This document shows, in pieces, positions 1 through 64,000 of a stretch of DNA of 64,000 bases. How positions within the stretch are numbered: the stretch's first letter is position 1; each line of letters opens with the position of its first letter. The notes beneath the pieces were generated by a model. It worked only from the letters and a program-made list of their open reading frames with translations. It was not told where the DNA came from and searched no databases. The DNA is from a virus. Lineage: Duplodnaviria > Heunggongvirae > Uroviricota > Caudoviricetes. The stretch is taken from IMG/VR virus record IMGVR_UViG_3300046692_000385; one strand, given 5' to 3'. Both the position numbers and the translations under genes were made by a program.

Positions 1-310
1 CCCTCGAGTTATCCTCGGACTTCCAGGTGACCTTGGGCATCTTGTTGATCCAGTCGCGGTCCATGGCGTACTTCAGAACCGAGTGGACGTTGGTCAACTT
101 GCGGTTGATCGTGCTGTCCTTCAGAACACCTTCCATGGAATCGACGAAGGCATCGATATGGACCGTCTTGACATCTTTGAGCGGAAGGTCACCGACACAG
201 GCGATGAAAGCCTCCACATTCGTGATGGCCGTGCTGCAGTAAGCCTTACCGAGCCACAGGGGCTTCTTGGCGATCTGCAGGAGTTCCTTGAGGGTCGTAG
301 GGGCTTTCAT
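1..310 (-). CDS. int: tyrosine integrase, N-terminal part only (continues beyond left edge)
   Basis: Minus-strand ATG at 310 preceded by GGGAGA; translation MKAPTTLKELLQIAKKPLWLG...KTVHIDAFVDSMEG...STINRKLTNVHSVLKYAMDRDWINKMP resembles the SAM-like core-binding domain of phage integrases; absent from ORF track because it runs off the window. Confidence 0.45.
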   Translation of the reverse strand, partial: MKAPTTLKELLQIAKKPLWLGKAYCSTAITNVEAFIACVGDLPLKDVKTVHIDAFVDSMEGVLKDSTINRKLTNVHSVLKYAMDRDWINKMPKVTWKSEDNSR

Positions 311-388
311 GCTGGTCTCCCGTTCGGTGGTGCGTTGGTATAGGTAGGATAATAATGCGTTATGTAGGTTTGTGCAAGTATTGTGACG

Positions 389-418
389 AAAAAACCCCCA
401 CCTTGTGAGGGTAGGGGT
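389..418 (-). terminator. rho-independent terminator after gene 424..1542
   Basis: On minus strand ACCCCUACCC-UCACAA-GGUGGGGG followed by UUUUUU (8 bp stem with one G.U). Confidence 0.5.
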
Positions 419-423
419 AATAC

Positions 424-1542
424 TTACTTCTTGTTAGTGGCTAGGATTGCGCGTTCCGCCCATCGCACCGCCTTGGTGAATGACTTCAGGTCGCACGGAC
501 AGTAGGGGTTGCTCGTGCTGAACGTGTTATGCCATCCGTCTGCGATTCGCCAGTCAGGCAGTGCCGCATCCTTTTCGGCGTCCGCACGCTCAGGCGTAGG
601 GGCTGCGCTTTTAAGACAAGCAAAGCATCCGTTTCCACCGCAATGAGCGCACGTGGTATCAAAAGTGCCGTCATAGTTGAGCGTTGTTCTCGGCCCCACC
701 GGCTGCGCCTCACGCGGTGCGCACTCAGGCGTAGGGGCTGCGAGAAGCTCTTCGAATTCGTCCATCAATATGCTGCGCAATGCGTGACGATTTCCGCCGT
801 CCGGCCGCTCGTGGTATGTGTCAACCGCCGCCATAACGCGCTTCGCTCGCTCGACTGCATCCTTCGTGATATAGCCGCGTCCTTTGCGCTCGGCGTGCGA
901 CGTGATCAGACGAGATTCGCCTAGAGTCAATCCACACGAAATGCACGCGATTTCTGAGTCGTCTTCCTTCTCGATATTCACCGGCTGCACCTCACGCGCG
1001 GCGGTGTAGAGCACGTTGCGATAATCGGCCTGCCAGTTGACCCAAACCGGTTCACTCACAATCTGCCAAAACCGACCTTCGCTGCTTACCAGATAGATCG
1101 GCTGCGCCTCACGCGGTGCAGGAACGGGCGCAAAGTCCTCCATAGCGTCGATCATGCCGGAGCCGCAAGGCGCACGCTCAGGCGTAGCGCACTCTCTATC
1201 AACGACAAGGCGCGGCGGCTCATTGCTGCCAAAATAACCTGTCTCAATCCACATACGCGGTGCGCACTCGGCTTGCGGGGCGGTGTAGAGCGGGACACTC
1301 CCCAATTTCTGCGGGAAGCTGTGCACCGTGAACATGCCCGCGCTTTTTCTGGACAGTGCGCTGATTGCTTCGGGCGTTGTATACGCCACCGCCTCACCCT
1401 TGCCGCCATCGGCTATGTCAAGCATGAAAGCGTCCCATTCTTCGCGGATCGCATCGGGCAGATAGCCCTTATCGTCTGCGCGCTCCATTGCCTCAACGAG
1501 TTTGCCTAGCCCCTTCACGCGAACTGTTTCCCAATCGTTCAT
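424..1542 (-). CDS. Cys-rich hypothetical protein with 4 internal APTPECAPREAQP-like repeats
   Basis: 372-aa ORF; repeated peptide (TAPQAECAPRMW / APVPAPREAQP / APTPECAPREAQP / AAPTPERADAEKD) mirrored by repeated DNA block gcgcactcaggcgtaggggctgcg; CxxC and CHC clusters. Confidence 0.6.
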   Translation of the reverse strand: MNDWETVRVKGLGKLVEAMERADDKGYLPDAIREEWDAFMLDIADGGKGEAVAYTTPEAISALSRKSAGMFTVHSFPQKLGSVPLYTAPQAECAPRMWIETGYFGSNEPPRLVVDRECATPERAPCGSGMIDAMEDFAPVPAPREAQPIYLVSSEGRFWQIVSEPVWVNWQADYRNVLYTAAREVQPVNIEKEDDSEIACISCGLTLGESRLITSHAERKGRGYITKDAVERAKRVMAAVDTYHERPDGGNRHALRSILMDEFEELLAAPTPECAPREAQPVGPRTTLNYDGTFDTTCAHCGGNGCFACLKSAAPTPERADAEKDAALPDWRIADGWHNTFSTSNPYCPCDLKSFTKAVRWAERAILATNKK

Positions 1543-2030
1543 TTCTTCTCTCCTGCAATGGCGGCGTCGATCTTGGAGCTATTGACTTGGCCGCGAACAA
1601 CGAGCCACCTATACCGCTCCGCATCCCGCGCATCGCTCGAATCCTTGCCGCCGGCGGTGCGAAGGATCTCGTCAAAGTAGCCAAGCCGTAGTGCTTCTGC
1701 GAACGCACCCTCGATCGCGAGCCGCGTCGTCTTCGGCATCCCGCCACTGCTGCACACGCGCAGGTAAGCGCCCATCGCATCGGTCATGCGCGACGCAGGC
1801 TGCGAATCGGCCGCCTCGATACGCGACTTGTGGAAGGCCTCCGCGTAGTCGCGCATCTGGTCCATCGTGTAGAGGGCCGTGCCTTCGACAGACGTGTCGT
1901 TGGCGAGAACCGCCTGAATGGCTTCAGCCGCGTCACCGGCGCGCACATTACCCAACACGCACACCTGCGGCTCCCATGAAAGGCAGCAGATCATGAGGTC
2001 GGTCAGGACTTTCTTCTGTTCTTTGGTCAT
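1539..2030 (-). CDS. hypothetical protein
   Basis: 163-aa ORF, 4-nt overlap with upstream gene, same-strand operon. Confidence 0.5.
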   Translation of the reverse strand: MTKEQKKVLTDLMICCLSWEPQVCVLGNVRAGDAAEAIQAVLANDTSVEGTALYTMDQMRDYAEAFHKSRIEAADSQPASRMTDAMGAYLRVCSSGGMPKTTRLAIEGAFAEALRLGYFDEILRTAGGKDSSDARDAERYRWLVVRGQVNSSKIDAAIAGEKK

Positions 2031-2245
2031 ATCGACTCCTTCGTCGGCACGAGGCCGTAAAACGCCGAAGCCTGCTCGTCGGTCCAGCGGTCCTTATTCT
2101 CGCGGCCTTCGAGCTTCTTCTGCGCGTCGTCGCACTCGTGGTAAATCTTCAGGGCGAGCTTCTTGTTGCCGTCCGTGAGCGCTGCGTGAAGCTGGCTGCC
2201 GGGCGCGGCCCACGTGTCCTTGAATTGGATCGAGCGGCGGTTCAT
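2027..2245 (-). CDS. hypothetical small protein (72 aa, start MNRRSIQFKD)
   Basis: Internal ATG at 2245 overlaps the stop of the upstream peptide gene (ATGA); 4-nt overlap with downstream gene. Confidence 0.35.
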   Translation of the reverse strand: MNRRSIQFKDTWAAPGSQLHAALTDGNKKLALKIYHECDDAQKKLEGRENKDRWTDEQASAFYGLVPTKESI

Positions 2246-2355
2246 GCCTTTCTCCACATGAGATAGAGGCCGAAGCCCACGATGACAGTCAGGCCAACAC
2301 CAGTGGTGATGCCCCAACCGAAGGTAGCGGCGACGCCGCCCAATGTGCAGATCAT
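2242..2355 (-). CDS. small hydrophobic peptide (37 aa, MICTLGGVAATFGWGITTGVGLTVIVGFGLYLMWRKA)
   Basis: ATG at 2355 overlaps stop of 2357..2689 gene; single predicted TM helix; below ORF-track size cutoff. Confidence 0.25.
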   Translation of the reverse strand: MICTLGGVAATFGWGITTGVGLTVIVGFGLYLMWRKA

Positions 2356-2356
2356 T

Positions 2357-2689
2357 TCAGTCCTCAAATCGTTGCCATGAGGTAATCGCCACCGCCTTGT
2401 AGCCGTGCTTGTCGATCACCAAGTTCTTGATGTGTTCCAGATCGGCCGTGTCGCGGATCGGCTTCTCCAGCGTGAGCTCCAACCATCCGCTGCCAAACGA
2501 GTTGTCGTAGCCCGAGTGGTTGTAGGCGATGAAGTAGCGGTGCTTCTCGGGCTCCGGCTCATTGCTGAAAAGCTCAAACAGGCGGCGCGCGTTCTCCTTG
2601 CACTCGTCGTCGAGCTTGTTGTGGTGCGCAAAGGCGATCTCGATGCCGAGATCCTCCAGATGGCGCGCCTTCAGGTGGATCGTTTTCAT
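2357..2689 (-). CDS. hypothetical protein
   Basis: 110-aa ORF translationally coupled to exonuclease gene. Confidence 0.5.
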   Translation of the reverse strand: MKTIHLKARHLEDLGIEIAFAHHNKLDDECKENARRLFELFSNEPEPEKHRYFIAYNHSGYDNSFGSGWLELTLEKPIRDTADLEHIKNLVIDKHGYKAVAITSWQRFED

Positions 2690-3261
2690 GCCGCCACCTT
2701 CAGCTTTTCGATGAAGTCAGCCGGCAACGTCCACGTGCCGCCGCGCTTCACGCATTCGAAAAACGCATTCATCATGCGTTCCACGTCATACTCAGCAGCA
2801 TGGGCAGCGCTCGCATCAAATGGCACGTTCAGCGCGAAGCACAGTTCTTCCAGGCGCGGTAATTTCCCGTCCGCACACGCCCACCGCGACTCGCTGCACG
2901 TGTCAAAGCCATCGACGTCGGGCAACGTCATGCCGCACGCCTTGAACTCCTCGTAGAGAAAGCCCAGGTCGAAGGCGATGTTGTGCGCGATCACGAGGTC
3001 GCTCTTGGCGAAGCGCTCGCGCACCTCCTCAGCAATGTCGGCGAACTTCGGCATGCCCGTGAGATCGCTGTAGGCGATGCCGTGAACCTCCTGGGCCTTC
3101 GCCGAGATGGGCCGCTCCGGGTCGCAGCGCTGGACGTATTTGTCGACCAGCTTGCGCGTGTGGAAGTCGTAGGTCAGGAGAGCGACTTCGATGATCTTGT
3201 CGCCCTTCTCCGCCTCGAGCCCGGTGGTTTCTGTGTCGAAACCGGTCACGAGGATCGTCAT
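2686..3261 (-). CDS. DnaQ-like 3'-5' exonuclease (DEDDh, Pol III epsilon-like)
   Basis: From internal ATG at 3261 (ATGA overlap with upstream stop): MTILVTGFDTETTGL...HNIAFDLGFL...AAEYDV exo I/II/III motifs; long ORF N-terminus is Arg-rich out-of-context extension. Confidence 0.75.
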   Translation of the reverse strand: MTILVTGFDTETTGLEAEKGDKIIEVALLTYDFHTRKLVDKYVQRCDPERPISAKAQEVHGIAYSDLTGMPKFADIAEEVRERFAKSDLVIAHNIAFDLGFLYEEFKACGMTLPDVDGFDTCSESRWACADGKLPRLEELCFALNVPFDASAAHAAEYDVERMMNAFFECVKRGGTWTLPADFIEKLKVAA

Positions 3262-3641
3262 GCCGTCACCGCGCCCTTCAACTCGGCCTGCAGATCCAGC
3301 ACGCTTTGCTTGACCGTGCCACCGTCGTGCTCGATCTTGCGTCCGAGATTGAGCAGGTAGTGGGCTTCCGGCAGCTCGTTCCTGTTCACCAAGTCCTGCA
3401 CCCACACTTCGGGCGGCAGCAGCGGCGTGATCGCGCCCACTTCCAGGTTGAACTGCTCTTGCCACTCCGGGTGCATCTCCTTCTTCTCGATGCGCCCCAA
3501 GTCCATCAGCACCTCGCCGCGCATGACGCGTCGCACGATGAAGCCATCGGTCTTGTAGACCGCCTTCACGAGCTTGTGCAAGTCATCGACTTGGATCATC
3601 AGGGCGCGCACTTCTTTGGTTTCGATCAGCAACGTTGCCAT
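3258..3641 (-). CDS. hypothetical protein
   Basis: 127-aa ORF with GAGGAGAAA RBS; first gene downstream of motif copy at 3686. Confidence 0.5.
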   Translation of the reverse strand: MATLLIETKEVRALMIQVDDLHKLVKAVYKTDGFIVRRVMRGEVLMDLGRIEKKEMHPEWQEQFNLEVGAITPLLPPEVWVQDLVNRNELPEAHYLLNLGRKIEHDGGTVKQSVLDLQAELKGAVTA

Positions 3642-3685
3642 CGTGTTTTCTCCTCGAACGGGTTAAACGCTTAGTCTTGCGTCAA

Positions 3686-3701
3686 TAGTCAGTAATGACT
3701 A
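3686..3701. promoter_or_regulatory. palindromic motif TAGTCAGTAATGACTA
   Basis: Intergenic; ~50 nt upstream of ATG 3641; flanked by GTTAAACGC direct repeats. Confidence 0.5.
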
Positions 3702-3741
3702 ATGACGCAATGTTAAACGCTCAAGCTTGGGCTTGCAATGC

Positions 3742-4569
3742 TCACTTCGCTTGGATCAGCGTATTGCCGGTCTGCCCGATAATCATCGTGCAGTGCTGAT
3801 TCCCGGCGCAGGCTTGCAGCGCTTGGTTGTATTCGTGCTGCAGGAAGGCTGGCGTGAGGGTTTTCTGGAGCTCGTCATTGGCATGCGCCTGACCTTCGGC
3901 CTTGATGCGGCTGATGTTGGCGTCGCGCAACGCAACGGTCGCTTCCTTGTCCTTTTGCGCGATCTGTTGGTCAGCAAGGACTGTTGCTCGAATGGACGCA
4001 TCGATCGAGGGGTCGGTCATGATCTTGCGCACCACGACGCGCGTCACCACGAATGTGCCCTTTACGGCCGGATCGGCATCGAGGAGCTTTTGCGTCTGGT
4101 CCTTGATCGCCAATTCGAGCTCCGTGCGGTTCTGGTTCAGCGTCAGGCTGTCGAAGTCCTTCACGGAGTCGTAGATGGCACCCCGACTCAGGTTCGACAC
4201 CAGGTTGTAGCCGGGTCGAGCGAAGCCCTCGTGCTCGAATCTGGCGGACTGACCGGCATGTGAGGAGACGAACTTGGCGATCGTGCCCGGGACGCCGCGG
4301 TAGTAGACCGTGACTTCCAGATCCTTGACTGTGAGCTTGTCTTTGGCGCGCGGGGTGAGGTCGTTCAGGTCGATCGACGTCTCCTTGACCGTGTATTCGT
4401 CCACGTGCGAGAAGACAGCCAGATAGACGCCCTGGCCCTCTTCCTGTTGGGAGACGTCGCCCATCGTGGTGCGCACGCCGACCGAGCCAGTTTCAATGAT
4501 GCCGCCACAGCCCGAGAGGCCAAAGCACAGTGCGAGCGCAGCCAGTGCGCCGGAAATGATGCGTTTCAT
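3742..4569 (-). CDS. putative lipoprotein
   Basis: Signal peptide plus lipobox LSGC (MKRIISGALAALALCFGLSGCGG). Confidence 0.55.
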   Translation of the reverse strand: MKRIISGALAALALCFGLSGCGGIIETGSVGVRTTMGDVSQQEEGQGVYLAVFSHVDEYTVKETSIDLNDLTPRAKDKLTVKDLEVTVYYRGVPGTIAKFVSSHAGQSARFEHEGFARPGYNLVSNLSRGAIYDSVKDFDSLTLNQNRTELELAIKDQTQKLLDADPAVKGTFVVTRVVVRKIMTDPSIDASIRATVLADQQIAQKDKEATVALRDANISRIKAEGQAHANDELQKTLTPAFLQHEYNQALQACAGNQHCTMIIGQTGNTLIQAK

Positions 4570-4586
4570 GCTGGTGTTGTTCCTTG

Positions 4587-4784
4587 TTAGTGGCGTTCGA
4601 CCGCGATGATGAAAGCCAGAGTCGCCACGGTCAGGGCGATTGAGGCGAAAATCAGAATGCTTCGAAGCAGGATGCGACGCTGCCGCTGGCGGTCCGCGAA
4701 ATACGGGGTGGTCGTGGCGACCACACCGAGCACGTAAAGGCCGCAGGCGAGCAGCACCGCGACCATGAAGGCGCGGGCAAGCAT
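4587..4784 (-). CDS. small membrane protein
   Basis: 65 aa, two hydrophobic segments. Confidence 0.35.
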   Translation of the reverse strand: MLARAFMVAVLLACGLYVLGVVATTTPYFADRQRQRRILLRSILIFASIALTVATLAFIIAVERH

Positions 4785-4787
4785 GGC

Positions 4788-5147
4788 TTAGGATTCAGCG
4801 AGTTCTTCGACCTGGATGCCGGCCGCTTGCTCGGGCACCTCGCCCGAACCCGGCAGCGTCGGCTCGTCGGCGATCGTCTTGGCTGCGCGCTGCGGCAACA
4901 GGGCGCGGATCGCATCGGCGTTGTGGGTGACGAATTGAGCGAGTTCGCCGAACGTGATTTCGATCAGGTGCTCGCGCGCCGTCTCGCCGGTGTCGGTGAG
5001 TGCGCCATAGGGGCGGACCTTCTCGTCGACCAATACAACCAGCGCATCGATGCGATCCAATTCCTTCTGGTGCGCCTGCGCATCCTTCTTGTCGGTGAAG
5101 ATTTGGCCGTCGGTGGTTTCGTAGCTCGCTACGCGCTTGATTTTCAT
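4788..5147 (-). CDS. hypothetical protein (start MKIKRVASYE)
   Basis: ATG at 5147 with GAAGGAG RBS; ORF-track N-terminus comes from a GTG that reads through the upstream palindrome motif. Confidence 0.5.
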   Translation of the reverse strand: MKIKRVASYETTDGQIFTDKKDAQAHQKELDRIDALVVLVDEKVRPYGALTDTGETAREHLIEITFGELAQFVTHNADAIRALLPQRAAKTIADEPTLPGSGEVPEQAAGIQVEELAES

Positions 5148-5173
5148 GTGTTGCTCCTTCGTCTTGTGAGTGT

Positions 5174-5189
5174 TAATCAGTTTTGACTG
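5174..5189. promoter_or_regulatory. motif TAATCAGTTTTGACTG
   Basis: Intergenic, 27 nt upstream of ATG 5147. Confidence 0.5.
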
Positions 5190-5249
5190 TGCTATTTTCA
5201 CAGCAAAATCATGGGGTTACAGCGGGAGAACGTGTGCCCTCCACTCTCC

Positions 5250-5669
5250 TTAAAACGGAATCAGATCGTCCTCGTCTTTCACGAACCGACTGTTGGCCGT
5301 GTAGACCGCTTTGTATGCCCTCTTGGCCGCCCCGCACGCCCGGAAGAACCTGTCCGTGCGCGTGAAAGCTGCCGTGCGCAGGGCATACCACCGCTGGCGG
5401 AACCAACGCGTGCTGCCAAAGCGCAGCAACTCGTTGTCGATCCACTCCATCGCCTCTGTGTAGTCGTAGCGGTTGATGTGCGCGGGAAGCCTTCCTTGCC
5501 ACACGATTTCTACCGGACGCGTCTCCTTCGTGTAGTGGACGGTCAGATCACGGCCGCGAAGCGTGAAGTCCCAGGCGCCGTTGATGACCGTGCCCTCGAT
5601 GGCGCCGTCCGTCTCCTTGCACTCGCAAAGCAGGCTGACGGTGCGGTTCGAACCGATGGCGATCAGCAT
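5250..5669 (-). CDS. hypothetical protein with SSB-like C-terminal tip (..DEDDLIPF)
   Basis: 139-aa ORF; last 8 residues mimic the bacterial SSB C-terminal acidic tip DDDIPF. Confidence 0.5.
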   Translation of the reverse strand: MLIAIGSNRTVSLLCECKETDGAIEGTVINGAWDFTLRGRDLTVHYTKETRPVEIVWQGRLPAHINRYDYTEAMEWIDNELLRFGSTRWFRQRWYALRTAAFTRTDRFFRACGAAKRAYKAVYTANSRFVKDEDDLIPF

Positions 5670-5884
5670 GGGTCAACCATGTCCGCGTGCAGCATGAACA
5701 TATCGATCAGGGGTTGGTCGACGTCGATCGCCCAGATCGGCGCTCTGGGATGGCCCATGTTTTCGACGCCGGTGATGCGCATGTCTTGCGACTGGCGAAT
5801 TGCTTCGGCGCTCGTGAGGTGCAGATCGGCGTAACCGCGGTCATTAAGGCGCACGCGCTGCCCGACTGTAGGCTTGGTGTTCAT
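5663..5884 (-). CDS. hypothetical protein (start MNTKPTVGQR)
   Basis: Internal ATG at 5884 with GAGG RBS. Confidence 0.4.
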   Translation of the reverse strand: MNTKPTVGQRVRLNDRGYADLHLTSAEAIRQSQDMRITGVENMGHPRAPIWAIDVDQPLIDMFMLHADMVDPC

Positions 5885-5891
5885 GTCGGCC

Positions 5892-6368
5892 TCAATACAA
5901 GAGGTTGCTGCGATGATGACGCGCGTCCAGCAGCAGCCCGCGACCAACCTTCGGGTCGAACGGCTCGTCGTATTCCTGGAACAGTCGCAGCACGCGGCGC
6001 TTGAAAAGCTTCTTGCCGGACATGCCCTTGATCTGCTCGCCGCTCAACTCGCTGTCCTTGTAGCCACAGCCATGCCCCTCGAACAGATCGCCCTCCAGGT
6101 GATTCAACTGGAAGAATTGGCGCAGTGCGGTAAAGCCGTATTGTCGGTAGGTTGCCGATTCACACATCGGCTGACCATTCCACTCCGCCGGCTTCAGGCC
6201 GCGCTCGTTCATCGCCGGGTGCATCGCGAGCCAGCCGCCCGCACAGGCGATCGTGCCGCAGCTCGGGCCCGCGCCCTTCGTGCGCCACATGTCGAGATCG
6301 AAGGCACGCTTGGGAATGCCGTCGATGATGGCGAACGCGTCGCGCAGCAGTTCAAAATTCGGTCGCAT
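5892..6368 (-). CDS. hypothetical protein
   Basis: 158-aa ORF in operon. Confidence 0.5.
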   Translation of the reverse strand: MRPNFELLRDAFAIIDGIPKRAFDLDMWRTKGAGPSCGTIACAGGWLAMHPAMNERGLKPAEWNGQPMCESATYRQYGFTALRQFFQLNHLEGDLFEGHGCGYKDSELSGEQIKGMSGKKLFKRRVLRLFQEYDEPFDPKVGRGLLLDARHHRSNLLY

Positions 6369-7156
6369 TATGCACCCTCCTTCACTCGACGCACGGCGGC
6401 CCAGAGGACGTTCTTCACCATGTCGTAGGACACGTCCGGGTCTTTCACCTGCACGCGCGTCGTCTCACGGCTGTCGGGGTTGAAGACCAGAAAGCCGCGC
6501 GCCAGCTTCATTTTGGTGTCGCCGCTGTCGATCATGTTGCGGCCGACCTGCTTGATGATCGAGTGGCCGATCGGAGGCAGAACGTCCAGGTTGTAATGCA
6601 CCAGGTCGTAGTAGAGCTGGAACACATATTCGCGGTCTGCACCGCCCAGCACGCGCGCCACAGCAGCGAGCTTCATGGGCGCAGCCGAGAAGAACTTGTT
6701 GCAGGCGCCACACCGGGCGATCAGTTCAGCCGCCGTGTCACCGATTGCCGCATTCATGCGCTCCAGCTCCTTCGGCGTCACACGGCTGCTACCGCTCAGC
6801 ACGCGGGCTGCGAGGCGCACCACTTCCGCCTGGCGCGGTTGAATGCGAAGGATGTCGCTCGCGGTGCGGCGCGTTCCCTGGTCGAGCACGGCAAAGCTCT
6901 CTGATGGCGCATCGAAGGTCACGTTCATCGCGACCGGCATGTTTGCCGCGACGATTGCCTCGAGGCGGTGCTGGCCGTCCAGAACATTGCCGCCGGTGTC
7001 GAACGCGATCCCCTGATGCGTCTTCAGGAACTCGCCCCGAGTGATAGCATCCGCCAGATCCTTCACGTGACCGCGGCGAAGCGGGCGATTGCCGATGTTT
7101 GCCTTGAGATATTCCTTCGCCATGACGGGCGTAATTACCATTTCACGCGTGTTCAA
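6368..7156 (-). CDS. ParB/Srx-like nuclease-domain protein
   Basis: N-terminal GNRPLRRGHVKDL...IAFDTGGNVLDGQHRLEAI matches ParB N-terminal / sulfiredoxin fold (DGQHR motif). Confidence 0.6.
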   Translation of the reverse strand: MNTREMVITPVMAKEYLKANIGNRPLRRGHVKDLADAITRGEFLKTHQGIAFDTGGNVLDGQHRLEAIVAANMPVAMNVTFDAPSESFAVLDQGTRRTASDILRIQPRQAEVVRLAARVLSGSSRVTPKELERMNAAIGDTAAELIARCGACNKFFSAAPMKLAAVARVLGGADREYVFQLYYDLVHYNLDVLPPIGHSIIKQVGRNMIDSGDTKMKLARGFLVFNPDSRETTRVQVKDPDVSYDMVKNVLWAAVRRVKEGA

Positions 7157-7173
7157 GTCACTCTCCAGTGTGG

Positions 7174-7596
7174 TCAGATTTCACGAAAACTTTTGGCTTC
7201 GAGCGCCTTGCCCACGCTCGCAAACCAGTCCTGCGCCTCTTTCGCGGTGTCGAACTCTCGCACCGCCCTCTTGCCGCCAAAGCGGCCCATCCAAACCTGC
7301 TCCGCTCCCACCGTCCACGTGACTGTGGTGAGCGCCGACCCATCGGAAAACGAGCGCTTCATCTCCAGCGGCTCTGTCGGACAGAGCGCCTGCGCCTCGC
7401 TGATCAGGTCGATAAAATCCTTCTTCAAGAGCCCCGAAACCGTCATGAAAAGCACGTCGATTCCGGTGCTGAATTGGTGCGGGGTCAGGCGCCCCTGCGA
7501 CACCGCATACGTGAGCCATTCGAGCGTCTCAAACGCCTTGCGGTCGATCTCTTCCTGGAGAGTGGGTAACTCAGTTCTGACTAATTTAGCCGACAT
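7174..7596 (-). CDS. hypothetical protein (start MSAKLVRTEL)
   Basis: ATG at 7596 with GAGGGAAAA RBS; codons 4-9 contain a second motif copy. Confidence 0.45.
   Translation of the reverse strand: MSAKLVRTELPTLQEEIDRKAFETLEWLTYAVSQGRLTPHQFSTGIDVLFMTVSGLLKKDFIDLISEAQALCPTEPLEMKRSFSDGSALTTVTWTVGAEQVWMGRFGGKRAVREFDTAKEAQDWFASVGKALEAKSFREI
7569..7583. promoter_or_regulatory. motif ACTCAGTTCTGACTA (within codons 4-9 of 7174..7596)
   Basis: Second copy of pair with 7670 site. Confidence 0.4.
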
Positions 7597-7669
7597 GCTG
7601 CTTTTCCCTCTTCTCGTCTCGCGCAACGCTGCGCACAAACTGAATATTACAGATCGAAGCTAGGGAAGA

Positions 7670-7685
7670 CAATCAGTTTTGACTG
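7670..7685. promoter_or_regulatory. motif CAATCAGTTTTGACTG inside 34-bp extended palindrome CTAGGGAA...TTCCCTAG
   Basis: Followed on coding strand by TTGTCT-N17-TAATAT. Confidence 0.5.
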
Positions 7686-7710
7686 TTCCCTAGCTTTTTC
7701 CCAACAGACT

Positions 7711-8346
7711 TCAGTGCAACAACAGCCCTTCCGTGCGCTCGGCCTGGATGATTTGCATGGTGCGAGCCTGAGCCCGACCCACCGCAAACTCGATCGCCTC
7801 GACCCGTTCGTTGACCGAGAGGGTCTTGCGCGGGATGTAGAAGTGGATCGGCTTTACCCGCTCATCAGCCGTCAGCCCCAGGCAGATCGAGTTGAGTTGC
7901 TCCATGTAGGCCGCATTCGCCACCGCCTTGCCCTCCTCCGCGACGATCGGAATACCGGGCTGAACCAGCACCAGCACGCCAAACCGCCTGTTGGTCACTT
8001 CGATGCACCGTTGCACGTAGTGCGCGAACCGCTCCTGATCCTCCGGCGCGACTCGATCGCCATACGCTTCAGCCATCGTGTAGGCCAGCATGTCGATGGG
8101 GCTTCTATCGGTAACAAAATCCTCGCCGGCACACTCCGCGTAGATGGCATCGATCCGCGTCAGGATGCGCTCCTGATGGTCGAGCCGCTCCGCGAAGCTG
8201 TGCTCCTTCGACAAGTCAAAGCCAAACTCCTTGTTGATGGCGCTGACCGACGTTTCGAGGAATCTCGCGCCCGACTTCAGCGCATACGCCTTCGCGAGCG
8301 TTGTCTTGCCCGTTCTATGAGCGCCGACGAGAGAAAGCGCTGTCAT
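7711..8346 (-). CDS. P-loop kinase, probable (deoxy)nucleoside/nucleotide kinase
   Basis: Walker A GAHRTGKTTLAK and later DRSPID segment reminiscent of dNK/dNMP kinases. Confidence 0.5.
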   Translation of the reverse strand: MTALSLVGAHRTGKTTLAKAYALKSGARFLETSVSAINKEFGFDLSKEHSFAERLDHQERILTRIDAIYAECAGEDFVTDRSPIDMLAYTMAEAYGDRVAPEDQERFAHYVQRCIEVTNRRFGVLVLVQPGIPIVAEEGKAVANAAYMEQLNSICLGLTADERVKPIHFYIPRKTLSVNERVEAIEFAVGRAQARTMQIIQAERTEGLLLH

Positions 8347-9014
8347 GCTGCCTTCGTTTCGTCGTTGGCAGCCGGCGCCACGTCGATCACGTCGCCTTCG
8401 AGGACCGCGCGCTCCTTCGCCAGATCACGGTTTTCGTGCTGTGCGTCGTAGGCGCTGAACTTCTCCGGGAAGCGGGCGCGGAGCTTCGCGATGTTCTTCG
8501 CGCGAATGTCGTCCAGGTCAGCGCCGGCCGCATCGACGCCCACCGCCGTATACCACTGCATGTCGCCCAGTTCTTCGGCAAAGTTCACCGGATCGAACTT
8601 GCCCGTCTCCAGCGCGATCAAGAGCGCTTCGAGCGCCTCGCCCGACTCCGTGAAGAGGCCCACACCGGCGTGCAGCAGACGCGGGTTGAGGTTGCTCAGC
8701 TTCGCACGCAGGATGCCCACCGGCACTTGCGCGTCGCTTGGCAGCGAATCCGCGTCGAGCGGGTTGTCGAGCTGGCCCGCCTGGTTGTGGCTGAAGAGGA
8801 AGTTTGCGGTGCCGGCGATCTGCTGCAGCATGGCTGCGACTTCTTCCTGGTTCAGCGGCGTGCCGTAGTAAATCTTGCGCTTCGCACGGTCGAGCAGCTT
8901 GGACGTGACGACTGCGAGCGACAGGACCGCGTGCAGGCCGACGGTTCCAAAAGCGATGTGTGCCGGACGCGATTCGGTCGAGATGGCTTGGTCGACGTAT
9001 TCTTTCGAGTTCAT
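8343..9014 (-). CDS. mazG: MazG-like nucleotide pyrophosphohydrolase
   Basis: Start MNSKEYVDQ at 9014 with AAGGAGAAA RBS; ESGEALEALLIA...DMQWY...DAAGADLDDIRAKNIAKLRARFPE typical of MazG/NTP-PPase fold. Confidence 0.65.
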   Translation of the reverse strand: MNSKEYVDQAISTESRPAHIAFGTVGLHAVLSLAVVTSKLLDRAKRKIYYGTPLNQEEVAAMLQQIAGTANFLFSHNQAGQLDNPLDADSLPSDAQVPVGILRAKLSNLNPRLLHAGVGLFTESGEALEALLIALETGKFDPVNFAEELGDMQWYTAVGVDAAGADLDDIRAKNIAKLRARFPEKFSAYDAQHENRDLAKERAVLEGDVIDVAPAANDETKAA

Positions 9015-9055
9015 GGGGTGTTTCTCCTTACGGTTGAGGTAAAAGGGTTGAGTAA

Positions 9056-9232
9056 TCAGCCGAACGTCGCCTGGGTGACGACGCCCTTCTTGATGGAAAG
9101 GTTGCAGCGGTTGTGGTTGACGTCGGCGGTCATCATGTATTTCACGCCGTTCTTCTCCACGATCCGCCACGTGTGCAGCTTTTCGGTCAGAAGCTTGGTG
9201 GCTTCCTCCAGCGTCAGTCCGATGAGCTTCAT
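9056..9232 (-). CDS. hypothetical small protein (start MKLIGLTLEE)
   Basis: ATGA overlap with thyX stop. Confidence 0.35.
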   Translation of the reverse strand: MKLIGLTLEEATKLLTEKLHTWRIVEKNGVKYMMTADVNHNRCNLSIKKGVVTQATFG

Positions 9233-10077
9233 GCGGCCGCTCCAAAGACTTCGTGCTCGACGCGCTCGCGCCACTGACGCCAACCGCGGAAGTTCTTGCT
9301 TTGGGCCGTCGCCAGCCGCATCGGATAGCCCTGGTGCTCGGTCGGTGAGGCATGCAGCGGCCGCGAGCCCACGAGGCGCTCGTAGAGCCCCAGATCCTTC
9401 TCGATCACCGGGTTCGCGCCGTCATGCGTCAGATAGGATGTGCGTGCGCAGCGTGCGCCGGACGCCTTAGCCAACAGCTCGGGCTGCTCGCGGTGGAAGT
9501 AGCGCTCCTCCATTGCCACGTAGGGCAGATGCCAGTTCATCGCGTCGGTGCGATCGAGGATGCGCAGCGTCGGTTCGGAATGATCCATCGCCACGCGTAT
9601 CTGCTTTGCCAACTGCTCGATCTCCGGCTGTGCGTCCGGGTGGTCGCGCAGTTCAAAGAAGTTCGCCCACTCGGTGGCGGTGACGACGAGGCTGATGTGA
9701 CCGAACCATTCGGTCGGGCGGTTCGCCCACTGCTTGTGCAGGCCGAGCTCCGACAGTTCGATTGCACCGGCCGCGCACACTTCGGCCATGTTTCGCCAGA
9801 TCGCCTGAGCGCGCGCCAGCTTCTCGCCTTCGAGGTTCTGCTCCGACGCCTGCATGCCCGGCTGATTCAGACCCCACCGCAGCGGCTCGACCATCTCCCG
9901 CAGCGAGGCGCTGACGAGCTTTGCCACCGGCATTGCGCGGCTGCTCGATCCGTTGCGACTCTTGTCCCGATGGGTCATAAAGTCGGCATGCACCATGCGC
10001 GGATACTTCAGTTGCAGCGTCGTGAGGCGTGCGCCTGCTTCGCTGATGGAGTCTTCGATGACTTTCGCTTCGATCAT
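9229..10077 (-). CDS. thyX: flavin-dependent thymidylate synthase ThyX
   Basis: ThyX-like motifs incl. HRDKSRNGSSSRA (RHR-x7-S signature region). Confidence 0.7.
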   Translation of the reverse strand: MIEAKVIEDSISEAGARLTTLQLKYPRMVHADFMTHRDKSRNGSSSRAMPVAKLVSASLREMVEPLRWGLNQPGMQASEQNLEGEKLARAQAIWRNMAEVCAAGAIELSELGLHKQWANRPTEWFGHISLVVTATEWANFFELRDHPDAQPEIEQLAKQIRVAMDHSEPTLRILDRTDAMNWHLPYVAMEERYFHREQPELLAKASGARCARTSYLTHDGANPVIEKDLGLYERLVGSRPLHASPTEHQGYPMRLATAQSKNFRGWRQWRERVEHEVFGAAA

Positions 10078-10079
10078 GC

Positions 10080-10601
10080 TTAGCGACCCCGACCGTAGCT
10101 GCCGTAACCGCGGCTGCTGGTTGCGATGGAGCTCGTCTTGCCGTAGCCGCCGTAGCCGCTCGTCGTGGCTGTGGGCTTCGGTGCCGCTGCGACGCCAAGC
10201 GGGCGCGACTGGAACGCCGGCGCGGGCTTGGCGACGACTGCCGGCGCCGGTGTCGGTTGCACGTAGGTCTTGTTGATCGTCACGTTCTTGGTGACGTTCG
10301 TCGTGGCGGGCGCGGGGCTGTTCACGTAGTGGTGCTCGACGCGCGAACCGCCACCGCCCATGCCGCTCAGCATGTGCCCCGCCAGCAAGCCAGTGAGGAA
10401 GCCGTCATGTGCCGGTGCCTGGTTCACGATCACGGGCGCTGCTGCGACCGGTGCCGGTGCGTAAGCGGGCGCGGCTGCGACGACTTGCTGCTGCGGTGCG
10501 TAGGCGTAATCCGGGGTGCGACGCGAGCACGAGGCGATGATGCACAGCACGGCGATTCCACCGCCGACGGCGAGCGCGATCTTTTTCTGGTTGGGTGTCA
10601 T
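10080..10601 (-). CDS. putative lipoprotein, Ala/Pro-rich with glycine-zipper C-terminus
   Basis: Start MTPNQKKIALAVGGGIAVLCIIASC (lipobox) at 10601 with GAGGAAC RBS; alternative upstream ATG at 10655 would place a GC hairpin inside the CDS. Confidence 0.5.
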   Translation of the reverse strand: MTPNQKKIALAVGGGIAVLCIIASCSRRTPDYAYAPQQQVVAAAPAYAPAPVAAAPVIVNQAPAHDGFLTGLLAGHMLSGMGGGGSRVEHHYVNSPAPATTNVTKNVTINKTYVQPTPAPAVVAKPAPAFQSRPLGVAAAPKPTATTSGYGGYGKTSSIATSSRGYGSYGRGR

Positions 10602-10625
10602 GGGTTCCTCAAGTGGGATCAAAAC

Positions 10626-10646
10626 GCCCCGATCACCGACCGGGGC
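10626..10646 (-). other. GC-rich hairpin + U-tract in 5' leader (attenuator or terminator-like)
   Basis: GCCCCGG-ucggugau-CGGGGC followed by GUUUUGAU on minus strand, 25 nt downstream of motif+TATAAT. Confidence 0.4.
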
Positions 10647-10672
10647 AAACTGCATTTCAGATACTTATATTA

Positions 10673-10688
10673 TAGTCAGTTTTGACTA
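10673..10688. promoter_or_regulatory. motif TAGTCAGTTTTGACTA fused to TATAAT
   Basis: Minus strand reads AGTCAAAACTGACTATAAT. Confidence 0.55.
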
Positions 10689-10913
10689 ATACTGACCGGC
10701 TGTTTTAGACCGGGTATTGCTGATCCAGTCCGACCACGTTGCTCCACCAGTTCGCCTGCACCTTGACGAGCGCGAGTGCGGCCGGCGTGCCAAGACCCAG
10801 AAGCTTCAGGTAGGCGAACTGCAGCTCGGCGCCGGCACGAATCATCTTGAGGGCCTGCCGGTGGTGAACCGTGTCGGTCCGATCGGGGCTGTCGAGTCGA
10901 TTGGCGGTCATCG

Positions 10914-11906
10914 TCACTCCCAGTCGTCGAGCGTGCCGACGGCGTAGTCGCCGACCTTCGCCTCGAAGAAGTTGGACTCCTCGCCTTCTGAGAACTTCTT
11001 GAACCACGGCACCGGGTTCTTCACGCCCGGATAGAGCGGCGCCAATCCAATGTCTGCCGCGTGCTCGTTGGCCGTTGCCTGCAGGAAGCCCGTGATGATC
11101 GGCGCGGTCACGCCAAGCACGCCCTTGCTCACGATGTAGCCGCCCCACTTGCCTTCCAGATCCACCGCGTCGCGCAACAAGAAGTCGGCGTCCTGCCAGA
11201 ACTTGGCGTCGTAAAGCTCGGGCCGCTCCTGCATCATCGTCTTGTGCATCTGCTTGAACAGGCCCAAGTGCGTGCGCTCGTCGCGGTGAATCAATTTCAC
11301 GCTGTCAGCGCTGCCAGTCATCTTTCCGTTGCGTGCGAGCGCATAGAAGACAAGGAACGCGCTGTAGAAGTAGATCCCTTCGAGCGCAATGTTTGCCACG
11401 ATGGAGCGAGCAAACTGGGCCGGAGTCTTGTCGCCCGCCAGGATTCGGCTCTGCGCGAGGATGTGCTCGTTCTTGGCCGCCAGCATGCCGTCTTTTTCGA
11501 AGCGCATGTAGACCGACATCGGGTCGGCCGAAACCGTCTCGACCATTTCGCTGTAGGCATCGACGTGCAGCGCCTCTTCATACATCTGGCGTTTGATGCA
11601 CATCTCCACTTCCGGCGACGTGATGCACGCCTCGATGTTCGAGAGGCTGTGAAGCTGGATGCCGTCGAGGTTCGAGGCGAACGAGAGCGCGCTGTCGTAG
11701 GCGAAGCGTTCGCCCTCGGTGAGCCGCGTGCGGTAGCAGGGACCGTCCTCGGTCAGATCGGTTTCGTGGAGATCCCAGTTGTTGCTTTTCATCTGCTTCC
11801 AGATGTCGCGCGCCCACTTGTGCTTTGCAGGCGAGATCGCCATCAGGTCCGACTTCGGGCCGAACGCCAGGCGCCGGTCGTTGATGATTTGGGCGTAGTT
11901 GCTCAT
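10914..11906 (-). CDS. nrdB: ribonucleotide reductase class I beta subunit
   Basis: Start MSNYAQIIND at 11906; ferritin-like EExxH segments (EMVETV...HRDERTH), adjacent to nrdA. Confidence 0.75.
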   Translation of the reverse strand: MSNYAQIINDRRLAFGPKSDLMAISPAKHKWARDIWKQMKSNNWDLHETDLTEDGPCYRTRLTEGERFAYDSALSFASNLDGIQLHSLSNIEACITSPEVEMCIKRQMYEEALHVDAYSEMVETVSADPMSVYMRFEKDGMLAAKNEHILAQSRILAGDKTPAQFARSIVANIALEGIYFYSAFLVFYALARNGKMTGSADSVKLIHRDERTHLGLFKQMHKTMMQERPELYDAKFWQDADFLLRDAVDLEGKWGGYIVSKGVLGVTAPIITGFLQATANEHAADIGLAPLYPGVKNPVPWFKKFSEGEESNFFEAKVGDYAVGTLDDWE

Positions 11907-12178
11907 GCCACGTCTCCGGCGGTCGGCTGCATACGGAACACGCTCATTGCGTTCTGCGCCTTGATGCCGTGATCGAACCCGGCGCGGCCGTAGAAAATCA
12001 GTGCATCGCACATTTCATCGAGCCAGGAGGCGGGCATCGTCACCATCTGGTCGGGGTCGCGCACGACCGGGGCCGGCGCCTTCGGAACAGGCATGATCGG
12101 CATCGCCGGAATCGGCACGGGTGCGGCGGGTGCGCTCGCAGCTTGGCGCGGGCGGAATTGCAGAACTTCAGCGGACAT
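11903..12178 (-). CDS. hypothetical Pro/Ala-rich small protein between nrdA and nrdB
   Basis: 91 aa, AGGAGAAA RBS, ATGA overlap with nrdB. Confidence 0.4.
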   Translation of the reverse strand: MSAEVLQFRPRQAASAPAAPVPIPAMPIMPVPKAPAPVVRDPDQMVTMPASWLDEMCDALIFYGRAGFDHGIKAQNAMSVFRMQPTAGDVA

Positions 12179-12189
12179 GGTTTCTCCTG

Positions 12190-12216
12190 GGAAAACTCCC
12201 CGCACGTGGCGGGGAG
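12190..12216 (-). terminator. rho-independent terminator / 5' leader hairpin after nrdA
   Basis: Perfect 8-bp stem CUCCCCGC-CACGU-GCGGGGAG followed by UUUU on minus strand. Confidence 0.55.
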
Positions 12217-12217
12217 A

Positions 12218-12233
12218 TAGTCAGTTTTGACTG
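12218..12233. promoter_or_regulatory. motif TAGTCAGTTTTGACTG between nrdA stop and hairpin
   Basis: Immediately 5' of 8-bp GC hairpin. Confidence 0.5.
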
Positions 12234-12238
12234 TTTTG

Positions 12239-14509
12239 TTACTGGCAGCTTTCGCAGTTCGGGTTGTCGATGGAGCACAACGACACGCCGATGTCCTGCT
12301 CCATCACATCGACAGCAGCCGGCGCGGCCTGAGCGACCGGTGCTTCTTCCTTCGCCTTCACCGACTCGGTGCGCAGGTAGTAGGTCGTTTTCAGACCGAG
12401 CTTCCACGCCGTCAGATAGATTTCGGAGAGCACCTTGCCCTTCGTGCCAGCCTTGATCCAGATGTTGGTCGACTGCGCCTGGTCGATCCACTTCTGGCGA
12501 CGGGCGGCCGCCTTCACGATCCACATCGGGTCGATTTCGAAGGCGGTCTTGACCTTCTGACCCGGCGTGGCGTAGCGCAGGCTCGGCGCGATCACGAGGA
12601 ACTTGCCGCCCATGTTCTTCTTGCTGTGGAACAGTTCGAAGTTCGGCTCGATGCAGGGCGACACGCCGATGATGTTGCTGATCGTGGCCGTCGGCGCGAT
12701 CGCCATCGTGTTGCTGTTGCGCATGCCGTAGGTCATCACGTGGTGCGTCAACTCGTCCCAGTCATAGAGGCCCGTGCGCGACTGGTCGCGAGCGGTATCG
12801 ATCGGCAAAATCCCCTGACTCCACTTCGAGCCCGCGAACGTGCTGTAGGCACCGCGCTCGATTGCAAGCTCCACCGACGCGCTGATCGCCTCGAACGACA
12901 GGGCTTCGAGCACCAGATCGTTCATCACGAGGCACTCTTCCGACTCCCAGTCGATGTTGGACTGCGCGAGCAGGTCCGACAGGCCCATCAAGCCGAGACC
13001 CACCGGGCGGTGACGCAGGTTGGCCGTCCTGGCGCGATCGGACGGGTAGAAGTTGATGTCGATCACGTTGTCCAGCATGCGCATCGCCGTCTTCACCACG
13101 CGGCTAAAGCGCGCCGGATCGGCGATCGGGTTGACCTTCGCCACGTTCACGCTGCCCAGATTGCACACGAACGTCTCGTCCGGGCCATTGTTCAGGGCGA
13201 TTTCCGTGCAGAGGTTCGAGTTGTGGATGATGCCGACGTGCGACTGCGGGTTGCGCCGGTTCATCTCGTCCTTGAACGTGATCCAGGGGTTGCCCGTCTC
13301 GAACAAGGCGGTCAGCATCTTGCGCCAGAGCTCCACCGCCGGAATCTCACCGACGTAGGCGCCAGCCGCTTCGAGCTCCTCGTAGCGCGCTTTGAAGGCG
13401 TCGCCGTAGAGTTCGTGCAGGTCCGGGTGGCTGTGCGGATCGAAGAAGTGCCACACGCCCTTCTCTTCCACGCGCTGCATGAAGAGGTCGGGAATCCAGT
13501 TGGCCGGGAAAATGTCGTGCGTGCGCTCGTGGTCATCGCCCGTGTTCTTCTTCAGGTCCAGGAACGCCGGCAGGTCCGGGTGCCAGGTCTCCAGATACGG
13601 CGCGAAGCTGCCTTTGCGCTTGCCGCCCTGGTTCACGGCGACGGCCGTGTCGTTGTAGACCTTCAGATACGGCACGACACCGCTCGACTTGCCGTTGGTG
13701 CCCTTGATGTGGCTGTTCTTGCCGCGCACCTTCGTCCAGTCCGTGCCGATGCCGCCGGCGTATTTCGAGAGCAGCGCGCACTCGGTGATGGAGCCGTAGA
13801 TCGAGTCGTAGGGGTGGTCGCCCGGCTCCGCCACGATCTGGTCGCCCACCTGGTTGCCGTAGCAGGACGACATTTGCTGGTGCAGCGTGCCGGAGTTGAA
13901 GAGGGTCGGCGTCGAGGACATGAATTCGAAGCTCGACAGGACGTTGTAGAACTCGATGGCGCGCGCCGTCGGGTTGGCTTCGCGTAGTGCGAGACCCATC
14001 GCCACGCGCATGAAGAAGTGCTGCGGCATCTCCATGATCCGGCCGTCCGGCGTCTCGCGGATGAAGTAGCGATCGGCGAGCGTTTGCAGGCCCAGGTAGT
14101 CGAACTGGTAGTCGCGATCCGGGACGATGGCGGCATCGAGCGCGTCCAGGTCGAAGCGGCCGTCAGCCATGACTGCCGTGAGCTTGAGCGCCCCGATTGC
14201 CTCGCCGATGTAATCGCCCAGACGCGGATAGTCGATCGAGCCGACCGATTCCTTGAAAATCTGCTGCTTCAGGAGGCGCGCGGCGACGAACGTGTAGTCC
14301 GGCGCTTCGAGGCTGATCAGCCCGCCCGCGGCGAGAATGGTCGCGCGGTGGATCTGCTCGGTGCTCATGCCGTCAAACAGCATGTCGCCCACGCTCGTTT
14401 CAAGCTCGGACTGGGACACGTCAAGCCCTTCGCAGGCCCAGGCGACGCACTTCTGGATTTTCTCGATGTTCAGGGCTTCGCGCGATCCGTCGCGCTTGAT
14501 GACTTCCAT
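12239..14509 (-). CDS. nrdA: ribonucleotide reductase class I alpha subunit
   Basis: 756 aa; N-terminal ATP-cone (VIKRDGSREALNIEKI), RNR catalytic core, C-terminal CESCQ cysteine pair. Confidence 0.85.
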   Translation of the reverse strand: MEVIKRDGSREALNIEKIQKCVAWACEGLDVSQSELETSVGDMLFDGMSTEQIHRATILAAGGLISLEAPDYTFVAARLLKQQIFKESVGSIDYPRLGDYIGEAIGALKLTAVMADGRFDLDALDAAIVPDRDYQFDYLGLQTLADRYFIRETPDGRIMEMPQHFFMRVAMGLALREANPTARAIEFYNVLSSFEFMSSTPTLFNSGTLHQQMSSCYGNQVGDQIVAEPGDHPYDSIYGSITECALLSKYAGGIGTDWTKVRGKNSHIKGTNGKSSGVVPYLKVYNDTAVAVNQGGKRKGSFAPYLETWHPDLPAFLDLKKNTGDDHERTHDIFPANWIPDLFMQRVEEKGVWHFFDPHSHPDLHELYGDAFKARYEELEAAGAYVGEIPAVELWRKMLTALFETGNPWITFKDEMNRRNPQSHVGIIHNSNLCTEIALNNGPDETFVCNLGSVNVAKVNPIADPARFSRVVKTAMRMLDNVIDINFYPSDRARTANLRHRPVGLGLMGLSDLLAQSNIDWESEECLVMNDLVLEALSFEAISASVELAIERGAYSTFAGSKWSQGILPIDTARDQSRTGLYDWDELTHHVMTYGMRNSNTMAIAPTATISNIIGVSPCIEPNFELFHSKKNMGGKFLVIAPSLRYATPGQKVKTAFEIDPMWIVKAAARRQKWIDQAQSTNIWIKAGTKGKVLSEIYLTAWKLGLKTTYYLRTESVKAKEEAPVAQAAPAAVDVMEQDIGVSLCSIDNPNCESCQ

Positions 14510-14548
14510 ATTGACCTTCTCGTTTCGGTTGGCGGGTTGAGGATGATA

Positions 14549-14563
14549 AATCAGTTCTGACTG
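14549..14563. promoter_or_regulatory. motif AATCAGTTCTGACTG upstream of nrdA
   Basis: ~40 nt upstream of ATG 14509; TATCAT 3 nt after motif on coding strand. Confidence 0.5.
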
Positions 14564-14584
14564 TCGTTCTATATGAGCCGGCGA

Positions 14585-15079
14585 TTACCAGGCGTCGTCG
14601 GTGGTGAGCGGCTTGTCGCGGGAGGTGCCAAGACGCACTGGCTCGCGGAGCAGAGGGCTCCGTTTCCTTTCGGCCGGCATGTAGCGCGCGGCGTCAATTT
14701 CGTGGTCGTGGGTGCCGGGGTGAATCATGTATTCCTTTTCGAATTCCTTCGCTATCACGCCATACCCCTCATCCAGCTTGATCCTGTCCCATTTGACCTT
14801 GCCGGTGCGCTGCTCCCACGCTTCGGCGTCCAGATCCTTCTTGCAGCGGTTGCCGCGATGGTGTGCGTCTTTGCAGCGCAGGCCGCAGTGAACCGTCATT
14901 GATTTTGGCTCTACCTGGTCGTGCATCTCGATGTTCCCGCACCCGCTGCACTTATCAGCCGCCATCAGCATCAAGCGGGCAAAGCCTTCAACCTTGCGCA
15001 CGTTGGGGTCGCGCCAATCGTTGGCGATCTTGATCTGAAGGGGTGCTTCTGCGAGGGTTTTCTTGGCGACGGCGCCCAT
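14585..15079 (-). CDS. zinc-ribbon protein, possibly HNH-like
   Basis: CSGCGN ... HCGLRCKDAHHRGNRCKK Cys/His cluster; ATG at 15079 with GGAGAG RBS. Confidence 0.4.
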   Translation of the reverse strand: MGAVAKKTLAEAPLQIKIANDWRDPNVRKVEGFARLMLMAADKCSGCGNIEMHDQVEPKSMTVHCGLRCKDAHHRGNRCKKDLDAEAWEQRTGKVKWDRIKLDEGYGVIAKEFEKEYMIHPGTHDHEIDAARYMPAERKRSPLLREPVRLGTSRDKPLTTDDAW

Positions 15080-15091
15080 GTTGCTCTCCGG

Positions 15092-15106
15092 GGTCAAAAC
15101 TGACTA
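15092..15106. promoter_or_regulatory. motif copy A (GGTCAAAACTGACTA) of inverted pair
   Basis: Overlaps RBS region of 14585..15079. Confidence 0.5.
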
Positions 15107-15117
15107 TGTGCATATTA

Positions 15118-15133
15118 TAGTCAGTTTTGACTG
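15118..15133. promoter_or_regulatory. motif copy B TAGTCAGTTTTGACTG fused to TATAAT
   Basis: Minus strand CAGTCAAAACTGACTATAATATGCAC then second inverted copy. Confidence 0.55.
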
Positions 15134-15150
15134 TTACACATCAGGCACTT

Positions 15151-15735
15151 TTAGGCAGCGACCCGCAGCCCGCGCATCAGCGACAAAATGCCCTTCAGTT
15201 GGTCGGTCTTGATGCCTGCCTCGATCGCCCCCACCGCGTCCGCCAGGTGTTCGTTGGCGGCGACCGGCACCATCTGACCGGCGCGCTTGGTGAGCAGCCA
15301 GTTGGCAGCGGGAAACTTGCTCATCGCCCACTCGATCATTTCGTCCTTCGTGCCCGACTTGTAGCCTGTGCCGGCGAGCTTCACTTCTGAAGGCGTCACC
15401 TGAATGAGCGGGATCGGACATGCCGCCAGGACGCCCACACAGACCCCATACGACGCCATCGCGCGCGCGGACTGCGATCCCACGGGAACTTCAGCGATCG
15501 CCAGGGAGGCGCCCTGGCAGGCCTCCACCATGCCTTCGTAGAGCTTCCTTGCGCGCTCCAGATCCTCCGAGTTCTTGCGCACGGTCTTTTTGAGCTTCTT
15601 GTCCTTCTCGTTCTCGGTTTTGACCAGCACGAGGTCGTCCACCGTGTAGTGCAGGGTGTTGATGTCGAGCGTCGCCTTGACGATGCCGAAGTTGCTCAAA
15701 CTTGGGTCGAGCCCCACGATCTTGATGCCGTTCAT
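15151..15735 (-). CDS. RuvC-like Holliday-junction resolvase
   Basis: Start MNGIKIVGLDPSLSNFG at 15735 (GAGGA RBS), RuvC fold motif. Confidence 0.6.
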   Translation of the reverse strand: MNGIKIVGLDPSLSNFGIVKATLDINTLHYTVDDLVLVKTENEKDKKLKKTVRKNSEDLERARKLYEGMVEACQGASLAIAEVPVGSQSARAMASYGVCVGVLAACPIPLIQVTPSEVKLAGTGYKSGTKDEMIEWAMSKFPAANWLLTKRAGQMVPVAANEHLADAVGAIEAGIKTDQLKGILSLMRGLRVAA

Positions 15736-15974
15736 ACGATCCTCTGGTTGTGAATGGTTGCTGGCGGCCGCTGATACGGCTTGCCGGTTTTCATGGCGGT
15801 GCTCACCGCGTTCCACCAATCGCGCTTCGTTGGCAAGTCATCGACGGTATGGGTTCGAGCGCACGTGTCACACACGGCGACGTCGCGCACCGGCTCCCAC
15901 ATCGGCGTGGTCGCGCCGCAGATTGCGCAGTTTTCGTGAGGCGGCCCCCACGGATTGGGATTCGTTTCAATCAC
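15732..15974 (-). CDS. zinc-ribbon protein
   Basis: CAICG...CDTC pairs; ATGA-coupled to resolvase. Confidence 0.4.
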   Translation of the reverse strand: MIETNPNPWGPPHENCAICGATTPMWEPVRDVAVCDTCARTHTVDDLPTKRDWWNAVSTAMKTGKPYQRPPATIHNQRIV

Positions 15975-15996
15975 CGCCGCTTCCTTTCTTTTGCGT

Positions 15997-16713
15997 TCAC
16001 CATGATCCGAACTCCTGGTAGCTCTCGGCGGCCGCTGCGTTGCGCTCGATCTCCTCTGCCTTGCGGGCCTGCGCTGCGATCTCCTCTTTCGCCGCCATCA
16101 CGTCCTTGAGCACTTCGTGCATATAGATTGGGAAGGCCGCGCCGAATGCGCTCTTGCACTGCTTCTCGGGAATTTCGAGGAATTCGAAGTCGCACGGGTA
16201 TGTCGGCTTGAAGACGATGATCGTGCCTTTCTTCTTGCCGACATACGCGCGCACCGGGGTGAACTCCTCCCCGCCGATGAACGGCCTGATCTTGAATTCC
16301 TTGCCGTTCTTGGTCGTGTGCTTGCCGGGCGCGGTGAGCATGAAGCTGCCTGGGGTCTCGGAGAAGGCGCTCTCGTATTGACCGACGAGCTTGGCGAGCT
16401 CCTCTTCTTCCGGTGTGACGGGTGTTGCTTCCATGTTGTCGACCTCCTCGTCGATCGGTTTCTGGTTCAGTTTGTATTGCGGGCGTGGTTTGGTTCCGTT
16501 GCGGCGATGCAGCTCCTCCCGATAGGCGTCCGGGCCGCCCGGGAAGCTGGCGGCGTCGTCGCTGTTAAAGCCTGGGATCGTCAGGTCAGACACGAGCGTC
16601 GTGCCGACCGATCGACCCTTGAGAATGGCGAACCGCGGCTCGTCTTTCGTGCGCGGCTCGGGTTTTATCCCGAGCGCCTTGTCGAAGAATTTGTCGGTAT
16701 TAAACGGAGCCAC
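15997..16713 (-). CDS. hypothetical protein, C-terminus ..QEFGSW
   Basis: GTG at 16713 with CAGGAGC RBS; longer ORF-track N-terminus is an Arg-rich overlap with sbcC. Confidence 0.45.
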   Translation of the reverse strand: MAPFNTDKFFDKALGIKPEPRTKDEPRFAILKGRSVGTTLVSDLTIPGFNSDDAASFPGGPDAYREELHRRNGTKPRPQYKLNQKPIDEEVDNMEATPVTPEEEELAKLVGQYESAFSETPGSFMLTAPGKHTTKNGKEFKIRPFIGGEEFTPVRAYVGKKKGTIIVFKPTYPCDFEFLEIPEKQCKSAFGAAFPIYMHEVLKDVMAAKEEIAAQARKAEEIERNAAAAESYQEFGSW

Positions 16714-18649
16714 GTTCGGTCGCTCCTGACACCTTCGAGACGCCACCTTCCTTCTCGACCGTGATGATGTTGTCCACCCAGTCCGCCAGCGAGTTGTGGC
16801 TGATGACGAGGACCGTGCCGCGCTCGCGAGCCTTGCGTTCAAGGACGCTCATGAGGCGCTCGAGCCCTGCTTCGTCGAGCGCGTGGTCGATTTCGTCGCC
16901 GATCCAGAGGTTGATCGGCTTGGTCGCGCGCGTCGCTACCATGTCCTGCAGCGCCATTGAGGCGGCCAGGCGTGCTTTGCGCTTTTCACCGCCCGAGAGG
17001 CCCGCGAACGACTTGGCGCCCTTGTCGTTGGTGACGTCGATGTTGAACTTCTCCTTCAACTCTCCCTTCGCCGTCTTCGCGAGCGTGTTCCAGGTCGCGT
17101 GAATGTTGCCGTCGGCCAAGATGCCGAGATAGTCGGAAGTCTGCTCGTTGAGAATCGGCGTCACCGTGTCGAGGATGTGGGCGCGCACACCGGCGGGTCC
17201 GTAGACCTTGACGACGGCTGCCGCCAGCTCGACCGCTTCGACTGCCTTGTCGAGCGCAGCCTGTGCGTCACCCAGACGGTTCTCGGCCTTTTGGCGCTTC
17301 TCGCGCGCAGCAGCCTCCACCTTCGCCCAGGGGTTCTCCGCCTTCAGATGCGCGGTGGCGGCCGCCTTCAGTGCGTCAATCTGAGCGCCGAGCGTCGATT
17401 GCTGCCGCTTGAGCGTGCGAATCTCGTTCAGGGCATTGTTCAAAAGCGTGCTCTTGCGTGCCACTTCGCTAACGTCAGTCATCGACGCTTTGAACTTCGT
17501 GGCGGCTTCTTGCAGCGCTTTGAGTTCTTCCTGTCGCTCGCGAAGCGACTTCGCCACCGGCACGAGTTCGCCCTTCGTCTCGGCGATGTTTTTCACACGC
17601 GCTGCCTTCGCCGCTTCGAGGTCGTGCTCGCAATACGACTTGCCGCACTCGCCGCATGGCTTGCCAATGAGCGATTCGACTTCAGTCAGCCCCTTCTGTT
17701 GGAGTTCGAGCCGCTTCTTTCCAGCAACCAGCGTTACCGTCGTGGTGGCAATCTCGCGCTCCTTCGCCGACACCGCGCGGTTATGGTCGTCCATGAGCCG
17801 CTGCTCGGCCTTCTGGTCGTCGAGCTTCGTCTGCAGGGCGTCGATTTCGTTGGCGAGATCCACTTCGCTCGCGTGCGCGGCGATCTTTGTCTCGACTTCC
17901 TTGACCTGTGCCTGGATCGGCGGCACCTTCGCGAGCTCCAGCTTCGCGCGGTCCTTGCGCTGCGATTCGAACAGGGCCTTCTGCTCCTCTGCCGACTTCA
18001 CTTCGTCACCCGCAGCACTGACCGCGGCGATGGCGTTGTCGCGCTCGCTGCGTGCGATCTTCTCGGTGGATTCAGCGGCGAGCGCGCGCTTGCGAGCCTC
18101 CGCGTAGGCTTCGGTCAGAATCTCGACGCCGGCCGACTCCTCGATCAGCGCCTTGAGGTTCTTGTCGGTCATGCCCGGCAGGTCGGGCATTTTTTCTTGC
18201 CCAGCATATACGGCAGCCGCGAAGACCTCTTTGGACGAGCCGACGATCTTGTCGACCACCTTCTGCGTCTCCTTGTCGGTGCCCTTCGAGAGATCGTTCC
18301 AGCCAAGCGGCGTTTGTTGCTTGGCGATCAGCGCGTTCTTGATCTCCTTGCTCTTGCGACCGCGAGCAATTTCGTAGACGTGCGGACCGTCCTCGATGAT
18401 CACCGACACGTGGCAATCCTTGCCGGCGGTGTCGTTGATCACGTCATCACCCGAGACGCCACGCGCGGTTTCGCCATAGAGCACCCAGAACAGCGCGTCG
18501 ACGATGGAGCTTTTGCCCGCACCGTTGGACTTCGCTGACGGGTCGTCGAGGTTCTCGCCCTGGATGAGCAGCAGCCCGCGGTTGTCCAGCTCGAGCTTGG
18601 CTTCCCCGATCGTGAGGAAGTTTTTGATTGAAAGCGATTTGATGTCCAT
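16700..18649 (-). CDS. sbcC: SbcC/Rad50-like ATPase
   Basis: N-terminal Walker A GENLDDPSAKSNGAGKSS, long coiled coil, CGECG zinc hook-like, C-terminal signature and D-loop. Confidence 0.75.
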   Translation of the reverse strand: MDIKSLSIKNFLTIGEAKLELDNRGLLLIQGENLDDPSAKSNGAGKSSIVDALFWVLYGETARGVSGDDVINDTAGKDCHVSVIIEDGPHVYEIARGRKSKEIKNALIAKQQTPLGWNDLSKGTDKETQKVVDKIVGSSKEVFAAAVYAGQEKMPDLPGMTDKNLKALIEESAGVEILTEAYAEARKRALAAESTEKIARSERDNAIAAVSAAGDEVKSAEEQKALFESQRKDRAKLELAKVPPIQAQVKEVETKIAAHASEVDLANEIDALQTKLDDQKAEQRLMDDHNRAVSAKEREIATTTVTLVAGKKRLELQQKGLTEVESLIGKPCGECGKSYCEHDLEAAKAARVKNIAETKGELVPVAKSLRERQEELKALQEAATKFKASMTDVSEVARKSTLLNNALNEIRTLKRQQSTLGAQIDALKAAATAHLKAENPWAKVEAAAREKRQKAENRLGDAQAALDKAVEAVELAAAVVKVYGPAGVRAHILDTVTPILNEQTSDYLGILADGNIHATWNTLAKTAKGELKEKFNIDVTNDKGAKSFAGLSGGEKRKARLAASMALQDMVATRATKPINLWIGDEIDHALDEAGLERLMSVLERKARERGTVLVISHNSLADWVDNIITVEKEGGVSKVSGATERGSV

Positions 18650-18924
18650 TATTCTTGCCCCTCGATGTATTCCTTGATGACGTCGCCATGACAGGCGAGC
18701 GGTTTGCAGAAGCAGCCCAGGCGCTTGCCTTTGAGCGCCATCACCCGGTCGTGAAAGCCCGGATCGGCGCGCAGCTTCTCCCTGAAGTGCGAGCGGTAGC
18801 CCTCGATCACTTCGTCACGCGTGCCATTGGGTCCGATCTGATACGGATTTCCAAACTCGGACCCTCGCCCGATGTAGACGTCGAACGAATCGCGCCGCTT
18901 GTTGACGACGAGGGTTTGGCTCAT
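18649..18924 (-). CDS. DUF4326-family protein
   Basis: FDVYIGRGSEFGNPY motif; start MSQTLVV at 18924. Confidence 0.5.
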   Translation of the reverse strand: MSQTLVVNKRRDSFDVYIGRGSEFGNPYQIGPNGTRDEVIEGYRSHFREKLRADPGFHDRVMALKGKRLGCFCKPLACHGDVIKEYIEGQE

Positions 18925-19091
18925 ACTTTCACCCGATCGCACAGTTGTTCGTAGGTCAGCGCGCCCGGCAGGTCGCGCAGGTAGCGGAACCCCAGGCGCT
19001 CATTGCCCCAGTGGGCGAACAGCTTCCCGAACCACGCCTCGAACTGCCCCATCGGCTGCGAGAGCTTTTCGGCATCGGTCAGCGTGCTCAT
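18921..19091 (-). CDS. hypothetical small protein (56 aa, MSTLTDAEKL..)
   Basis: ATGA overlaps at both ends (sbcD stop, DUF4326 start); below ORF-track size cutoff. Confidence 0.3.
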   Translation of the reverse strand: MSTLTDAEKLSQPMGQFEAWFGKLFAHWGNERLGFRYLRDLPGALTYEQLCDRVKV

Positions 19092-20149
19092 GCTTCCACC
19101 GCGCGCACGGAATCAAGCACGTCCTGACACAGCTTCGCGACGTCTGCCTCGCGCGCGAGCCCCATCCCCTTCACGAAGTCGTGGACCGATGCGTCGAGCG
19201 TCGTGCCCGCTTTGATGCCGCCACCCGTGCGCACGATGGCGGTCGGGCTTTTCTGCACGTTGAGCACGACCCCCTTCGCGCCGTGCGTGAAGAGGAACTC
19301 GCGCAGGCCCTCGATCTCCTCGACCTTCGCCGAGTGAATGGAGGCGCGCACGTAGTTGCCATCGACGATCAGCGGCACGTCATCCGGGTCCGTGCTCGCA
19401 TCGAGCTCCACGAATTCCGGTGCGTGCGACTTCATCCACTTGACGCTCGTCTCGTCCACGATCAGAAAGCCCGCCTTCGCGCCGATGTCCGACCAGGTTT
19501 GAGGCGTGAGTGAGCCGATGCTGTAGACGCCACCGCCCAGATCACGATGCGCATGGTAGTGGCCTGCAAAGATGCGACGAAAGCCGAGCGACTGCAGGTA
19601 GGCGGGGTCGAGACCGTGATCGGGGATGCCGGGGATCACGCCATCGATCGGCGCGTGGATCATCAGGTCGCATGCCGGGCGATCCGCCGGGTCGATCGAC
19701 TCGATCTGAGCCTTCAGACCTGCGATTGACGGATTCCAGGGGATCATCGCCACGTGGTCGCTTGCGGCCAACCCCCTGAAGCTGAATTCGTTGACGATGG
19801 TGCAGCCGATGCCTTCGAGCGCGGTGATGGCGCTGCTGATGCGCGACGCCTCTTTATGCTCAAGGTCGTGATTCCCTGCGAGGATCACGATCTGCACGCC
19901 CATGTTCAAAATCGACTTGTAGGTGTCGATGGTCGGGTTGAGCACGGAGGGCGCGATCGATCCGCGCACATGGAACAGGTCGCCCGCGTGATACATGACC
20001 GAGCCGCCCGCCTTCTTCACCTCCCACGCGCAGCGGACCGTCTCATCCAGAATCATCTGGAGGCGGGAATTCACACCATTCGGCAGCGTCGTTGCGAACG
20101 CATTCCACGAATGATTGTGTGTGTCTGAAATTACGCCATACGGTCGCAT
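19088..20149 (-). CDS. sbcD: SbcD/Mre11-like nuclease
   Basis: Calcineurin-like phosphoesterase motifs (GVISDTHNH, GDLFH, GNHD). Confidence 0.8.
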   Translation of the reverse strand: MRPYGVISDTHNHSWNAFATTLPNGVNSRLQMILDETVRCAWEVKKAGGSVMYHAGDLFHVRGSIAPSVLNPTIDTYKSILNMGVQIVILAGNHDLEHKEASRISSAITALEGIGCTIVNEFSFRGLAASDHVAMIPWNPSIAGLKAQIESIDPADRPACDLMIHAPIDGVIPGIPDHGLDPAYLQSLGFRRIFAGHYHAHRDLGGGVYSIGSLTPQTWSDIGAKAGFLIVDETSVKWMKSHAPEFVELDASTDPDDVPLIVDGNYVRASIHSAKVEEIEGLREFLFTHGAKGVVLNVQKSPTAIVRTGGGIKAGTTLDASVHDFVKGMGLAREADVAKLCQDVLDSVRAVEA

Positions 20150-20159
20150 TCTTTCTCCT

Positions 20160-20175
20160 TAGTCACTTTTGACTC
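20160..20175. promoter_or_regulatory. motif TAGTCACTTTTGACTC abutting sbcD RBS
   Basis: GAGTCAAAAGTGACTAAGGAGAAAGAATG on minus strand. Confidence 0.45.
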
Positions 20176-20181
20176 ATCCTG

Positions 20182-20583
20182 CTATCTGAAAAACACATGG
20201 TTTCCGGCGGCATAGACACGCTCCATGTCCCGGTCCCAAACTGGGTGGACTTCGCGCACGTGGTAATACATCGCGCCGCGCGTGAAATCGTGGGCTTTCT
20301 TCTTCAACGTCACATACGCCACCGCACGCGCGAGCCTCCAGGCTTTCTCGTCACGCGGTAACGCCCGGTTGGTGATCTTCCAGCGCCCTTTCTGGCGAAT
20401 CACGAGCTTGTTCGTCCAGGAGAACTGCTTGGGCGCCATCACCACCTTGCAGACATTCGCGGGGTCTCCCTCTGCCCGGTTCATCGTCGTCATTGCGACT
20501 GCGAGTTGGCCCGCTATGGGTTCTCCTCTAGCCTCATGAAACACGTTAAGAGCCATACACAGGAAAGCACTCGCTAATATCAT
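20182..20583 (-). CDS. SleB-like cell-wall hydrolase
   Basis: ALNVFHEARGEP...GQLAVAMTTMNRA...CKVVMAPKQFSW matches SleB (Hydrolase_2) core; ORF-track start is TTG inside the promoter, ATG at 20583 assumed. Confidence 0.5.
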   Translation of the reverse strand: MILASAFLCMALNVFHEARGEPIAGQLAVAMTTMNRAEGDPANVCKVVMAPKQFSWTNKLVIRQKGRWKITNRALPRDEKAWRLARAVAYVTLKKKAHDFTRGAMYYHVREVHPVWDRDMERVYAAGNHVFFR

Positions 20584-20626
20584 CAATTCCTCATCAAATT
20601 GCTCACAAAAGACATTATACAACGCA

Positions 20627-20642
20627 CAGTCAGGGATGACTG
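20627..20642. promoter_or_regulatory. motif CAGTCAGGGATGACTG + extended -10 TGTATAAT
   Basis: 7 nt spacing to TGTATAAT upstream of SleB-like gene. Confidence 0.55.
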
Positions 20643-21008
20643 TTATCGTAACGACATCGCCTTCGCAATTCCCTTCGCAGTTTTACCCGGATGATGGCGA
20701 AAACGGATCAGCGGGAGCCCTCTTTGCCGCGTCGTGCCCCAGTGCGCGAACGAGTGCGGGTCATCGAAGAAGTCTTCCACGAAGGTGAGGTAGAGCTTGC
20801 CGGTCTTGCCGGTAGTCTTCACGCCCACTACCTTGATGCCGCGCGCCCTGCACTCTTCGAGCGTAGCCACGTCCAGACACCAGGCGTTTCGCTTCTGGTA
20901 GACCTCGCGGCTCTTGCGCGAGGCGACGTAGCAGGCCCGACCGGAATCGAGGTAGTGCCACCAGCCATACATGCGGCCGTGAACGGTGTGGATGTAGCGG
21001 TTTGCCAT
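20643..21008 (-). CDS. hypothetical protein
   Basis: 121-aa ORF. Confidence 0.45.
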   Translation of the reverse strand: MANRYIHTVHGRMYGWWHYLDSGRACYVASRKSREVYQKRNAWCLDVATLEECRARGIKVVGVKTTGKTGKLYLTFVEDFFDDPHSFAHWGTTRQRGLPLIRFRHHPGKTAKGIAKAMSLR

Positions 21009-21289
21009 CAGAAGCCGCCCCAGTCGTCGCCCTCGTAGTGCTCGACCATCTCCAGCGCTTCAATCTCGCGCGCCGCTTCTGCCATCCGACGCTGAACCTT
21101 CAGCGCGCGACGATGCGCCTTACCCGTCTTGCCGAGTGCGGGTGTTTTGGGCGATGCGTTCTCCAGCACTTTGCTCATCGGCACGACCTTGCCTTTCGGC
21201 ACATATTGGCCGCCTTCGGGCCACATACCGCTCGGCTGTTGACTGTAGCCCGCTTCCTGCTTTTGCCACCGCTCTTGCTCGCGATACAT
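21008..21289 (-). CDS. hypothetical protein, C-terminus ..DDWGGF
   Basis: 93-aa ORF. Confidence 0.4.
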   Translation of the reverse strand: MYREQERWQKQEAGYSQQPSGMWPEGGQYVPKGKVVPMSKVLENASPKTPALGKTGKAHRRALKVQRRMAEAAREIEALEMVEHYEGDDWGGF

Positions 21290-21687
21290 CAGAAACCTCC
21301 CCAGTCCATCGATTCGTAAACCGCGGCCTTCTCAGCCGCTTCCCGCTCTGCTGCGCGCTTCGCCTCGCGCTTCTCTGCCGTGTATTCCTCCGGCAGCAGG
21401 TAGCTGTATTGGGCGCGGCAGCGTTCGTCATCGATGATCTTGTCGAGGATCGCCGTGAGCAGCTCGGGATCGAACTGGACGTGCATCTCCGACTTCGGGT
21501 GCGGATCGAGGTGCTTGTCGAGCAGCCAGCAGAGGTAGGTCGGATGCTTTTCGAGGATGTGGCTGACCTGCATCTCCCTGTATTTGCCGAAGCCAAAGAA
21601 GCCGTCGAGCTTCAGGGTCGGCCGATACTGAGCGTTGCGCAGCTTGACGGGCGTGACTTCCAGTTCCGTGCTCACCATGCACCCCAC
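21289..21687 (-). CDS. DUF3820-like protein, C-terminus ..DWGGF
   Basis: FGFGKYREMQVSHILEKHPTYLCWLLD matches FGKYKG...YLxWL signature. Confidence 0.45.
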   Translation of the reverse strand: MGCMVSTELEVTPVKLRNAQYRPTLKLDGFFGFGKYREMQVSHILEKHPTYLCWLLDKHLDPHPKSEMHVQFDPELLTAILDKIIDDERCRAQYSYLLPEEYTAEKREAKRAAEREAAEKAAVYESMDWGGF

Positions 21688-22058
21688 TCGTCACCGTAGG
21701 TGGTGACAAAGGCGACCGGAGCGGATTGCTCGCGGGTAGCCGGCGTGGGCGTCGGCAGGTCATACATGCGGGGGTCGTCGACCTCACAAGCGTTCTCGGC
21801 CGCAGCCATCGTTACCATGAAGTCGGGCGGGTTCGTCGTCCAGTTGGCGAAATCTCTCCGCTGTTTGGCCGACGCGCGCGAGACGAGCCAGCCATCCAGT
21901 TTTCTATTCACCACGTCGTCGAAGAACGCCTGGCGTTTGGTTTTGGCGATGTTGTCGCGCAGCCACAGCAGGTAGGTGGCTTCTTCCGAGAGTATGTCTT
22001 TGATCATGCGGCCCTTGTGCTTGCCAAAGGCCATCACATCACTCAATCCGTTGCTCAT
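21672..22058 (-). CDS. DUF3820-like paralog, C-terminus ..EWGAW
   Basis: AFGKHKGRMIKDILSEEATYLLWLRD; paralog of previous gene. Confidence 0.45.
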   Translation of the reverse strand: MSNGLSDVMAFGKHKGRMIKDILSEEATYLLWLRDNIAKTKRQAFFDDVVNRKLDGWLVSRASAKQRRDFANWTTNPPDFMVTMAAAENACEVDDPRMYDLPTPTPATREQSAPVAFVTTYGDEWGAW

Positions 22059-22405
22059 TCAATCCTCCGCAGGAATATCACTGTGGTTTTCTTCGTGGGT
22101 GTGGCTATGTGCGGCCCGTTGATCTTCTGTAACAGGCTCATCAGCCGCTCCGCGTTGTTCCCATCCGGCGTATCCAGCTCCGTGTGGTTGGTCGCGGCGT
22201 GCTGCGCGCACATTTCAGCCAGGCGCCCCACCTCTACTTTCTCGACAACTGCTTTGCCAAAGACCTCGCGGGCTTTCGAGTCCATGAGGAACACTTCCTC
22301 GCCCTCAGTCAGATGCTTGGCGTAGAAGCCGCCAATTCGAAACGTATTGAACTGCCCTTCGACGCCGACGACCGGCGGAATAAAATCGACTACGCGCGTT
22401 TTCAT
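22055..22405 (-). CDS. hypothetical protein (possible ASCH/PUA-like)
   Basis: 116-aa ORF, weak resemblance only. Confidence 0.35.
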   Translation of the reverse strand: MKTRVVDFIPPVVGVEGQFNTFRIGGFYAKHLTEGEEVFLMDSKAREVFGKAVVEKVEVGRLAEMCAQHAATNHTELDTPDGNNAERLMSLLQKINGPHIATPTKKTTVIFLRRIE

Positions 22406-22438
22406 GGGACGACCCCGACTAAGTTGTGATGCTTTAAT

Positions 22439-22458
22439 CTTAGTCAGGGCCGACTAAG
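22439..22458. promoter_or_regulatory. variant palindrome CTTAGTC-AGGGCC-GACTAAG plus extra half-site GACTAAG at 22417
   Basis: Same TAGTC-N6-GACTA spacing as main motif. Confidence 0.45.
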
Positions 22459-22463
22459 CGCCG

Positions 22464-23552
22464 TTAGGCAGCTTTTTCCAGCTTCGCTACGGGCGTTTCA
22501 AACTCCGTCTCGATCGCCGTCGAGGGCAGGAACTTCAGCAACTCGGCACGCGTGCCTTCTGCGTTGATCTTCGCGGCCAACGCCTTCAGGTAATACTTCT
22601 TGCCATCCGTCCACGTGATGTAGCCCGCGTTGAACGGAATCAGCTTGTTCTCCGTCAGGAACTCCAGCGTGCTGTGGACCGGATCGAAGCGCGCCACGTC
22701 GTTCTCGTCAAACATCATGCGCAGTTGCGCCTTCTTGAACGGCTTGGTGAGCTTCGACTTAACCACGTGGATCTTGATGTTCTGACCGACGAACTCCTTG
22801 CCGGAGCCCTTGACCTCAACCATGATCTTTTCCCGTGCGAGCGAGAGCCGAGCCGTCGAGTAAAACTCCATCGCCGATCCGCCCGGCGTGGTCGTCGGGT
22901 CGCCAAACATCACGCCGATCTTCTGGCGAATCTGGTTCAGATAGACCAACGTCGCGTCCGTGTCCTCTGCGTGCTGCGCCATCACCTTGAGAGTGGTGGA
23001 GGTCACGCGCGAGAGCGCCGACGTGTCATTCATCGTCAGTTCGTCGATGCCGCGCTCCTTACCCTTGCCGTCGACCAACATCGACTTCGGGATGGCGGAA
23101 GCGATCGAGTCCTGGATCACGAGAATCGGCGCGTCGGCAGGGATTGCGCCCGAACCGCGGATCGCATGAATCGCCTTCGCCGCGATCGTGTTGCCCTCTT
23201 CCCATGTGCGCGGCTTCACGTAAATCCAGTGCGGACGCTCCACCTTGAGCCCGAACTCTTGTGCCAGGCCCACATCGAACGAACGCTCGTAGTCGACGAA
23301 GATGGCGCAGCCGCCCATGCGCTGTGCCTGCACCATGAATTCGGTCGCCATCGCGGTCTTGCCCGATGACGAGCCGCCAAAGATTTCAATCAAGCGACCG
23401 AACGGCAGGCCGCCGTCGTAGCGGCCCGAGATCGCGTAGTTCAGCGGCGGGTAGCCGGTGTCGATAAATCGCGTCACGGCCTGACCAGCGTGGTTCTCAC
23501 CGATCGCGGCGTCGAGTGCATCGCAGAGGTCATCAAGTTTGCTCATTTTCAT
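22464..23552 (-). CDS. RecA-family recombinase
   Basis: Walker A FGGSSSGKT, Walker B LVIQDSIAS, RecA-like core. Confidence 0.75.
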   Translation of the reverse strand: MKMSKLDDLCDALDAAIGENHAGQAVTRFIDTGYPPLNYAISGRYDGGLPFGRLIEIFGGSSSGKTAMATEFMVQAQRMGGCAIFVDYERSFDVGLAQEFGLKVERPHWIYVKPRTWEEGNTIAAKAIHAIRGSGAIPADAPILVIQDSIASAIPKSMLVDGKGKERGIDELTMNDTSALSRVTSTTLKVMAQHAEDTDATLVYLNQIRQKIGVMFGDPTTTPGGSAMEFYSTARLSLAREKIMVEVKGSGKEFVGQNIKIHVVKSKLTKPFKKAQLRMMFDENDVARFDPVHSTLEFLTENKLIPFNAGYITWTDGKKYYLKALAAKINAEGTRAELLKFLPSTAIETEFETPVAKLEKAA

Positions 23553-23568
23553 TACTCAATTTTGACTG
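23553..23568. promoter_or_regulatory. motif TACTCAATTTTGACTG forming the whole FEN/recA spacer
   Basis: TAA-CAGTCAAAATTGAGTA-ATG on minus strand. Confidence 0.45.
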
Positions 23569-24477
23569 TTAATGTGTGGGCTTGAAAGCGTGGACCCAGG
23601 CGGAAACGTCTTTCGTGATGCTTCGAAACGCCAGCTCCTCGCAGACTTCGGTGAACTTGTCCACGTCGAGCTTTCCTGTCACCACGCGCATGTCGTTCGG
23701 GCTTGGCTTCTCGACCTTGAGGAGCTGCATGAGCCGGAGGTTACGGGCGAAGATCGCGCGTCCCTCTTTCGATGCGAGATTCGCGTGATGCTTATACTTG
23801 GGAACGAAGTCACCGCTGTCACAGCGCTGCCAAAACTTGCGCACAGAACCGAACTCAGCGATGAATAATGGCGCGCGTGTATCACCGAGCCCGCCGGTCC
23901 CATTGATCACGTCAGACGTGTCGCCCACCAGACACTTCCCTTCGAGGAAGGTGTAAGGGGTCGGGAAGCCCGTCTTGTCCATGAAATTCGCGAGCGTGAT
24001 GCGCTTGTCCTCGTCCCGGTGATCCTGCCACGTGACGTTCGGGCGAACCAGTTGGGCCCAGTCCTCGTCGCCCGTAATCAGTTCGATCACGTTCTCGGGC
24101 TTCTTGGTGAGTTCGGCCACGAAGTAGCCCGCCATGTCGTCGGCTTCGTGCTTCATTGCCGTGACCTGACGCACGCCCAGGTGTTCGAGGGCGGTCGCGA
24201 TATACGGGCGCTGCTTCTTGTAGGACTCGCGCTCGGCTTTCTTCTTCGGGTCCGACTCTCGATTGCTTTTGTAGGGAGGATGAAGATCGAAACGCCACTG
24301 CGCCCTTCCATCCCAGAGCCACAAGATGGTGGCATCCGGGCTGCGCTGGCGAAGCGCCCGAGCGGTGCGGATCGAGCCAAAGACGGCTTGAGTTTCGAGG
24401 TCGCCCGAGCGAAGCTTCGTGCCTCGATGAGCGGCATGCCCAACGGAGTTACCGTCAACGATGATGGTTTTAGACAT
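23569..24477 (-). CDS. 5'-3' exonuclease / flap endonuclease
   Basis: N-terminal PIN-like IIVDGNSVGHAAH...WDG...YKSNRE. Confidence 0.75.
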   Translation of the reverse strand: MSKTIIVDGNSVGHAAHRGTKLRSGDLETQAVFGSIRTARALRQRSPDATILWLWDGRAQWRFDLHPPYKSNRESDPKKKAERESYKKQRPYIATALEHLGVRQVTAMKHEADDMAGYFVAELTKKPENVIELITGDEDWAQLVRPNVTWQDHRDEDKRITLANFMDKTGFPTPYTFLEGKCLVGDTSDVINGTGGLGDTRAPLFIAEFGSVRKFWQRCDSGDFVPKYKHHANLASKEGRAIFARNLRLMQLLKVEKPSPNDMRVVTGKLDVDKFTEVCEELAFRSITKDVSAWVHAFKPTH

Positions 24478-24997
24478 TGATGTGACTCCAAGTCTTGCCG
24501 GTGCGGATTTGACTCACCACGGTAGTTGAAACGCCGTGCCTGGCAGCCAAGTCAATACCGCGCTCGCCTTTTGCAAGACCTTTCTTTATTTCAATCACGA
24601 TCGCCTCAGACGTCGTTGCCATCGGGTGCTGCGTGCCGATGGTGGCGGTGCCATGCTTGCGGCGATCTTCCCAATTGCCCTTCGGCGTATCCCACCGCAG
24701 GTTTTCTACTGCGCAGTTAGACTTGTTGCCGTCCTCGTGGCAGCCCTCCATTCCTTCCGGTCGCGAGCCAACAAACGTCGACAAAACGAGCTTGTGGACG
24801 TTGTGCTTGACCGTCTTGCCGTCGCGGTCCGTCAGCGACACGCGCAGGTATCCTTTGTGGTTCGGCGTCTGGACCATGACACGCGACGAGATCGTATTCC
24901 GACCGGCCTTGTCCTTTCGCTCGACACTGCGGATCACGCCAAGCGTAGAGGCTTGATACAGCCCTTCGTAGCCGGGAATGTCTTTGAAAACTTCCAT
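24470..24997 (-). CDS. HNH homing endonuclease (NUMOD4 + HNH_3)
   Basis: IPGYEGLYQAS (NUMOD4) and HNVHKLV...CHEDGNKSNCAVENLRWDT (HNH). Confidence 0.7.
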   Translation of the reverse strand: MEVFKDIPGYEGLYQASTLGVIRSVERKDKAGRNTISSRVMVQTPNHKGYLRVSLTDRDGKTVKHNVHKLVLSTFVGSRPEGMEGCHEDGNKSNCAVENLRWDTPKGNWEDRRKHGTATIGTQHPMATTSEAIVIEIKKGLAKGERGIDLAARHGVSTTVVSQIRTGKTWSHINV

Positions 24998-25014
24998 TAA
25001 TCCTCCACGTGGAC

Positions 25015-25048
25015 GAGAAAAAGGACTGGCACCCGAAAGTGCCAGTCC
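25015..25048 (-). terminator. rho-independent terminator
   Basis: Perfect 10-bp stem GGACUGGCAC-uuucgg-GUGCCAGUCC followed by UUUUUCU on minus strand, after SSB-like gene. Confidence 0.6.
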
Positions 25049-25064
25049 TCAAGGCGTGCGTTGC

Positions 25065-25898
25065 TTACGTGCCGGTGGCTTCCAGGTCGCCCAGGAGGTC
25101 GTCCAGCTCGTCGCTGAGTGCGACGCTTGCGGCCGACGGACCTGCTTCGACCTTCGCATGCGCCATCTCGACTTCACGCAGTTCGTCGTCACCGTCCAGC
25201 TCCGGCGTGCTCGGCTTGTCACGGCTGGCTACGGACGGAGCCGGCAGCAGACCCGCGACATTCGAGATCGCCGACAGCGCGCGACGCGTTTGCTCCTCGT
25301 TCTCCTGGGCGACATACTCGTCCAGGTTGTGGAGCTTGGCTTGCGTGCCCGCTGCCAGTGCGTGCTTCTTCGGCGAAATCTGAACCGAATACTTGGTGTT
25401 CAGACCCTTGCCGTCGCGCTGGATCACGACGATTTGCGGCGTCTCCGCATCGAACATCTGCGGACCCCACTCCTCGATCGTGTCGACCAACTGCGTGAAC
25501 GCCGACTTGCCCAGTTCGTAGATCACCGGGTCTTCCTTCGTCGGACCGTCGAGGTCCAGCACGTTGAGCACAAAGCCTTGCTTCGACTTCGCCTGCTTGA
25601 GCAGCTCCACCGTCTCGTCGTCGGTGGTGACGCGCATCGCCGAATTCAGGCCCGCGCACGCTTGGCAGGGCTTGCCGAACGTTGCTTCGTTGCAGGGGAT
25701 GACTGCCTGGATTTCACCTGCTGCGTTCTTGATGAAGTGCTGACCCCACTCGTGGAAGAACGTTTCCGGGTCTTCCTTGCGCCAGCCGCCGAGAATCACA
25801 AGGCGGTTCGCGCCAGGACGCGGCTTGACCGTTTTTTCCTTCGGCTTGAGTGCGGCCTTCTTTTGCTTCATCAGGGCCATCAGCTTGCTCGTATCCAT
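25065..25898 (-). CDS. putative ssDNA-binding protein (zinc motif, acidic tail)
   Basis: IPCNEATFGKPCQAC zinc-site-like; acidic C-tail DELDDLLGDLEATGT. Confidence 0.4.
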   Translation of the reverse strand: MDTSKLMALMKQKKAALKPKEKTVKPRPGANRLVILGGWRKEDPETFFHEWGQHFIKNAAGEIQAVIPCNEATFGKPCQACAGLNSAMRVTTDDETVELLKQAKSKQGFVLNVLDLDGPTKEDPVIYELGKSAFTQLVDTIEEWGPQMFDAETPQIVVIQRDGKGLNTKYSVQISPKKHALAAGTQAKLHNLDEYVAQENEEQTRRALSAISNVAGLLPAPSVASRDKPSTPELDGDDELREVEMAHAKVEAGPSAASVALSDELDDLLGDLEATGT

Positions 25899-25944
25899 CT
25901 TGTTTCCTTTTTCGTTTGGTAGTTAAAAGATGCCTTTTAGAGTT

Positions 25945-25963
25945 CGCGGTGAGGATCACCGCG
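25945..25963 (-). other. 5'-leader hairpin
   Basis: Perfect CGCGGUGA-ucc-UCACCGCG about 12 nt downstream of motif+TATAAT. Confidence 0.4.
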
Positions 25964-25986
25964 TCATCGTTTCAGCAAATAAATTA

Positions 25987-26002
25987 TAGTCAGGATTGAC
26001 TA
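25987..26002. promoter_or_regulatory. motif TAGTCAGGATTGACTA fused to TATAAT
   Basis: Minus strand TTAGTCAATCCTGACTATAAT. Confidence 0.55.
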
Positions 26003-26019
26003 AGATTCGATGGCAATTT

Positions 26020-27204
26020 TCAGCCGTTTGCGACCCGCGCTGCATTCACAGCCCGGTTGGTCAAATGGTCGCGCTCGGCTTGCGCCGCCAGCACGCGTGC
26101 CTGACCCTTGCTCTCGTCGCGACGATCCGCACCCAACTGGATGACCATATCGCGGCGATCGTTGAGCGCTTCCTTGCACGACTTCGCAACAGCCGCGATC
26201 GACTCAGCCTCGATCACCATCATCTTCATGGCGATCCACTTCGGATCGGTCTTGACCGCGTTCTCGACGGCCTTCTCGGTCGCCTTCTCGCCTGCTTCGA
26301 CGAACGCCTTGCGGTGGTGGTTGTAAAGCTGCGCCTCCTTGACCTCGAAGCGCGCCTTGATGGACGACGCCTGGGCTTCTGCGCGAGCCGCGACCGCACC
26401 GTGATAGGCACGCAGCGACGCCTGACTCATCATGCAGTTGTCCAGGTTCGTTTCCGTCACCTGCATTTCCGCCTTGAACTCGTCCACGTCGATGTAGTAG
26501 TCGAGTGCGGCGCGCGCCTTCTTCTTCGTGGCGGCCGCAATCGCTTCCTCGTCTTCCGCCGAGAGCGTCGGGGCGGGCGTGGGCGTGGGTGCGGGCTTCG
26601 GGGCCGGTGCGGGCTTCGCCGGTTCAGGTTCCGGCTTCGCTTTACCCATCTGGAAGGTTTTCATAGCCTCCTCCAGTTCGCTCACGTCCTGGCCGGCAGC
26701 TTTCGCCGCCGCGATCGACCTTTCGACGTGGGCTCGCTGCGCAGCGCCGATCTTAGCCATCTCGTTCCCGATGACTGCTGCCAGGTCCGGTTCGGCCGCT
26801 ACGGGCGTCGGAGCAGCTTCTTCCTGCCAGGGCGGCGTCTCGGGCGCAGCGACCGTTCCTGACGCGATTTCAGCCTCCAGAGCGGCCAGTTCGTCATCGA
26901 CGCTCGGCTCGGGTGCGGCGCTCAGCGACGCGGGCAGCACCATCGTCGTGCCATCCTCGCTCTCCATCACGACCGAGCCGCTCGGGTCTTCTTCGAGCAC
27001 GGGTTCCGGTGCGGGCTTGGTCGCTTCGACTTCATCTTCGAGGCCGTCGAGATCCTCGTCGCTCAGTTCCGGCTCAGCGGCCGGGGTGGGTGCAGGCGCG
27101 GGCTTCGCGGGCGGGGTCGCCGCGGTCGAAACACCGGTCGCCTCCTCCAGCTCTGCCATCAGGGATTCGAGTTCGTCGTCCGACACCGGAATTTCGTTTG
27201 CCAT
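26020..27204 (-). CDS. acidic hypothetical protein with Pro/Ala/Glu linker
   Basis: Start MANEIPVSDDELE at 27204 (GAGGAG RBS). Confidence 0.5.
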   Translation of the reverse strand: MANEIPVSDDELESLMAELEEATGVSTAATPPAKPAPAPTPAAEPELSDEDLDGLEDEVEATKPAPEPVLEEDPSGSVVMESEDGTTMVLPASLSAAPEPSVDDELAALEAEIASGTVAAPETPPWQEEAAPTPVAAEPDLAAVIGNEMAKIGAAQRAHVERSIAAAKAAGQDVSELEEAMKTFQMGKAKPEPEPAKPAPAPKPAPTPTPAPTLSAEDEEAIAAATKKKARAALDYYIDVDEFKAEMQVTETNLDNCMMSQASLRAYHGAVAARAEAQASSIKARFEVKEAQLYNHHRKAFVEAGEKATEKAVENAVKTDPKWIAMKMMVIEAESIAAVAKSCKEALNDRRDMVIQLGADRRDESKGQARVLAAQAERDHLTNRAVNAARVANG

Positions 27205-27272
27205 GTTTGCTCCTCGTGTTGTGTGAATTTCACTGACTGACCGCAATGATAGCGATCAGTCTTAGGGTTTGC

Positions 27273-27288
27273 TAGTCAGTTTTGACTG
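27273..27288. promoter_or_regulatory. motif TAGTCAGTTTTGACTG 9 nt after dnaE stop
   Basis: Upstream of 26020..27204. Confidence 0.5.
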
Positions 27289-27296
27289 TTGCCACT

Positions 27297-30665
<3,369 letters not shown>

Positions 30666-30703
30666 CTTGGCTCCTGTGTGTTGTTGCGCATGCGTCTATT
30701 GTT

Positions 30704-31438
30704 TCAAGCGCGCGCAGGGGATAGTTCGAGGCGACCGTCGTTTTCGACGGCAATTTGAAACCGCGTCATGATCGGCCAGGCCTGGGAGACATGCGATCCG
30801 GCCGAGCCATCGCCCCAACCGAGCTCCTGCATCAAGCGCTGCTTTAGAGCGCTTCTCGTCGTGCCACCGCTGATCAGTGCGTCGCAGACAACGCGCATAA
30901 ACTCTGGCTTGCTCTGAGCGAACGTATTCACGCCGGCCTGCAAGTCTTTGCGCATTGCGTCGATCAAACCGGCTTTGATGAATCGCGCCGCGTGCTCGGC
31001 GGCTTTCTTGGGCAAGAGCGCCAGGATCTCGGCGTCGTCGTGCGTCACCGGCATCTCCACCTTCTCGACCTTCGTCGTGCGCGCGACCGGCGTCTTCGGC
31101 AGCTCGGTGCGCTTTTCAGGAGCGGCCGCGACCACCTCGTCATCATCCTGCTCGGCCATCGCCTGGGCGACCGATGTCGCCTGCATGGCGGCAGCCTGCG
31201 CGCGCAGTGCGGGTCCAGGCATCACGCCCTGCCCCTTCCGAGCCGCAGCGTGACGGCGCAGCAAGTCCTGCACGTTGACGGTGGACTGGATCGCTTCGAG
31301 GGTCTTGAGCGAGGCGCCGGCGCAGTCATCGAACACGCCACACTGACGACAGACTTCCGAGTCGTGGCTGAAGACGCTGGCGGCGGCGTAGCACCCGGGC
31401 GCCTGGATCGGTGCGACTACTTCGGCGAAAAGCTCCAT
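30704..31438 (-). CDS. hypothetical protein
   Basis: 244-aa ORF. Confidence 0.5.
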   Translation of the reverse strand: MELFAEVVAPIQAPGCYAAASVFSHDSEVCRQCGVFDDCAGASLKTLEAIQSTVNVQDLLRRHAAARKGQGVMPGPALRAQAAAMQATSVAQAMAEQDDDEVVAAAPEKRTELPKTPVARTTKVEKVEMPVTHDDAEILALLPKKAAEHAARFIKAGLIDAMRKDLQAGVNTFAQSKPEFMRVVCDALISGGTTRSALKQRLMQELGWGDGSAGSHVSQAWPIMTRFQIAVENDGRLELSPARA

Positions 31439-31448
31439 GCTGAATTCC

Positions 31449-32102
31449 TTACAGTGTGTCGATGATGTGCCGCACTTCCCGGCCGGCAGCGGCGATGTCT
31501 TTGTGGCTGAGTTCCGGCGACACGAGCCGCAGGAACTTGCAGATGAAGGAGATGTTCACGCCCGCGCCGTTGCGACAGGCGACGCCGAGACTGCGGCTGT
31601 GATTCGCGTAGGCTTCGTGCTTGGCGATCTCAGCGAGCAGCGCCGGCGGCGGGCTCACGACCCACTCGACGATCAGGCGAGCGATCGGGCTCAAGCCATC
31701 GGTCAGCTTCCCAATCGCGGCGGCCGCTTCCTGGCGCTGCTCGAGGAACTGCTCCGGGGTCTTGGCGTCGCTTGCGATCCGCTCGACTGCGGCCATGTCC
31801 TCGTCGGTCGTCAGCTCCTCGAAGCTGCGCACGCCGTTCTCGATGCGCTCCTCCTGGACGATTGCGGCGACGCGGCCGATCTTGTTGAAGGCGGCGCGGC
31901 CAAAATACGTGCAAAACTCAAAACCCTGTTCCGGGTCGAACTTGGCGTGTGCTGCGAGAAACGCCTCACGGACGTCGCCAAACACGTCGTCGTAGTCCAG
32001 CGAGGCGCCCATCCCCTGGAGTCGTCCGTAGCACTTGCGTGCTACCTGATGGACGAACCCCAGGTTGCCCGCATAGCACTCTGCTGCGTCAGTGCTATAC
32101 AT
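31449..32102 (-). CDS. sigma-70 family (ECF-like) sigma factor
   Basis: Region-2-like ECYAGNLGFVHQVARKCYG ... YFGRAAFNKIGR and C-terminal HTH LSPIARLIVEWV. Confidence 0.5.
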   Translation of the reverse strand: MYSTDAAECYAGNLGFVHQVARKCYGRLQGMGASLDYDDVFGDVREAFLAAHAKFDPEQGFEFCTYFGRAAFNKIGRVAAIVQEERIENGVRSFEELTTDEDMAAVERIASDAKTPEQFLEQRQEAAAAIGKLTDGLSPIARLIVEWVVSPPPALLAEIAKHEAYANHSRSLGVACRNGAGVNISFICKFLRLVSPELSHKDIAAAGREVRHIIDTL

Positions 32103-32108
32103 GGCGAC

Positions 32109-33302
32109 TTACCCGAAAATTCTTTGGGCAAGGCCATCGACGACCTCACGGTCGATCTTGGACAGCTTGTTGATGAAGGAGAGTTGAATCCCCTGGCGCC
32201 ACGAGCCACGCTTCACGCCGATCTTCGCTGCGTAGATCAGGGTGCGCGGCGAAATCACGTCGCTGATCTTGGCACCGTCATACGACTCGCGAACCAGAGC
32301 GGCGAAGTCCACGAGCTTGTCGGCGTCGTCAGCACGCAGCCCGCAGCGCTTTTGCAGGATCAGGCTCTCGAACTTCTTCTGCATGTATTGCTTGTGGATG
32401 ACCATGCCGAAGCGGTCGTAGTTGGCGCTGTTTTGCAGCGACGTGCCCTGATAGAGCCCCGTCTCGTCGCCCGAGCCGTTGGTGTTGCCGGTCGCGGCGA
32501 ACCGGAAGTTCGGGTGCGGCTTGATGATGCGGTTCGCGGCGTCCGCTTCCTTGATGACGAGCGGCTTGCCTTCGAGCACGGCCTGATAGACCGAGAGGAC
32601 CGACGGCAGCGTGAAGTCGTATTCGTCGGCAGCGTAGACCCAACCGTGCAGCATCGCGAGCGGCAGCGGCCCGAGTTCGAATTCGGTCGATCCGCCCTTC
32701 ACCGTCCACTGACCGACGATGTGGCTTTCTTCCGTGTTGACCGTGTGCTGGACGCGGATCATCGCGCGCCCGGTGCGTGCGCAGATTTGCTCGTAGAGCT
32801 CCGACTTGCCCGAGCCCTTGTGACCCCAGACGTAGGTCGGGATGTTGAGCTCCAGCGCGAGGATGACGTTCTTCAGTTCATCCACGTCGTAGACGTAATC
32901 GTCGGAGATGGTCGGCACCATATCCGGGTGCGTCGGCTCGGTGATCACGCTGATCGGGATCGCCTCTTTCTTCGTGGAGAGCGCGGCCGGGATCTTGCCC
33001 AGACCGAACACTTCGTGAAACGCAGCGCGCGTCGGCGTGCCCTTCGGCATGAGTGCCGTCACGCTTGCGAGTGCTGCACCACCGGTGCCTGCCATCTCGA
33101 CCGGGAGCGGTGCGCCCGCTGCCTTCTTTTCTTCGGCCTTCTTCTTCAGTTGGGCGATGGCGAGGTCCGAGAGGGTCGGCGCGTCGGGGAACTGCGCCTG
33201 GTATTCCTCGATGCTCGTTTCCGGGTGGTCGGCCTTCAGGTGGGCCTTCATCACGTGGACGTGCGCACCGCAGATTTTGCATTCGATTTTGGCGTCGCTC
33301 AT
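32109..33302 (-). CDS. CobS-like AAA+ ATPase with N-terminal C2H2-like zinc finger
   Basis: CKICGAHVHVMKAHLKADH; Walker A GHKGSGKS; MoxR/CobS topology; paired with downstream vWA protein. Confidence 0.6.
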   Translation of the reverse strand: MSDAKIECKICGAHVHVMKAHLKADHPETSIEEYQAQFPDAPTLSDLAIAQLKKKAEEKKAAGAPLPVEMAGTGGAALASVTALMPKGTPTRAAFHEVFGLGKIPAALSTKKEAIPISVITEPTHPDMVPTISDDYVYDVDELKNVILALELNIPTYVWGHKGSGKSELYEQICARTGRAMIRVQHTVNTEESHIVGQWTVKGGSTEFELGPLPLAMLHGWVYAADEYDFTLPSVLSVYQAVLEGKPLVIKEADAANRIIKPHPNFRFAATGNTNGSGDETGLYQGTSLQNSANYDRFGMVIHKQYMQKKFESLILQKRCGLRADDADKLVDFAALVRESYDGAKISDVISPRTLIYAAKIGVKRGSWRQGIQLSFINKLSKIDREVVDGLAQRIFG

Positions 33303-33391
33303 GGATTCTTCTCCGTTTAGTGGTGAGTTCTTACTGAGTGCAGCAACGTTGCTGCGATATGAGAATGATAATGTCGCTTGTTCGGGAACGC

Positions 33392-33407
33392 TAGTCAGTA
33401 ATGACTG
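33392..33407. promoter_or_regulatory. motif TAGTCAGTAATGACTG inside 38-bp extended palindrome TTCGGGAAC...GTTCCCGAA
   Basis: Upstream of CobS-like gene. Confidence 0.5.
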
Positions 33408-33427
33408 TTCCCGAACAAAAACAACAA

Positions 33428-35410
33428 TTACCCGATCAAGAGCTGGCGCAGCTCCTTCATGACCCGGGCAGGCAGCTCAGTCACGTCGTTCAGGACCATG
33501 TGGCGGTTGTAGAACTTGGTCACTTCCATCGACTCGATGCCGATGCCGACGACGCGCACACCCGCCTTCTCGATGCCCTCGATCTGCTCCTTCAGGTGAT
33601 GGCGCAGCTCCGAACCGCCCTTGTAGCAGGCCGGTGCTCCGTCGGAGAGGACGATCATGATCTTGCCCGCTTCGCGCCGAGCCATCAGGCGTCGTGCGGC
33701 GATGGCGATCGACTCCCCGTCGACGTTGTTCGCCAGGTGCCCGGAGTGCGGCAACCAGCCGAAGCGGCTCTTGACTTCAGTGGACGTCATGCGCTCGTTG
33801 AACTGTTTCAAGATCGGCATGTAGAGGCTCTCAACCCGCGAGAAGTGACCCTTGCCCTTGAGCAGCGCCTCTTCCTTCTCGATGCGCTCCCAGATACCGG
33901 ACGGCAGCCCGCCAGTGGTGAAGCAGATCACCTCGCACTTGATATTGATCCGGTCCAGCACCGATGCGAGGGCATACGCGGCCTTCGCGGCGGTGTGGAT
34001 CTTCGAGCCGCCCATCGAGCCCGACATGTCGACGACCAGCTCCACCGCGACGTCTTTGGAGGTCGACTCGTGTTTCTTGCGGAATACGCGCGTGTCACCG
34101 ACCGCCAAGCGCGAGAGATTGCCCGAGTGCATGCGCCCCGAGCGCCGGCCGTTCTCCCACACCGAGAGCGAGCGGGCGGAAATCGCGCGCTCCAGGTCTT
34201 TCTGCAGCGGCGCGACCATGTGGTCGACCGCATCGGCCATGTTCTTGACCATGCTCGCGTTGAAGCCCGCACCGATCTTGAGCGGCTCCACGAGGTCGTC
34301 GTCCTTCGAGAAGACCAGGTAGTTCGACTTGCGAGCCGCCTCGACCGCTTCGTTGGTGATCAGGTTGCTCATGGCTTCGTCGAAGCCGTTGGCGATTTCC
34401 TTGTTGAGCGCTTCGAAGAAGCCCGACGAGCTGCCGTCGGTCGAGGATTCGTTGTCCTCGTCCTCGTCGCTCTCGTCCTCGTCGCCTTCGCCGGCAGCAG
34501 CGCCCTCCTCGCCCTCGTCCTTCTCGTCGTCGCTTTCGTCGCCCTCTTCGCCTTCGCCCTCGTCCTTCTCGTCGTCTTCGTCCTTCTCGCCCTTGCCCTT
34601 GCCCGAGCCGCCCTTCTCTTCCTCCTCGTCCTTCTCTTCTTCCTCGTCGCCTTCTTCGCTCGACGAGCCACCGCTCTTGCCGCCCTTCGGTTTCGCACCG
34701 TGCTTGGCAGGAGCGGGCTTCGCCTTCTTCGGCTTCGGGGCACCGGGACCAGCGCCACCGCTACCGCCCGGTGTGCCGAGTGCGTCGAGCACTTCCTTCG
34801 CGATGGCGATTGCGTCGGTGGTGCTCGCGCAGTGTTCGATTTGCTTTTGCAGGTGCGCGATCTTGGCAACCTCGTCGGCGACCGCGGCTTCCATGTCGGG
34901 GTGATTCGACATGAACTCCTTGAAAATCTGCTGTCCAGCGAGCGCGCGGATCGCCGGGACCATCACCGACGCCTTCACGCCGTTGACGTCGCCCTTCTTG
35001 GCGGCGGCCGCGACCGTCGGCTTCGTGTATTTGTCGAGGAAGAACTTGCCCGTCACCGAAATGTTGTGGCCCGAGCCGGTGAAGCGCTGCGCCATCGCCT
35101 TTTCGATCCGGGCGTCTTCGATCAGGTTGACCATGCTGTGGAGCGTCGGGTCGGTGATCTTGCCCATCGCCTTGAAGTCGGTGAACAGGATGTGCGCGAC
35201 TTCGTGGTCGAGAAAGCCCTGGATCGCGTCGCACAGTTCGTGGCTGGCGCTATCCGGGATGAACGGCAGGTTCACGCGCTTCGGCTCACCGTCGGCGCCC
35301 GATTCCACATAGGCTTGCACGCCTTGCTGCGTGACCAAGATGCCCTTACCGGCGAGCATTTGCGTGAGCTTCACGACCGCCTCACGCATTACTGCTACAC
35401 GTTCATTCAT
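33428..35410 (-). CDS. CobT-like vWA-domain protein with long acidic low-complexity insert
   Basis: MIDAS VVDMSGSMGGS; ~100-aa Gly/Glu/Asp/Lys-rich insert. Confidence 0.6.
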   Translation of the reverse strand: MNERVAVMREAVVKLTQMLAGKGILVTQQGVQAYVESGADGEPKRVNLPFIPDSASHELCDAIQGFLDHEVAHILFTDFKAMGKITDPTLHSMVNLIEDARIEKAMAQRFTGSGHNISVTGKFFLDKYTKPTVAAAAKKGDVNGVKASVMVPAIRALAGQQIFKEFMSNHPDMEAAVADEVAKIAHLQKQIEHCASTTDAIAIAKEVLDALGTPGGSGGAGPGAPKPKKAKPAPAKHGAKPKGGKSGGSSSEEGDEEEEKDEEEEKGGSGKGKGEKDEDDEKDEGEGEEGDESDDEKDEGEEGAAAGEGDEDESDEDEDNESSTDGSSSGFFEALNKEIANGFDEAMSNLITNEAVEAARKSNYLVFSKDDDLVEPLKIGAGFNASMVKNMADAVDHMVAPLQKDLERAISARSLSVWENGRRSGRMHSGNLSRLAVGDTRVFRKKHESTSKDVAVELVVDMSGSMGGSKIHTAAKAAYALASVLDRINIKCEVICFTTGGLPSGIWERIEKEEALLKGKGHFSRVESLYMPILKQFNERMTSTEVKSRFGWLPHSGHLANNVDGESIAIAARRLMARREAGKIMIVLSDGAPACYKGGSELRHHLKEQIEGIEKAGVRVVGIGIESMEVTKFYNRHMVLNDVTELPARVMKELRQLLIG

Positions 35411-35432
35411 TCGAATTCCCCTCTTGTGTGTG

Positions 35433-35447
35433 TGTCAATAGTGACTG
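35433..35447. promoter_or_regulatory. variant motif TGTCAATAGTGACTG (operator-position copy)
   Basis: Lies after candidate -10 TAGAAT upstream of CobT-like gene. Confidence 0.4.
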
Positions 35448-35486
35448 AACAAACGTAATTCTAGAGAACGATCTCAGGGTGTGCAA

Positions 35487-35502
35487 CAGTCATTATTGAC
35501 TA
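35487..35502. promoter_or_regulatory. motif CAGTCATTATTGACTA abutting TTGCAC-N17-TAGAAT
   Basis: Candidate sigma-70-like promoter for CobT-like gene. Confidence 0.5.
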
Positions 35503-35559
35503 CCTGCACAGGCAAACAAAAAGCGGCCGAAGCCGCTTTCCGATGCTACGGGCGAGGGA

Positions 35560-35787
35560 CTAGCAGAGGCTGATGAGCGCGGTGGCCCCTGAGTCAGTGC
35601 TGATCAACAACATCAGGCCGAGCGTGGGGTGCAGGACCTTGTTGATCATTGCCGAGCCGAGGTCCATGCGACTGACCTGCGCGCCTTGCTCCATATAGTC
35701 CACGTATTGATCCTGCTCGATCATGCTGCCCAGTTGTGCCATCGAAATTCCCTCTTGCTGCGCGACCGCGCTTTGACCCGTCAACAT
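35560..35787 (-). CDS. hypothetical small protein
   Basis: 75-aa ORF, lower-GC island. Confidence 0.3.
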   Translation of the reverse strand: MLTGQSAVAQQEGISMAQLGSMIEQDQYVDYMEQGAQVSRMDLGSAMINKVLHPTLGLMLLISTDSGATALISLC

Positions 35788-35839
35788 CGTATTGAACTCC
35801 CGAAAGTTTTATTCAGTTTGATTCGCTGCTGAAACATTA

Positions 35840-35855
35840 TAGTCAGTGCTGACTA
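35840..35855. promoter_or_regulatory. perfect-arm motif TAGTCAGTGCTGACTA in divergent regulatory region
   Basis: First of a cluster of AGTCAG / CTGACT half-sites (35840-36065) ending with TGACTAGCTATAAT before HTH gene 36073. Confidence 0.5.
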
Positions 35856-36072
35856 TTTTTCACACAATTTATCGTCTTTTCTTAGCCACGCGGGATTGCG
35901 CGGTCGGTAAAAATGTATAGAATCCAAGACATAGGGAGTGTTCGTCAGTGCTGACACACGGGTATAGACGAGCGCCGTCCCACCAAGTCAGTCAATGATT
36001 ACTATCTGACTAGCTATAATCGATTCGAACAGAGTTACCGGGGCCGTCCCGCAGTCAGATAAGGAGAAAAAC

Positions 36073-36495
36073 ATGACCACGAAGAAGCAGCACAAAGAAG
36101 CCATGAGCGTCGCCGAATACTTCGACGCCCAGGTCAACCTACGCCAGATGACGCTCGCTCAGTTGAGCAAGGACATTGGGGGCGTGCTCAAGCCAAACAT
36201 GTTGTCGATGATTCGAGCGGGCCACACAAAGGTGCCGCTGATTCACGTAGGCCGCATTGCCCGAGCGCTCGGCATCGACCCGATGTTTCTGATGAAGATG
36301 GCGCTGCAGGAATACCAACCGGACAACTGGAAGGCGATTCAGGAAGTGTTCGGCGACCAGCCGGTGCTGACCCGCAATGAGATTGCCCTCATCAACGCGA
36401 TCCGCGAAGCCAACCCGAACAATCCGCGACTCAACGACGCGGACGCCGAAAAGTTCGCGAAGGTGGTGGCAACGTTGCATGGCGATAACGAGTGA
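36073..36495 (+). CDS. XRE-family HTH transcriptional regulator
   Basis: MTLAQLSKDIGGVLKPNMLSMIRAGHTKVP HTH; upstream 230 bp packed with motif half-sites; AAGGAGAAAAAC RBS. Confidence 0.6.
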   Translation: MTTKKQHKEAMSVAEYFDAQVNLRQMTLAQLSKDIGGVLKPNMLSMIRAGHTKVPLIHVGRIARALGIDPMFLMKMALQEYQPDNWKAIQEVFGDQPVLTRNEIALINAIREANPNNPRLNDADAEKFAKVVATLHGDNE

Positions 36496-36529
36496 AGTCG
36501 ATTTCATAGCGGCACGAGCAGCAAACTGG

Positions 36530-36554
36530 AAGCACCCTTCGGGGTGCTTTTTTT
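36530..36554 (+). terminator. rho-independent terminator
   Basis: GCACCC-uucg-GGGUGC followed by UUUUUUU. Confidence 0.6.
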
Positions 36555-36722
36555 ACGCCTGAACATTCAGGGGTTGGGCTCGGGACTGTATATCCATACA
36601 GTGTCGAGCCAGTGAGGAGATTGTAGGATCAAAGACAACGAAAGACAACCACTAGTTGCCATTTTGTTAGTGAATGTTTCAGAGCCTGTGACGAAAATCA
36701 CACAGCCCCAATCTGGCAGAAT

Positions 36723-37400
36723 TTACCTGATCGCCGCCGAATCCTTTAAGCTACGGCGGTCCGACCGTGTAATAACGCCCACAACACGGATCGGTTGGCC
36801 GAACGTGTCCTTGAAAACCTCGAATACTCCCTCTAGGTTTACCCCTATGTCACGCTTGTGTTCACCCTCGAAAAATACACGTGTCAATCCTTCTTGAAGC
36901 ATGCGATTGTAAAGTGCATCAACCACGGGTTTATTCTTTTCTGACAATAGGGCGCGGAAGTTTTCATGCGTTGCTTCCATACCAGGGGGTGCACAGAGGT
37001 GCTCACGTGCTAACGGACTCCAGTGGCAAACACCCGTTAGCAGGTTTTCCTCGATCACCCCGGCGTCTAATAGATTGATGGCAATGTGGAGGCGTCGTTC
37101 GCTGGCGATACAAGCTTCTAAGTAGGCTCGCCTCTTCTGAGCAAAGGCGTCATCAGGCTCTGGCTGCACTGAACGTAGTGCCTCATCCCCGTAACCTAAC
37201 CAGACCCAATTGACGTCCAAGTATTTGGAGACATCTCTCAAGCTCTTGTAATTTATTGCCCCACCCTTCAACCACTTTCCGACAGCTTGCGGAGATACTC
37301 CAATCGCTCTGGACAAAGATGCGGCAGTCTCTTGCTTGGCTTCTAGAAGCGAGCGTAGTCGTTCTGGGAAAGTGGCCTCTTTCTCAGTGGCGTTGGTCAC
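36723..37400 (-). CDS. HTH (XRE/cI-like) regulator with uncharacterised C-terminal domain
   Basis: N-terminal LRSLLEAKQETAASLSRAIGVSPQAVGKWLKGG. Confidence 0.5.
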   Translation of the reverse strand: MTNATEKEATFPERLRSLLEAKQETAASLSRAIGVSPQAVGKWLKGGAINYKSLRDVSKYLDVNWVWLGYGDEALRSVQPEPDDAFAQKRRAYLEACIASERRLHIAINLLDAGVIEENLLTGVCHWSPLAREHLCAPPGMEATHENFRALLSEKNKPVVDALYNRMLQEGLTRVFFEGEHKRDIGVNLEGVFEVFKDTFGQPIRVVGVITRSDRRSLKDSAAIR

Positions 37401-37658
37401 AGCTTCATCCTTTATTGTTCTCTCAACACGTTTGGCTTCACTACTATAGGGATAGTGATATTACTGTAACTAAATACACTTAAAAGCACTTTGGTATAAC
37501 GTGCTTTTTGTTTTTTGTCTGATAGATTCTACCCTCAGTTGGTGCACTGGAAGATCGCACGCTCCCGAGGTTGCCCTCTATATAACAATTCCCATATCTC
37601 GTTAAATCCCGAGCATTATAGAAAGCCAACTATTAGCGCACCCACCTTGCTTGCTACG

Positions 37659-37698
37659 TTGGTATTTTGGTATCTAGATACCTTGGTATCTTGGTATG
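37659..37698. repeat. candidate partition (centromere-like) site: TTGGTAT heptads around 14-bp palindrome GGTATCTAGATACC
   Basis: Four TTGGTAT copies within 40 bp plus a fifth near 37487, ~100 bp upstream of parA in AT-rich spacer. Confidence 0.4.
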
Positions 37699-37787
37699 AA
37701 GCAAGATGGCACACTTGAGAAGTTACTTGAAGACGAGCCATGTATGAATTAGGCTATGGACAAAACTTGTGATGGAGAGGGCAATCT

Positions 37788-38441
37788 ATGTCCGTTGTTA
37801 TGGTGGGAACTGAGAAGGGAGGTGTGGGCAAATCTACCTTTACACAGAACTTGGCTTCTATCCGCGCATCGCTCAAACGGCGAGTCGCCGTGTTCGACCT
37901 GGACGGGCAGAACAGCACGGCGAAGTGGGCTTCGCGTCGGGCCGATAATCCCGCCCTGGCGCCGGTCCACGTCGAGCGGTGGGAGCCGCGAACGCCGATC
38001 ACGAAGGAAGAGTTTGGCGCCGTCATCGCGCGCCTGATTGACACCTACGACGACGTTTTTATCGATGTCGGTGGGCGTGATTCGGACGGCTTTCAATGGG
38101 GCTTAGGCGTCGCTGACCGGGTGATTGCACCGCTCGTGCCGTCGCAGATGGACCTAGACACTGTGCCCGATCTTCACGCTCTCGTTGGCACCTATGCGAA
38201 GAAAATTAACCTGAGTGTGGTGCTCAATATGGCCGACAAACGCAAGCGATTCACGAAGGCGATGGTGCAGAAAATGGAGCCCTACGCCGATCGTCTCCCG
38301 CTCATGAGTCACATGGTCGCGCCGCGAGAAAGCTACAAATTCGCCAACGCTCAGGGCAGGGGAGTGGGCGAGCTTTCGGGTTCCGAGTGGGATGCCAGTG
38401 CGGCCAACGAAATGAAAGACCTATATTTGGGAACGTTCTAA
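37788..38441 (+). CDS. parA: ParA-family partition ATPase
   Basis: Deviant Walker A KGGVGKST; GGAGAGGG RBS. Confidence 0.8.
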   Translation: MSVVMVGTEKGGVGKSTFTQNLASIRASLKRRVAVFDLDGQNSTAKWASRRADNPALAPVHVERWEPRTPITKEEFGAVIARLIDTYDDVFIDVGGRDSDGFQWGLGVADRVIAPLVPSQMDLDTVPDLHALVGTYAKKINLSVVLNMADKRKRFTKAMVQKMEPYADRLPLMSHMVAPRESYKFANAQGRGVGELSGSEWDASAANEMKDLYLGTF

Positions 38442-38443
38442 TC

Positions 38444-38821
38444 ATGAGCAAAGCCAACGTGATGTCGGAGCCAAAGAGTAAGCAGTATTTGGCGGACCTG
38501 GAGGCGGTCGACACCTCGCGCTCGGCGCCTGCACCTGCTAACCCGCCCGAGAGGATTGAGGACGAGGAGGTGGTAGCACCGGCGGTAGTGACAGAGGGGA
38601 GGGCGCTTGCTCGCCCGGGGAGGGGCGTGGACTTACAAGCCCTGCGCGCCGCGCTGCCGAAGAAGGAAGCTCCGGTGCAGCAGCCGGTTCGTATTCCGCC
38701 GTCGTTGAAGGAGGACCTGACGCTGATCTGTTTCGCGCTTGGTAAGACCAAGAACGACTTCATCGTGGACATACTGCGAAAGGAAGTCGCGCGTGAGAAG
38801 AAGCGCATGGGCCTGGACTGA
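38444..38821 (+). CDS. ParG-like ribbon-helix-helix partner protein
   Basis: Start MSKANVM right after parA stop; C-terminal RHH RIPPSLKEDLTLICFALGKTKNDFIVDILRKE. Confidence 0.5.
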   Translation: MSKANVMSEPKSKQYLADLEAVDTSRSAPAPANPPERIEDEEVVAPAVVTEGRALARPGRGVDLQALRAALPKKEAPVQQPVRIPPSLKEDLTLICFALGKTKNDFIVDILRKEVAREKKRMGLD

Positions 38822-38844
38822 CCACCCTCCTGCAGACTGCTTTT

Positions 38845-39125
38845 CGGGTTTTGAGATAGGGGTCTATTGGGAGGTTTTCCGGGTTGGATCGGGTTTTGAG
38901 ATAGGGGTCAGGGTAGTTAGAAGATAGTTATAAAGGATTAGGGCCTGTGGAAAGGACTTGTAAGTCACTGAAAACATAAGCCTTTTTTTGCATGCCTTCT
39001 ATCTCAAACCCCGACAATTCCTATCTCAAACCCCGTTAGCGGCTATCTCAAAACCCGAGTTTCTATCCCAAACCCCGAACGAAAAATATCTCAAAACCCG
39101 ATAGTTATGCACATCTCAATCCGAG
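38845..39125. repeat. iteron-type replication origin: 2 inverted + 6 direct copies of TATCTCAAA(A/C)CCCG at ~22-bp spacing
   Basis: Direct copies at 39000, 39022, 39044, 39064, 39087, 39112 (last degenerate); inverted copies at 38845 and 38890; flanked by 16-bp inverted repeat GCCTTTTTTTGCATGCC (38980) / GGCATGCAAAAAAA (39145). Confidence 0.75.
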
Positions 39126-39147
39126 CCCTGCGTGCTACTTTCTCGGC

Positions 39148-39969
39148 ATGCAAAAAAACACCGCCATCGACATCCTGAAACGCCGAGAAGCCACGCAGCG
39201 AAAGGCATCGACGGCGCCCGTCCAACTGGAGTTCTGGTCCGAGAAGGTTCGTGGTCTGCCTAACACGCTCGCGCGCTGCGCGCTATTTACCGCGGCCGGC
39301 AAGAAAGAGGATCGGGCCAAATTCAGCGAGCATGTCGTTTTCTCGACCAAGGGTTTCACACTGACCTACACCGGCGAGGAACTACGTCAGGATGACCAGG
39401 ACGTTTTCCTGCAGCTCGTCCACATGACGCGCGGCATTCCCATCGGCCACAAGCTGAACGTCACGGGCTACACCATTCTGGGGGCGCTCAGTTGGGGCAA
39501 GGGCGGCAAAGACTACGCGCGCCTTCGCGAGAGCATTGAGCGGCTCTCCGACACCAGGATAAAGCTCGAAGGCGAGAACATACGCTTCAAGGGCGGATTG
39601 CTGCCCTCGATGACCCAAGTCGGTGACTCGGCTGCGAGTCGGTTTCGACTGTGGCTGGACCCGAGCGTGATCGAACTCTTTGGCGAGAACGAGTATTCAC
39701 TGGTCGACTGGGAGGATCGGCTCTCGCTGTCGGCCCTGGCGAAGTGGCTCCACAGCTTCTACTTCACGCACCGAGAGCCGCACCCATATCGAATCAAAAC
39801 CATTCACGAGCTTTGTGGCAGCCGGCAGAAGGAGCTCTGGGCCTTTAAGCAGAAGCTCAAGTTGGCGCTCGATGAACTGGTGCTGATTGGCTTTCTCGCC
39901 AAATACGAAATCCTGGGCGATCTGCTGGCCGTGCGCCGGCAGTATGCGGTTGCGGCACTTCGCAACTAA
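39148..39969 (+). CDS. TrfA-like plasmid replication initiator
   Basis: LPNTLARCALFTAAG segment typical of TrfA family; immediately downstream of iterons. Confidence 0.55.
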   Translation: MQKNTAIDILKRREATQRKASTAPVQLEFWSEKVRGLPNTLARCALFTAAGKKEDRAKFSEHVVFSTKGFTLTYTGEELRQDDQDVFLQLVHMTRGIPIGHKLNVTGYTILGALSWGKGGKDYARLRESIERLSDTRIKLEGENIRFKGGLLPSMTQVGDSAASRFRLWLDPSVIELFGENEYSLVDWEDRLSLSALAKWLHSFYFTHREPHPYRIKTIHELCGSRQKELWAFKQKLKLALDELVLIGFLAKYEILGDLLAVRRQYAVAALRN

Positions 39970-40348
39970 CCGTCCAGCGCCCGACCCTACTTATGCACAG
40001 AAACGGTGGACAACCCTGTGGAGCAATGATCGATGCTGGTCGACGTCTCCCCGATGCGTGAGCGCGGCAAGGCACTGCCTCAACACGCCGTGCAGAGCGG
40101 CCCGGCGGTCCACGGCGATCTTGTGATCGGCCAGGAGAAATCCTCCGCACTCAACCGCTACACCAACATCGCACGCTTCCAGACGGCAGGCGCCACCGAT
40201 CCGCAGCCACTTCCGTCGCTTCACGACGCCGCGCTTTCCTGGATGGGTCCGCTTGGGTTCGTCCTGACGGGCGTGGAATTCGTCGACGGCACTGCTTACT
40301 CACAGTCTTGGTGGTGCCGTCCGAGCTAGACGGAGGCCCGACGGGATC

Positions 40349-40813
40349 TTGCGCGGACCACCGGAGATTGCAATGGATCTACTGAACCTACTCGAAGGCG
40401 TCGCGGCAGTCTTAGCCATTTACATCTCAGTTGGGAAACTCCAAAGAGGGCTCTTAAAAAACTGGCTCACTGCCTGGCGCATCATGGCTAGCGTTGGGGT
40501 CGTCGCCGTCTGTGGGTGGATGCTGGTTTTCCAGGTGACCGGCAATATCGACGAAATAATTCACTATCCGCGCGCGGGCCTGTTTCGCAGCCTATCCGTC
40601 GCCGCGCTAGTGATCTGGGCAGCGGTCGTGACGGTCTGGGGCACCTGGAAGCCCTACCACGTCAAGACGATGAACATTCAGGAGAGGCGCTGGCACTTCG
40701 GAATCATGTTCTTGGTGTGCGTTCTCATCGTAGTGGCCGCGAAGATTCCACGCTGCTCAGGCAGTGCCTTATACGATTCTGCATGGGGAGTCTGGTGGTG
40801 CCAGCAGGGCTAG
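40349..40813 (+). CDS. membrane protein
   Basis: 154 aa, 4 predicted TM helices. Confidence 0.4.
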   Translation: MRGPPEIAMDLLNLLEGVAAVLAIYISVGKLQRGLLKNWLTAWRIMASVGVVAVCGWMLVFQVTGNIDEIIHYPRAGLFRSLSVAALVIWAAVVTVWGTWKPYHVKTMNIQERRWHFGIMFLVCVLIVVAAKIPRCSGSALYDSAWGVWWCQQG

Positions 40814-41463
40814 GCCTTGCCGCTGCGGCCCCAGCCGAGCGCTGCTGGGCGGCTGTAGTTGGCGAACTTCACCTTGAGCCAGTCTCTTGAGCGCCCGCGC
40901 TGATACGGCGAGTCGAGTCGCTTGCCGACCATACCCTCGAAATCGTGCTCCTTGACCTGCTCGAAGACCCATGCGCCGGCCGCCACGATGCCGGTTACGT
41001 AGACCAACACGGCCGTATTGTCGAAGGAGTCGCGCAGCGCCTGCTTGCGCTCGACAAGCGGCAGGTGCCGAATGTCGCGATCGCCATCGGCGAGCATGTC
41101 AAACACGTAGAGGCGGGCCGGGTGCAGCCTCATCGCGGCCCGCACGTTCGCTGCGACCGAGGTCCGCGCCCGAATTTGCAGGCGCTCGAATGAGGACTGC
41201 CCAGTCGGCTCATCCACAGTGAGCTCCGCGTCCCAGATGAAATCGCCGGGCACCTGCGCGACCGCCGCGAGCACGTCAGGAAACGAGCGGTTCATGAGGT
41301 TGCCCTGCCGCGAAATTAGCTCGACGCGCGCGCCAACCTTCCGAACCAGACAGCGATGGCCGTCGTATTTAAGTTCGAACAACCAGTCTTCGCGGGAAAA
41401 CGGTGCGCGGTTGAGCGTGGCGAGCATCAGGTCGCTGGCGTCGATGAGCGGAATGCCACTCAC
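40810..41463 (-). CDS. ATP-dependent DNA ligase nucleotidyltransferase domain only (no OB domain)
   Basis: Motif I KYDGHR, III FIWDAEL, IV LYVFDML, V EGMVGK; 217 aa. Confidence 0.6.
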   Translation of the reverse strand: MSGIPLIDASDLMLATLNRAPFSREDWLFELKYDGHRCLVRKVGARVELISRQGNLMNRSFPDVLAAVAQVPGDFIWDAELTVDEPTGQSSFERLQIRARTSVAANVRAAMRLHPARLYVFDMLADGDRDIRHLPLVERKQALRDSFDNTAVLVYVTGIVAAGAWVFEQVKEHDFEGMVGKRLDSPYQRGRSRDWLKVKFANYSRPAALGWGRSGKA

Positions 41464-41642
41464 GGCTTTGGCAATCGGGCGCTGACATAGGCGAGCTTCG
41501 CCCAGGCGTTGTCAGGATCGCACCCGGAATAGGCGCAGAAATGCTCGAAGTCGTCGAACACGGTATGGCCCGCGTCGTTGGTTTGCAACGTGCGGCCATC
41601 AATGACTTTCTTCAGCAATTCGACTGGATCGCCATAGCACAT
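41460..41642 (-). CDS. hypothetical small protein
   Basis: 60 aa, coupled to ligase-domain gene. Confidence 0.3.
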   Translation of the reverse strand: MCYGDPVELLKKVIDGRTLQTNDAGHTVFDDFEHFCAYSGCDPDNAWAKLAYVSARLPKP

Positions 41643-41744
41643 AATGACCCCTCCGGTTGACGCGAACGGCCAAGCAAACCCGGTGCCCGCGCATCAAAAT
41701 GATCCGCCCCAAAACGTTGCTAATGAAACGCCCGAGGATGAACT

Positions 41745-41969
41745 ATGAAAACTTGGACCTACGAGGAAGTCACGGCGGAAGCCGAGCGCCAAATTAAACG
41801 CGGGGTGGAGGATGCGGAAACGGCCGACCTTCAGTCAACAAAGAACATGAATGCAGATTTCGCTTTCGGCGCATATTTATTCTGGCTGGGACTGACAGCC
41901 GAGGTCGCGACGATTGAAGATCAACGGCGCTTAGAGGCGTTAGCTAAGAGTTCCGAGAAAAGACGATAA
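41745..41969 (+). CDS. hypothetical small protein
   Basis: 74 aa. Confidence 0.3.
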   Translation: MKTWTYEEVTAEAERQIKRGVEDAETADLQSTKNMNADFAFGAYLFWLGLTAEVATIEDQRRLEALAKSSEKRR

Positions 41970-42050
41970 TCAGTATTATGTCAACCACGGTGCGCGGTGA
42001 CGCGCCCTGGCTGCTCGCGCTATGATGAAAGCCTCACAGTGAGGTGTCTC

Positions 42051-42245
42051 ATGGGAAATATGTGGACTGAGCCTGCCGTCAGCGGGCACGACACGAAGGA
42101 AGAAGCCGAAGCCTACGACAAGTGGTTCCGCGAAGAGGTGCGGCTCGCTCTCGAAGAGGATGCGCCGAGCATTCCGCACGACGAGGCTGTTGCAATGTTG
42201 CGCGCCCGGGCCGCGGAGCGAAGGAAGGCGCAGAATGATCGTTGA
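42051..42245 (+). CDS. type II antitoxin (ParD/RelB-like)
   Basis: Start MGNMWTEP with GTGAGG RBS; 11-nt overlap with toxin gene. Confidence 0.5.
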   Translation: MGNMWTEPAVSGHDTKEEAEAYDKWFREEVRLALEEDAPSIPHDEAVAMLRARAAERRKAQNDR

Positions 42246-42507
42246 CTGGCGCCCGCGCGCCTTGCGCCGCCTTTACCAGATCCACGAACACATCAGCCAA
42301 GACAGCATCGACGCCGCAGATTTCGTGCAGGAGACGATTATTTCGGCGGCGGCCGATCTGCCCGCCCATCTCTACGTCTACCGCGAAGGTCGTGTGCCAA
42401 ACACGCGGGAGATGGTCGTGCTGCCGAACTACATCATCGTCTATCGGATCAAGAAGGATCGAATCGACATCGTGAACGTCCTGCACTCGCGGCGACGCTA
42501 CCCATGA
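42235..42507 (+). CDS. RelE/ParE-family toxin
   Basis: MIVDWRPRAL...IIVYRIKKDRIDIVNVLHSRRRYP ParE/RelE fold signature. Confidence 0.65.
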   Translation: MIVDWRPRALRRLYQIHEHISQDSIDAADFVQETIISAAADLPAHLYVYREGRVPNTREMVVLPNYIIVYRIKKDRIDIVNVLHSRRRYP

Positions 42508-42698
42508 CCGACGAAGAATGGCAACAGGCTTTGGCGAAGCTTGATCAGATCGATGGCAAGCTTGAAGAGATCGCTGGCGAATTTGAGGCGATGCAGCGCG
42601 ACTGGCGTCAGAGACTTACCAAGATCGACGCCACTCTGACACGCATCGAAGTTAGTTCGAGAGCCACATCAGGCGCTCGACCTCGACGTCCAGCTTGA
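42504..42698 (+). CDS. hypothetical coiled-coil small protein
   Basis: 64 aa. Confidence 0.3.
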   Translation: MTDEEWQQALAKLDQIDGKLEEIAGEFEAMQRDWRQRLTKIDATLTRIEVSSRATSGARPRRPA

Positions 42699-43284
42699 TC
42701 ACTGTGCGGTAGGCGCGGCGCAGCTCGGGCCACTCCATATCGAACACGTCCGCGAGCTCCAGCGATAGACCGAAAAGCGGTGCGACCGTGCCGTTGAGCT
42801 CCTGCCAGAAGACATACGGGGTTCGCAGGTGGCGCGGGGTGAGCCGCAGCACGTCGAGCGCCAGTTTCGAGAGCGTGCCATTTGTGCGAAGCGTCTGGGC
42901 CCGGTCCCACTTGAGGGTGATCAGGTCGTCGATCTCCAGGTTCGCCTCGAGGCCGAACAGCACCGCTGCCGGCCGGGGCCGGGCAAGCTGCTCTAAACCG
43001 GTTCGAATGTCGCCAAGCGTGATGCGCTCTTGCGGAATCGCGAAGCGCATGAGCGGCACTTCTGGCACCTCGCCCCGTGCGTGTGCTGCGCGCACCTGTG
43101 CAAGCACCGTCTCAACGATCAGCTTCCCCTCTTCACCGCGGTTGTCCATATTCAGACGCGTGAGAAAGGCGTGAAGCTGCATCGGGTGCGCTCGTTCGAG
43201 CGCCGTTTCCCAGATGGGGGAATCTGTAAGGGCTGATTTGCCCAGGAGAGGCGTGATCTCTCCGACGTCTTTGAGCGCCTGCAT
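42652..43284 (-). CDS. hypothetical protein
   Basis: 210-aa ORF. Confidence 0.45.
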   Translation of the reverse strand: MQALKDVGEITPLLGKSALTDSPIWETALERAHPMQLHAFLTRLNMDNRGEEGKLIVETVLAQVRAAHARGEVPEVPLMRFAIPQERITLGDIRTGLEQLARPRPAAVLFGLEANLEIDDLITLKWDRAQTLRTNGTLSKLALDVLRLTPRHLRTPYVFWQELNGTVAPLFGLSLELADVFDMEWPELRRAYRTVIKLDVEVERLMWLSN

Positions 43285-43320
43285 GAATGTTCTCCAGAGG
43301 CGCTCAAAGATACCACAGGG

Positions 43321-43635
43321 TCAATCCTGAAAGGTATGGCGCGCGATGACCGTGCGCAGGTGACTCTGGAGCTCGAGGGTCTCCTTGTGAAGCTCGACAA
43401 GTCGGTCCTGGCGCACCTGCCCTTCCGCGACCAGCCGGTTCAAGAGATCGGCATGCTCTCGCGTGCGCCTGCTCATGAGCCGCTGGTAGAGCCTGCCGGT
43501 CAAGAAAAACGCGGCAAGCTGAGTGAGCCAGATGAGGCTGAAGATCATCACCATCTCAGTGCCGCTCTGCGCGCGCTGAGCGATGGCGTAGCTGAGCGCG
43601 ATGTTGGCGGCCACCCAAATCAGTGTAAAGCTCAT
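43321..43635 (-). CDS. membrane protein
   Basis: 104 aa, 3 TM segments. Confidence 0.4.
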   Translation of the reverse strand: MSFTLIWVAANIALSYAIAQRAQSGTEMVMIFSLIWLTQLAAFFLTGRLYQRLMSRRTREHADLLNRLVAEGQVRQDRLVELHKETLELQSHLRTVIARHTFQD

Positions 43636-44300
43636 GCCGCCACCTGCTGGATCGGGTGTGCACCGTCGAGCCCGAGCACGCGCGCCTTGATGACGCGCAC
43701 GACCGAATCCTCGTTGTCGCGGTTGAAGACCGGCACGTAGACGTCAATGTCCTCGCCGCCGGCGACCTTTGCCCAGTGCTGCTCGGTCGTGAGCATCTCC
43801 TTCATGCGACCGGCATAGTTCTTCACCACCGCGGCCGCTGCTGCCGGGTCTTTGTGGATCATCGCTTCGGCGATGTCGATGCCCGCACGCTTGAGAAATC
43901 GCTCGGCGATGACTTCAGGCGGATTGTCCACGTAGACCGAGACGTGCGGCACGTCGTTCTTCTTGGCCCACTCCCTGATCTGGCGCATACCGATCGGCTC
44001 GCAGACGAGCACGACGTCACTGCCGTCCACGAACGCCTGGCGCGCTTCCTTCTCGGTCAGGCCGTAGTGGTTGCTGCCGAACTTCACGTGCTCGATGAAG
44101 GCGCCCTGCGCTTCGAGACGCTTGAACTGGCTGCCATCCACGAAGTGATAGTTCTTGCCGTCGACCTCGCCCGTGCGCGGAGTGCGGGTCGTGGTGCTGA
44201 TGAGAGCCGCAAATCCCTCGCCGCGCAGCAAGCCTTCGAGGGTCGTTTTGCCCGAGCATGTCGGGCCAGTGAGGGTGACAATCGTGCGCTTAGTCAGCAT
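43632..44300 (-). CDS. guanylate-kinase-like nucleotide kinase
   Basis: GPTCSGKTTL P-loop and TTRTPRTGEVDGKNYHFV; start codon embedded in motif copy. Confidence 0.6.
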   Translation of the reverse strand: MLTKRTIVTLTGPTCSGKTTLEGLLRGEGFAALISTTTRTPRTGEVDGKNYHFVDGSQFKRLEAQGAFIEHVKFGSNHYGLTEKEARQAFVDGSDVVLVCEPIGMRQIREWAKKNDVPHVSVYVDNPPEVIAERFLKRAGIDIAEAMIHKDPAAAAAVVKNYAGRMKEMLTTEQHWAKVAGGEDIDVYVPVFNRDNEDSVVRVIKARVLGLDGAHPIQQVAA

Positions 44301-44508
44301 TGACTTTCTCCTGCGGCGCCACTTTGAGCGCCAGTTTGTTCGTGATGACCTCCAGGAAGCGGCACATCGTGATCAGGTCCACCTCCTGGTTCTGGTTGTT
44401 GACGACGACGATGCGCCCGCCGATCATGCCGGGCCCGGCCGGCAGAATGTGGTGCCGCCAGGGCATCGTCGCTTGCAGCGCCTTGAATTCCTTCTCATCC
44501 ATTTCCAT
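44290..44508 (-). CDS. hypothetical small protein
   Basis: 72 aa. Confidence 0.3.
   Translation of the reverse strand: MEMDEKEFKALQATMPWRHHILPAGPGMIGGRIVVVNNQNQEVDLITMCRFLEVITNKLALKVAPQEKVNAD
44291..44305. promoter_or_regulatory. motif TAGTCAGCATTGACT overlapping gmk-like start codon
   Basis: GGAGAAAGTCAATGCTGACTAAG on minus strand. Confidence 0.4.
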
Positions 44509-44919
44509 TCACCAGGTTTTGATTTCTTCGAGCTTCAGTTCGATTTCGGGCGACGCCTCGATCGTGCGCAGCGCGAGCAGGCGCATGTCGTTCAAATGCG
44601 CGCGCACCGCTGCCAATTCCGCTTTGTGCGATTCGGTCGCTTCACCGCTCGATGGACGGAATCCCTGCTTGTAGAGCGCGTCGAAAAGCGCTTGCGCGGC
44701 TTTATGCGTGAGCGTGAACATCGGCTCCGGCGGCATCGCCTGACCGGTCGGCACGTTCTCGACTTCAAACGAGCCGAACGGCTTGATGACGCCCACGCCG
44801 GTCGTGCCTCGATACGACAGGCCGTGAACGTCAAGACCGCCCACGCCCATGTTCTCGCGCATCATCACCTCCTCCAGCCACAGAGTCGGGACCGCCTTTG
44901 GGGTGGACGACGTGCTCAT
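44509..44919 (-). CDS. hypothetical protein
   Basis: 136 aa. Confidence 0.45.
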   Translation of the reverse strand: MSTSSTPKAVPTLWLEEVMMRENMGVGGLDVHGLSYRGTTGVGVIKPFGSFEVENVPTGQAMPPEPMFTLTHKAAQALFDALYKQGFRPSSGEATESHKAELAAVRAHLNDMRLLALRTIEASPEIELKLEEIKTW

Positions 44920-46313
44920 GCTGCGAGCGCCTCCACCTTCTTGCCGGTGACAGCATTCGCGCGAGCGGCGATCACTTCTTCCAGCGAGTCGGCCGTCTCC
45001 TTGTCCGTGCGATAGCTGGCTTCAGCCATGCGCGGCAGGAACAGGCTATGCAGCGGGTTGCTGTCGGAGGGCTTCATGATTTCGTTGAAGCGAATCGGCC
45101 ACACGTGACCGATGAAAGCTTCGCGGTCGGCGTCGATGGCGTCACGCAGCGCTTCGTTCTTCACCGCCACATTGACCTGCAGCAGACCGTCGCGGGTTTC
45201 CATCGTGACGCGCCCTGCCCGCCCTTCGTTCTTCGTGCCCGGTTCGCCGTCGAGGATGGCGGTCGAGACGAGATCCACATCGATTTCCAGCTTGAGCTTG
45301 ACCACATCGGCGTTGCCGCTCGACGTGTCTTTCCAGACGCCGGCGCCGTTCTTGAGCACCGTGCCTTCCTTGCCTTCGATCTGCAGGCTCGCGCAGTGTG
45401 CATAGGCTTCGTCGAGCGAGTGGACGATCTTCGTCGGGATCAGGCGCACCGAAGCGCCGCCCGAGCGCATGATTTGCGTGAGCAGGCCTCTGAAGCGCTC
45501 GCGATACGGCGTGTCGCAACTGCCCTTTGGCAGCGCCAGTTCGAGCGGGATCTGATCCCAGGCGAAGAAAACAGGCTTCTCGTTCGGAGCGAAGCTGCCG
45601 CCCGCCAGCACGCTGTTCAGAATGCCGTTGCCGAGTTCACGCGAGGCGACCACGCCGTCGACCAGCACCACGATCTCGCCGTGCGTCTGCGTGCCAGGTG
45701 AAAAGGTTTTGCGCGCTTCGTGTTCGATGGCGGGGAACGCCTCGATCGGCAGTTCGTTGCCCTGGCGCGTGGTCAGGCGCACGACGCCGGCCGTATCGTG
45801 GTCAACGTTCGTGAATGCGCCGTCTGCCTTGTGCTGGCTGAACGCGCCCGCCTTCCAGTCCCACTTGTCGAACTTCGCCTTCTCCGGCAGCACGCAGCGC
45901 ATGTAGGGGAAGCTGCGGATCGTGCCCTTCTTCGCCTTGTTGACGGTTTCGGCCGAGAAGCCCGCGCGCAGGTCTTTCTTGATGATGCGCCAGAAGAGTT
46001 CCGACGAGGCGGGCTCAAGGCGCTCCATCTCCGCGCGCACTGCGTCGATTGCCGCGTTGCCGGTGAGGTCACGCGCGGCGAGGCGCTTGATGATCGCGTA
46101 GGTGTCTGCGTCGAACATCGCACCACCAACCTTCGCCGCGTCATTTTCCGGGCGTTTGCTGATGCCGTAGCTGATCAGCGGGTCGAGCGCGAACAGCAGC
46201 ACGTCCCGAAAGTCGACATCCTCGATGTTCGCGGCGACGAGCGCCTGCTTTTCGTTCTTGCTGCTGGTCGAGGCGATCGTATCGATCAGCAGGAAAATCT
46301 CTTTCGAATTCAT
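44916..46313 (-). CDS. ATP-dependent DNA ligase (full length)
   Basis: Motif I region QHKADGAF, adenylation + OB domains, N-terminal DNA-binding domain. Confidence 0.7.
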   Translation of the reverse strand: MNSKEIFLLIDTIASTSSKNEKQALVAANIEDVDFRDVLLFALDPLISYGISKRPENDAAKVGGAMFDADTYAIIKRLAARDLTGNAAIDAVRAEMERLEPASSELFWRIIKKDLRAGFSAETVNKAKKGTIRSFPYMRCVLPEKAKFDKWDWKAGAFSQHKADGAFTNVDHDTAGVVRLTTRQGNELPIEAFPAIEHEARKTFSPGTQTHGEIVVLVDGVVASRELGNGILNSVLAGGSFAPNEKPVFFAWDQIPLELALPKGSCDTPYRERFRGLLTQIMRSGGASVRLIPTKIVHSLDEAYAHCASLQIEGKEGTVLKNGAGVWKDTSSGNADVVKLKLEIDVDLVSTAILDGEPGTKNEGRAGRVTMETRDGLLQVNVAVKNEALRDAIDADREAFIGHVWPIRFNEIMKPSDSNPLHSLFLPRMAEASYRTDKETADSLEEVIAARANAVTGKKVEALAA

Positions 46314-46334
46314 GGTTCCCCTTTGTGCGTGTGG

Positions 46335-47012
46335 TTATGCCGATGCGCGGGCTTCGCGCATGCGTTTTGCGAACTCCAGCATCGATTCGCCCGGTGCTGG
46401 CTTGAGATTGACGGTCTTGATCGGCTCGGCGGGCTTCACCGGCTCGACAGGTTTCGGCGCAGGCTTCGGTGCGACCGGGGCCGGCGTGGGTGCACTTGCT
46501 TCCTGCATTGCTGCGTTGATGGCGGCCGCATAGCCGTTGTCTGCGCCGATGATCGGGGCCGGTGTGGGCTTCGGTGCGGGTGCAGGCGGCGGATTGTTCT
46601 TGCGCTCCTCGCGAGCCTGGCGCGCGTCCTTGCCCGCAGCCTTGAGCTCGTCGAGGAAAGCGGACGTGACCGGCGCCTTCATCTGCGCGGTGAACCACTC
46701 GCGTTGCTTCTCGCGGTCCACGTAGTAGAGCGCCCGCCCTTCGAGCGCTTCCTTGTCACGCATGCCAAGCGCCGGGCAGGTCTTCCACTGAATGGCGCCC
46801 GCGCACCCGCCCAGTTGGGCCTCGTTCATGCGCCCTTCCTCGATCGCCCTGATCTTGTTCAGGCAGACCGCGTAACCGGGGCGCTGGCCGCCGGTCGTGC
46901 AGTATTCGAGGTAGAAGGCGTTCTTGCCGGCCGCTGACTGCGACGGCGGATAGAAGGTGTCATCCGTGAAGACGGCTCGTTCGGCGACTGCCATGTGTTC
47001 TCTCCTTACCAT
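46335..47012 (-). CDS. hypothetical protein with Pro/Ala-rich C-terminal half
   Basis: 225 aa. Confidence 0.45.
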   Translation of the reverse strand: MVRREHMAVAERAVFTDDTFYPPSQSAAGKNAFYLEYCTTGGQRPGYAVCLNKIRAIEEGRMNEAQLGGCAGAIQWKTCPALGMRDKEALEGRALYYVDREKQREWFTAQMKAPVTSAFLDELKAAGKDARQAREERKNNPPPAPAPKPTPAPIIGADNGYAAAINAAMQEASAPTPAPVAPKPAPKPVEPVKPAEPIKTVNLKPAPGESMLEFAKRMREARASA

Positions 47013-47281
47013 TCGCCCCAGTCGGGGCAGGACGTTTCAAATTCAGCTTGGTTGCCCGCGTGAGCGAGCAGCATGTTGGCGAAGGTGTTGATGACCGCCT
47101 TCTTTTCGGCTGCCTGGCGCATCACGCTTCCCAGGCGGAACTTCGCGTCGAACTCGACCAGGCGGCGAACGTCCGGCGACATGGCTTCGAGCAGCATGTC
47201 CGCGCCCTCGATGCGGCCGTCGTCGCGCCCCTCGAAGTAGGCGAGGTTCTCTGCCGCGTCGTATTCGTATGTCGTCACCAC
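47006..47281 (-). CDS. hypothetical protein, C-terminus ..DWGEW
   Basis: 91 aa. Confidence 0.4.
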   Translation of the reverse strand: MVTTYEYDAAENLAYFEGRDDGRIEGADMLLEAMSPDVRRLVEFDAKFRLGSVMRQAAEKKAVINTFANMLLAHAGNQAEFETSCPDWGEW

Positions 47282-47736
47282 GACCCCCAGTTCTCGCCGC
47301 GATCAACCGGCACTTCCTCGCGCTTGGGCGCAAGCTCCTCATCGATCGCCGTGTGGATGCTCTCGAGCCCGAGCAGCGCAATCACGCGCGCCCGAAGGGC
47401 TGAATCGTTGTAGTGCTGGCCCAGCTTGACGCGAAAGGCTGTCGGCACGAGCGCACCGACATTCGAATGAAACGCGTGCGCCGATTTTTCGACCTTGTAG
47501 CCGCCCTTCTCTTTGGCAGCGACCTGCTTGTCGACCGAGCGGTCCAAGTCCCACTTGGACGTATGCGGAATGACGTTTACCTGCCCTCCACCCGAGTGAA
47601 GCGCCTCGACCTTGCCCCATCGACGCACCTCGACATGCTTGTGGGAGAGCGGGTCGAAAAACTTCACAATCTCGTAGAACTTGGTGCCGCCCGCGTGCAG
47701 CAAGGCGACCGGATCAACAGCGATCTCTTTATCCAT
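47275..47736 (-). CDS. possible WGR-domain protein, C-terminus ..NWGSW
   Basis: RRWGKVE...GGGQV reminiscent of WGR. Confidence 0.35.
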   Translation of the reverse strand: MDKEIAVDPVALLHAGGTKFYEIVKFFDPLSHKHVEVRRWGKVEALHSGGGQVNVIPHTSKWDLDRSVDKQVAAKEKGGYKVEKSAHAFHSNVGALVPTAFRVKLGQHYNDSALRARVIALLGLESIHTAIDEELAPKREEVPVDRGENWGSW

Positions 47737-47807
47737 CGATTCCTCTCTCGCGCTTTACTGTCGCGCTTTCAATAGAAAACATTGTAGCGTTCGATGCTCG
47801 GGAATTG

Positions 47808-47823
47808 TAGTCAGTTTTGACTA
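47808..47823. promoter_or_regulatory. motif TAGTCAGTTTTGACTA fused to TACAAT
   Basis: Minus strand TGACTACAAT. Confidence 0.55.
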
Positions 47824-47840
47824 TTGCCTGTGGCAAATTT

Positions 47841-48923
47841 TCAACGTCCCTTCATGAGCTTCATGCGGGTGGCGGCCATCGGGTTGATGGTCGTTGCCTT
47901 CCAGAAGGCGTCGCGCACCACTGCCGCCGGCACCTCGTTCGGGTCGCGCCCTTCCGGGAGCACCGCCACGCGCGCGGTGAGCCCGATCTTCTTGACCATC
48001 AGCGCCGCTTCGATGGCCGCGTCGATCGCCTTATCTTCGCCGTCCCACATGAACGTGACCATCTCTAGGCCGCCGTCGCGCAGCTTCGCGAGCTTTGCCA
48101 TCTGGGAGTGGTCATCGCCGTGCGAGAGGTGCTTGCCGAAGCTTCCGATCGGCACCACGTCGCGCAGCTCCATCTGCTCATCGAGCGCGATCTTGGTGGC
48201 AGCCACGTCGAACACGCCCTCCCCGATCACCACGTGCTTTGCCGCGTGCGCGTTCTGGCCGTTGTAGAGCACCGAGCCCGTCGAGGCGAAGCCCGGCGGA
48301 AACAAATACTTCTTCGGCGCCTCGCCCGTGATGTCGCGGCCCTGGAACGTCACGAGGTCGCCCTCCAGGTCGAACACCGGGATGATGACGCGGTGGCTGT
48401 AGTCCTGCGCGAGCGTCTTGCCGTTATCGTCCTGGTAGACGAACTCGCCGTCGTGCGAGTAGCGCAGGCTGAAATATTGGGAGATCGCGCCGGTGATGTT
48501 GCGGTTGTCCAGATACTTCAGGTTGCGCTGGTTGTGCGGCAGCGCGATCGACTTCGGCAGCTTGAGCGCCGTGTCCAGGTTCACCGCGACCGCGACCTTG
48601 CGCTTCGGGCGCCAGCCCTGGCTCTTGGCGAAGCTCGTGATGTGCTCCACCACGTCCCGGTTGCTGTCCGAGCCGAGCTGTGCCTTGATGAAGGACCACT
48701 TGTTGAACTTGGTTTCGCAGTCACCGGCGAAGCAGTTCCCCAGACCCGTCTCCAGACCGATGTAGACCTTCCAGTTCGAGTTGCCGCAGCACGGACACTC
48801 CTTGACGTTGGCCTGCCGGCCGCGCGCACCACGTGCTTGCTTATACGTCACGCCCTGATCGTCGAGCCACGCTTCGATGTCCAGCGTCTCAATTGCTTCC
48901 TGAAGCTCCGCGTTATCGCTCAT
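47841..48923 (-). CDS. DNA primase (zinc ribbon + TOPRIM)
   Basis: CPCCGNSNW zinc finger; TOPRIM-like region. Confidence 0.7.
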   Translation of the reverse strand: MSDNAELQEAIETLDIEAWLDDQGVTYKQARGARGRQANVKECPCCGNSNWKVYIGLETGLGNCFAGDCETKFNKWSFIKAQLGSDSNRDVVEHITSFAKSQGWRPKRKVAVAVNLDTALKLPKSIALPHNQRNLKYLDNRNITGAISQYFSLRYSHDGEFVYQDDNGKTLAQDYSHRVIIPVFDLEGDLVTFQGRDITGEAPKKYLFPPGFASTGSVLYNGQNAHAAKHVVIGEGVFDVAATKIALDEQMELRDVVPIGSFGKHLSHGDDHSQMAKLAKLRDGGLEMVTFMWDGEDKAIDAAIEAALMVKKIGLTARVAVLPEGRDPNEVPAAVVRDAFWKATTINPMAATRMKLMKGR

Positions 48924-48963
48924 ACGTCACACCGTTATTGATCACATGCGCGCACGATACGCG

Positions 48964-48991
48964 CGAAAATCAGGGGTTTGTGAGACCCCTG
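48964..48991 (-). terminator. hairpin + U-tract between helicase and primase genes
   Basis: CAGGGGU-cucacaa-ACCCCUG followed by AUUUUCG on minus strand. Confidence 0.4.
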
Positions 48992-49101
48992 TGAAACTGC
49001 CTATCCGCACGCCACGGCAAGTAGCGTGATGGGGACGGGCAGCGTGAACCGCCCGCCACTGAAGAGGATCAGGAGAAGCAGGAAGACCCAGGGGTGCGCC
49101 A

Positions 49102-50523
49102 TCACTCGACTCTCAAAATGCCCTTGATGAACGTCATCGTCGCCATGTCCTGTTGAATGAACACGGTGAAACCCGACTCCTGATTTCGTGATGCGGCAAA
49201 GTAGAGCCGCGCCTCGTTCTTCGAGCGCTCCTCGTCGGTGATGTTGATGGAGATCACCAAGTCGGCAATTCGGATGCGGTTAAAGTCTTCCGCCACGTGC
49301 TCGGCTTTCGCCACCGTGGACTTGAAGCCCTCCCGGTTCGTCTGCGTCGCCGACAGCATCGCGAAGCCCTCGACCAGCGCAATTGCGCGCATGTCGGTGT
49401 AGATGGACTTCGAGTTCTCCACCGAGTCGGGCGTGCGGTAGTTCGGCGCCATGATGTCGAGGTAGTCGCACACCACCAGGTCGAAGATGACGCCCTTCGC
49501 CTTGTAGCGATCGATCAATGCCTGCATCGAGTTCGGCGTGAACTTCGAGGACGGGAACTCATGCACCTTCAGCAGACCCGAGCGCGCACGCAGCGCCTTG
49601 ATCTTGCTGTCGGTGTCGTGGATGTTCTTCGTCAGCTCCTTGATCAAATTCTCGGAGATGGACGCATCCAGACGTTTCGCGATAATGTCCGCGCCGAGCT
49701 CCAGCGTCACATACAGGACGTTCTTGCCGACGAGCGAGGCGTTCTTCGCGAAGTTGATCAAGGCCGTCGACTTGCCCGCCTTAGCCCCGCCCATGAACAG
49801 CGTCAGTTCTTTGCGGCCGAAGCCTTTGTGCATCAGCAGTTCATCGAGCTTGGACAAACCGGTAGAAATTCCCTTCGGCGCCGTCTTGCCGCTCGCTTCG
49901 TCGAGGCGTTCTTCCGTGCGCGATTCGATCTGCGCCCAGTAGTCGTAGCCGTCGTCGGCCTCGTTCAGCCCGACGTCATACGCTTCCTTGATCGCCTTCA
50001 GGATCGGATCGAATTTCTTTTTCTCCAGCAGGCTCACCGACGACAGAATCGCCTGGCTCACCGCCTGGTGTCGTGCGAACTCCGCGACCTTCTCGGCCAC
50101 GTAGTCACGGTCGCCCACCGGGTGATCCTTGAGCACCTTGAACGCACGCACCACTTCGGCAGCCGCGTCCTTACGCATGCGTGCGCTCGTTACTGCGTCG
50201 CGAATCAGTGTCGGGAACACCGCGGCTTCAGGCGTGCGCTTGAAGCGCTCGAAATAGCGCAACGTCAGGTCCACTACGCCCGCTTCACCGTCGTTCTCGA
50301 AATACTCGGGCTTGAGCAGGTGCGACGAACGGCGCATGAATTCCGTGTCCCGCAGCGCGAGCGTCGCGATGATGGTCTGGAACTCGTCGTCGAATTCGAA
50401 CTTGTTGGCGATGAACTCTTCCACGCTCTCGGATTCGGCAGCAGGTGCGGCAGCGCCGCTATACGCAGCGCCCACCATCTTTGCGACCGATTCCTCGACG
50501 CTTGCGATGGCGGCTTCGCTCAT
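49102..50523 (-). CDS. dnaB: DnaB-family replicative helicase
   Basis: RecA-like C-terminal domain with Walker A GGAKAGKST; N-terminal DnaB-like domain. Confidence 0.8.
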   Translation of the reverse strand: MSEAAIASVEESVAKMVGAAYSGAAAPAAESESVEEFIANKFEFDDEFQTIIATLALRDTEFMRRSSHLLKPEYFENDGEAGVVDLTLRYFERFKRTPEAAVFPTLIRDAVTSARMRKDAAAEVVRAFKVLKDHPVGDRDYVAEKVAEFARHQAVSQAILSSVSLLEKKKFDPILKAIKEAYDVGLNEADDGYDYWAQIESRTEERLDEASGKTAPKGISTGLSKLDELLMHKGFGRKELTLFMGGAKAGKSTALINFAKNASLVGKNVLYVTLELGADIIAKRLDASISENLIKELTKNIHDTDSKIKALRARSGLLKVHEFPSSKFTPNSMQALIDRYKAKGVIFDLVVCDYLDIMAPNYRTPDSVENSKSIYTDMRAIALVEGFAMLSATQTNREGFKSTVAKAEHVAEDFNRIRIADLVISINITDEERSKNEARLYFAASRNQESGFTVFIQQDMATMTFIKGILRVE

Positions 50524-50954
50524 TGGAAGTGACCTGCTTCCGGGAGGGCGCCGGGTTCTACGATGCGAACCGTCTCCCCTGTGATGAGAGTGGTGGCGCG
50601 CGGCAGCGGTTTGAACTGCTGGATCGCGTGCTTGAACACCACGTGCGTCCAGCCTTTCACTTCGAGCGAAATCGTAAAGGCGTCGGCCGCGCGGATCTTG
50701 CCAACGAGGACCGTTTCGTCGTCACGCATATAGACTTCGATCTCAGCACCGGAATCCTGCAGCGCCTTCAGAAAGGCCTGGTGCCCGGTCGGTGCGTTCT
50801 TCGGCTTCACGCGCGGTGCGGGGCGCTGCGTGGGGCGCTCGTAGCCAGGGCGCGCACCGAGACGCGGGCGGGCGCTCTGAGGTGTGCCCTCGTCGCAGCG
50901 GGCCAGGCGCTGTCCTTCACGAAGTTGTTCGATGCGCAGTTGTTCGGGGGTCAT
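50520..50954 (-). CDS. Hfq-like (Sm fold) protein
   Basis: QAFLKALQDSGAEIEVYMRDDETVLVGKIRAADAFTISLEVKGWTHVVFKHAIQQFKP aligns with Hfq Sm1/Sm2 (..YKHAIST..); start MTPEQL at 50954 with GGAGAG RBS. Confidence 0.5.
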   Translation of the reverse strand: MTPEQLRIEQLREGQRLARCDEGTPQSARPRLGARPGYERPTQRPAPRVKPKNAPTGHQAFLKALQDSGAEIEVYMRDDETVLVGKIRAADAFTISLEVKGWTHVVFKHAIQQFKPLPRATTLITGETVRIVEPGALPEAGHFQ

Positions 50955-51011
50955 GAAGCTCTCCAACACGGGTATGGGTAGAAAATGAATGTCACTCTGA
51001 CGCAAACATTA

Positions 51012-51027
51012 TAGTCAGTTTTGACTA
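51012..51027. promoter_or_regulatory. motif TAGTCAGTTTTGACTA fused to TATAAT (contains stop codon of 51025..51783)
   Basis: Minus strand CATTAGTCAAAACTGACTATAATG; upstream of Hfq-like gene. Confidence 0.55.
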
Positions 51028-51783
51028 ATGCTCACCGGCTATTTGAAGCGCTGCGTCCACGACTCCCGCAGGAAAGTGGGCGAGCGCGGCTTCGATGCGC
51101 AGGATGCCGTGGGTGTAGAGGGCCGCCGACAGGGAAAACTTCGGGTGCGCCCGCTGCTTGATCTGCTTGATGAGGAACGCCTCGTAGGCGATCTGGTCGG
51201 CGTGTCCGAACCAGTTGGCGGCCAGGTAGCGCTCGTCGGCGCAGATTTGGAGGCTGTTGCGGCACTCCTCTTCCCAGGCGAGCACCATGTCGGCCAACAT
51301 CTCGTCGTTGGCGTTCATGTGCGAGGGGCGCGGCGCGTGGTGCCAGCTCCGGGCCATCATCCAGTTCATTGCGAAACGCAGGAAAAAATTGTAACGAATG
51401 CCGAGCTGATCTCCCGTTTGCCGGAGCTGCCAGAGCGCTTTCTTTTCCTTTGCGACCATGAAGTCATCGCCGCCCTTGAACGGCCGCATGAACTTGCCGC
51501 GTTCGAAGTCGAGCGTCGTCACCATGAAGTCCTGATAAGCCTTCCGGTAGCACTGCGCGAAGAGGTAGGTCGCCTTCGTCGGGTGCATCCGCCGGTAGTC
51601 GAACCACTTGGTCGTGAGGAGCTCGGGTTCGCGCTTGAGAATCTTGCCGTCGATGTTGGCAATTGCCGCGACCTCGCAGCGCAGGAACGACAGGTCGTGT
51701 CCGTAGAATTCCCCGAACCATTCCGTGAGCTTGGGTTCCGCGATTGTGACTTGGGTCATCCTCTCCGCCTCGTATATAAACAA
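51025..51783 (-). CDS. hypothetical protein
   Basis: 252 aa; start ambiguous (MFIYEAER vs MTQVTIAE); stop codon TAG lies inside a motif copy. Confidence 0.5.
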   Translation of the reverse strand: MFIYEAERMTQVTIAEPKLTEWFGEFYGHDLSFLRCEVAAIANIDGKILKREPELLTTKWFDYRRMHPTKATYLFAQCYRKAYQDFMVTTLDFERGKFMRPFKGGDDFMVAKEKKALWQLRQTGDQLGIRYNFFLRFAMNWMMARSWHHAPRPSHMNANDEMLADMVLAWEEECRNSLQICADERYLAANWFGHADQIAYEAFLIKQIKQRAHPKFSLSAALYTHGILRIEAALAHFPAGVVDAALQIAGEH

Positions 51784-51918
51784 TAAACAATGAATAGTTT
51801 TAGTCTTAAAGACTTCTTTCTTTTACGGGAACGCATTGGGAACCCAAGTCGCGGACCCAAGAACCCAAGTCTAGGGAGCGGACCCAACGCGGGCCCGCAT
51901 CTCCACATCACAGAAGGA

Positions 51919-52197
51919 TCAGAACTTGGTCGGTGCCGCCACCGCCCGCGTGAGAGCCATCAGACCCGTCTGCAGGTCGGTCATGCCGATGGACGCCCAC
52001 CGCAGCGGCGCCGTGACGGTCGACCCAACCGGGAAGCTCTCGGGCAGCGGCCCCTTCTCGCGCTCGATGCAGTAGTGCTGGACCTTCGTGACAAGATCGC
52101 GCAGGGTGCTGCCGGCCGCGGCGATTTCGTTCATCAGGTCGATCTCGGCCTGGGGCAAGTCGCGATACCCCGTAATGCGTTGATGTTGGTCTTTCAC
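51919..52197 (-). CDS. hypothetical protein (92 aa, GTG start)
   Basis: GTGA overlap with phoH stop, AAGGAAG RBS; C-terminal part of a longer out-of-frame ORF-track entry. Confidence 0.35.
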   Translation of the reverse strand: MKDQHQRITGYRDLPQAEIDLMNEIAAAGSTLRDLVTKVQHYCIEREKGPLPESFPVGSTVTAPLRWASIGMTDLQTGLMALTRAVAAPTKF

Positions 52198-52952
52198 GCT
52201 GCTTCCTTTTCGTAGCTGGACAATATTTCCTGGATGACGCCGTGCCGCACGACATCCTCTTTGGAGAAGCGCACGTGGCCGACAGTCGGAATCCACGTCA
52301 CGCGCTCGATTGCGTCCTGCAGACCGGACTTGCCGCGGATGTCGCACTGGCCGATGTCGCCGTTGACGATCATTCGGGAGCCTTCCCCGATCCGGGTCAG
52401 GAACATCTTCATCTGCTCGGGCGTGGTGTTCTGCGCCTCGTCCAAGATGACGATTGCATGTTTGAAAGTGCGGCCGCGCATGTAGGCGAGCGGCGCGCCT
52501 TCGATGTTGCCCATGCGCTTGTGATACTCGTAGGCGCCGGTGCCGAGGCGCTCGATCATCACTTCCTCGAACGGCACGAGGTAGTGGCTGAACTTCTCTT
52601 CCATCTCGCCCGGCAGAAAGCCCAGACTCTCGCCCGCCTCCACCGCCGGTCGGGTCACGATGATTCGCTCGATGCGTTTCTCGCGCAGGGCATCCGCTGC
52701 GAGGGACGCGCATACCCACGTTTTGCCGGTCCCGGCGGGGCCCGTCGCGAAAGTGATCGTCTTGCCCTTGATGGACGCGATGTAGCGCCCCTGGGCTGCT
52801 GTGCGGGCTTCGATCGGGTCATACGACGGACGCACCACCTTGCGCCGCGCTTGCTCGGCAGCGGGGTCGAAGTGTGCGGTCTGGTCCTCATTGCGCCGAC
52901 GGTCGGTGCGGGTCTTCTGACGGGATTGTTGCGGTTGCTTCTGGCGGGGCAT
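52194..52952 (-). CDS. phoH: PhoH-like ATPase
   Basis: Walker A ATGPAGTGKT and PhoH core. Confidence 0.8.
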   Translation of the reverse strand: MPRQKQPQQSRQKTRTDRRRNEDQTAHFDPAAEQARRKVVRPSYDPIEARTAAQGRYIASIKGKTITFATGPAGTGKTWVCASLAADALREKRIERIIVTRPAVEAGESLGFLPGEMEEKFSHYLVPFEEVMIERLGTGAYEYHKRMGNIEGAPLAYMRGRTFKHAIVILDEAQNTTPEQMKMFLTRIGEGSRMIVNGDIGQCDIRGKSGLQDAIERVTWIPTVGHVRFSKEDVVRHGVIQEILSSYEKEAA

Positions 52953-52990
52953 GAGGGCGTCCTAGGTTGGTTCTAAGAGCCCCCATTATT

Positions 52991-53005
52991 ACTCAGTTTT
53001 GACTG
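52991..53005. promoter_or_regulatory. motif ACTCAGTTTTGACTG followed by TAATAAT
   Basis: Upstream of phoH. Confidence 0.5.
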
Positions 53006-53017
53006 TTCATCTATAAG

Positions 53018-53335
53018 TTAGTCACGCACGAGCAACGAACCAATCACCATAAGGTGCTGGCCGTCGCTCCCGTCCACCTGAAAGCGCACGCCGTAGGTGG
53101 TGCTGCTCTGACCGCCGCCAACGAGTGCCGAGACGACCATGCCGTCGATCGTGGCCGCGCCCTGCACCATCGACTGGGTGTTCGGTGCGGCGACGTTCAG
53201 GCCCACCACGTCGACCGTGGCAGCGGAGATGATCACGCCCGCCGGCAGGAGCTTGGCGAAGTTGACGGAGAAGCGCTCGACATCCTCCGGGCGCTTGGGG
53301 CTGAAACTCAGATCGGGCGTAATTTTCATGGTCAT
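53018..53335 (-). CDS. hypothetical protein (possible virion component)
   Basis: 105 aa, precedes fibre genes. Confidence 0.4.
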   Translation of the reverse strand: MTMKITPDLSFSPKRPEDVERFSVNFAKLLPAGVIISAATVDVVGLNVAAPNTQSMVQGAATIDGMVVSALVGGGQSSTTYGVRFQVDGSDGQHLMVIGSLLVRD

Positions 53336-53337
53336 TC

Positions 53338-55101
53338 TCAGTTGGAGCGGGTTCGAGCGGGTGCGAAAAGGTGACGGCTGCGGCTTCCCGGCTGCGCGCT
53401 CTGCTCGCGGGCTTGTGCGGTGAGGCTGCGCGTGCGGGTCGGAGTGAGGCTGCGCACGCGCGACGGCACGAACTTGGCCGGCACCACCTGCGTCTGAGCC
53501 GTGAGGGTGAGCGCCGCGTCGAGCCGGGTTTCGATGGCGAGCTCCGCCGACAGATCCAGGGGCTCGATGTCGCCCATCCAGGCCGCGAGGGTCGAGTTAG
53601 TCTGAAGGTCAGCGGCGAGCGGCACATCCATGCGCAGCGCCGCGGCAAGTGTTGCGGCCGGCAGCAGCTCCGCGGCGAGATCGATCGGCGTCAGCACCTG
53701 GCCGAGCGTCGCGTCGGCGTCGAGGGTCGTGCCCGCGTGCAGGTCGGCTGCGATTGCCTTGTGGATCGTCAGGTCGGCCGTGAGCGAACTGGAGGCCTCG
53801 AGATCCACGCTGATCGCGCGTGCACTGCCCACCGCCGCAATCAGGCTCGACTGCGTGTGGAGGCTCGCTTCGAGGGAGGTCGAAAGGCCCGCGGCCGCGG
53901 TGAGCTGAGATCCACCCGTGAGTGCGGCCTCGAGCTGCACGCCACGCGTGGCGCCGGAGATGAGGCTCGATCCGGCGATAAGCGTCGCGGCAAGCGGCCG
54001 GTCGATCGTGACCGCGCCGGCGAGGCTTGCGCCGGCCGTGAGGCTGGTTGCGAGTGAGGTTGAGAGTGCGGCGGTCGCCGCGAGGCCCGAACCGCTGGCA
54101 AGACTTGCCGCGAGCGGGACGGCTTTGCTTGCGTTCGCTGCGAGCGACGATGTGCCCTGCAAGCTCGCATTGAGCCCGGTAGCGAGTCCAGCCGTGCCCG
54201 TGAGTGTCGATGCGCTCGCAAGCGCTGCGGCAAGCCCTGTCGCGAGACTGACGGTGCCCGAGAGGGTCGATGCCGTCGTGAGTGCGGCAGATACGGCGAT
54301 ACCGGTCGACACCGGCGTGTAGGTGATGCGGATCTGGCCGCCCGCAGCCGTGCCGCCCGTGCTCGAACCCCAACCACCGCCGCCCGAACCACCGCCCGGA
54401 AAGCCGCCGTTGCCGCCGTTGTTGCCGTTCGACGTCGAGCCGGTGTTACCACCGCCACCACCGCCACCGCCGCCACCGCCGTTTGCGTTCGAGCCGCCGG
54501 CGCCGCCGTTACCGGTGCCGGTCGCAGCGCCTGCTGTGCCCTTTGCTCCGCCCAGGCTGTTGTCACCTGCGCCACCTGCACCGCCCGCGCTGGTTGTGGG
54601 TGCGACGCCTACCGCGCCGACGCCATCCGGGCCTGGCGCGCCACCACCGCCACCACCACCGCCGTTCGTCGCGTTGCGCCCGTTGCCGCCGGCAGTGCCC
54701 GCGCGCTTGACCTGGCCGTTAGCGCCGGTCGTGGTTGCGCCGAGACCGCCCGTCGACGAGCCGCTGATCGGTGCCTTACCGCCGTTTGCTGACACGACGC
54801 CCGATGCGACGGAGGTGCCATCGAACCAGGTGCCGGTGCCGTCGAAACCAAAGCCGTTGCCGGTCGACGATGCCGGCCCACCCACGCCCAAGCCAATCGG
54901 GACTTGGCGACCAGGCGTATAGCCGGTGAGATTGGCGCTGCTCGAATAGCCACCCGAGCCACCGCCTGGTGAGCCGTTGGGTGCGTCGGCGTTACCGCTC
55001 GCGCCTGCGCCATGTGTTTCGACGGAATCAAGGGTGCCGGAGCAGTTCGCCGGCACTTCCCATACATCACCTGCTGTGAGGATGACGACTACTTGCGCCA
55101 T
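53338..55101 (-). CDS. Gly-rich fibre-like structural protein
   Basis: 587 aa; long GGxGG tracts then repetitive Ala/Leu/Thr beta-like repeats. Confidence 0.55.
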   Translation of the reverse strand: MAQVVVILTAGDVWEVPANCSGTLDSVETHGAGASGNADAPNGSPGGGSGGYSSSANLTGYTPGRQVPIGLGVGGPASSTGNGFGFDGTGTWFDGTSVASGVVSANGGKAPISGSSTGGLGATTTGANGQVKRAGTAGGNGRNATNGGGGGGGGAPGPDGVGAVGVAPTTSAGGAGGAGDNSLGGAKGTAGAATGTGNGGAGGSNANGGGGGGGGGGGNTGSTSNGNNGGNGGFPGGGSGGGGWGSSTGGTAAGGQIRITYTPVSTGIAVSAALTTASTLSGTVSLATGLAAALASASTLTGTAGLATGLNASLQGTSSLAANASKAVPLAASLASGSGLAATAALSTSLATSLTAGASLAGAVTIDRPLAATLIAGSSLISGATRGVQLEAALTGGSQLTAAAGLSTSLEASLHTQSSLIAAVGSARAISVDLEASSSLTADLTIHKAIAADLHAGTTLDADATLGQVLTPIDLAAELLPAATLAAALRMDVPLAADLQTNSTLAAWMGDIEPLDLSAELAIETRLDAALTLTAQTQVVPAKFVPSRVRSLTPTRTRSLTAQAREQSAQPGSRSRHLFAPARTRSN

Positions 55102-55160
55102 GACTACCCCTGCCCTTGCGGCATCGGTTCAATGGGGGAAGTCAGGCGCACGTAGCCCAC

Positions 55161-55175
55161 AGTCAGGTTTGACTA
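55161..55175. promoter_or_regulatory. motif AGTCAGGTTTGACTA
   Basis: Upstream of Gly-rich fibre gene. Confidence 0.45.
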
Positions 55176-55184
55176 TGGCTTGCG

Positions 55185-55619
55185 TTACGACAGCGTGAGA
55201 GCCATCTGCGCGGGCGAGAACGACACCGTGTTGCCGATGCCGACCGTCTGCGCGGAGGTGAGCGCGCCGTAGAACAGCAGATTGCCGCCCGTGAGTGCGT
55301 CGTAGATCGCCACACCGACCACCGAGCCCCAGGCAGCGGTGGGCGTCGCAAAGCCGATCGCTGCGTTGTTGGAGGTCTTGCCGGTGGCGCCCGAGCTTGC
55401 GACCGTCGAGCCGTCGGCTTGCGTGCCCGCCCAGTTGGCGAGGCTCGATGCCACGCCCACGCGCGCGTAACTGCCGCCCGAGACTTCGGTGCCGCCACCG
55501 GAGGGGCCGGCCGTTGCCGTCATCAGCGCGACGTAGACCGTGGCCGGCGGGGTGAACGCCTGACCGCGCAGCAGCCAGTCGATGATCTTGTTTTCGAGAT
55601 ATGCCGAGAAAGCTGCCAT
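55185..55619 (-). CDS. tail-fibre-associated protein
   Basis: MAAFSAYLENKIIDWLLRG...YVALMT family often found beside phage tail fibres. Confidence 0.4.
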   Translation of the reverse strand: MAAFSAYLENKIIDWLLRGQAFTPPATVYVALMTATAGPSGGGTEVSGGSYARVGVASSLANWAGTQADGSTVASSGATGKTSNNAAIGFATPTAAWGSVVGVAIYDALTGGNLLFYGALTSAQTVGIGNTVSFSPAQMALTLS

Positions 55620-55660
55620 CTAGAGGCTCCTGTTTGAGTGTCTGAAATATACCACGAAAC

Positions 55661-55674
55661 AGTCAGTTTTGACT
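55661..55674. promoter_or_regulatory. motif inside perfect 10-bp-arm palindrome GAAACAGTCA-GTTT-TGACTGTTTC
   Basis: Stop codon of upstream gene lies in first arm; TATATT follows 4 nt after on coding strand. Confidence 0.5.
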
Positions 55675-55677
55675 GTT

Positions 55678-56979
55678 TCAGTGGATCAGGGATTTCACGA
55701 TCGAGTGGTCGATTTCGTGCCCTTCGCGGTGATACCACTTGCCGCCTGAGACCGCAAAATCCGTCACCGCCACGTAGTCGAAGTTGGTCGAGCGCGTCTG
55801 GGTGTCGACGTTCACCAGGACAAAGCCGTTGTGCCAGCGCTCCCCTTCGCAGTAGGAGGCGGAACGCTTGTGGCCGCTACCGAGCTGGTGCCATTCGTAG
55901 GCGCCGTAGATCGGCGAGAACTGGCTCCAGACCTGGTGCCGGTGATGGTGGCCGTTCACGCCCGGCAGGCCCATGTTGCGCGCGTGCGGGAAGTGGTGGC
56001 AGAGGACCGTATCGAAGTAGACCTTGTAGTTGTTCGCCAGCTCGCGCTCGAAGTCGCGCTTGGTGAAGGCCGCGAGGTCCGCCTTGGCGATGTAGTTGAT
56101 CTGGAACTGGTCGAGACCCAGGAGCTTGCTGACCGTCATCCCGTGCAGGTCGGACAGAACCGAGCGCAGCGCGGGCGTGGCGTCGCTCATGTGACGCAGG
56201 AGGCGCGCTTCGTGGTTGCCTTCGATGAAGTCGATCTGGGCGTCGGGACAAGCGCGGCGCAGCGGCCCGAGGATGTTCTCGTGGGTGAACTTGATGCGAC
56301 CGGTCACGTCCCACTCGCGCGGGTCGACCCCGTATTTGCCGAATTCGGGCAGGTCGAAGATGTCGCCGTTGAGCACAATCACGTCCGGCTGCACGCGCTT
56401 GGCGGTGTCGACCAGCACGCGCAGATAGAACAGGTCAATCTCCTTGTCGTGCAGGTCCGAGCACACCAGCATCGTCTTGAAGCGGCCCGGGTTCGTGCGC
56501 ACGTAGCGCTCGGCCCAGTCACGACGCTCCTCGTTCGCGCGCCGGTAGTGGTCGACCGAGACGTGCTTGGCGATCTGCCGCTCGAGCTGGTGTTGCTGGC
56601 GGTTGAGCTCCAGTTGGGCCTGGCGCTTGAATTCGAGGAAGGAGCCGAAGTGACAGTTCCAGGCCGACTCAGCGAGCGGCCCGTATTTGCGGAACGAATC
56701 GCGCGTGACGGGCTTCTCCGGGTTCAGCAGAGCGAACGTGCGCAGCGCCTCGACGCACTCTTCGGCCGTCGCTTCGGTGATCCGGTTGACGTTCTCCGAC
56801 TCCGGCAGTTCCACGCCGTTGCGGTTGATGATCTTGCCCGCGTAAAGCTTCGTGCGACGCAGCGCGACCGCCTTGTTCTTGACCGTCTGCACCGAGAGGC
56901 CAAGCTCGCGCGCGACGTCCTGCATGGTCGGAAACTGCTTGGTGTTGTTGAAGGTCTTGACGAATTGGTCGTGCAACAT
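55678..56979 (-). CDS. HTH-containing calcineurin-like metallophosphoesterase
   Basis: N-terminal HTH MQDVARELGLSVQTVKNKAVALR; GDIFD and GNHE phosphoesterase motifs. Confidence 0.6.
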   Translation of the reverse strand: MLHDQFVKTFNNTKQFPTMQDVARELGLSVQTVKNKAVALRRTKLYAGKIINRNGVELPESENVNRITEATAEECVEALRTFALLNPEKPVTRDSFRKYGPLAESAWNCHFGSFLEFKRQAQLELNRQQHQLERQIAKHVSVDHYRRANEERRDWAERYVRTNPGRFKTMLVCSDLHDKEIDLFYLRVLVDTAKRVQPDVIVLNGDIFDLPEFGKYGVDPREWDVTGRIKFTHENILGPLRRACPDAQIDFIEGNHEARLLRHMSDATPALRSVLSDLHGMTVSKLLGLDQFQINYIAKADLAAFTKRDFERELANNYKVYFDTVLCHHFPHARNMGLPGVNGHHHRHQVWSQFSPIYGAYEWHQLGSGHKRSASYCEGERWHNGFVLVNVDTQTRSTNFDYVAVTDFAVSGGKWYHREGHEIDHSIVKSLIH

Positions 56980-57001
56980 TCGATCTTCCTGGCGTGGATG
57001 T

Positions 57002-57026
57002 GGAAACGGCCCGTTTGTAGCGGGCC
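57002..57026 (-). terminator. hairpin + short U-tract after spanin genes
   Basis: GGCCCG-cuacaaa-CGGGCC followed by GUUUCC on minus strand. Confidence 0.35.
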
Positions 57027-57032
57027 GGCGGG

Positions 57033-57338
57033 TTACTTCGAATTGGCTTGTTGGTCGAGGATCTGATTCACCCAGGCGACGAGCGCGTCGTGGTAGGTGG
57101 CGAGGTCGTGATACATCGCCACCACTTCGAGGTCGTTGTCGACGAACTCTTTAAGGGTGACGGGCCGCTCCGGCAGCAGCGGGAGCGCTCGCGACGTCTG
57201 CATCGCCGCTTGGGGCGGCACTAACAGCGATTCCTTGGCGGGCAGCGTTGAGCAGCCGGACAGTATCGACGTCGAAAGGCAGAAGCTGATCACCAGCGGT
57301 CGCAGGTTCTTCACAGCCAGGCGCTTGAGAGGTGTCAT
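57033..57338 (-). CDS. o-spanin (outer-membrane lipoprotein, Rz1-like)
   Basis: Signal peptide + lipobox LSGC; overlaps i-spanin gene in a different frame. Confidence 0.55.
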   Translation of the reverse strand: MTPLKRLAVKNLRPLVISFCLSTSILSGCSTLPAKESLLVPPQAAMQTSRALPLLPERPVTLKEFVDNDLEVVAMYHDLATYHDALVAWVNQILDQQANSK

Positions 57339-57606
57339 GTTGGGTTGCGGTTTTTCGGGGTTGGTCGAGCCGCGCGTTGACGGCCTTCACTACGCTTTGC
57401 ACCGCCGCTTCTTTGGTTGCCGCGACGGTCTCGATCTTCTGGCTCGCTGCGGTCGATTGCTGGATCGCGGCTGCCGTGTTCTTCACTTCCTTCTGGACTG
57501 CGACGACCTGCGATGCCTGGTTGAACTTGTGCTCGGTGTAGAACCCCGCACCGAACGCGAGTGCCACGACGATCGCGAGGATGCCGAGCTTGGAGAGGAT
57601 GCTCAT
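57151..57606 (-). CDS. i-spanin (Rz-like)
   Basis: N-terminal TM helix, periplasmic coiled coil, overlapping o-spanin. Confidence 0.55.
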   Translation of the reverse strand: MSILSKLGILAIVVALAFGAGFYTEHKFNQASQVVAVQKEVKNTAAAIQQSTAASQKIETVAATKEAAVQSVVKAVNARLDQPRKTATQHDTSQAPGCEEPATAGDQLLPFDVDTVRLLNAARQGIAVSAAPSGDADVASAPAAAGAARHP

Positions 57607-57609
57607 GAA

Positions 57610-57858
57610 TTACTCCGGTTTGGGCGGGATGCCCGGGCTCTCCTTCTTCATCGACATCCACACTCCGATGCCGGCAAACAGAGCCGCGGCGCCGGTGCCG
57701 AACGAGGTCGCAGAGAACGCGACCTTGTTGACCACCGTGTCCCACGTCTGGTTGAAAAGGAAGTCGAGCGAGGTGATAGCGGCCGCATACTTCGCCAGAT
57801 CAGGCGTCGCGTTATCCACCTCGGCGAACATCTTGTGGAGGAAGTCCTTGACGCTCAT
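57610..57858 (-). CDS. holin-like small membrane protein (start MSVKDFLH)
   Basis: ATGA overlap with endolysin stop; single TM FGTGAAALFAGIGVWMSM. Confidence 0.4.
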   Translation of the reverse strand: MSVKDFLHKMFAEVDNATPDLAKYAAAITSLDFLFNQTWDTVVNKVAFSATSFGTGAAALFAGIGVWMSMKKESPGIPPKPE

Positions 57859-58406
57859 GCCGCGCGCCCTCCGAGAAAGAGCTTTGCTTCGGCCTGGCGG
57901 CGACGCAGCAGACCCGCGATGTGCTGGCCGCCTGCCATGTCCCACTTCTCGAACTCGTGCGCCGCACCCATGTCGTCGCCCGAATTGAGGCGCTTGAGGA
58001 GCGTCGAGCCCGCGAAGTTTCCCGCGCCGATGTTGAACACCAGGTCCACCAGCGCGTCGAACTCGTCCTGCGTCAAGCCGTCTTGCTGCTTGGCGATGAT
58101 CACGAGGCGGTTGACGGCCGCGACCGCCCCTGCCACGTCAGCGATCAGTTGCGCGTCAATCTGGTCGTCGGTCCAGACGAGCCCGTATTTGACTTCGGGG
58201 CCGGTGTGACCGACGCCGATGGTCCAGGGTGCGCCCGAGAGCTTGAGCAGAGCCGAGGCGATCACGCCCGTCTTGAGCGCGTTCTGCCACATGCCAAGGC
58301 GTTGCAGCTCTTTGCCAAGCGGGGATGCGGGATCGGGATAGGCGAATTTGTAGCGCCCCTCGAACTGCGAGGTGAGCGCGATGCCGGATTTGGAATATTG
58401 CATCAT
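57855..58406 (-). CDS. endolysin, GH24 lysozyme
   Basis: SQFEGRYKFAYPD ... WTIGVGHTG catalytic-Glu region of T4/lambda-R-type lysozymes. Confidence 0.75.
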   Translation of the reverse strand: MMQYSKSGIALTSQFEGRYKFAYPDPASPLGKELQRLGMWQNALKTGVIASALLKLSGAPWTIGVGHTGPEVKYGLVWTDDQIDAQLIADVAGAVAAVNRLVIIAKQQDGLTQDEFDALVDLVFNIGAGNFAGSTLLKRLNSGDDMGAAHEFEKWDMAGGQHIAGLLRRRQAEAKLFLGGRAA

Positions 58407-58408
58407 GG

Positions 58409-58807
58409 TCAGTGCGCCACGAACTTGACGATGCCGACCAGAGCGCCGCTGCCGATGAGACCGCCGAGGATCGTGTAGACCACCTTCAGCGTGCCCGCCA
58501 TGCCCTTCACGGTCGCGACGTGCTCGATGTTGGTTTCGTTGAGCTTCGTGACGGCTTTGTTCGTTTCGACCAGGCGATCTTCGAGTTTCTCAACCCGCAT
58601 CTGAGTCGCCTGATGACGCTCCTCGAGAATGGCGAGTTTGGTGATGGCTGTCGCGATTTGCGAGAGCGCCCCTTTGATTTCGCCGACGTCGCGCTGGACG
58701 TCGTTGACTTGTTGCTCCAATGCGCCAAGATCAACAGGCATGTCATCGTTCCCAATCGTCACTACGAAATTCCCCTTGTCTGTCTCTTGCAAAGGCCAAG
58801 CCGGCAT
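58409..58807 (-). CDS. coiled-coil protein with C-terminal TM anchor (holin/antiholin candidate)
   Basis: C-terminal VVYTILGGLIGSGALVGIV; first gene of lysis cassette after paired motif copies. Confidence 0.4.
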   Translation of the reverse strand: MPAWPLQETDKGNFVVTIGNDDMPVDLGALEQQVNDVQRDVGEIKGALSQIATAITKLAILEERHQATQMRVEKLEDRLVETNKAVTKLNETNIEHVATVKGMAGTLKVVYTILGGLIGSGALVGIVKFVAH

Positions 58808-58811
58808 GATA

Positions 58812-58825
58812 AGTCAAAACTGACT
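58812..58825. promoter_or_regulatory. motif copy A (AGTCAAAACTGACT) of inverted pair
   Basis: Abuts start of lysis-cassette first gene. Confidence 0.5.
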
Positions 58826-58833
58826 GTGGGTAA

Positions 58834-58848
58834 AGTCAGTTTTGACTA
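58834..58848. promoter_or_regulatory. motif copy B AGTCAGTTTTGACTA
   Basis: 8 nt from copy A, opposite orientation. Confidence 0.5.
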
Positions 58849-58872
58849 TCGGTTCAACGACTTGGGACCGCC

Positions 58873-59205
58873 TTACTCGACGATCTCGCCGCCCGCCAGC
58901 ATGTAGCGGCTCGCCTGATACGGCATCGTCACCACCGCGCTCGAATCCCCTTCCGGTTCCGGCTTGATGAGCTCCTGCTCGACGAACGCAAAGCCGTCCT
59001 GGCCGTCTGCCGGGAAGCCTTGAATCGAGACCGGCTGCGGGAACGAGACCGGCTGCTTGCCTGCCTTGAAGGTCTCTGCCGAGACGTAGCTCACGACCGT
59101 GGCTGTGACGAACTTGTTCATGCGATCGAGGCTCACGCTCGACACGTAGTGGTAGGCGGCGACGCCGCCGGTGGTGTCGAGGGTGATCTCTTTTGCGATT
59201 GCCAT
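58873..59205 (-). CDS. hypothetical protein
   Basis: 110 aa, CAGGAG RBS. Confidence 0.4.
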   Translation of the reverse strand: MAIAKEITLDTTGGVAAYHYVSSVSLDRMNKFVTATVVSYVSAETFKAGKQPVSFPQPVSIQGFPADGQDGFAFVEQELIKPEPEGDSSAVVTMPYQASRYMLAGGEIVE

Positions 59206-59228
59206 GTCAAAACTCCTGATGGAATGAA

Positions 59229-59244
59229 TAGTCAGTTCTGAGTG
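59229..59244. promoter_or_regulatory. variant motif TAGTCAGTTCTGAGTG
   Basis: 22 nt upstream of ATG 59205. Confidence 0.45.
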
Positions 59245-59256
59245 TAACTCAGGGCA

Positions 59257-59802
59257 TTATATAAGGCCAGCGATGGTCTTGAAAATCTTGCCCGGCGTGA
59301 AGCAGATCGGCGCGCGCCATTGCGGACCCCAGGGCGAGCTTTTCCATTTCGGATTGCCCCGCTCGTCCAGACCCTCGAAGTAGTTCCACGCCTTCCAGCC
59401 GAGTTTGGTGCCGGTCGCGGTCATGATATTGAAGTAGCGCCCGTCTTTCGTGCGCGCATGAAAGTCGCATGTGCCGTCCGCGTGTCGTATGAAATTGACG
59501 ATCACCCAGTCTGCCGGCACGAAGTCGATTCCAAGCGGCCAGTAGCAGAAGCCATAAGCAGGATTGCGCCAGAGCCATTTCGTGCGTAGCCACCAGAGTG
59601 CAAAGCCGGTCGGTGGGCTCGCGAATAGACCGAAGTAGCCGTCACGCCAGCCCGCGTCGAGCGGTGCGTCGAAGGTCTGGAACCAGGCGAGCCAGTTCGG
59701 CAGCCAGCCATCACGCCGGCAGAAGGCTGCGACCACGGGCGCGGCGATGACCGCGAACACCGTGAACAGCAGGTTGATGAGAGTCAGGATTGCGTAGACC
59801 AC
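59257..59802 (-). CDS. Trp-rich membrane protein
   Basis: N-terminal TM helix; 181 aa. Confidence 0.45.
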   Translation of the reverse strand: MVYAILTLINLLFTVFAVIAAPVVAAFCRRDGWLPNWLAWFQTFDAPLDAGWRDGYFGLFASPPTGFALWWLRTKWLWRNPAYGFCYWPLGIDFVPADWVIVNFIRHADGTCDFHARTKDGRYFNIMTATGTKLGWKAWNYFEGLDERGNPKWKSSPWGPQWRAPICFTPGKIFKTIAGLI

Positions 59803-60254
59803 AGAGGCTCCAGGTGGGTTGCGGGTTGAAGGATTGCAGCGAAGGTGTTCGGGTCGTAGCGCCAGGCTTCGCGATAGCCGAGTGCTGCCGCGACCGCTTC
59901 GCTACAGAACCACTTGTCTTTCTCGCCCTCGTAGTGACGCCAGGCAAAGCCAAGCAGGCCGAGCGTGTCGTAGGGCTCGCCCTTGTGCTGGCTGAACCAG
60001 GCGAGCGCGGCCGCTTCTTGCGCGGGCGTCGTGCGAATCTCGATCACGTCCCAGTCGGCGAGGTCAAGCACCAGCTCCGCGCGGCGCACGCCCTTATCCA
60101 GATAGGTCGAGCTCCAGCAGATGCTCTTGCCGTCGGCAGTCTCACCCACCACCAGCTCCGCGTGGCTATAGGGGCCGTCCGTCCACCACTTCGTCATCAC
60201 GCCGAGCCAGCCTCTCACGCCCGGGTGACGCCCCTTAAAAAATGCGACCTTCAT
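59784..60254 (-). CDS. possible papain-fold (Cys/His) peptidase-like protein
   Basis: Start MKVAFFKG at 60254 with AAGGAG RBS; conserved-looking Cys (WFCSEAV) and His residues. Confidence 0.35.
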   Translation of the reverse strand: MKVAFFKGRHPGVRGWLGVMTKWWTDGPYSHAELVVGETADGKSICWSSTYLDKGVRRAELVLDLADWDVIEIRTTPAQEAAALAWFSQHKGEPYDTLGLLGFAWRHYEGEKDKWFCSEAVAAALGYREAWRYDPNTFAAILQPATHLEPLWSTQS

Positions 60255-60262
60255 GTGGCTCC

Positions 60263-60751
60263 TTATTGGATCGCTGCTGCGGTTTCGTTGATCTTCGCCA
60301 CGATGTCGTCGTAGGCGCTTCGGGCTGCTGCTGAAGAGGTGGCGGCGAGGATCTCGTATTTGCGCATGCGCAACACGCCGAGTGCGGAGAGCGCCCCGTT
60401 CAGACCGACCGCTTGCGCGAGGATCAGATCCGCGGCCTGCTGGTTGGTCTTGCCGGCAGGCGTTGCGAAGCCTGTCACCCACGGGCCGGGGTCGCCCGTG
60501 TAGCCAGCATCCTTAAAGGCCTGAGCCGCCGCCTCGCGCGACAGGTATTCCTGCTGAAAGCGGGTCCAGTTCGCGTAGACCGATGCCACCAACGAGTCGA
60601 TCTGCGCGGGCAGATCATCCTTCAGGTAGTCGAGCCAGCCCGCGTCGGTGTCGGCGATGAGCGCGTTCAGGGTGCCGTCATCGGCGGCGGCCCACACCTT
60701 GTTCGTGCTGACCATCCCCGTCACGGGATCGATCGCCTTCAGATACTTCAT
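60263..60751 (-). CDS. hypothetical protein
   Basis: 162 aa, coupled to tail-fibre gene. Confidence 0.45.
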   Translation of the reverse strand: MKYLKAIDPVTGMVSTNKVWAAADDGTLNALIADTDAGWLDYLKDDLPAQIDSLVASVYANWTRFQQEYLSREAAAQAFKDAGYTGDPGPWVTGFATPAGKTNQQAADLILAQAVGLNGALSALGVLRMRKYEILAATSSAAARSAYDDIVAKINETAAAIQ

Positions 60752-63700
60752 GCTGCCGCTCCTTCAAGTGCTGCAATGCGCGCGAGTGCGCTGTCGAGTT
60801 TGGCGGTGAGCGCCTGCACCGTTTTCATCAGCGGATCGATCAGGTCGGTCTTGTCAGCGACTTCCTTGACCGCTTCGATGAGCGGAGCCACGAGGTCGGT
60901 GTAGGCGACGCCGAGGTAGTCTTCCTTGCCCGGGCCAGCGCCATGAGCCGTGACCGCATCGGGGAAGTGCTTCTGAATCTCCTGCGCGATCACGCCGTAG
61001 TGCTTTTCGCCGCTTGCCTTGTAGACGTAGCTGACGCCACGAATCGCGCGGATTTTGGCGAGCGATCCCTTGAGCGTCTTGATCTTCTTCTTCAGGCGCT
61101 TGTCTGAACCGTTGCTGCCAACGCCGCTGCCCGAGATAACGAAGCGACCCACTTCGGACGTGTTGTTGTAGTTCACCGTGCGCAGCACGATGCCGCCCGC
61201 CGCTCCGCCGTTGTTACACGCAAGCCAGAGCGCGCCGTCGCCGTTGTTGTCGTTCCAGCTCATCGTGCCGCCGCCTTGGGTCAAGCCATAGCCGCCGCCA
61301 TAGCCGCTACCCGAGCAGCGCAGGTGATGTCCGCTGATTTCGGAAATGCCAAAAACCGAGCCGTTGAAGGTGCCGCCCGATTGCGACATTGGGTTCGACA
61401 CACCATTGACGCTACCCGCCGAGTTCGCGTAGTTGACGTTGAAATTGGACGGGTTCCAGACATACATATTGGTGCCGTCGCTGCCACCCCAGACCCAACT
61501 CGGCTGACCGCCCTGACCCGACCAGTTCCAGGTGCTGTCCGTCGTCGTCCCGTTGATGCGCACATGCGACGCGGTATAGATCAGGCCGTTCGTTTGCGCG
61601 GGGCTTGCCAGATTGCCGCTATGCCAAATCGTGTTGGGTGCGCCATAGTTGCCGCCGTTAGTCGCGAGCTGGAGCGTGCCGTTGTAAAGAAGACGGCACG
61701 ACGCGTTGCCGGATGCTTCGCTGCCGGCAATGACATAGCCACCGACCGCATGGAGGTTGCCGTTCGCATAGAGGTCAGCCCGCGCCGTGACATACCCCGT
61801 ATCACTGACTGTCAGATTGACGGCGGTGTTGGCGCTGTTGACGAACTCGATCGTGCTGTTGGCGAGGTTCGAGCGAAGCACCGGCACATAGCTGCCCGAG
61901 GAGAGCTTCAACTGCGCCATCGTGCCGTGATAGATATTGACCTGCGCGGTCTGAAGCTGAAGCGTGCCTGCGCCCGGCGTGCCCGAGATGCCGCCCGAGG
62001 CAATGATCCGCGAGTCGAAGTCGTTGGCCGTTCCCGAGCTGTGGAAGTCGATGAACGGCGTCATCGTGGCGGTGGTCGAGCCAAACTCGAAACTGCCGCC
62101 GAGCACGTTGAAGCCGCCGCCCACATTGAGCGCGCCCGTCACGTTCGCACCGCCCGTCACCTGGAGCTTGTTGGTGCCATCATCGGTCGCCGACCCAATC
62201 AGCACGCGACCGCCATACGTCATGCGCATGACGAGCGACTGGTTAATGTCGCTTGCTGCGTCGTTGGTGGTGTTGTTCAGGAAGAAGTCGAGATATTCCG
62301 TCCCATATGCGCCCGTGAAGCCCGAGTGCATCGAGGCAACCAGGCGCTGGCCCGTATCGGTGCCGGTGCCGAAGGTGCTGTAAAAGCGCAGCTTGCTCTC
62401 GCGCCCAATCGCGCCGCTCGATGCCTTGAGGTTCAGGTGCGCGTTGGTTGCGCTCGACACCATATCGATCGTGGTGGCGGCCGCAATCGTGCCGCCGGCC
62501 GACTTGTCGAACGGCGTGACGTTGGCGCTATCCCACGGGGTGGCCGTGCCAAAGACCGGACGCTGAGTGAACGTGGCGACGCCCGTTGCGGAGGCGATCG
62601 AAAGCGGGTTGTCGGCGAACGTGCCGCTCGTGTAGCGCTGAACGTTGAAGTTGTCCGCGGTCGAGGACTGAAGCCCCCAGGCTGTGGCGCCTGCGCTCTT
62701 GAACAGGACGTTCTTAGCCTGCCCCGCTGCCGTCGAGTCGAGCGTGAGCGTGGTCGAGGCATCCTTCAGGTAGATGTCGCCCCCGACCTGCAACGCGTTC
62801 GCGCCGTCGTCGGTGGTGGTGCCGACCAGCACGCGCGCGCCTGCGCTGACCCGGAACGCTTCTGCCGAGCCGTTCGAGAACGCGAGCGTGTTTGCGGCAG
62901 GCGAGTTGATGTAGGCGCCACCAGCGTTGAAGAGGATCTTCGGACCGGCGCCGGTAAGCGCGACGTTTCCGTTCACCTGGAACTTGTTCGTGCCGTCGTC
63001 GGTGGTCGAGCCCACGATCACGTTGCCGCCCGCCTCGCCGATCTTGATTGCGCCGGTCGAGCCGATGATGCGCAGGCGCGTCGCGGTGCCGTTCGCGTCC
63101 GACACGTAGAAGCCGAAGCTGCCGTCCGAGTCGCGCCCGAACATGCGCATGAGCGTGGTGCCCGAGTAGAGGTCGTAGCGCGCTTCCGAGCCGGTTGCAA
63201 CGGCGCTGCGGATCGTGCCGGCTGCCTGAATCAGCGCCGCGCCGTCATCGGTGACGTTACCCACCAGCACGCGACCCGCCGACGGCATCAGCTTCATCAC
63301 GCCCAGACCGATGCCGCCGCCCGCCGGGCGCGACACGCTGATCGCATCTTGCGACGAGCTGTAGGCGTCGTTCATCGAGCGAATCGCGAACGTGCCCGAC
63401 GAGTTGACGATGGTTTCCCAGGTCTTCTCGTCAGCGGCCGCGCCCTCGCGCGTAAGGAACATCGAGGTCTGCCCGGTGCCGCTGCCATTCGATGCGCGCA
63501 GTGCGCCCGAAGCCTTCGTGCCCTCGATCGAGCCGTTCACCTGCAGCGCATTGACGCCATCATCGGCCGTCGTGCCGACGAGAATGCGACCCGAGTTGGT
63601 GACGCGCATGCGCTCGACCTTGGCAACCGCGCCGCTCGGGGTCGTGTAAAGACGCAAGCCTGCCGGCGCGCTTGCGCTCGTCACATCGCCTTCAGCCCAC

Positions 63701-63939
63701 GCGTCGATCGAGGCCATGTCCTGATAGGCGGCACCATCGTAGCCGCGGAAGGTCAGCGTGCCTGACTGCCCGCCCGAGGCGAGAGCGCTCGGTGCGGAGA
63801 CGGTTCCAGCCGCGCCGCGCATGACAAGCGAGCCGCCCGTGCCGTAGCGTGTCGACTGAAACTTGGCGTTGTCGACCAACAGGTCGCCCGTCATCGTGTC
63901 GCCCGACTTCGAGACCGGGTTGCCGATCGAATTTGCCAC
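60748..63939 (-). CDS. tail fibre / tailspike with C-terminal S74 intramolecular chaperone
   Basis: C-terminal SDKRLKKKIKTLKGSLAKIRAIRGVSYVYKASGEKHYGVIAQEIQKHFPDAV is the autoproteolytic chaperone domain. Confidence 0.7.
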   Translation of the reverse strand: MANSIGNPVSKSGDTMTGDLLVDNAKFQSTRYGTGGSLVMRGAAGTVSAPSALASGGQSGTLTFRGYDGAAYQDMASIDAWAEGDVTSASAPAGLRLYTTPSGAVAKVERMRVTNSGRILVGTTADDGVNALQVNGSIEGTKASGALRASNGSGTGQTSMFLTREGAAADEKTWETIVNSSGTFAIRSMNDAYSSSQDAISVSRPAGGGIGLGVMKLMPSAGRVLVGNVTDDGAALIQAAGTIRSAVATGSEARYDLYSGTTLMRMFGRDSDGSFGFYVSDANGTATRLRIIGSTGAIKIGEAGGNVIVGSTTDDGTNKFQVNGNVALTGAGPKILFNAGGAYINSPAANTLAFSNGSAEAFRVSAGARVLVGTTTDDGANALQVGGDIYLKDASTTLTLDSTAAGQAKNVLFKSAGATAWGLQSSTADNFNVQRYTSGTFADNPLSIASATGVATFTQRPVFGTATPWDSANVTPFDKSAGGTIAAATTIDMVSSATNAHLNLKASSGAIGRESKLRFYSTFGTGTDTGQRLVASMHSGFTGAYGTEYLDFFLNNTTNDAASDINQSLVMRMTYGGRVLIGSATDDGTNKLQVTGGANVTGALNVGGGFNVLGGSFEFGSTTATMTPFIDFHSSGTANDFDSRIIASGGISGTPGAGTLQLQTAQVNIYHGTMAQLKLSSGSYVPVLRSNLANSTIEFVNSANTAVNLTVSDTGYVTARADLYANGNLHAVGGYVIAGSEASGNASCRLLYNGTLQLATNGGNYGAPNTIWHSGNLASPAQTNGLIYTASHVRINGTTTDSTWNWSGQGGQPSWVWGGSDGTNMYVWNPSNFNVNYANSAGSVNGVSNPMSQSGGTFNGSVFGISEISGHHLRCSGSGYGGGYGLTQGGGTMSWNDNNGDGALWLACNNGGAAGGIVLRTVNYNNTSEVGRFVISGSGVGSNGSDKRLKKKIKTLKGSLAKIRAIRGVSYVYKASGEKHYGVIAQEIQKHFPDAVTAHGAGPGKEDYLGVAYTDLVAPLIEAVKEVADKTDLIDPLMKTVQALTAKLDSALARIAALEGAAA

Positions 63940-64000
63940 CTGGTCCGCATGGGCAGCGGAGGCGGCCGCATTGGTCTCGGACGTCTTGGCGTTGGTTTCG

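Follow-up and report, generated by a model that had tools for sequence, protein, structure and literature searches.

The stretch of DNA analysed here (64,000 nucleotides, hereafter the window) comes from a plasmid-like temperate phage, a phage-plasmid of ~110 kb whose relatives include RHEph10, nickie and the Acinetobacter "AB group". It covers the part with genes for replication, plasmid maintenance, fibres and lysis. The G+C content of the window was computed as ~61%, and not 65% as previously given. Distributed over the window is a palindrome of 14–16 bp with the core AGTCA-N4-TGACT, or in its wider form (Y)AGT(C/A)A-N4-T(G/T)ACT(R). Copies were scored by the ten half-site bases AGTCA/TGACT, with a cut-off of at least 9/10, and are presented with the features linked to them in Table 1.

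Table 1 Motif copies and HTH genes in the window. Offsets run from the first core base to the -10-like hexamer; centres are relative to the predicted transcription start.
Feature	Coordinates	Strand	Linked features
Motif copy, 10/10 half-site	3687..3700	-	extra 8-bp flanking inverted repeat TTGCGTCA/TGACGCAA
Motif copy, 9/10	5175..5188	-	gene strand reads AGTCAAAACTGATT; ATG 27 nt further on
Motif copy, 9/10	7569..7582	-	inside 5' end of gene
Motif copy	7671..7684	-	-10-like TAATAT, offset 35 (centre ~-40.5); 11-bp flanking arms
Motif copy	10674..10687	-	fused to TATAAT, offset 13 (centre -18.5), with an intrinsic terminator at 10625-10647 downstream
Motif copy	12219..12232	-	after nrdA stop; terminator hairpin CTCCCCGC..GCGGGGAGTTTT directly next
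Motif copy	14549..14562	-	upstream of nrdA; TATCAT, offset 14
Motif copy, inverted partner	15092..15105	+	~+3 to +16 of 15119 promoter
Motif copy	15119..15132	-	fused to TATAAT, offset 13
Motif copy	20161..20174	-	abuts SD (AAGGAG) of Mre11/SbcD-like gene; no in-register -10; stoperator-like position
Motif copy	20628..20641	-	TATAAT, offset 22 (centre -27.5); register kept in orthologous sites
Motif copy, 9/10	22442..22455	-	TAAGAT, offset 13
Motif copy	23554..23567	-	entire gap between exonuclease-like and RecA-like genes
Motif copy	25988..26001	-	fused to TATAAT; orthologous promoter in many relatives, conserved leader GCTGAAACGA
Motif copy	27274..27287	-	after dnaE; TATCAT, offset 36 (centre -41.5)
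Motif copy	33393..33406	-	upstream of cobS; TATCAT, offset 36; 12-bp covarying flanking arms
Motif copy	35433..35446	.	11 nt 3' of TAGAAT (-10) of cobT promoter
Motif copy	35488..35501	-	upstream in cobT promoter shared with 35433; TAGAAT, offset 38 (centre -43.5)
Motif copy	35841..35854	-	fused to TATAAT of a leftward promoter that diverges from HTH gene
Weaker motif copy	35943-35956		upstream of HTH gene at 36073
Motif copy AGTCAATGATTACT	35990..36003	+	11 nt 5' of TATAAT 36015-36020, likely HTH-gene promoter
HTH_3 protein, 140 aa	36073..36495	+	434 Cro/CI-like N-terminal domain; candidate motif binder
CI-like HTH_3 protein, 225 aa	36723..37400	-	closest relatives only; probable accessory immunity factor
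Motif copy, 10/10	44292..44305	-	guanylate-kinase gene ATG in motif centre
Motif copy	47809..47822	-	TACAAT, offset 13
Motif copy	51013..51026	-	fused to TATAAT; 5' of Hfq-like/DnaB genes
Motif copy	52991..53004	-	upstream of phoH-like gene; AATAAT, offset 14
Motif copy	55161..55174	-	upstream of 53338-55101 gene, adjoining fibre-related genes (Gp77/Gp80 families); no in-register -10
Motif copy	55661..55674	-	upstream of Gp80-like fibre gene; TATATT, offset 23
Motif copy	58812..58825	+	overlaps TATCAT (offset 14), the lysis cassette promoter
Motif copy, second	58834..58847	-	22 bp upstream of 58812; centre -41.5 of lysis cassette promoter
Motif copy, 9/10	59230..59243	-	3' of a TATAAT (offset -18), i.e. 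~+7 to +20

Thirty-one sites in the window reached the cut-off, and 27 of them lie within non-coding DNA, which by our gene map makes up 9.7% of the window. The original prediction had held that at least 28 copies, almost all between genes, recur beyond chance, and this is borne out. The motif is present at all 28 listed positions, although about ten coordinates were off by 1–2 nt (those shifted include 7569, 15092, 22439, 52991, 55161, 55661, 58812 and 58834), and the commonest 16-mer, TAGTCAGTTTTGACTA, gave 27 matches at up to three mismatches versus 0.05 expected, with a maximum of one match in any shuffle. The strict form TAGTC-N6-GACTA occurs seven times versus 0.00 expected. The two exceptions, 7569 within a gene and 44292 around a start codon, are as described. 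The list itself was incomplete, as it lacked AGTCAATGATTACT at 35990 and the weaker copy at 35943, both 5' of the 36073 HTH gene, and the distance from motif to start codon, previously given as 13–50 nt, is wider by our gene calls (~7–134 nt). About 24 of the ~30 genuine lytic-side intergenic gaps hold a copy, while no copy is found at any of the three plasmid genes (parA, the trfA-like rep and the CI-like gene). The motif centre is oriented, reading AAAC in the gene direction in most window copies and GTTT in three (15092, 35433 and 58812), each of which partners a nearby forward copy. A symmetric dimer does not explain this oriented centre of the window lineage.

Over 411 sites, -10-like hexamers are found at offsets 13 (59 sites), 14 (14 sites), 22 (15 sites) and 36 (30 sites), as counted from the first core base, with a background of 0–2 at other offsets. 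Four discrete registers can be recognized, with the motif centred at about -18.5, -27.5 or -41.5 or lying just downstream of the start, and 20 of 28 window sites fall in these registers or 11–13 nt downstream of a -10. The site of a DNA-binding protein proposed originally stands, while the freely variable geometry invoked for it does not; with such discrete registers, the site looks like an integral operator of the core promoters and not like one of loose placement. Downstream of the start are 15092 (~+3 to +16), 35433 (~+5) and 59230 (~+7), and paired copies flank a single promoter in three cases (15119/15092, 58834/58812 and 35488/35433), placements that resemble those of a repressor. Copies 20161, 23554 and 44292 are found in gaps without promoter features. 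In the largest promoter class (class A, with the site fused to TATAAT), neither a -35 hexamer at usable spacing (16–18 bp) nor a TGn was found, and a promoter scan of bases 1–20000 returned no gene-strand promoter-like site at any motif copy.

An inverted repeat can also act as a nucleic-acid hairpin, here either an RNA stem-loop for termination, processing or protein binding, or, as in N4-type promoters, a hairpin extruded from the DNA. The gene-directed centre in the window and the closeness of copies to preceding stop codons are in keeping with a hairpin, as is a subset of copies (33393, 7671, 3687 and their orthologues) with flanking arms of 8–12 bp that covary between lineages and give hairpins of -22 to -23 kcal/mol. 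Such arms are, however, missing from other sites, those of class A among them (best arm 4.0 on average versus 3.9 shuffled), the bare motif hairpin reaches ~-5 kcal/mol with no U-tract, three copies are inverted and the centre is free in relatives, with AAAC in just 15 of 382 sites. At the orthologous site upstream of cobS in ~60 relatives, AGTAA..TGACT and AGTCA..TTACT are common, so that a change at position 4 or 11 goes uncompensated. The half-sites thus degrade independently, as is expected without a base-pairing constraint, and we consider a hairpin highly improbable. The high copy number and inverted-repeat form would also suit relics of a selfish repeated element, whether MITE-like or not, an outcome named beforehand as contrary to a regulon. 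The conserved unit is, however, just ~18 bp, flank information content beyond it is zero, no terminal repeats or target duplications were found around the copies, and orthologous copies occupy the same promoter in relatives of 50–89% DnaE identity; the probability of such an origin is close to nil. As the half-sites vary independently and nothing is conserved outside ~18 bp, the motif is, judged from its sequence, a predicted site for a dimeric protein, and not a hairpin or a MITE.

Both HTH proteins of the window had been put forward as possible binders. Sequence comparison leaves the 36073 protein as the conserved candidate of the two: its gene is syntenic and divergent from the cobT operon in 40 of 40 IMG/VR loci with a tblastn match, and its recognition helix is strongly conserved. 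The CI-like 36723 gene, in contrast, was found in the seven closest relatives only, and its product is probably an accessory factor. In structural superposition, 434 Cro, 434 repressor and P22 C2 fit the N-terminal domain of the 36073 protein with an rmsd of 1.3–1.8 Å over ~65 residues; the C-terminal half is modelled at low confidence and gave no specific structural match. In the window (35990) as in A. baumannii (12873, with TATATA directly attached), the HTH gene's own promoter carries motif copies. At least three sites per 23 kb are present in 36 of 48 loci with the HTH gene; no site is present in the five loci that lack a full-length homologue, three of which give only weak profile hits to longer HTH proteins. 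It should be noted that three loci have the motif with no HTH homologue detected within the 10 kb covered, and that one locus (L100) has the homologue and no motif.

In many of ~80 uncultivated relatives in IMG/VR, with DnaE identity down to ~50% and G+C of 48–63%, no 5-mer palindrome ranks above the same core. It was found in elements from Paraburkholderia, Massilia and Methylocystis, with the variants AGTAA/TTACT in Halomonas and AATCA/TGATT in Roseospira and Phyllobacterium, and the complete A. baumannii phage-plasmid NZ_CP027608.1 has 26 copies across all lytic modules. Site and regulator recur over a large phage-plasmid family that includes A. baumannii plasmids. That elements of very different hosts share the motif could mean that the phage-plasmid exploits a host transcription factor. 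These hosts, however, span three proteobacterial classes (Alpha-, Beta- and Gammaproteobacteria), and the lineage variants, which follow the element and not the host class, coincide with substitutions in the HTH protein of the phage (M46 to L in 6 of 9 AGTAA lineages, GDAK in AATCA lineages). Moreover, the lytic relative nickie, which lacks the HTH gene, and the Sphingomonas/Novosphingobium elements, which lack it in full length, are also without the motif. A host factor is thus quite improbable, and the independent half-sites, the intergenic placement and the conservation with the 36073 gene support the earlier proposal of a DNA-binding-protein site that defines a global operator/promoter regulon.

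On balance, we lean towards the palindrome being the operator of one phage-encoded dimeric regulator of the Cro/CI type, most likely the 36073 protein, that silences lytic promoters; here we infer both the identity of the binder and that binding amounts to repression. Nearly all lytic transcription units, with genes for replication, nucleotide metabolism, recombination, fibres and lysis, would have the operator within their core promoters or, in a few cases, in a gap between cistrons. Whether bound across the -10/spacer, at the -35 edge or over the transcribed start, the protein would keep RNA polymerase off, and a single protein might in this way hold ~25 promoters silent while the element lives as a plasmid, with the 36073 protein also controlling its own gene.

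The lack of a -35 at class A promoters may, on the other hand, imply the need for an activator, which would make the site a positive one. The palindrome might then serve a factor that replaces the missing -35 in the manner of an Lpa box, one master activator turning on all lytic promoters after induction, or a dual regulator that activates from -41.5 and represses from -18.5. Dual action by position is known for lambda CI and for R-M controller proteins. The good -10 of class A, without a -35 at 16–18 bp, and the scan of bases 1–20000 agree with a positive factor, as does the centring of class C sites at exactly -41.5. This is the classical class II activator position and counts against a pure repressor reading. 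P1 late promoters (NC_005856), which read AAGTGACTT or AAGTTACTT, 4 nt and then the -10, likewise have a small palindrome directly 5' of the -10 and no -35, and their box, AAGT(G/T)ACTT, shares GTGACT/GTTACT with the right half-site here; about 11 such promoters per genome are bound by Lpa (PMC10695390). The P1 box, however, spans 9 bp around a centre at -22, its gap being fixed at 4 nt, whereas here 14–16 bp are centred at several positions, and an Lpa homologue (PF25716) is absent from the window and the A. baumannii plasmid, the HTH protein being unrelated to Lpa. Neither the copies 3' of the start nor the pairs around a promoter are placed as an activator would be, and with a centre at -18.5 the protein occupies the contact surface of the -10/extended -10. 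Intergenic -10-like hexamers that lack an obvious -35 are, as seen by eye, found in nickie as well, so that the absence of a -35 is not tied to the palindrome. No other obvious prophage repressor is present in the A. baumannii element, and we regard a positive or dual factor as possible, if rather unlikely.

For the repressor, the best reading by analogy would be a global regulon of the P1 C1 kind. P1, too, is a temperate phage that lives as a plasmid, with one repressor whose operators are dispersed over sigma-70-type lytic promoters (Oref, Omat, Ossb, Oc4, OrepL and Olpa in its record), and its plasmid genes are outside the regulon. C1 operators are asymmetric. They are annotated as C1-bound sites of 17–18 bp, whereas the palindrome here, of 14–16 bp, would be bound by a candidate Cro/CI-type HTH protein, and P1 reaches its late genes indirectly via Lpa, whereas fibre and lysis promoters here share the site of the replication promoters. 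The stoperators of cluster A mycobacteriophages (L5 gp71 type) number more than 20 genome-wide, many in short gaps after stop codons and oriented with transcription, which recalls copies 20161, 23554 and 44292; they are, however, asymmetric 13-mers bound by a monomer through two domains in an orientation-dependent manner (PMC9283540), whereas half-sites here are symmetric and the orientation bias concerns the centre only, in the window lineage only. With R-M C proteins included, 434 Cro and the 434 and P22 C2 repressors superpose by their N-terminal domains on the 36073 protein at an rmsd of 1.3–2.8 Å and act as dimers on palindromes of 14–18 bp, repressing or activating by position, but from two to six sites at one locus as opposed to ~30 genome-wide. 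In C-boxes, which read GACT..AGTC, the half-sites found here stand in everted order.

The palindrome AGTCA-N4-TGACT is present at all 28 positions listed in the original prediction, several of them displaced by 1-2 bases, although the list was not complete, as two copies had been overlooked, one at 35990-36003 and another, weaker, at 35943-35956. The window contains 7 instances of the strict form TAGTC-N6-GACTA as compared to 0.00 expected, and the commonest 16-mer (TAGTCAAAACTGACTA) yields 27 matches with up to 3 mismatches, where 0.05 are expected. The copy number is thus far above chance, as had been claimed. The G+C content of the window is ~61% rather than the 65% previously given. Further scoring was restricted to the ten bases of the half-sites, AGTCA and TGACT, with the four middle bases left free. 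At a score of 9 of 10 or better, the window contains 31 sites, 27 of which fall in the 9.7% of the window that is non-coding according to a self-trained gene map, such that the sites are concentrated in non-coding DNA, in agreement with the intergenic placement first noticed. When only intergenic gaps of at least 35 nt are considered, a copy is found in ~24 of the ~30 genuine gaps on the lytic side and in none of the gaps of the plasmid module. The consensus in gene direction (minus strand) is AAC-AGTCA-AAAC-TGACT-AT, with no conservation beyond ~18 bp around the motif. Three copies (15092, 35433 and 58812) present a reversed centre, each being closely paired with a forward copy.

To which kind of element the motif belongs can be judged from its relatives. 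Using the DnaE protein as query, 80 related IMG/VR loci were gathered; AGTCA-N4-TGACT is the top 5-mer palindrome in many of these, down to ~50% DnaE identity and across 48-63% G+C. The AAAC centre, which is co-oriented with transcription in the window's lineage, appears in 15 of 382 sites in the relatives, where the four middle bases are free, and the oriented centre is therefore limited to the window's lineage. The reversed-sequence control for double-mismatch statistics was unusable, as the reversed pattern is the motif itself two bases over. Double-mismatch sites are mostly chance occurrences, and covariation was therefore examined on orthologous sites instead. The site upstream of cobS was traced across ~60 relatives, among which AGTAA..TGACT and AGTCA..TTACT are frequent, i.e., position 4 and its partner position 11 vary without compensation. 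A base-paired stem would not survive such changes, whereas a dimeric protein tolerating C or A would. The bare RNA hairpin of the motif reaches ~-5 kcal/mol and has no U-tract. In some lineages, both half-sites have shifted throughout, to AGTAA/TTACT in a Halomonas element and others and to AATCA/TGATT in Roseospira and Phyllobacterium elements, which is the pattern expected if a factor and its sites had evolved together. Given the uncompensated changes, the weak hairpin and the joint lineage shifts, we rejected for the core motif both an intrinsic terminator or structured RNA and a remnant of a MITE, the alternative that the original prediction had named. A MITE would span tens to hundreds of bp, end in terminal inverted repeats and be accompanied by a target-site duplication, while conservation here stops within ~18 bp. 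The uncompensated half-site changes at the orthologous cobS-upstream sites thus favor the protein-binding site that had been proposed.

The position of the sites relative to promoters was analyzed by searching for -10-like hexamers, defined as matching TATAAT in at least 5 of 6 bases, with the offset counted from the first core base. Among 411 non-redundant sites, hexamers peak at offsets 13 (n=59), 14 (n=14), 22 (n=15) and 36 (n=30) over a background of 0-2 hexamers per offset, although it should be noted that the same promoters are represented many times by orthologous copies and the counts are, therefore, not independent. With the hexamer set at -12 to -7, offsets 13 and 14 place the palindrome centre at -18.5 or -19.5, with the site fused to the -10 as TGAC-TATAAT, while offset 22 places it at -27.5 and offset 36 at -41.5, followed directly by a TTGCnT -35-like hexamer. 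In a small group of sites, the core follows the hexamer by 16-19 nt, bringing the centre to ~+10. The assignment of the window sites and the promoters carrying two copies are summarized in the table. Hexamer-less sites at 20161, 23554 and 44292 abut the Shine-Dalgarno sequence or fill the whole intergenic gap. The sites thus overlap core elements of the predicted lytic promoters.

Features of the window and of related loci (window coordinates unless a locus is named; positions relative to predicted starts)
Feature	Location	Strand	Remark
First class (offset 13 or 14)			10 window sites
Second class (offset 22 or 23)			2 window sites
Third class (offset 35 to 38)			5 window sites
Sites downstream of -10			3 window sites
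Sites without hexamer in register			8 window sites
Two-copy promoter	15119 + 15092		on -10 and ~+3 to +16
Two-copy promoter	58834 + 58812		-41.5 and -19.5; two helical turns apart
Two-copy promoter	35488 + 35433		-43.5 and ~+11
Armed sites	33378-33422, 7655-7700, 3675-3712		
Armed sites in relatives	L001 6744, L028 7092, L039 6977, L041 6468, others		
Strong intrinsic terminator	10625-10647		~21 nt downstream of TATAAT fused to the 10674 site
GCAGCA-acgt-TGCTGC palindrome	~33320-33345	minus	cobS leader; ~10 nt past predicted -10
DnaE-type polymerase + UDG domain fusion	27297-30665	minus	
Terminator of the 36073 HTH gene	36529-36553		
LexA (SOS) box aCTGTATATCCATACAGt	36586-36603		gamma/beta-proteobacterial type
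TTGGTAT repeats (tggtattttggtatctagataccttggtatcttggtatga)	37640-37700		upstream of parA
GGGTTTTGAGATA / TATCTCAAAACCC repeats	38822-39147	both	upstream of TrfA-like rep gene
GCTAGC/TAGCTAGC repeat array	L043 3270-3760		dense; adjoining parA

Terminators lie close to some of these promoters. The start predicted for the 12219 site falls within an intrinsic terminator, in its 5' arm, and the same is predicted for the A. baumannii element after nrdA and after the capsid gene; with this arrangement, upstream transcripts would stop at the terminator and new transcripts would escape it. The terminator downstream of the 10674 site is so near that transcription from this promoter would produce a very short RNA or else a leader subject to attenuation. 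A terminator scan of bases 1-20000 yielded the same counts as shuffled sequences.

The window gene content puts these promoters into context. Minus-strand genes encode a class I ribonucleotide reductase, an SbcC-like ATPase, CobT, a DnaB-like helicase, ligases, a primase, PhoH, an Hfq-like protein, an RNase T-type exonuclease, fibre proteins and a lysozyme, as well as a DnaE-type polymerase, the UDG-superfamily domain of which is C-terminal (residues 973-1071). A plasmid/immunity module at 36-42 kb contains two HTH_3 proteins, ParA, an Arc-like protein, a TrfA-like initiator and iteron-like repeats. By DnaE, the closest named phages are Rhizobium RHEph10-like phages and Pseudomonas phage nickie (42-45% identity), with SSU5 being more remote (37.6%), while the closest plasmids (58% identity) are those of the AB group, i.e., ~107-kb phage-plasmids of Acinetobacter baumannii (Pfeifer et al., PMC7969092). 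Considering gene content and relatives, the window therefore belongs to a temperate phage with a plasmid lifestyle. The best genome matches are a Paraburkholderia MAG (81%), a Betaproteobacteria MAG (69%) and Massilia (67%), and the host is probably a member of the Burkholderiales. The repeats upstream of the rep gene are probably iterons of the plasmid origin, and those upstream of parA are a candidate centromere or ParA operator. A tRNA scan of the window found no tRNA.

The whole-genome view rests on NZ_CP027608.1, a complete A. baumannii phage-plasmid of 106,967 bp and 42.6% G+C that is syntenic with the window and includes the structural module. It contains 26 motif copies with the consensus TC-AGTCAGTACTGACT, the centre of which is fully palindromic (GTAC), and at least 23 of the 26 are intergenic in the RefSeq gene table. 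Copies precede the replication genes, the portal gene and the holin and are also found after the capsid gene and within the tail module, and in the window they precede fibre and lysis genes as well. With copies at replication, structural, fibre and lysis genes, the regulon is thus not confined to a single temporal class; as judged from site placement, it comprises essentially all lytic transcription units, to the exclusion of the plasmid genes.

The candidate binder is the 140-residue Cro/CI-type HTH_3 protein encoded at 36073-36495, divergent from the cobT operon. A homologue was found by tblastn at the same position in 40 IMG/VR loci; the CI-like HTH_3 protein encoded at 36723 is present only in the seven closest relatives. 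At least 3 sites per 23 kb are present in 36 of 48 loci with a 36073-type gene, and no site is present in the five loci that lack a full-length homologue (nickie, the related locus L066 and three elements of Sphingomonas or Novosphingobium), while three loci carry sites with no homologue within the 10 kb covered. The orthologues share a near-invariant predicted recognition helix, P-N-(I/M)-(I/L)-(S/T)-M-(I/F)-K-x-G-x-T-K-x-P, and its conservation matches that of the sites. M46 is replaced by Leu in 6 of the 9 AGTAA lineages, and residues 51-52 are D-A in both AATCA lineages, so that helix changes appear to track the half-site variants; this association should be taken as suggestive only, as the lineages are not independent. 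The HTH gene also has a copy at its own predicted promoter, at 35990 in the window (11 nt before TATAAT) and at 12873 in the A. baumannii element (fused to TATATA). The N-terminal half of the modelled protein superposes on 434 Cro, 434 repressor and P22 C2 (rmsd 1.3-1.8 Å), and the C-terminal half is helical, with low confidence.

A LexA box with no obvious ORF beside it occupies the gap that separates the terminator of this gene from the CI-like gene (3' end). A small RNA or an antisense transcript with a part in induction could be expressed from it upon SOS induction.

One regulator acting on dozens of sites per temperate phage genome is a known kind of arrangement (P1 and the stoperators of cluster A mycobacteriophages). 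In the case of P1, the record lists many scattered C1 operators that overlap promoters, and the sites here are likewise scattered and promoter-overlapping. The 36073 protein may, by analogy, be a global repressor by which lytic genes would be silenced in the plasmid state, as by C1 in P1. We lean slightly towards such a repressor, because copies lie on the -10, past the start and in pairs around promoters, and because our search of the A. baumannii element revealed no other obvious prophage repressor. Stoperators are asymmetric 13-mers that are bound by a monomer in an orientation-dependent manner (PMC9283540). In contrast, the site described here consists of two half-sites of 5-6 bp related by two-fold symmetry, and identity with stoperators was rejected on the basis of this symmetry and of the fully palindromic A. 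baumannii centre.

That the palindrome-binding protein instead has an activating or dual role is, in our view, rather unlikely, but the fused class needs to be considered in this respect. These sites have no -35 hexamer at usable spacing (TTGnnn at 22 bp is slightly in excess, yet this stems from a few orthologous sites beside stop codons), and a sigma-70 consensus scan of bases 1-20000 revealed no gene-strand promoter-like site at any motif copy, such that these promoters might need the help of an activator. P1 offers a precedent, as its late promoters, bound by the activator Lpa (PMC10695390), read in the P1 record as AAGTGACTT or AAGTTACTT, four bases and then the -10, and this box includes the GT(G/T)ACT of the right half-site here. 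However, when every ORF of the window and of NZ_CP027608.1 was compared with P1 Lpa by phmmer, no homologue emerged (best E = 0.6), and none of the 53 window proteins scanned against Pfam matched PF25716. The registers differ as well: the Lpa box is 9 bp long, fixed at 4 nt from the -10 and centred at -22, whereas the gap between core and -10 here is mainly -1, 0, 8 or 22 nt, with 4-5 nt found only in a minor group. Identity with Lpa-type late promoters was thus rejected. Moreover, nickie, which contains neither the motif nor the HTH gene, still shows, by eye, -10-like hexamers without an evident -35.

Flanking arms of 8-12 bp are found in the -41.5 class and in no other site class. The arm pairs differ by lineage yet remain complementary (GTTCGGGAAC/GTTCCCGAAC, CGTAGGGAT/ATCCCTACG and CCCGTCAGG/CCTGACGGG), and the armed sites fold into hairpins of ~-22 kcal/mol without a U-tract. 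It is conceivable, although unlikely, that a Cro/CI-fold master activator or position-dependent dual regulator replaces the -35 contact, with the arm hairpins adding a second layer of control. If true, this would be a Cro/CI-fold analogue of Lpa that acts from a -10-fused site on every lytic promoter and has been conserved among phage-plasmids from three classes of proteobacteria. The second palindrome in the cobS leader is preserved at orthologous positions in many of the related loci, where it may form a structure in the RNA or serve as a further operator.

Our search of the accessible literature on the family, the plasmids and the motif sequence found no description of the motif. This family of phage-plasmids is common among bacteria of soil and water as well as in clinical A. 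baumannii, and the interest of the motif lies in its breadth over three proteobacterial classes and its presence in clinical A. baumannii plasmids. One 14-16 bp operator at ~25-30 promoters and a single HTH protein, small and conserved, make a testable model of a lysis-lysogeny switch, which also supplies a map of predicted promoters for ~100 genomes. The AGTCA, AGTAA and AATCA lineages offer a natural system for following how a transcription factor drifts along with its many dozens of binding sites.

Other repeats were seen in the related loci. The GCTAGC repeats of locus L043 were considered as an alternative operator and rejected, as they form a local array adjoining parA, probably a centromere or iteron array. 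Many intergenic regions of nickie (L087, covering 30001-80000 of the phage) present a style of their own, namely CCCCA, ~10 nt and then a -10-like hexamer, which forms the loop of a GC-rich inverted repeat with arms that vary by site (e.g., GCGCGCTTG-TACAAT-GCAAGCGCG). A weaker form of this style is found in the window at 27220-27250, around the -10 downstream of dnaE.

Follow-up and report, generated by a model that had tools for sequence, protein, structure and literature searches.

A palindrome of 14-16 bp, whose right arm overlaps promoter -10 boxes, recurs along the window (the whole stretch of 64,000 nucleotides of viral DNA analysed here), and it is probably the operator of an element-encoded dimeric repressor of the Xre/Cro type, the likeliest binder being a 140-residue protein encoded within the same stretch. 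This assignment draws on the sequence pattern, its conservation, its geometry relative to promoters, synteny and the helix-turn-helix (HTH) fold of the candidate, from which we infer both the identity of the binder and repression by binding. The coordinates of all the features discussed are collected in Table 1.

The window is part of a phage-plasmid of ∼115 kb (115.6 kb). It has 61% G+C, and its minus strand carries a phage backbone for replication, lysis and tail: DnaE with a C-terminal UDG-like domain, a class I ribonucleotide reductase (RNR), SbcC/Mre11-like, CobT-like and CobS/MoxR-like proteins, a divergent member of the sigma-70 family, ligase, primase, a DnaB-like helicase, Hfq-like and PhoH-like proteins, endolysin and tail fibre. 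This backbone is split by a plus-strand block (36073-42507) encoding the Xre-type HTH protein, ParA/MipZ, TrfA and a ParE toxin, with five iterons spaced 20-23 bp and two inverted copies ahead of trfA. The status of phage-plasmid follows from TrfA, the iterons and ParA, together with synteny with real circular plasmids: one of Cupriavidus metallidurans (NZ_CP090528.1, 106 kb), more than 150 of Acinetobacter (∼110 kb) and an SSU5-like plasmid of Salmonella. Close homologues of the Xre protein occur in Caballeronia, and IMG/VR holds several relatives of 110-117 kb with 70-85% nucleotide identity; a nucleotide search of the phage collection returned no close relative.

How often does the palindrome occur, and where? 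The inverted repeat has the consensus (T)AGTCA(A/G)AACTGACT(A), which can also be written (T)AGTCA(A/G)-AA-CTGACT(A), and the repeat TGACTATAAT is its right arm running into the -10 box. The string TGACTAYAAT has six exact matches, all on the minus strand (10669, 15114, 25983, 35836, 47804 and 51008), against an expectation of 0.02 from dinucleotide-preserving shuffles of the 64-kb window. An earlier, sequence-only reading had counted seven copies of this motif: five of those listed are exact, while the copy at 35836 was missed and that at 52991 (TGAGTAATAAT) is a one-base variant with its -10 one nucleotide further away. The copy placed at 20627 (site 20628 here) is indeed followed by TGn/TATAAT, at a distance of 6 nt before the TG and 8 nt before TATAAT instead of the 7 nt proposed. 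The 19-mer AGTCAAAACTGACTATAAT is present three times (10674, 15119 and 51013) and recurs in a Paraburkholderia metagenome-assembled genome. At two mismatches or fewer, AGTCAAAACTGACT has 26 matches where 0.24 are expected, and 24 of them lie on the minus (coding) strand. Perfect copies number 18 for AGTCA-N4-TGACT and seven for TAGTC-N6-GACTA, and the half-site centres are 9 bp (about one helical turn) apart, in keeping with the 14-17 bp inverted repeats of HTH_3-type proteins.

A scan with a position weight matrix gave ∼30 distinct sites in the 64 kb, all intergenic except 7569 and 44292. They lie 1-61 nt (median 17) past the preceding stop codon and 7-90 nt ahead of the following start codon, and hardly any genuine gap between minus-strand genes is without one (21 mapped gaps of at least 35 nt carry a site). 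Replication, lysis, head-like and tail genes are preceded alike, and the same scan found no palindrome within the plasmid module (36.1-42.5 kb). A second candidate regulator site, GCAACGTTGC, showed no enrichment.

Table 1. Operator-like sites and candidate regulator genes in the 64-kb window
Coordinates	Strand	Feature	Remarks
36073..36495	+	Candidate binder, 140-aa Xre/Cro-type HTH protein	Pfam HTH_3; transcribed divergently from the lytic strand
31449..32102	-	Divergent sigma-70-family protein	Only region 2 detected
10674..10687	-	Class A operator AGTCAAAACTGACT	T14 is the first base of TATAAT (10669-10674); conserved in relatives L003/L006
15119..15132	-	Class A operator fused to TATAAT (15114-15119)	Conserved in relatives
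15092..15105	+	Inverted second operator	Lies 13 nt past the 15119 operator; spans the 15119 promoter from ∼+2 to +15
25988..26001	-	Class A operator AGTCAATCCTGACT fused to TATAAT	
35841..35854	-	Class A operator AGTCAGCACTGACT fused to TATAAT (GTGAAA-16-TATAAT)	First site of the divergent immunity-type region
35943..35956		Operator-like site CGTCAGTGCTGACA	Second site of the divergent region; strand unassigned
35990..36003	+	Weaker third site AGTCAATGATTACT	Just upstream of the plus-strand TATAAT of the Xre gene (36015-36020)
47809..47822	-	Operator fused to TACAAT	Another TACAAT at offset 37
51013..51026	-	Class A operator fused to TATAAT	Precedes the genes for the Hfq-like protein, DnaB and primase
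14549..14562	-	Operator AGTCAGAACTGATT	TATCAT one nt further (offset 15); upstream of RNR large subunit gene
52991..53004	-	Operator AGTCAAAACTGAGT	-10-like hexamer at offset 15; upstream of PhoH-like gene
20628..20641	-	Operator AGTCATCCCTGACT, then 8 nt, then TATAAT (TGTATAAT)	Centre -27.5
55661..55674	-	Operator, then 9 nt, then TGGTATATT	Apex of longer palindrome GAAAC..GTTTC
7671..7684	-	Class B operator abutting TTGTCT-17-TAATAT	Centre ∼-41
7569..7582	-	Second operator, ∼100 bp downstream of 7671	Just within the following ORF; retained in three relatives
27274..27287	-	Class B operator	-10-like TATCAT at offset 37; centre -41.5
33393..33406	-	Class B operator	TATCAT at offset 37; upstream of MoxR/CobS-like and sigma-like genes
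35488..35501	-	Class B operator abutting TGCACA-16-TAGAAT (= TTGCAC-17-TAGAAT)	Upstream of CobT-like gene
35433..35446	-	Partner operator AGTCACTATTGACA	∼+7 to +20 of the 35488 promoter; 55 bp from the 35488 operator
58834..58847	-	Upstream operator of inverted pair	Ahead of holin-like and endolysin genes
58812..58825	+	Inverted operator of the 58834 pair	TATCAT at offset 15 on the gene strand
59230..59243	-	Operator ACTCAGAACTGACT	12 nt downstream of TTTTCA-18-TATAAT (∼+6)
3687..3700	-	Operator, no clear -10	Apex of longer palindrome
5175..5188	-	Operator, no clear -10	
12219..12232	-	Operator, no -10	Between RNR stop codon and GC hairpin with T-run
20161..20174	-	Operator, no -10	Contiguous with the Shine-Dalgarno sequence of the following gene
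22442..22455	-	Weaker intergenic site AGTCGGCCCTGACT	
23554..23567	-	Operator, no clear -10	7 nt from next start codon
55161..55174	-	Operator AGTCAAACCTGACT, no clear -10	
44292..44305		Site AGTCAATGCTGACT	Gene junction; strand unassigned

The position of these sites relative to promoters is variable, and it is variable in discrete steps. Measured from the first base of the operator, -10-like hexamers occur at offsets of 14-15, 23-24 and 36-39, and some -10s lie upstream. The shortest offset is found at 10674, 15119, 25988, 35841, 47809, 51013, 14549, 52991 and the inverted copy 58812; at offset 14 the operator's T14 coincides with the T at -12 and its centre is at -18.5, and at offset 15 the centre is at -19.5. 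The intermediate offset belongs to 20628 and 55661, and the longest (centre ∼-41.5) to 7671, 27274, 33393, 47809, 35488 and 58834. There are thus at least four registers relative to the -10, with centres at ∼-41.5, -27.5, -18.5 and +2 to +13, and all of them, from -48 to +20, fall inside the footprint of RNA polymerase. Pairs of operators bracket single promoters at 35488 and 35433, 15119 and 15092, 58834 and 58812, and 7671 and 7569. For six to eight sites no -10 could be recognised (3687, 5175, 12219, 20161, 22442, 23554 and 55161), and two sites of this kind are only 7-11 nt ahead of the next start codon. Several proposals of the sequence-only reading are borne out by this map: the palindrome overlaps a genuine, conserved -10 hexamer; a second group of sites abuts a -35-like hexamer, with TTGTCT-17-TAATAT at 7671 and TTGCAC-17-TAGAAT at 35488; and a single regulator site is common to several promoter geometries.

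The fused promoters are unusual in that they have no -35 at the proper distance, another point on which that reading was right. At eight fused sites, the best match at 16-18 nt averages 2.75/6, compared with 2.33/6 at random positions, and visual inspection gave none at longer spacing. Nor is a TG present at -15/-14 of the fused sites, where GA is found instead, the TG of TGACT being one base too far upstream; a TGn occurs only at 20628 and 55661. The -35 hexamers of the class B sites are weak (2-4/6 matches). Among all the promoters, the best -35 hexamers belong to those at 35841 and 35488, both leading into the operon with the sigma-like gene, an arrangement that would fit a cascade. Scans of the window for canonical sigma-70 promoters and for terminators were at background level overall, so that they cannot validate promoters by themselves. 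The -35-less -10s may be used inefficiently by the host sigma-70, or they may be read by the sigma-like protein of the element.

Conservation among the relatives with 70-85% identity separates the sites from their surroundings: at orthologous intergenic positions the palindrome persists together with a -10-like hexamer close by, and the flanks diverge. In the distant relatives L075, L080 and L105, the ortholog of site 47809 has the palindrome inverted, still beside TACAAT, which indicates that the arms are what counts, whichever way the spacer is oriented. Among 44 distinct 14-mer variants of the clade, the arm changes comprise 15 that break a pair, seven that give a G-T wobble and one that is compensatory, and the RNA hairpin predicted from the motif reaches only -3.2 kcal/mol. 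As read from these variants, the constraint is on the symmetry of the double-stranded sequence, as for a dimeric DNA-binding protein.

The comparison extends to five lineages of phage-plasmids that have a common architecture, a palindrome of 12-16 bp with its right arm running into a -10 hexamer, and half-sites that differ from one lineage to the other. The plasmids of the Mu1956 type in Acinetobacter baumannii have AGTCAGTACTGACT+ATACT, and the Acinetobacter plasmids of the ZW85p2 type have AGTAAGCGCTTACT+ATAAT. In Cupriavidus the site is GTCAGT-N4-ACTGAC, located mostly 1-4 nt after the -10 (TATACT) and thus over the start site; it is also found ahead of the capsid, portal and terminase genes. 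The Salmonella element carries (A/G)TAAGTACTTAC, once within a proper TTGAAA-17-TATCAT. Offsets of 14 and of 36-37 recur in three lineages. The occurrence of two palindromes, AGTAAGCGCTTACT and AGTCAGTACTGACT, in one host species means that the binder is encoded by the element; a site for a host factor was rejected on the same grounds, as two operator types coexist among the Acinetobacter elements.

The lytic relative Pseudomonas phage nickie offers a further term of comparison. Its replication genes follow the same order as those of the window, and both the Xre/ParA/TrfA block and the recurrent palindrome are absent from it.

Which protein of the element, then, binds the palindrome? The Xre protein matches Pfam HTH_3 with 23.2 bits (cut-off 23; E=7e-5), and its AlphaFold model has pLDDT values of 77-88 over residues 11-80, the C-terminal half being helical and of low confidence. 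The N-terminal 65 residues of the model superpose on 434 Cro with an rmsd of 1.3 Å and 30% identity over 63 columns, and the TM-scores (normalised to the target) against the DNA-binding domains of 434 Cro, 434 cI and P22 c2 are 0.83-0.85. The proteins 434 Cro, 434 repressor and P22 c2 bind inverted repeats of 14-18 bp as dimers. HTH_3 is the sole Pfam match of the Xre protein, and no S24 peptidase domain (RecA-stimulated autocleavage) was found in it; consequently, it is not a repressor of the lambda CI/LexA type.

The gene of this protein and the palindrome lie side by side in the control region. Three operator-like sites (35841-54, 35943-56 and 35990-36003) lie between the Xre gene on the plus strand and the first minus-strand ORF; they are conserved in the relatives L126/L127 and paralleled in four other lineages. 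In the Cupriavidus element, the two Acinetobacter types and the Salmonella element, the equivalent divergent region has two or three sites and the promoter of the Xre gene itself is fused to an operator; syntenic Xre homologues are present in all five lineages. Pairs that flank promoters and a triple site next to the gene of the repressor are the classical arrangement in known repressor systems.

Between the two Acinetobacter types the replication proteins are 40-80% identical, the Xre proteins 30% and the sigma-like proteins 28%; since the latter diverge as fast as the former, the Xre protein does not stand out by divergence alone. Across the five lineages, recognition helix and half-site do not correspond cleanly, and this counts against the Xre protein as the binder. 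A "Pro vs Gln" rule for the recognition helix was suggested by four lineages and failed in Salmonella. A further Xre homologue, on a Lichenihabitans plasmid, is not located on a phage-plasmid, and no operator was identified there.

With the Xre protein as repressor, the scheme would run as follows. While the element is a plasmid (prophage), ∼30 operators in 64 kb would be filled by the repressor, leaving few intergenic gaps of the lytic strand free. At some nine sites the last base of the operator doubles as the first T of the -10, so that a bound dimer would cover the spacer and the -10 and exclude RNA polymerase. Elsewhere, the operator adjoins the -35 position, precedes the -10 by 8-9 nt or falls just past the start site, and several promoters would be closed from both sides by two operators; the few sites with no recognisable promoter might serve as roadblocks. 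Through the three sites in its control region, the repressor would regulate its own gene as well as the first lytic promoter. Altogether, the dispersed operators would keep a phage genome of 115 kb silent during plasmid maintenance. Multiple registers, promoter-flanking pairs and the triple site by the Xre gene fit occlusion by a repressor and not activation from a fixed position.

Several observations weigh against a plain repressor. The first is orientation: 22 of the 24 strong copies have the same one (AAAC centre; p=3.6e-5), a bias that a symmetric dimer site has no need for. The recurrent offsets are more regular than simple occlusion requires, and the missing -35 at the fused promoters also counts against the repressor reading, as does the lack of an S24 cleavage domain in the Xre protein. 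Finally, a plain dimer-operator model does not account for four sites that form the apex of longer palindromes, whose arms are site-specific and partly co-vary.

Could the same dimer also activate? A dual-function regulator that represses from -18.5 and activates from -41.5 by means of RNA polymerase, thus switching between two sets of promoters, is unlikely; it gives specific form to the proposal of the sequence-only reading that two promoter classes share one site. The position -41.5 is a classic one for activation, and lambda CI at PRM activates by contacting RNA polymerase. The discrete offsets of 14-15 and 36-37 in the window, both of which are found in the Mu1956- and ZW85p2-type elements, speak for such a switch, as do the weak -35 hexamers of class B and the -10 hexamers at both offsets of site 47809. 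Against it is the layout of the class B promoters themselves: the best of them, that of 35488, has another operator at ∼+7 to +20, and 7671 has its second site downstream, an arrangement for repression. The genes that follow class B sites are those of lytic replication (CobT/CobS-like, sigma-like and DnaE), whose activation by a lysogeny repressor would be unexpected, and in Cupriavidus the sites mostly overlap the start site.

A composite scheme, likewise unlikely, would assign a role to both candidate regulators. The sigma-like protein would read the -35-less hexamers of the TATAAT type, and the Xre dimer would gate them from the two conserved registers, -18.5 and -41.5, while acting as an orientation-dependent roadblock at the promoter-less sites. 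The outcome would be a stoperator-like circuit of silencing and activation, common to the SSU5/"AB"-type phage-plasmids of Acinetobacter, Salmonella, Cupriavidus and Burkholderiaceae.

The sequence-only reading had preferred an activator-dependent or MerR-like promoter, or one read by a phage sigma factor. In its present form, the palindrome with TATAAT would be a specificity element, recognised in place of a -35 by a phage activator or by the sigma-like protein (31449-32102). This is doubtful, and less likely than a repressor operator; as the main mechanism it is not supported, in view of the registers, the flanking pairs and the three sites by the Xre gene. What gives it weight is that the fused sites have neither a -35 nor an extended -10, that the fused register is kept across five lineages, and that the elements of Burkholderiaceae, Cupriavidus and Acinetobacter all retain the sigma-70-family gene. 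The match of its product to an ECF-type model ends at position 127/165, with no region 4 detected, and tblastn returned no match for it among phages. The lytic nickie also has -35-less -10-like hexamers, another point in favour; its gp102 occupies the place of the sigma-like gene and has no detectable similarity to it. Against a specificity element stand the four or more geometries, with some sites past start sites and one inside an ORF, and the symmetric dimer site itself, which is unlike the elements recognised by sigma factors. Early, lysis and structural genes are all preceded by it, so that no temporal class is defined, and the lysogeny-strand promoter of the Xre gene has the same fused layout. 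Moreover, the SSU5-like Salmonella element has a fused site within its proper promoter, and no sigma homologue is detectable there. As for MerR, its geometry needs a -35 and a spacer of 19-20 bp, which are absent here, and no MerR-type protein was found among the 38 window proteins scanned.

The P1 promoters that depend on Lpa resemble the fused sites, as they have a good -10, no -35 and an inverted repeat just upstream. In P1 the palindrome has one fixed position and precedes late genes only, whereas here the register varies and all gene classes are involved. Lpa is described as the late promoter activator of P1 in PMC8198154.

It is highly improbable that the motif acts as a structured nucleic acid, i.e., as an RNA or extruded single-stranded DNA hairpin with a 5-bp stem and an AAAC loop that might be a processing site, a protein-binding stem-loop or a hairpin promoter like those of N4. 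The strong strand bias of the copies, the loop conserved in this clade, and the four copies at the apex of longer palindromes with partly co-varying arms would suit such a structure. Yet the hairpin is weak, its arm variants are mostly pair-breaking (15 broken against one compensatory), relatives have an inverted copy at an orthologous site and other centre sequences, and many copies lie upstream of the start site, where the adjacent promoter would not transcribe them; in addition, no Rfam family was matched in the window. Barely conceivable is a strand-specific signal outside transcription, whether for nicking (as in T5 or phage tf), for priming or for packaging: the motif is on one strand throughout and the element is a large siphovirus-like genome, but the sites go together with conserved -10 hexamers and cluster beside the Xre gene, their orientation can flip, the motif differs between heteroimmune-looking relatives in one host, and no nicking enzyme was identified.

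How does the repressor reading compare with what is known? The closest chemistry is that of 434 and P22, whose repressor and Cro proteins share the Xre/Cro-type HTH fold and an inverted repeat of 14 bp with conserved outer arms and a variable centre. As in 434, there are three sites in a divergent control region and the operator overlaps the -10. Unlike 434, which has six operators in two clusters, the element has ∼30 dispersed over 64 kb; the half-site differs, the S24 autocleavage domain is missing, and the element is a plasmid prophage.

The dispersed arrangement recalls instead P1, a plasmid prophage whose master repressor C1 binds operators scattered over the genome beside many promoters (PMC8198154). 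The two have in common that many separate lytic operons are, or here would be, silenced via dispersed operators on a plasmid prophage. The operators of C1 are asymmetric 17-mers, and C1 is not known to be an HTH_3 protein; by comparison, the sites of the element are symmetric, 14-16 bp long and far denser, and their candidate binder is HTH_3.

A second parallel is the cluster A mycobacteriophage L5, with more than 20 stoperators located in promoters and short intergenic spaces and oriented according to transcription (PMC9283540). The common orientation of the strong copies and the occupancy of almost every intergenic gap are alike. The stoperators of L5 differ in being asymmetric 13-mers, each contacted by the two domains of a monomer, whereas the palindromes here are suited to a dimer and their orientation is not conserved, since relatives have perfect palindromes or an inverted copy. 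The symmetric site and the different protein fold probably place the element outside the repressor families of both C1 and L5. By analogy, the function would be closest to that of the P1 C1 operators and the cluster A operators and stoperators, and the chemistry to that of an HTH dimer of the 434/P22 kind.

This kind of control is familiar, and it is the family of phage-plasmids, abundant and uncharacterised, that makes it worth attention. Phage-plasmids of ∼105-115 kb are common in clinical Acinetobacter baumannii, with more than 150 PLSDB records having an Xre homologue, and the family is also present in Salmonella and Cronobacter (SSU5-like), Cupriavidus and Burkholderiaceae. In the literature searched, neither of two palindrome sequences appeared, nor did a description of the lysis-lysogeny control of these phage-plasmids. 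An operator with its candidate repressor would give a testable map of essentially all the lytic promoters, and would allow immunity groups to be predicted from sequence (operators of the AGTCAG-, AGTAAG- and GTCAGT-N4-type). It would also give handles for curing or inducing these plasmids, and a compact cassette of operator and -10 with which to build synthetic control in non-model Proteobacteria. More generally, the strategy of many dispersed operators seen in P1 and L5 would be extended to another large group of elements, which would carry it out with an ordinary 434-like dimer site.

The operator, a 14-16 bp palindrome and putative repressor site, has a preferred orientation, and some copies are accompanied by further elements (table). 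Of the 24 strong copies in the window, 22 have their AAAC centre on the same strand as the genes (p=3.6e-5 in a binomial test). Despite this bias, the sites of related elements are perfectly symmetric, and an orthologous promoter tolerates an inverted copy. Four operators form the apex of a longer palindrome, with outer arms that differ from site to site and that are kept in part by the orthologues.

Downstream of some of the operator promoters there are two kinds of palindromic elements. The first comprises GC hairpins followed by T-runs, which lie 3' of the operator and promoter and 5' of the next gene, so that the order is promoter, hairpin and RBS; the hairpin 3' of the 10674 promoter, where the operator is fused to a TATAAT hexamer, is kept in two relatives. 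Such a hairpin could act as an attenuator, correspond to a short RNA or stabilise a 5' end. The second is the GCAACGTTGC-type palindrome, found 10-25 nt 3' of the -10 in two class B promoters (those with the operator abutting the -35 position) and retained by their orthologues; it is not enriched across the window, with 6 matches vs 3.8 expected.

A different type of element occupies a gap without operators that separates the 51025-51759 gene from the PhoH-like gene (52194-52952). Here, short direct repeats adjoin an AT-rich stretch, and they might represent an origin for lytic replication or a further array of protein-binding sites.

Features accompanying the operators, the sigma-like and DnaE genes and the plasmid module (window coordinates unless marked nickie)
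Feature	Coordinates	Detail
Longer palindrome, outer arms	3677-3710	TTGCGTCA/TGACGCAA
Longer palindrome, outer arms	7661-7696	GCTAGGGAA/TTCCCTAGC
Longer palindrome, outer arms	33384-33418	TTCGGGAAC/GTTCCCGAA
Longer palindrome, outer arms	55655-55680	GAAAC/GTTTC
Terminator-like hairpins	10625-10647, 12180-12218	
GCAACGTTGC-type palindromes	7623-7632, 33343-33352	
Short direct repeats	51840-51887	GAACCCAAGTC x2, GCGGACCCAA x2
Divergent sigma-70-family protein	31449-32102	partial ECF-type model match
DnaE-type polymerase	27297-30665	C-terminal uracil-DNA-glycosylase-superfamily domain, residues 973-1071
Hexamer within inverted repeats (nickie)	6955-6981, 12573-12603, 17087-17118, 36541-36572	
Iterons, five direct repeats	39000-39106	TATCTCAAA(A/C)CCCG, spacing 20-23 bp
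Inverted iteron copies, two	38844, 38889	
trfA	39148-39969	iterons immediately 5'
ParA/MipZ	37788-38441	
ParE toxin	42235-42507	

As for the sigma-like protein, homologues were found in Cupriavidus and Acinetobacter phage-plasmids only. Region 4 was not detected with the ECF-type model, because the match, which scores under the cut-off, spans only positions 4-127 of 165.

The promoter-like architecture of the lytic Pseudomonas phage nickie, a relative from which the Xre/plasmid module is absent, differs from that of the window. Its intergenic -10-like hexamers (TATACT, TACAAT and TATCAT) are flanked by 7-8 bp GC-rich inverted repeats of a sequence that varies per site, and the tabulated sites are without a -35.

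Within the plasmid module, the gap from the Xre gene to parA (36496-37787, 1.3 kb) is without a confident gene; its Cupriavidus counterpart measures 0.44 kb. Beyond parA, the stretch 38844-39106 is an iteron-type origin, whose direct and inverted repeats all lie immediately 5' of trfA. Collectively, the iterons before trfA, the ParA/MipZ protein and the ParE toxin mark a plasmid replicon within a phage genome.

Follow-up and report, generated by a model that had tools for sequence, protein, structure and literature searches.

Nearly all lytic operons in the window, the 64,000-nucleotide stretch of phage DNA analysed here, carry copies of one short palindrome. Approximately 30 of these dyads are present, and they are mostly single and co-oriented. 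The motif, AGTCA-N4-TGACT, is 14 bp long and two-fold symmetric. Its commonest form, read along the sense of transcription, is AGTCAAAACTGACT. Taking the data as a whole, the best explanation, on balance, is that this dyad serves as the operator of a dimeric Cro/CI-type helix-turn-helix (HTH) repressor that would silence the lytic genes.

Allowing up to three mismatches, the window contains 34 motif matches, against 2.8 expected. With at most one mismatch over the 10 arm positions there are 31 sites, compared to 0.98 in shuffled sequences, and both arms (AGTCA and TGACT) are exact at 18 sites (0.03 in shuffles). Intergenic DNA makes up 7.6% of the window, yet it holds 23 of the 26 best copies. 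Transcription and motif share the same orientation for 24 of these 26 (p ~1e-5). Sites are spread at about one per intergenic gap (P = 0.003) and none of the six gaps in the plasmid-maintenance module has one. Genes preceded by dyads include those for RNR, SSB, DnaB, PhoH and RecA, together with lysis and head genes. The arms are invariant, while the centres vary in the switch region described below and in distant relatives. Hence, the site is of the type bound by a dimer. Its size also lies inside the range for Cro/CI-type (434-like) operators, which is approximately 14-18 bp. The boxes of the host factors IHF, FNR/CRP, LexA and sigma54 do not fit the dyad. The single dyads are as follows.

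3687-3700, minus strand: single dyad within a longer palindrome, GCGTCA..TGACGC; consensus dyad in relative L003
5175-5188, minus strand: single dyad; no -10 found
10674-10687, minus strand: class I dyad with TATAAT; an intrinsic terminator is next, then the ribosome binding site (RBS)
12219-12232, minus strand: dyad flanked by the stop codon of RNR and an intrinsic terminator; -10 absent
14549-14562, minus strand: dyad with TATCAT, upstream of the RNR large subunit
20161-20174, minus strand: dyad abutting the RBS of an SbcD-like gene; no space for a promoter
20628-20641, minus strand: dyad whose arms are exact and whose centre is variant
22442-22455, minus strand: variant-centre dyad, upstream of 22055-22405
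23554-23567, minus strand: dyad 1 nt upstream of the RecA-like ATG
25988-26001, minus strand: dyad with TATAAT, upstream of the gp32-like SSB gene
27274-27287, minus strand: class II dyad; -10 TATCAT 22 nt downstream
33393-33406, minus strand: dyad in the CobT-CobS gap; TATCAT 22 nt downstream
47809-47822, minus strand: dyad with TACAAT at offsets 13 and 36
51013-51026, minus strand: dyad with TATAAT, upstream of Hfq-like, DnaB and primase genes
52991-53004, minus strand: dyad with AATAAT, upstream of PhoH
55161-55174, minus strand: single dyad; no -10 found
55661-55674, minus strand: single perfect dyad in a longer palindrome, GAAAC..GTTTC; TATATT at offset 23
59230-59243, minus strand: single dyad upstream of 58873-59205

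Two preferred positions relative to promoters were apparent. In class I (about one-third of window sites) the dyad fills the promoter spacer, from -25 to -12 with its centre at -18.5, and its last T is shared with the -10 element. In class II (about one-quarter) the dyad abuts the -35 element and covers approximately -50 to -35; here, the centre falls between -40.5 and -43.5 and the -10 offset varies from 35 to 38. The remaining sites have no recognisable promoter, and many perfect dyads lack a -10. When 106 distinct copies from the window and its relatives were pooled, TANNNT was found at offset 13 in 27. At the same offset, 24 copies match TATAAT at five or more of six positions, and in 16 the match is exact. 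The second preferred offset is 36, corresponding to a dyad centre at -41.5, so that the two classes are 23 bp apart. Dyads with a -10 at offset 13 have no -35 at 16-18 bp; the only -35-like element is TTGCC, 21-23 bp from TATAAT. In the relative L017, dyads lie beside TTGACA-17-TACATT (before terminase) and TTGACA-17-AATACT (before portal). Two further associations were discarded. Terminators are linked to the dyad inconsistently, with hairpins upstream of some copies and downstream of others, and an antisense promoter reading from TTGACT inside the dyad has no -10 at the correct spacing.

An earlier note on this DNA had singled out four loci, each with two motif copies in opposite orientation around a promoter, as a repressor-like architecture. 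The parts of these loci, which we call pairs A to D, are listed here.

15119-15132, minus strand: pair A spacer dyad, AGTCAAAACTGAC-TATAAT, where the dyad is AGTCAAAACTGACT and its final T is the first T of the -10
15114-15119, minus strand: pair A -10, TATAAT, in the promoter of gene 14585-15079
15092-15105, plus strand: pair A inverted dyad, GGTCAAAACTGACT, one mismatch, approximately +3 to +16
58834-58847, minus strand: pair B upstream dyad, perfect, -48 to -35, abutting the -35-like TTTACC
58812-58825, plus strand: pair B inverted dyad, perfect, filling the spacer from -26 to -13
58806-58811, minus strand: pair B -10-like TATCAT, lysis-cassette promoter; same offset kept in L101 and L130
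35488-35501, minus strand: pair C dyad, AGTCAATAATGACT, 2 nt upstream of the -35 TGCACA (35480-35485)
35433-35446, no strand assigned: pair C dyad, TGTCAATAGTGACT, approximately +6 to +19; CobT-operon promoter, with -10 TAGAAT at 35458-35463
7671-7684, minus strand: pair D dyad, AGTCAAAACTGATT, overlapping the -35 TTGTCT (7667-7672); -10 TAATAT at 7644-7649
7569-7582, minus strand: pair D downstream dyad, within gene 7174-7596 (codons 4-9), approximately +56 to +69

All eight copies are present and flank sigma70-like promoters. The opposite orientation is clear for pairs A and B. It does not extend to pair D, which is direct, and is barely defined for pair C, since both copies there are degenerate (two or three mismatches) and have AT-rich centres. 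Nor does pairing stand out as an arrangement. When 23 sites are scattered at random over the intergenic gaps, about 5.4 gaps receive at least two sites, and the observed pairing is no commoner than this. Some details also needed adjustment. At pair A, the motif-TATAAT junction and the inverted copy are as proposed, but the gap is 13 nt and the second copy adjoins, rather than overlaps, the RBS; it stops 2 nt before GGAGAG of gene 14585-15079. The two dyads are 27 bp apart, centre to centre, and so are out of helical phase, which fits poorly with the looping that the note raised. Pair B consists of two perfect and inverted copies 8 nt apart at the lysis cassette. Note that, here, TATCAT overlaps the ATG at 58807. 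Hence, the true start codon is probably further downstream. The copies of pair C do sit by the -35 and past the -10, at exact distances of 2 nt and 12 nt (from TAGAAT), respectively. The downstream copy of pair D is within codons 4-9, but on the same strand as the upstream copy. Overall, the repressor-like layout has partial support, in that dyads occur in the spacer, after +1, beside the -35 and in the switch region; most, however, are single.

All four pairs persist in the closest relatives, even though the spacers and flanks there have diverged. For pair A, the spacer dyad is perfect in four relatives and the -10 is retained, as TATAAT or TATACT, in orthologues L001, L002, L126 and L133; the inverted dyad is conserved in L001 and L002, with only one half left in L133 and L126. 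The upstream dyad of pair B is perfect in L101 and L130, and its inverted partner has one mismatch in L101 and is degenerate in L038 and L130. The pair C dyad at 35433-35446 is conserved in L143, L144 and L005, and the arms of the pair D coding dyad persist in L003, L006 and L069 despite their coding position. The inverted second copy is eroded in relatives that are further removed. We conclude that the paired loci are supported by their conservation in relatives of 72-85% identity. Across relatives in this range, dyads are 88% identical, compared with 74% for the flanking 30 nt on either side. This difference points to selection on the dyads. The same dyad precedes head and tail genes in relatives, and also lies between such genes. 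Orientation counts in relatives are approximate, because a GC3-based gene caller gave spurious ORFs on the opposite strand.

Cognate dispersed dyads are found further afield, in a Cupriavidus plasmid, Acinetobacter ZW85p2, SSU5 and Cyrano; the Cyrano motif taken together with CYRAN_45 is GGTAAGCACTTACC. The layout recurs in SSU5 phage-plasmids of Salmonella, E. coli, Klebsiella and Acinetobacter, and the CobT-CobS gap also contains dyads in ZW85p2 and SSU5. The Acinetobacter and SSU5 motif is fully symmetric. More generally, centres in the more distant relatives are variable or symmetric, and orientation is correspondingly less marked or undefined. The junction between dyad and ATAAT is conserved as far as Acinetobacter. 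One relative is a complete circular plasmid. In a phage collection, a search for near-identical DNA found only a 41-bp match in RNR, and no scanned viral contig contained the exact pair B arrangement. Scanning viral contigs with the bare 14-mer gave, among the matches listed, mostly noise. A literature search with a 12-mer retrieved only unrelated human or mammalian papers, probably because of primer sequences.

We then considered which protein might bind the dyads. At least five dyads cover divergent promoters in the switch region, 35433-36003, beside an HTH gene, and this region is conserved in L143 and L144. In addition to pair C, the relevant features are as follows.

35841-35854, minus strand: dyad AGTCAGCACTGACT with TATAAT, promoter of the 75-aa gene 35560-35787
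35943-35956, no strand assigned: dyad CGTCAGTGCTGACA, downstream of the TGTATAGAAT -10 that faces the HTH gene
35990-36003, no strand assigned: degenerate dyad adjoining AGCTATAAT
36073-36495, plus strand: candidate operator-binding protein, 140 aa, XRE/HTH_3, first in the plasmid module and transcribed away from the lytic genes
36723-37400, minus strand: another HTH protein (225 aa), encoded in an island of low GC; weaker candidate
31449-32102, minus strand: divergent sigma-70/ECF-like sigma factor

The position of the HTH gene, divergent from and next to a cluster of dyads, fits a putative repressor and its operator. The 36073-36495 protein matches Pfam HTH_3 and has no S24 peptidase domain. 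Its predicted structure comprises one HTH domain (N-terminal, pLDDT >90) and a short helical tail. In a fold search, the N-terminal domain matched 434 Cro (2cro) with a TM score of 0.82 and an rmsd of 1.5 A; further matches were P22 c2, C.AhdI and C.BclI. Searching solved structures by sequence gave nothing useful for this protein or for the pair A gene. No family was found for the pair A gene or for the 75-aa gene 35560-35787. Homologues of the 36073-36495 protein occupy the same spot in 600 plasmids (approximately 106-118 kb) and 19 phages, and synteny is kept in Cupriavidus, Acinetobacter and Cyrano. CYRAN_45, the homologue from E. coli phage Cyrano, is listed at 10 times the local background in an LF82 lysogen and is labelled a putative repressor (PMC9928086). 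A listing as expressed in the lysogen fits this label. The case against 36073-36495 as the binder is that the second HTH protein, 36723-37400, also has an invariant recognition helix. Hence, recognition-helix conservation did not separate the two candidates, while synteny and distribution did.

These observations suggest the following model. The window would be part of an SSU5-type phage-plasmid of approximately 115 kb, with a Burkholderiaceae host; ParA, a TrfA-like protein, iterons and ParE are among the plasmid features present. In the plasmid-prophage state, a dimeric Cro/CI-type HTH protein, most likely the 140-aa product of 36073-36495, would occupy the roughly 30 dyads of the window and so silence genes for replication, recombination, nucleotide metabolism and lysis. 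Dyads that have no recognisable promoter may act as roadblocks. At the paired loci, the additional dyad lies in the spacer, at the start point or early in the transcribed region, and could tighten repression, perhaps with cooperation between the two sites. Repression fits the location of dyads at +3 to +16 in pair A, at +6 to +19 in pair C and in promoter spacers; activation from a dyad just past the start point is impossible. Similarly, the dyads beside consensus promoters in L017, which need no activator, favour a repressor. Some features sit less comfortably with this. A symmetric dimer needs no fixed, co-oriented AAAC centre, two dyads follow a stop codon and precede an intrinsic terminator, so that a roadblock there seems redundant, and the phage encodes a sigma factor. 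It is possible, though doubtful, that a single Cro/CI-type protein and its dispersed 14-bp dyad form the master regulon of an SSU5-type supergroup, spanning Burkholderiaceae, Acinetobacter, Salmonella, E. coli and Klebsiella, and that the asymmetric centre in the window lineage makes each site an orientation-dependent roadblock. Silencing would then be stoperator-like, of independent origin and exerted by a dimeric repressor, and the dyad protein might also act positively from -41.5.

Sequence alone does not prove the direction of regulation, and we infer repression rather than activation. The dyad protein could instead be an activator, or a dual regulator similar to lambda CI or the controller (C) proteins of restriction-modification (R-M) systems. 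It would switch on class I promoters, which have no usable -35, or class II promoters, from about -41.5, and repress only where second copies cover the start. The geometry of class I, with a TATAAT-like -10 at offset 13, argues for this and against simple repression, since absence of a properly spaced -35 is the usual mark of activator dependence. The same is true of class II, because the centre, between -40.5 and -43.5 (-41.5 at offset 36), falls where lambda CI and CRP/FNR activate. Furthermore, the 23 bp between classes resembles the spacing of OR2 and OR3 relative to PRM, the dyad-ATAAT junction has been kept as far as Acinetobacter, and the fold matches include C.AhdI and C.BclI. However, an activator is hard to reconcile with dyads beside consensus TTGACA-17-TACATT promoters, with class II offsets that vary, with many perfect dyads lacking a -10, or with the listing of CYRAN_45 as expressed in the lysogen (PMC9928086). 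In addition, replication genes as well as head, tail and lysis genes are all preceded by dyads, so no temporal class is singled out. We consider an activating or dual role unlikely.

Other readings are less probable still. The motif could be a promoter, or part of one, read by the sigma-70/ECF-like factor of 31449-32102. Such a gene is present, and the motif has high information content, occurs about once per operon, points with transcription and is absent at plasmid-maintenance genes. Nevertheless, a sigma-factor promoter is an asymmetric, two-block element with a single orientation, and here the arms are palindromic and fixed, the centres vary, and in Acinetobacter and SSU5 the whole motif is symmetric. 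Transcription from the perfect inverted copies would run into upstream genes, some copies abut an RBS or ATG and so leave no leader, and sigma70-type -10 boxes are already found at set offsets. We regard this option as improbable. Slightly more so is a role in RNA, where a 5-bp hairpin with an AAAC loop would be a processing, stability or protein-binding signal, for instance for the phage Hfq-like protein, and inverted pairs would form long hairpins masking translation starts. Copies are indeed co-oriented and transcribed, some between stop codon and terminator; the pair hairpins reach -19.8 and -21.7 kcal/mol (z-scores -4.9 and -7.9) and a phage protein with an Hfq domain is encoded in the window. 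Against this, the hairpin of one copy is weak, at -4 to -5.5 kcal/mol, base pairs are lost through individual changes in the lineage with no compensation, and Rfam has no family at gathering score anywhere in the window. Pair B is upstream of its own start point, class I dyads are in a spacer that is not transcribed, and sites cluster in the divergent switch region. Finally, identical 14-mer copies spread across the genome could be a repeat with no regulatory function, either a palindrome that arose by chance or what is left of a small mobile element. This is strongly disfavoured, given the extreme enrichment, the intergenic placement at about one per gap, the conservation of orthologous positions while flanks diverge, and the cognate dyads in distant relatives.

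By analogy, the closest counterparts of the proposed repressor-operator system would be the P1 C1 operator network and the stoperators of L5, here with a dimer-type dyad. In P1, itself a phage-plasmid, one repressor acts at many operators scattered over the genome, each beside a lytic promoter (PMC8198154). The phage-plasmid studied here likewise has many dispersed, promoter-linked sites, with a single repressor that is putative. Some P1 operators are paired. They are 17 bp long and asymmetric, and C1 does not belong to the XRE proteins. In the window, by contrast, the motif is a 14-bp dyad, with a candidate binder whose predicted fold is 434-Cro-like. In L5 and other cluster A phages, more than 20 sites occupy promoters and short intergenic spaces, and orientation correlates strikingly with transcription (PMC9283540). 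The window is similar, with more than 20 sites dispersed in such places and 24 of 26 co-oriented. The L5 stoperator is asymmetric, 13 bp long, and recognised by a monomeric protein whose two DNA-binding domains are an HTH and a 'stoperator' domain (PMC9283540). In contrast, the arms here are palindromic, only the 4-bp centre is asymmetric (symmetric in distant relatives) and the candidate 36073-36495 protein has one HTH domain.

The CI-Cro switches of lambda, 434 and P22 appear, from the predicted structure, to share the same DNA-binding fold. They also resemble the window in having several dyads over divergent promoters, between a putative repressor gene and lytic genes, and in adjacent sites 22-23 bp apart (pair B). 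The 434 operator is also 14 bp. However, lambdoid operators occur only in one or two switch regions, while here the same putative operator is found at nearly every lytic operon, and the 36073-36495 protein, unlike CI, lacks the S24 peptidase domain. The Lpa protein of P1 has a role in late promoters (PMC8198154). Promoters of this kind have a consensus -10 but lack a -35, and an inverted repeat lies directly upstream. Class I promoters resemble them in part, but the Lpa repeat is centred near -22, compared with -18.5 for the class I dyad. Moreover, dyads here also coincide with +1, adjoin good -35 boxes and precede replication genes, which are not late. Within the parts scanned, nothing resembling Lpa was identified. 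R-M controller proteins are small XRE dimers; they bind dyads arranged in pairs around a promoter and act as activators as well as repressors. The modelled fold of the candidate resembles two of them (C.AhdI and C.BclI). C-boxes are limited to one locus per system and have the half-site order GACT..AGTC, which differs from the dyad here.

Phage-plasmids of the SSU5 type are common among Klebsiella, E. coli, Salmonella and Acinetobacter, and no description of their silencing was found in the literature searched. If the dyad is a repressor operator, the lysogeny regulon of the whole group could be read from sequence, and immunity groups predicted from pairs of half-site and recognition helix. 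Induction and spread could then be tested by reporter or binding assays in SSU5 or Cyrano. This would be a second, independent case of genome-wide silencing through dispersed repressor sites oriented with transcription. As a separate observation on the recognition helix, there is a hint of covariation between the half-site, AGTCA or AGTAA, and a helix residue, Met versus Phe or Leu.

The motif consists of a 14-bp dyad, AGTCA-N4-TGACT, which, read in the direction of the minus-strand genes, usually takes the form AGTCAAAACTGACT. Allowing up to three mismatches, the window contains 34 matches, compared to 2.8 expected. If no more than one of the ten arm positions may mismatch, there are 31 sites (0.98 in shuffled sequences) and, for exact arms, 18 (0.03 in shuffled sequences). 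Intergenic DNA makes up 7.6% of the window and accommodates 23 of the 26 best copies (p ~4e-23), at a density of nearly one dyad per gap. Furthermore, 24 of these copies are oriented with transcription (p ~1e-5) and the plasmid module's six gaps are free of them (p ~4e-4). The minus strand encodes most window genes; the gene content relevant here is as follows.

Minus strand: ribonucleotide reductase (RNR), an SbcCD-like nuclease, RecA, 5'-3' exonuclease, gp32-like SSB and DNA polymerase III alpha
Minus strand: CobS/CobT-like proteins, DnaB, primase, ligase and PhoH
Minus strand: endolysin and tail fibre
36-41 kb, plus strand: plasmid block with an HTH protein, ParA, a small RHH-like protein, a TrfA-like initiator and 22-bp iterons
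42160-42507, plus strand: ParE-family toxin gene, near the plasmid module

A 115,577-bp contig carries the same sequence as the window. Close relatives, with 72-85% nucleotide identity, are viral contigs of 110-117 kb and one Paraburkholderia MAG contig. The nearest annotated relatives (~44% DnaE identity) are Rhizobium RHEph10-like phages, Pseudomonas phage nickie and Salmonella phage SSU5, and a homologue of the window's HTH protein is found in Caballeronia. Given these relationships and the plasmid block, we assign the element to the SSU5-type phage-plasmids, with a Burkholderiaceae host. Note that a repeat of ~22 bp with a TATCTCAAACCCCGA core (five direct and two inverted copies, at 38844-39101 between the par and trfA-like genes) probably represents iterons or a centromere. 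Presumably, an antitoxin gene is close to the ParE-family toxin.

The earlier note had singled out four loci with two, oppositely oriented, motif copies. All eight copies were found. Opposite orientation holds for pairs A and B, is barely definable for pair C, and is wrong for pair D, since both copies point the same way. In pair A, the dyad at 15119-15132 spans -25 to -12, its final T doubling as the first base of a perfect TATAAT (15114-15119). The other copy, inverted and at 15092-15105, spans about +3 to +16. It was thought to overlap the RBS but stops 2 nt before GGAGAG. The pair B promoter is TTTACC-17-TATCAT, with dyads at -48 to -35 (58834-58847) and, inverted, -26 to -13 (58812-58825). 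Because this -10 element and the ATG at 58807 overlap, a more downstream start is probable for the lysis gene. In pair C, 2 nt separate 35488-35501 from TGCACA-16-TAGAAT downstream of it, and the second dyad, 35433-35446, occupies about +6 to +19, ahead of the CobT-like gene. For pair D, 7671-7684 overlaps the -35 element of TTGTCT-17-TAATAT and the second copy (7569-7582, about +56 to +69) indeed lies in codons 4-9. Centre-to-centre distances are 27, 22, 55 and 102 bp for pairs A to D; all except that of pair A are near-whole helical turns. Pairing itself is not enriched, since random placement already predicts ~5.4 gaps holding at least two sites.

Dyads are better conserved than their surroundings. 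At orthologous positions in relatives, identity is 88% for dyads and 74% for the 30 nt either side. Pair A is intact in the contigs L001 and L002, although its 8-nt spacer differs, and pairs B, C and D are conserved among five others (L101, L005, L003, L006 and L069). In more distant relatives, the sense-oriented copy is still perfect while the inverted second copy has decayed. The gene below pair A (14585-15079, minus strand) encodes a Cys-rich protein of 164 aa, for which no protein family was found; its counterparts are at 1972-2472 in L001 and about 790-935 in L002. Relatives retain the promoter, the two dyads and about 7 initial codons, despite a gene body that is only 31-39% identical or swapped for a shorter one. 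The locus thus looks like a gene-exchange hot spot below a tightly controlled promoter.

We compared promoter offsets for 106 distinct dyad copies, from the window and relatives. The sequence TANNNT was strongly enriched at offset 13 (27 copies, 16 exactly TATAAT) and offset 36 (14 copies). Beyond offsets 13-15, and offset 36 aside, no offset had eight or more. Hexamers at offset 36 hold their position in orthologues with differing intervening sequence. Eight window dyads abut the -10 element and fill the promoter spacer (class I). Six lie just upstream of the -35 element, with the -10 at offsets 35-38 (class II), and site 47809 satisfies both descriptions. About ten have no recognisable -10 element; here, 20161 and 23554 touch an RBS or ATG and 12219 sits between a stop codon and terminator. 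In class I promoters, no -35 element was found at 16-18 bp spacing. Rather, a TTGCC-like element occurs 21-23 bp from TATAAT, 8-10 nt upstream of the dyad (upstream of 10674, 15119, 25988, 47809 and 51013). GCC falls within -18 to -7 at 15 of 32 class I sites versus 32 of 227 others. The TTGCC-TATAAT spacer is too long for sigma70 and resembles MerR-type promoters.

In the relative L017, dyads lie directly upstream of consensus promoters for terminase (TTGACA-17-TACATT) and portal (TTGACA-17-AATACT) genes, with more upstream of the scaffold gene and downstream of the major head gene. In L074, dyads surround the tape-measure region. Hence, the dyad marks all lytic modules rather than one temporal class. 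Some dyads are enclosed by longer palindromes, partly kept in relatives: 7660-7695, 33380-33416, 3679-3708 and 55656-55679 (GCTAGGGAA..TTCCCTAGC, GTTCGGGAAC..GTTCCCGAAC, GCGTCA..TGACGC and GAAAC..GTTTC). A recurring order, stop codon, dyad, intrinsic terminator, RBS, reverses the usual terminator-then-promoter arrangement.

12205-12240: after the RNR large subunit gene
10600-10690: upstream of 10080-10601
L017 2090-2130: after the major head gene

The evidence best supports a role for the dyad as operator of the Cro/CI-type protein encoded at 36073-36495; we infer that it is bound, by which protein, and which way expression is regulated. The switch region (35433-36003), which separates the lytic genes from this plus-strand gene, has at least five dyads, kept in the contigs L143 and L144, with conserved arms and variable centres, the signature of a dimer on two half-sites. 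The 140-aa protein matches Pfam HTH_3, and residues 13-80 of its predicted model have pLDDT >90. The best compact structural match is 434 Cro (TM 0.82, rmsd 1.5 A); others are the DNA-binding domains of the repressors of 434 and P22, SinR, and two controller proteins, C.AhdI and C.BclI. Homologues with 30-38% identity are encoded by 600 plasmids of ~106-118 kb (Klebsiella 305, Acinetobacter 155, Escherichia 101, plus others) and 19 phages. In all three relatives inspected, the homologue occupies the matching syntenic site, with a small gene and the CobT-like gene running divergently from it. The homologue from E. coli phage-plasmid Cyrano, CYRAN_45, is annotated 'putative repressor' and is listed among the prophage genes expressed in an LF82 lysogen, at 10x local background (PMC9928086). 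A second HTH protein (225 aa, DicA-like; 36723-37400, minus strand) is a weaker candidate. Its gene lies in a low-GC island (36500-37700, ~51% vs ~60%), is conserved in close relatives, and is absent at the syntenic spot of a Cupriavidus relative. The protein is almost without plasmid homologues, the only ones being Burkholderia multivorans proteins annotated PAS-domain. In close relatives, its recognition helix is as conserved as that of the 140-aa protein.

The same design recurs further afield. In Cupriavidus metallidurans, a complete circular plasmid that shares synteny with the window has GTCAGTCA-N4-TGACTGAC in intergenic gaps. Acinetobacter baumannii ZW85p2 carries AGTAAGCGCTTACT 14 times in 36.7 kb, with ATAAT directly after several copies. 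In SSU5, AGTAAGTACTTACT-like dyads occur in the CobT-CobS gap and among tail genes and, in Cyrano, GGTAAGCACTTACC has a TGTAATAT hexamer on one side and the repressor gene on the other. Across relatives, AGTCA becomes AGTAA on both arms jointly, as expected for a dimer. In six sequences, there is only a hint that the recognition helix changes with the half-site (…SMI… vs …SFI/SLI…).

We propose that the Cro/CI-type protein, on its dyads, would silence the lytic genes of the plasmid prophage. Sites in the promoter spacer and just after +1 would be repressive and, beside consensus promoters, no activator should be needed. A lysogeny repressor would also fit the switch-region cluster and homologue expression in a lysogen. 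Paired loci may be reinforced operators; cooperation or looping between them is possible. That the protein is instead an activator, or has a dual role, we consider rather unlikely. It is a serious rival because class II dyads are centred at ~-41.5 and 23 bp separate the two classes, resembling the geometry of OR2/OR3 at lambda PRM. One feature, the fixed and transcription-oriented AAAC centre of window dyads, is not explained by a symmetric dimer. This recalls the stoperators of L5, where site orientation is required for blocking elongation (PMC9283540).

Less plausibly, the motif could be the promoter recognised by a divergent sigma factor that the element encodes.

31449-32102, minus strand: sigma-70/ECF-like sigma factor, 217 aa, in the CobT/CobS operon

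Scores for this protein (Pfam Sigma70_r2 E 8e-5, TIGR02937 E 2.5e-8) are both below curated cut-offs, and the syntenic ZW85p2 gene is annotated sigma factor. However, the arms are palindromic, perfect inverted copies exist, some copies abut start codons and relatives' dyads are symmetric. It is also unlikely that the motif acts as RNA; taken singly, the hairpin is weak, at -4 to -5.5 kcal/mol, transcription starts downstream of pair B and of every class I dyad, and no Rfam family matches.

In number, placement and orientation of sites, the system is like both the P1 C1 operator network, also from a phage-plasmid, and the L5 stoperators. Unlike these, it appears to combine a 434-type dimer with a dyad and so would belong to neither family. 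No description was found in the searchable literature. While unsurprising in principle, the system appears to span a large group of phage-plasmids with clinical relevance and can be tested directly.

Other genes warrant mention. In a 587-aa ORF (53338-55101, minus strand), for which no PHROG match was found, GC at codon position 2 is unusually high; the products of adjoining genes resemble gp77 and gp80, fibre/adaptor proteins of podophage GP4. A NUMOD4 and HNH homing-endonuclease-like gene (24470-24997, minus strand) is flanked by the 5'-3' exonuclease and gp32-like genes. Directly upstream of DnaB, 50520-51005 (minus strand) encodes an Hfq-domain protein with an N-terminal extension of ~75 aa; the syntenic Cupriavidus plasmid gene is annotated RNA chaperone Hfq.
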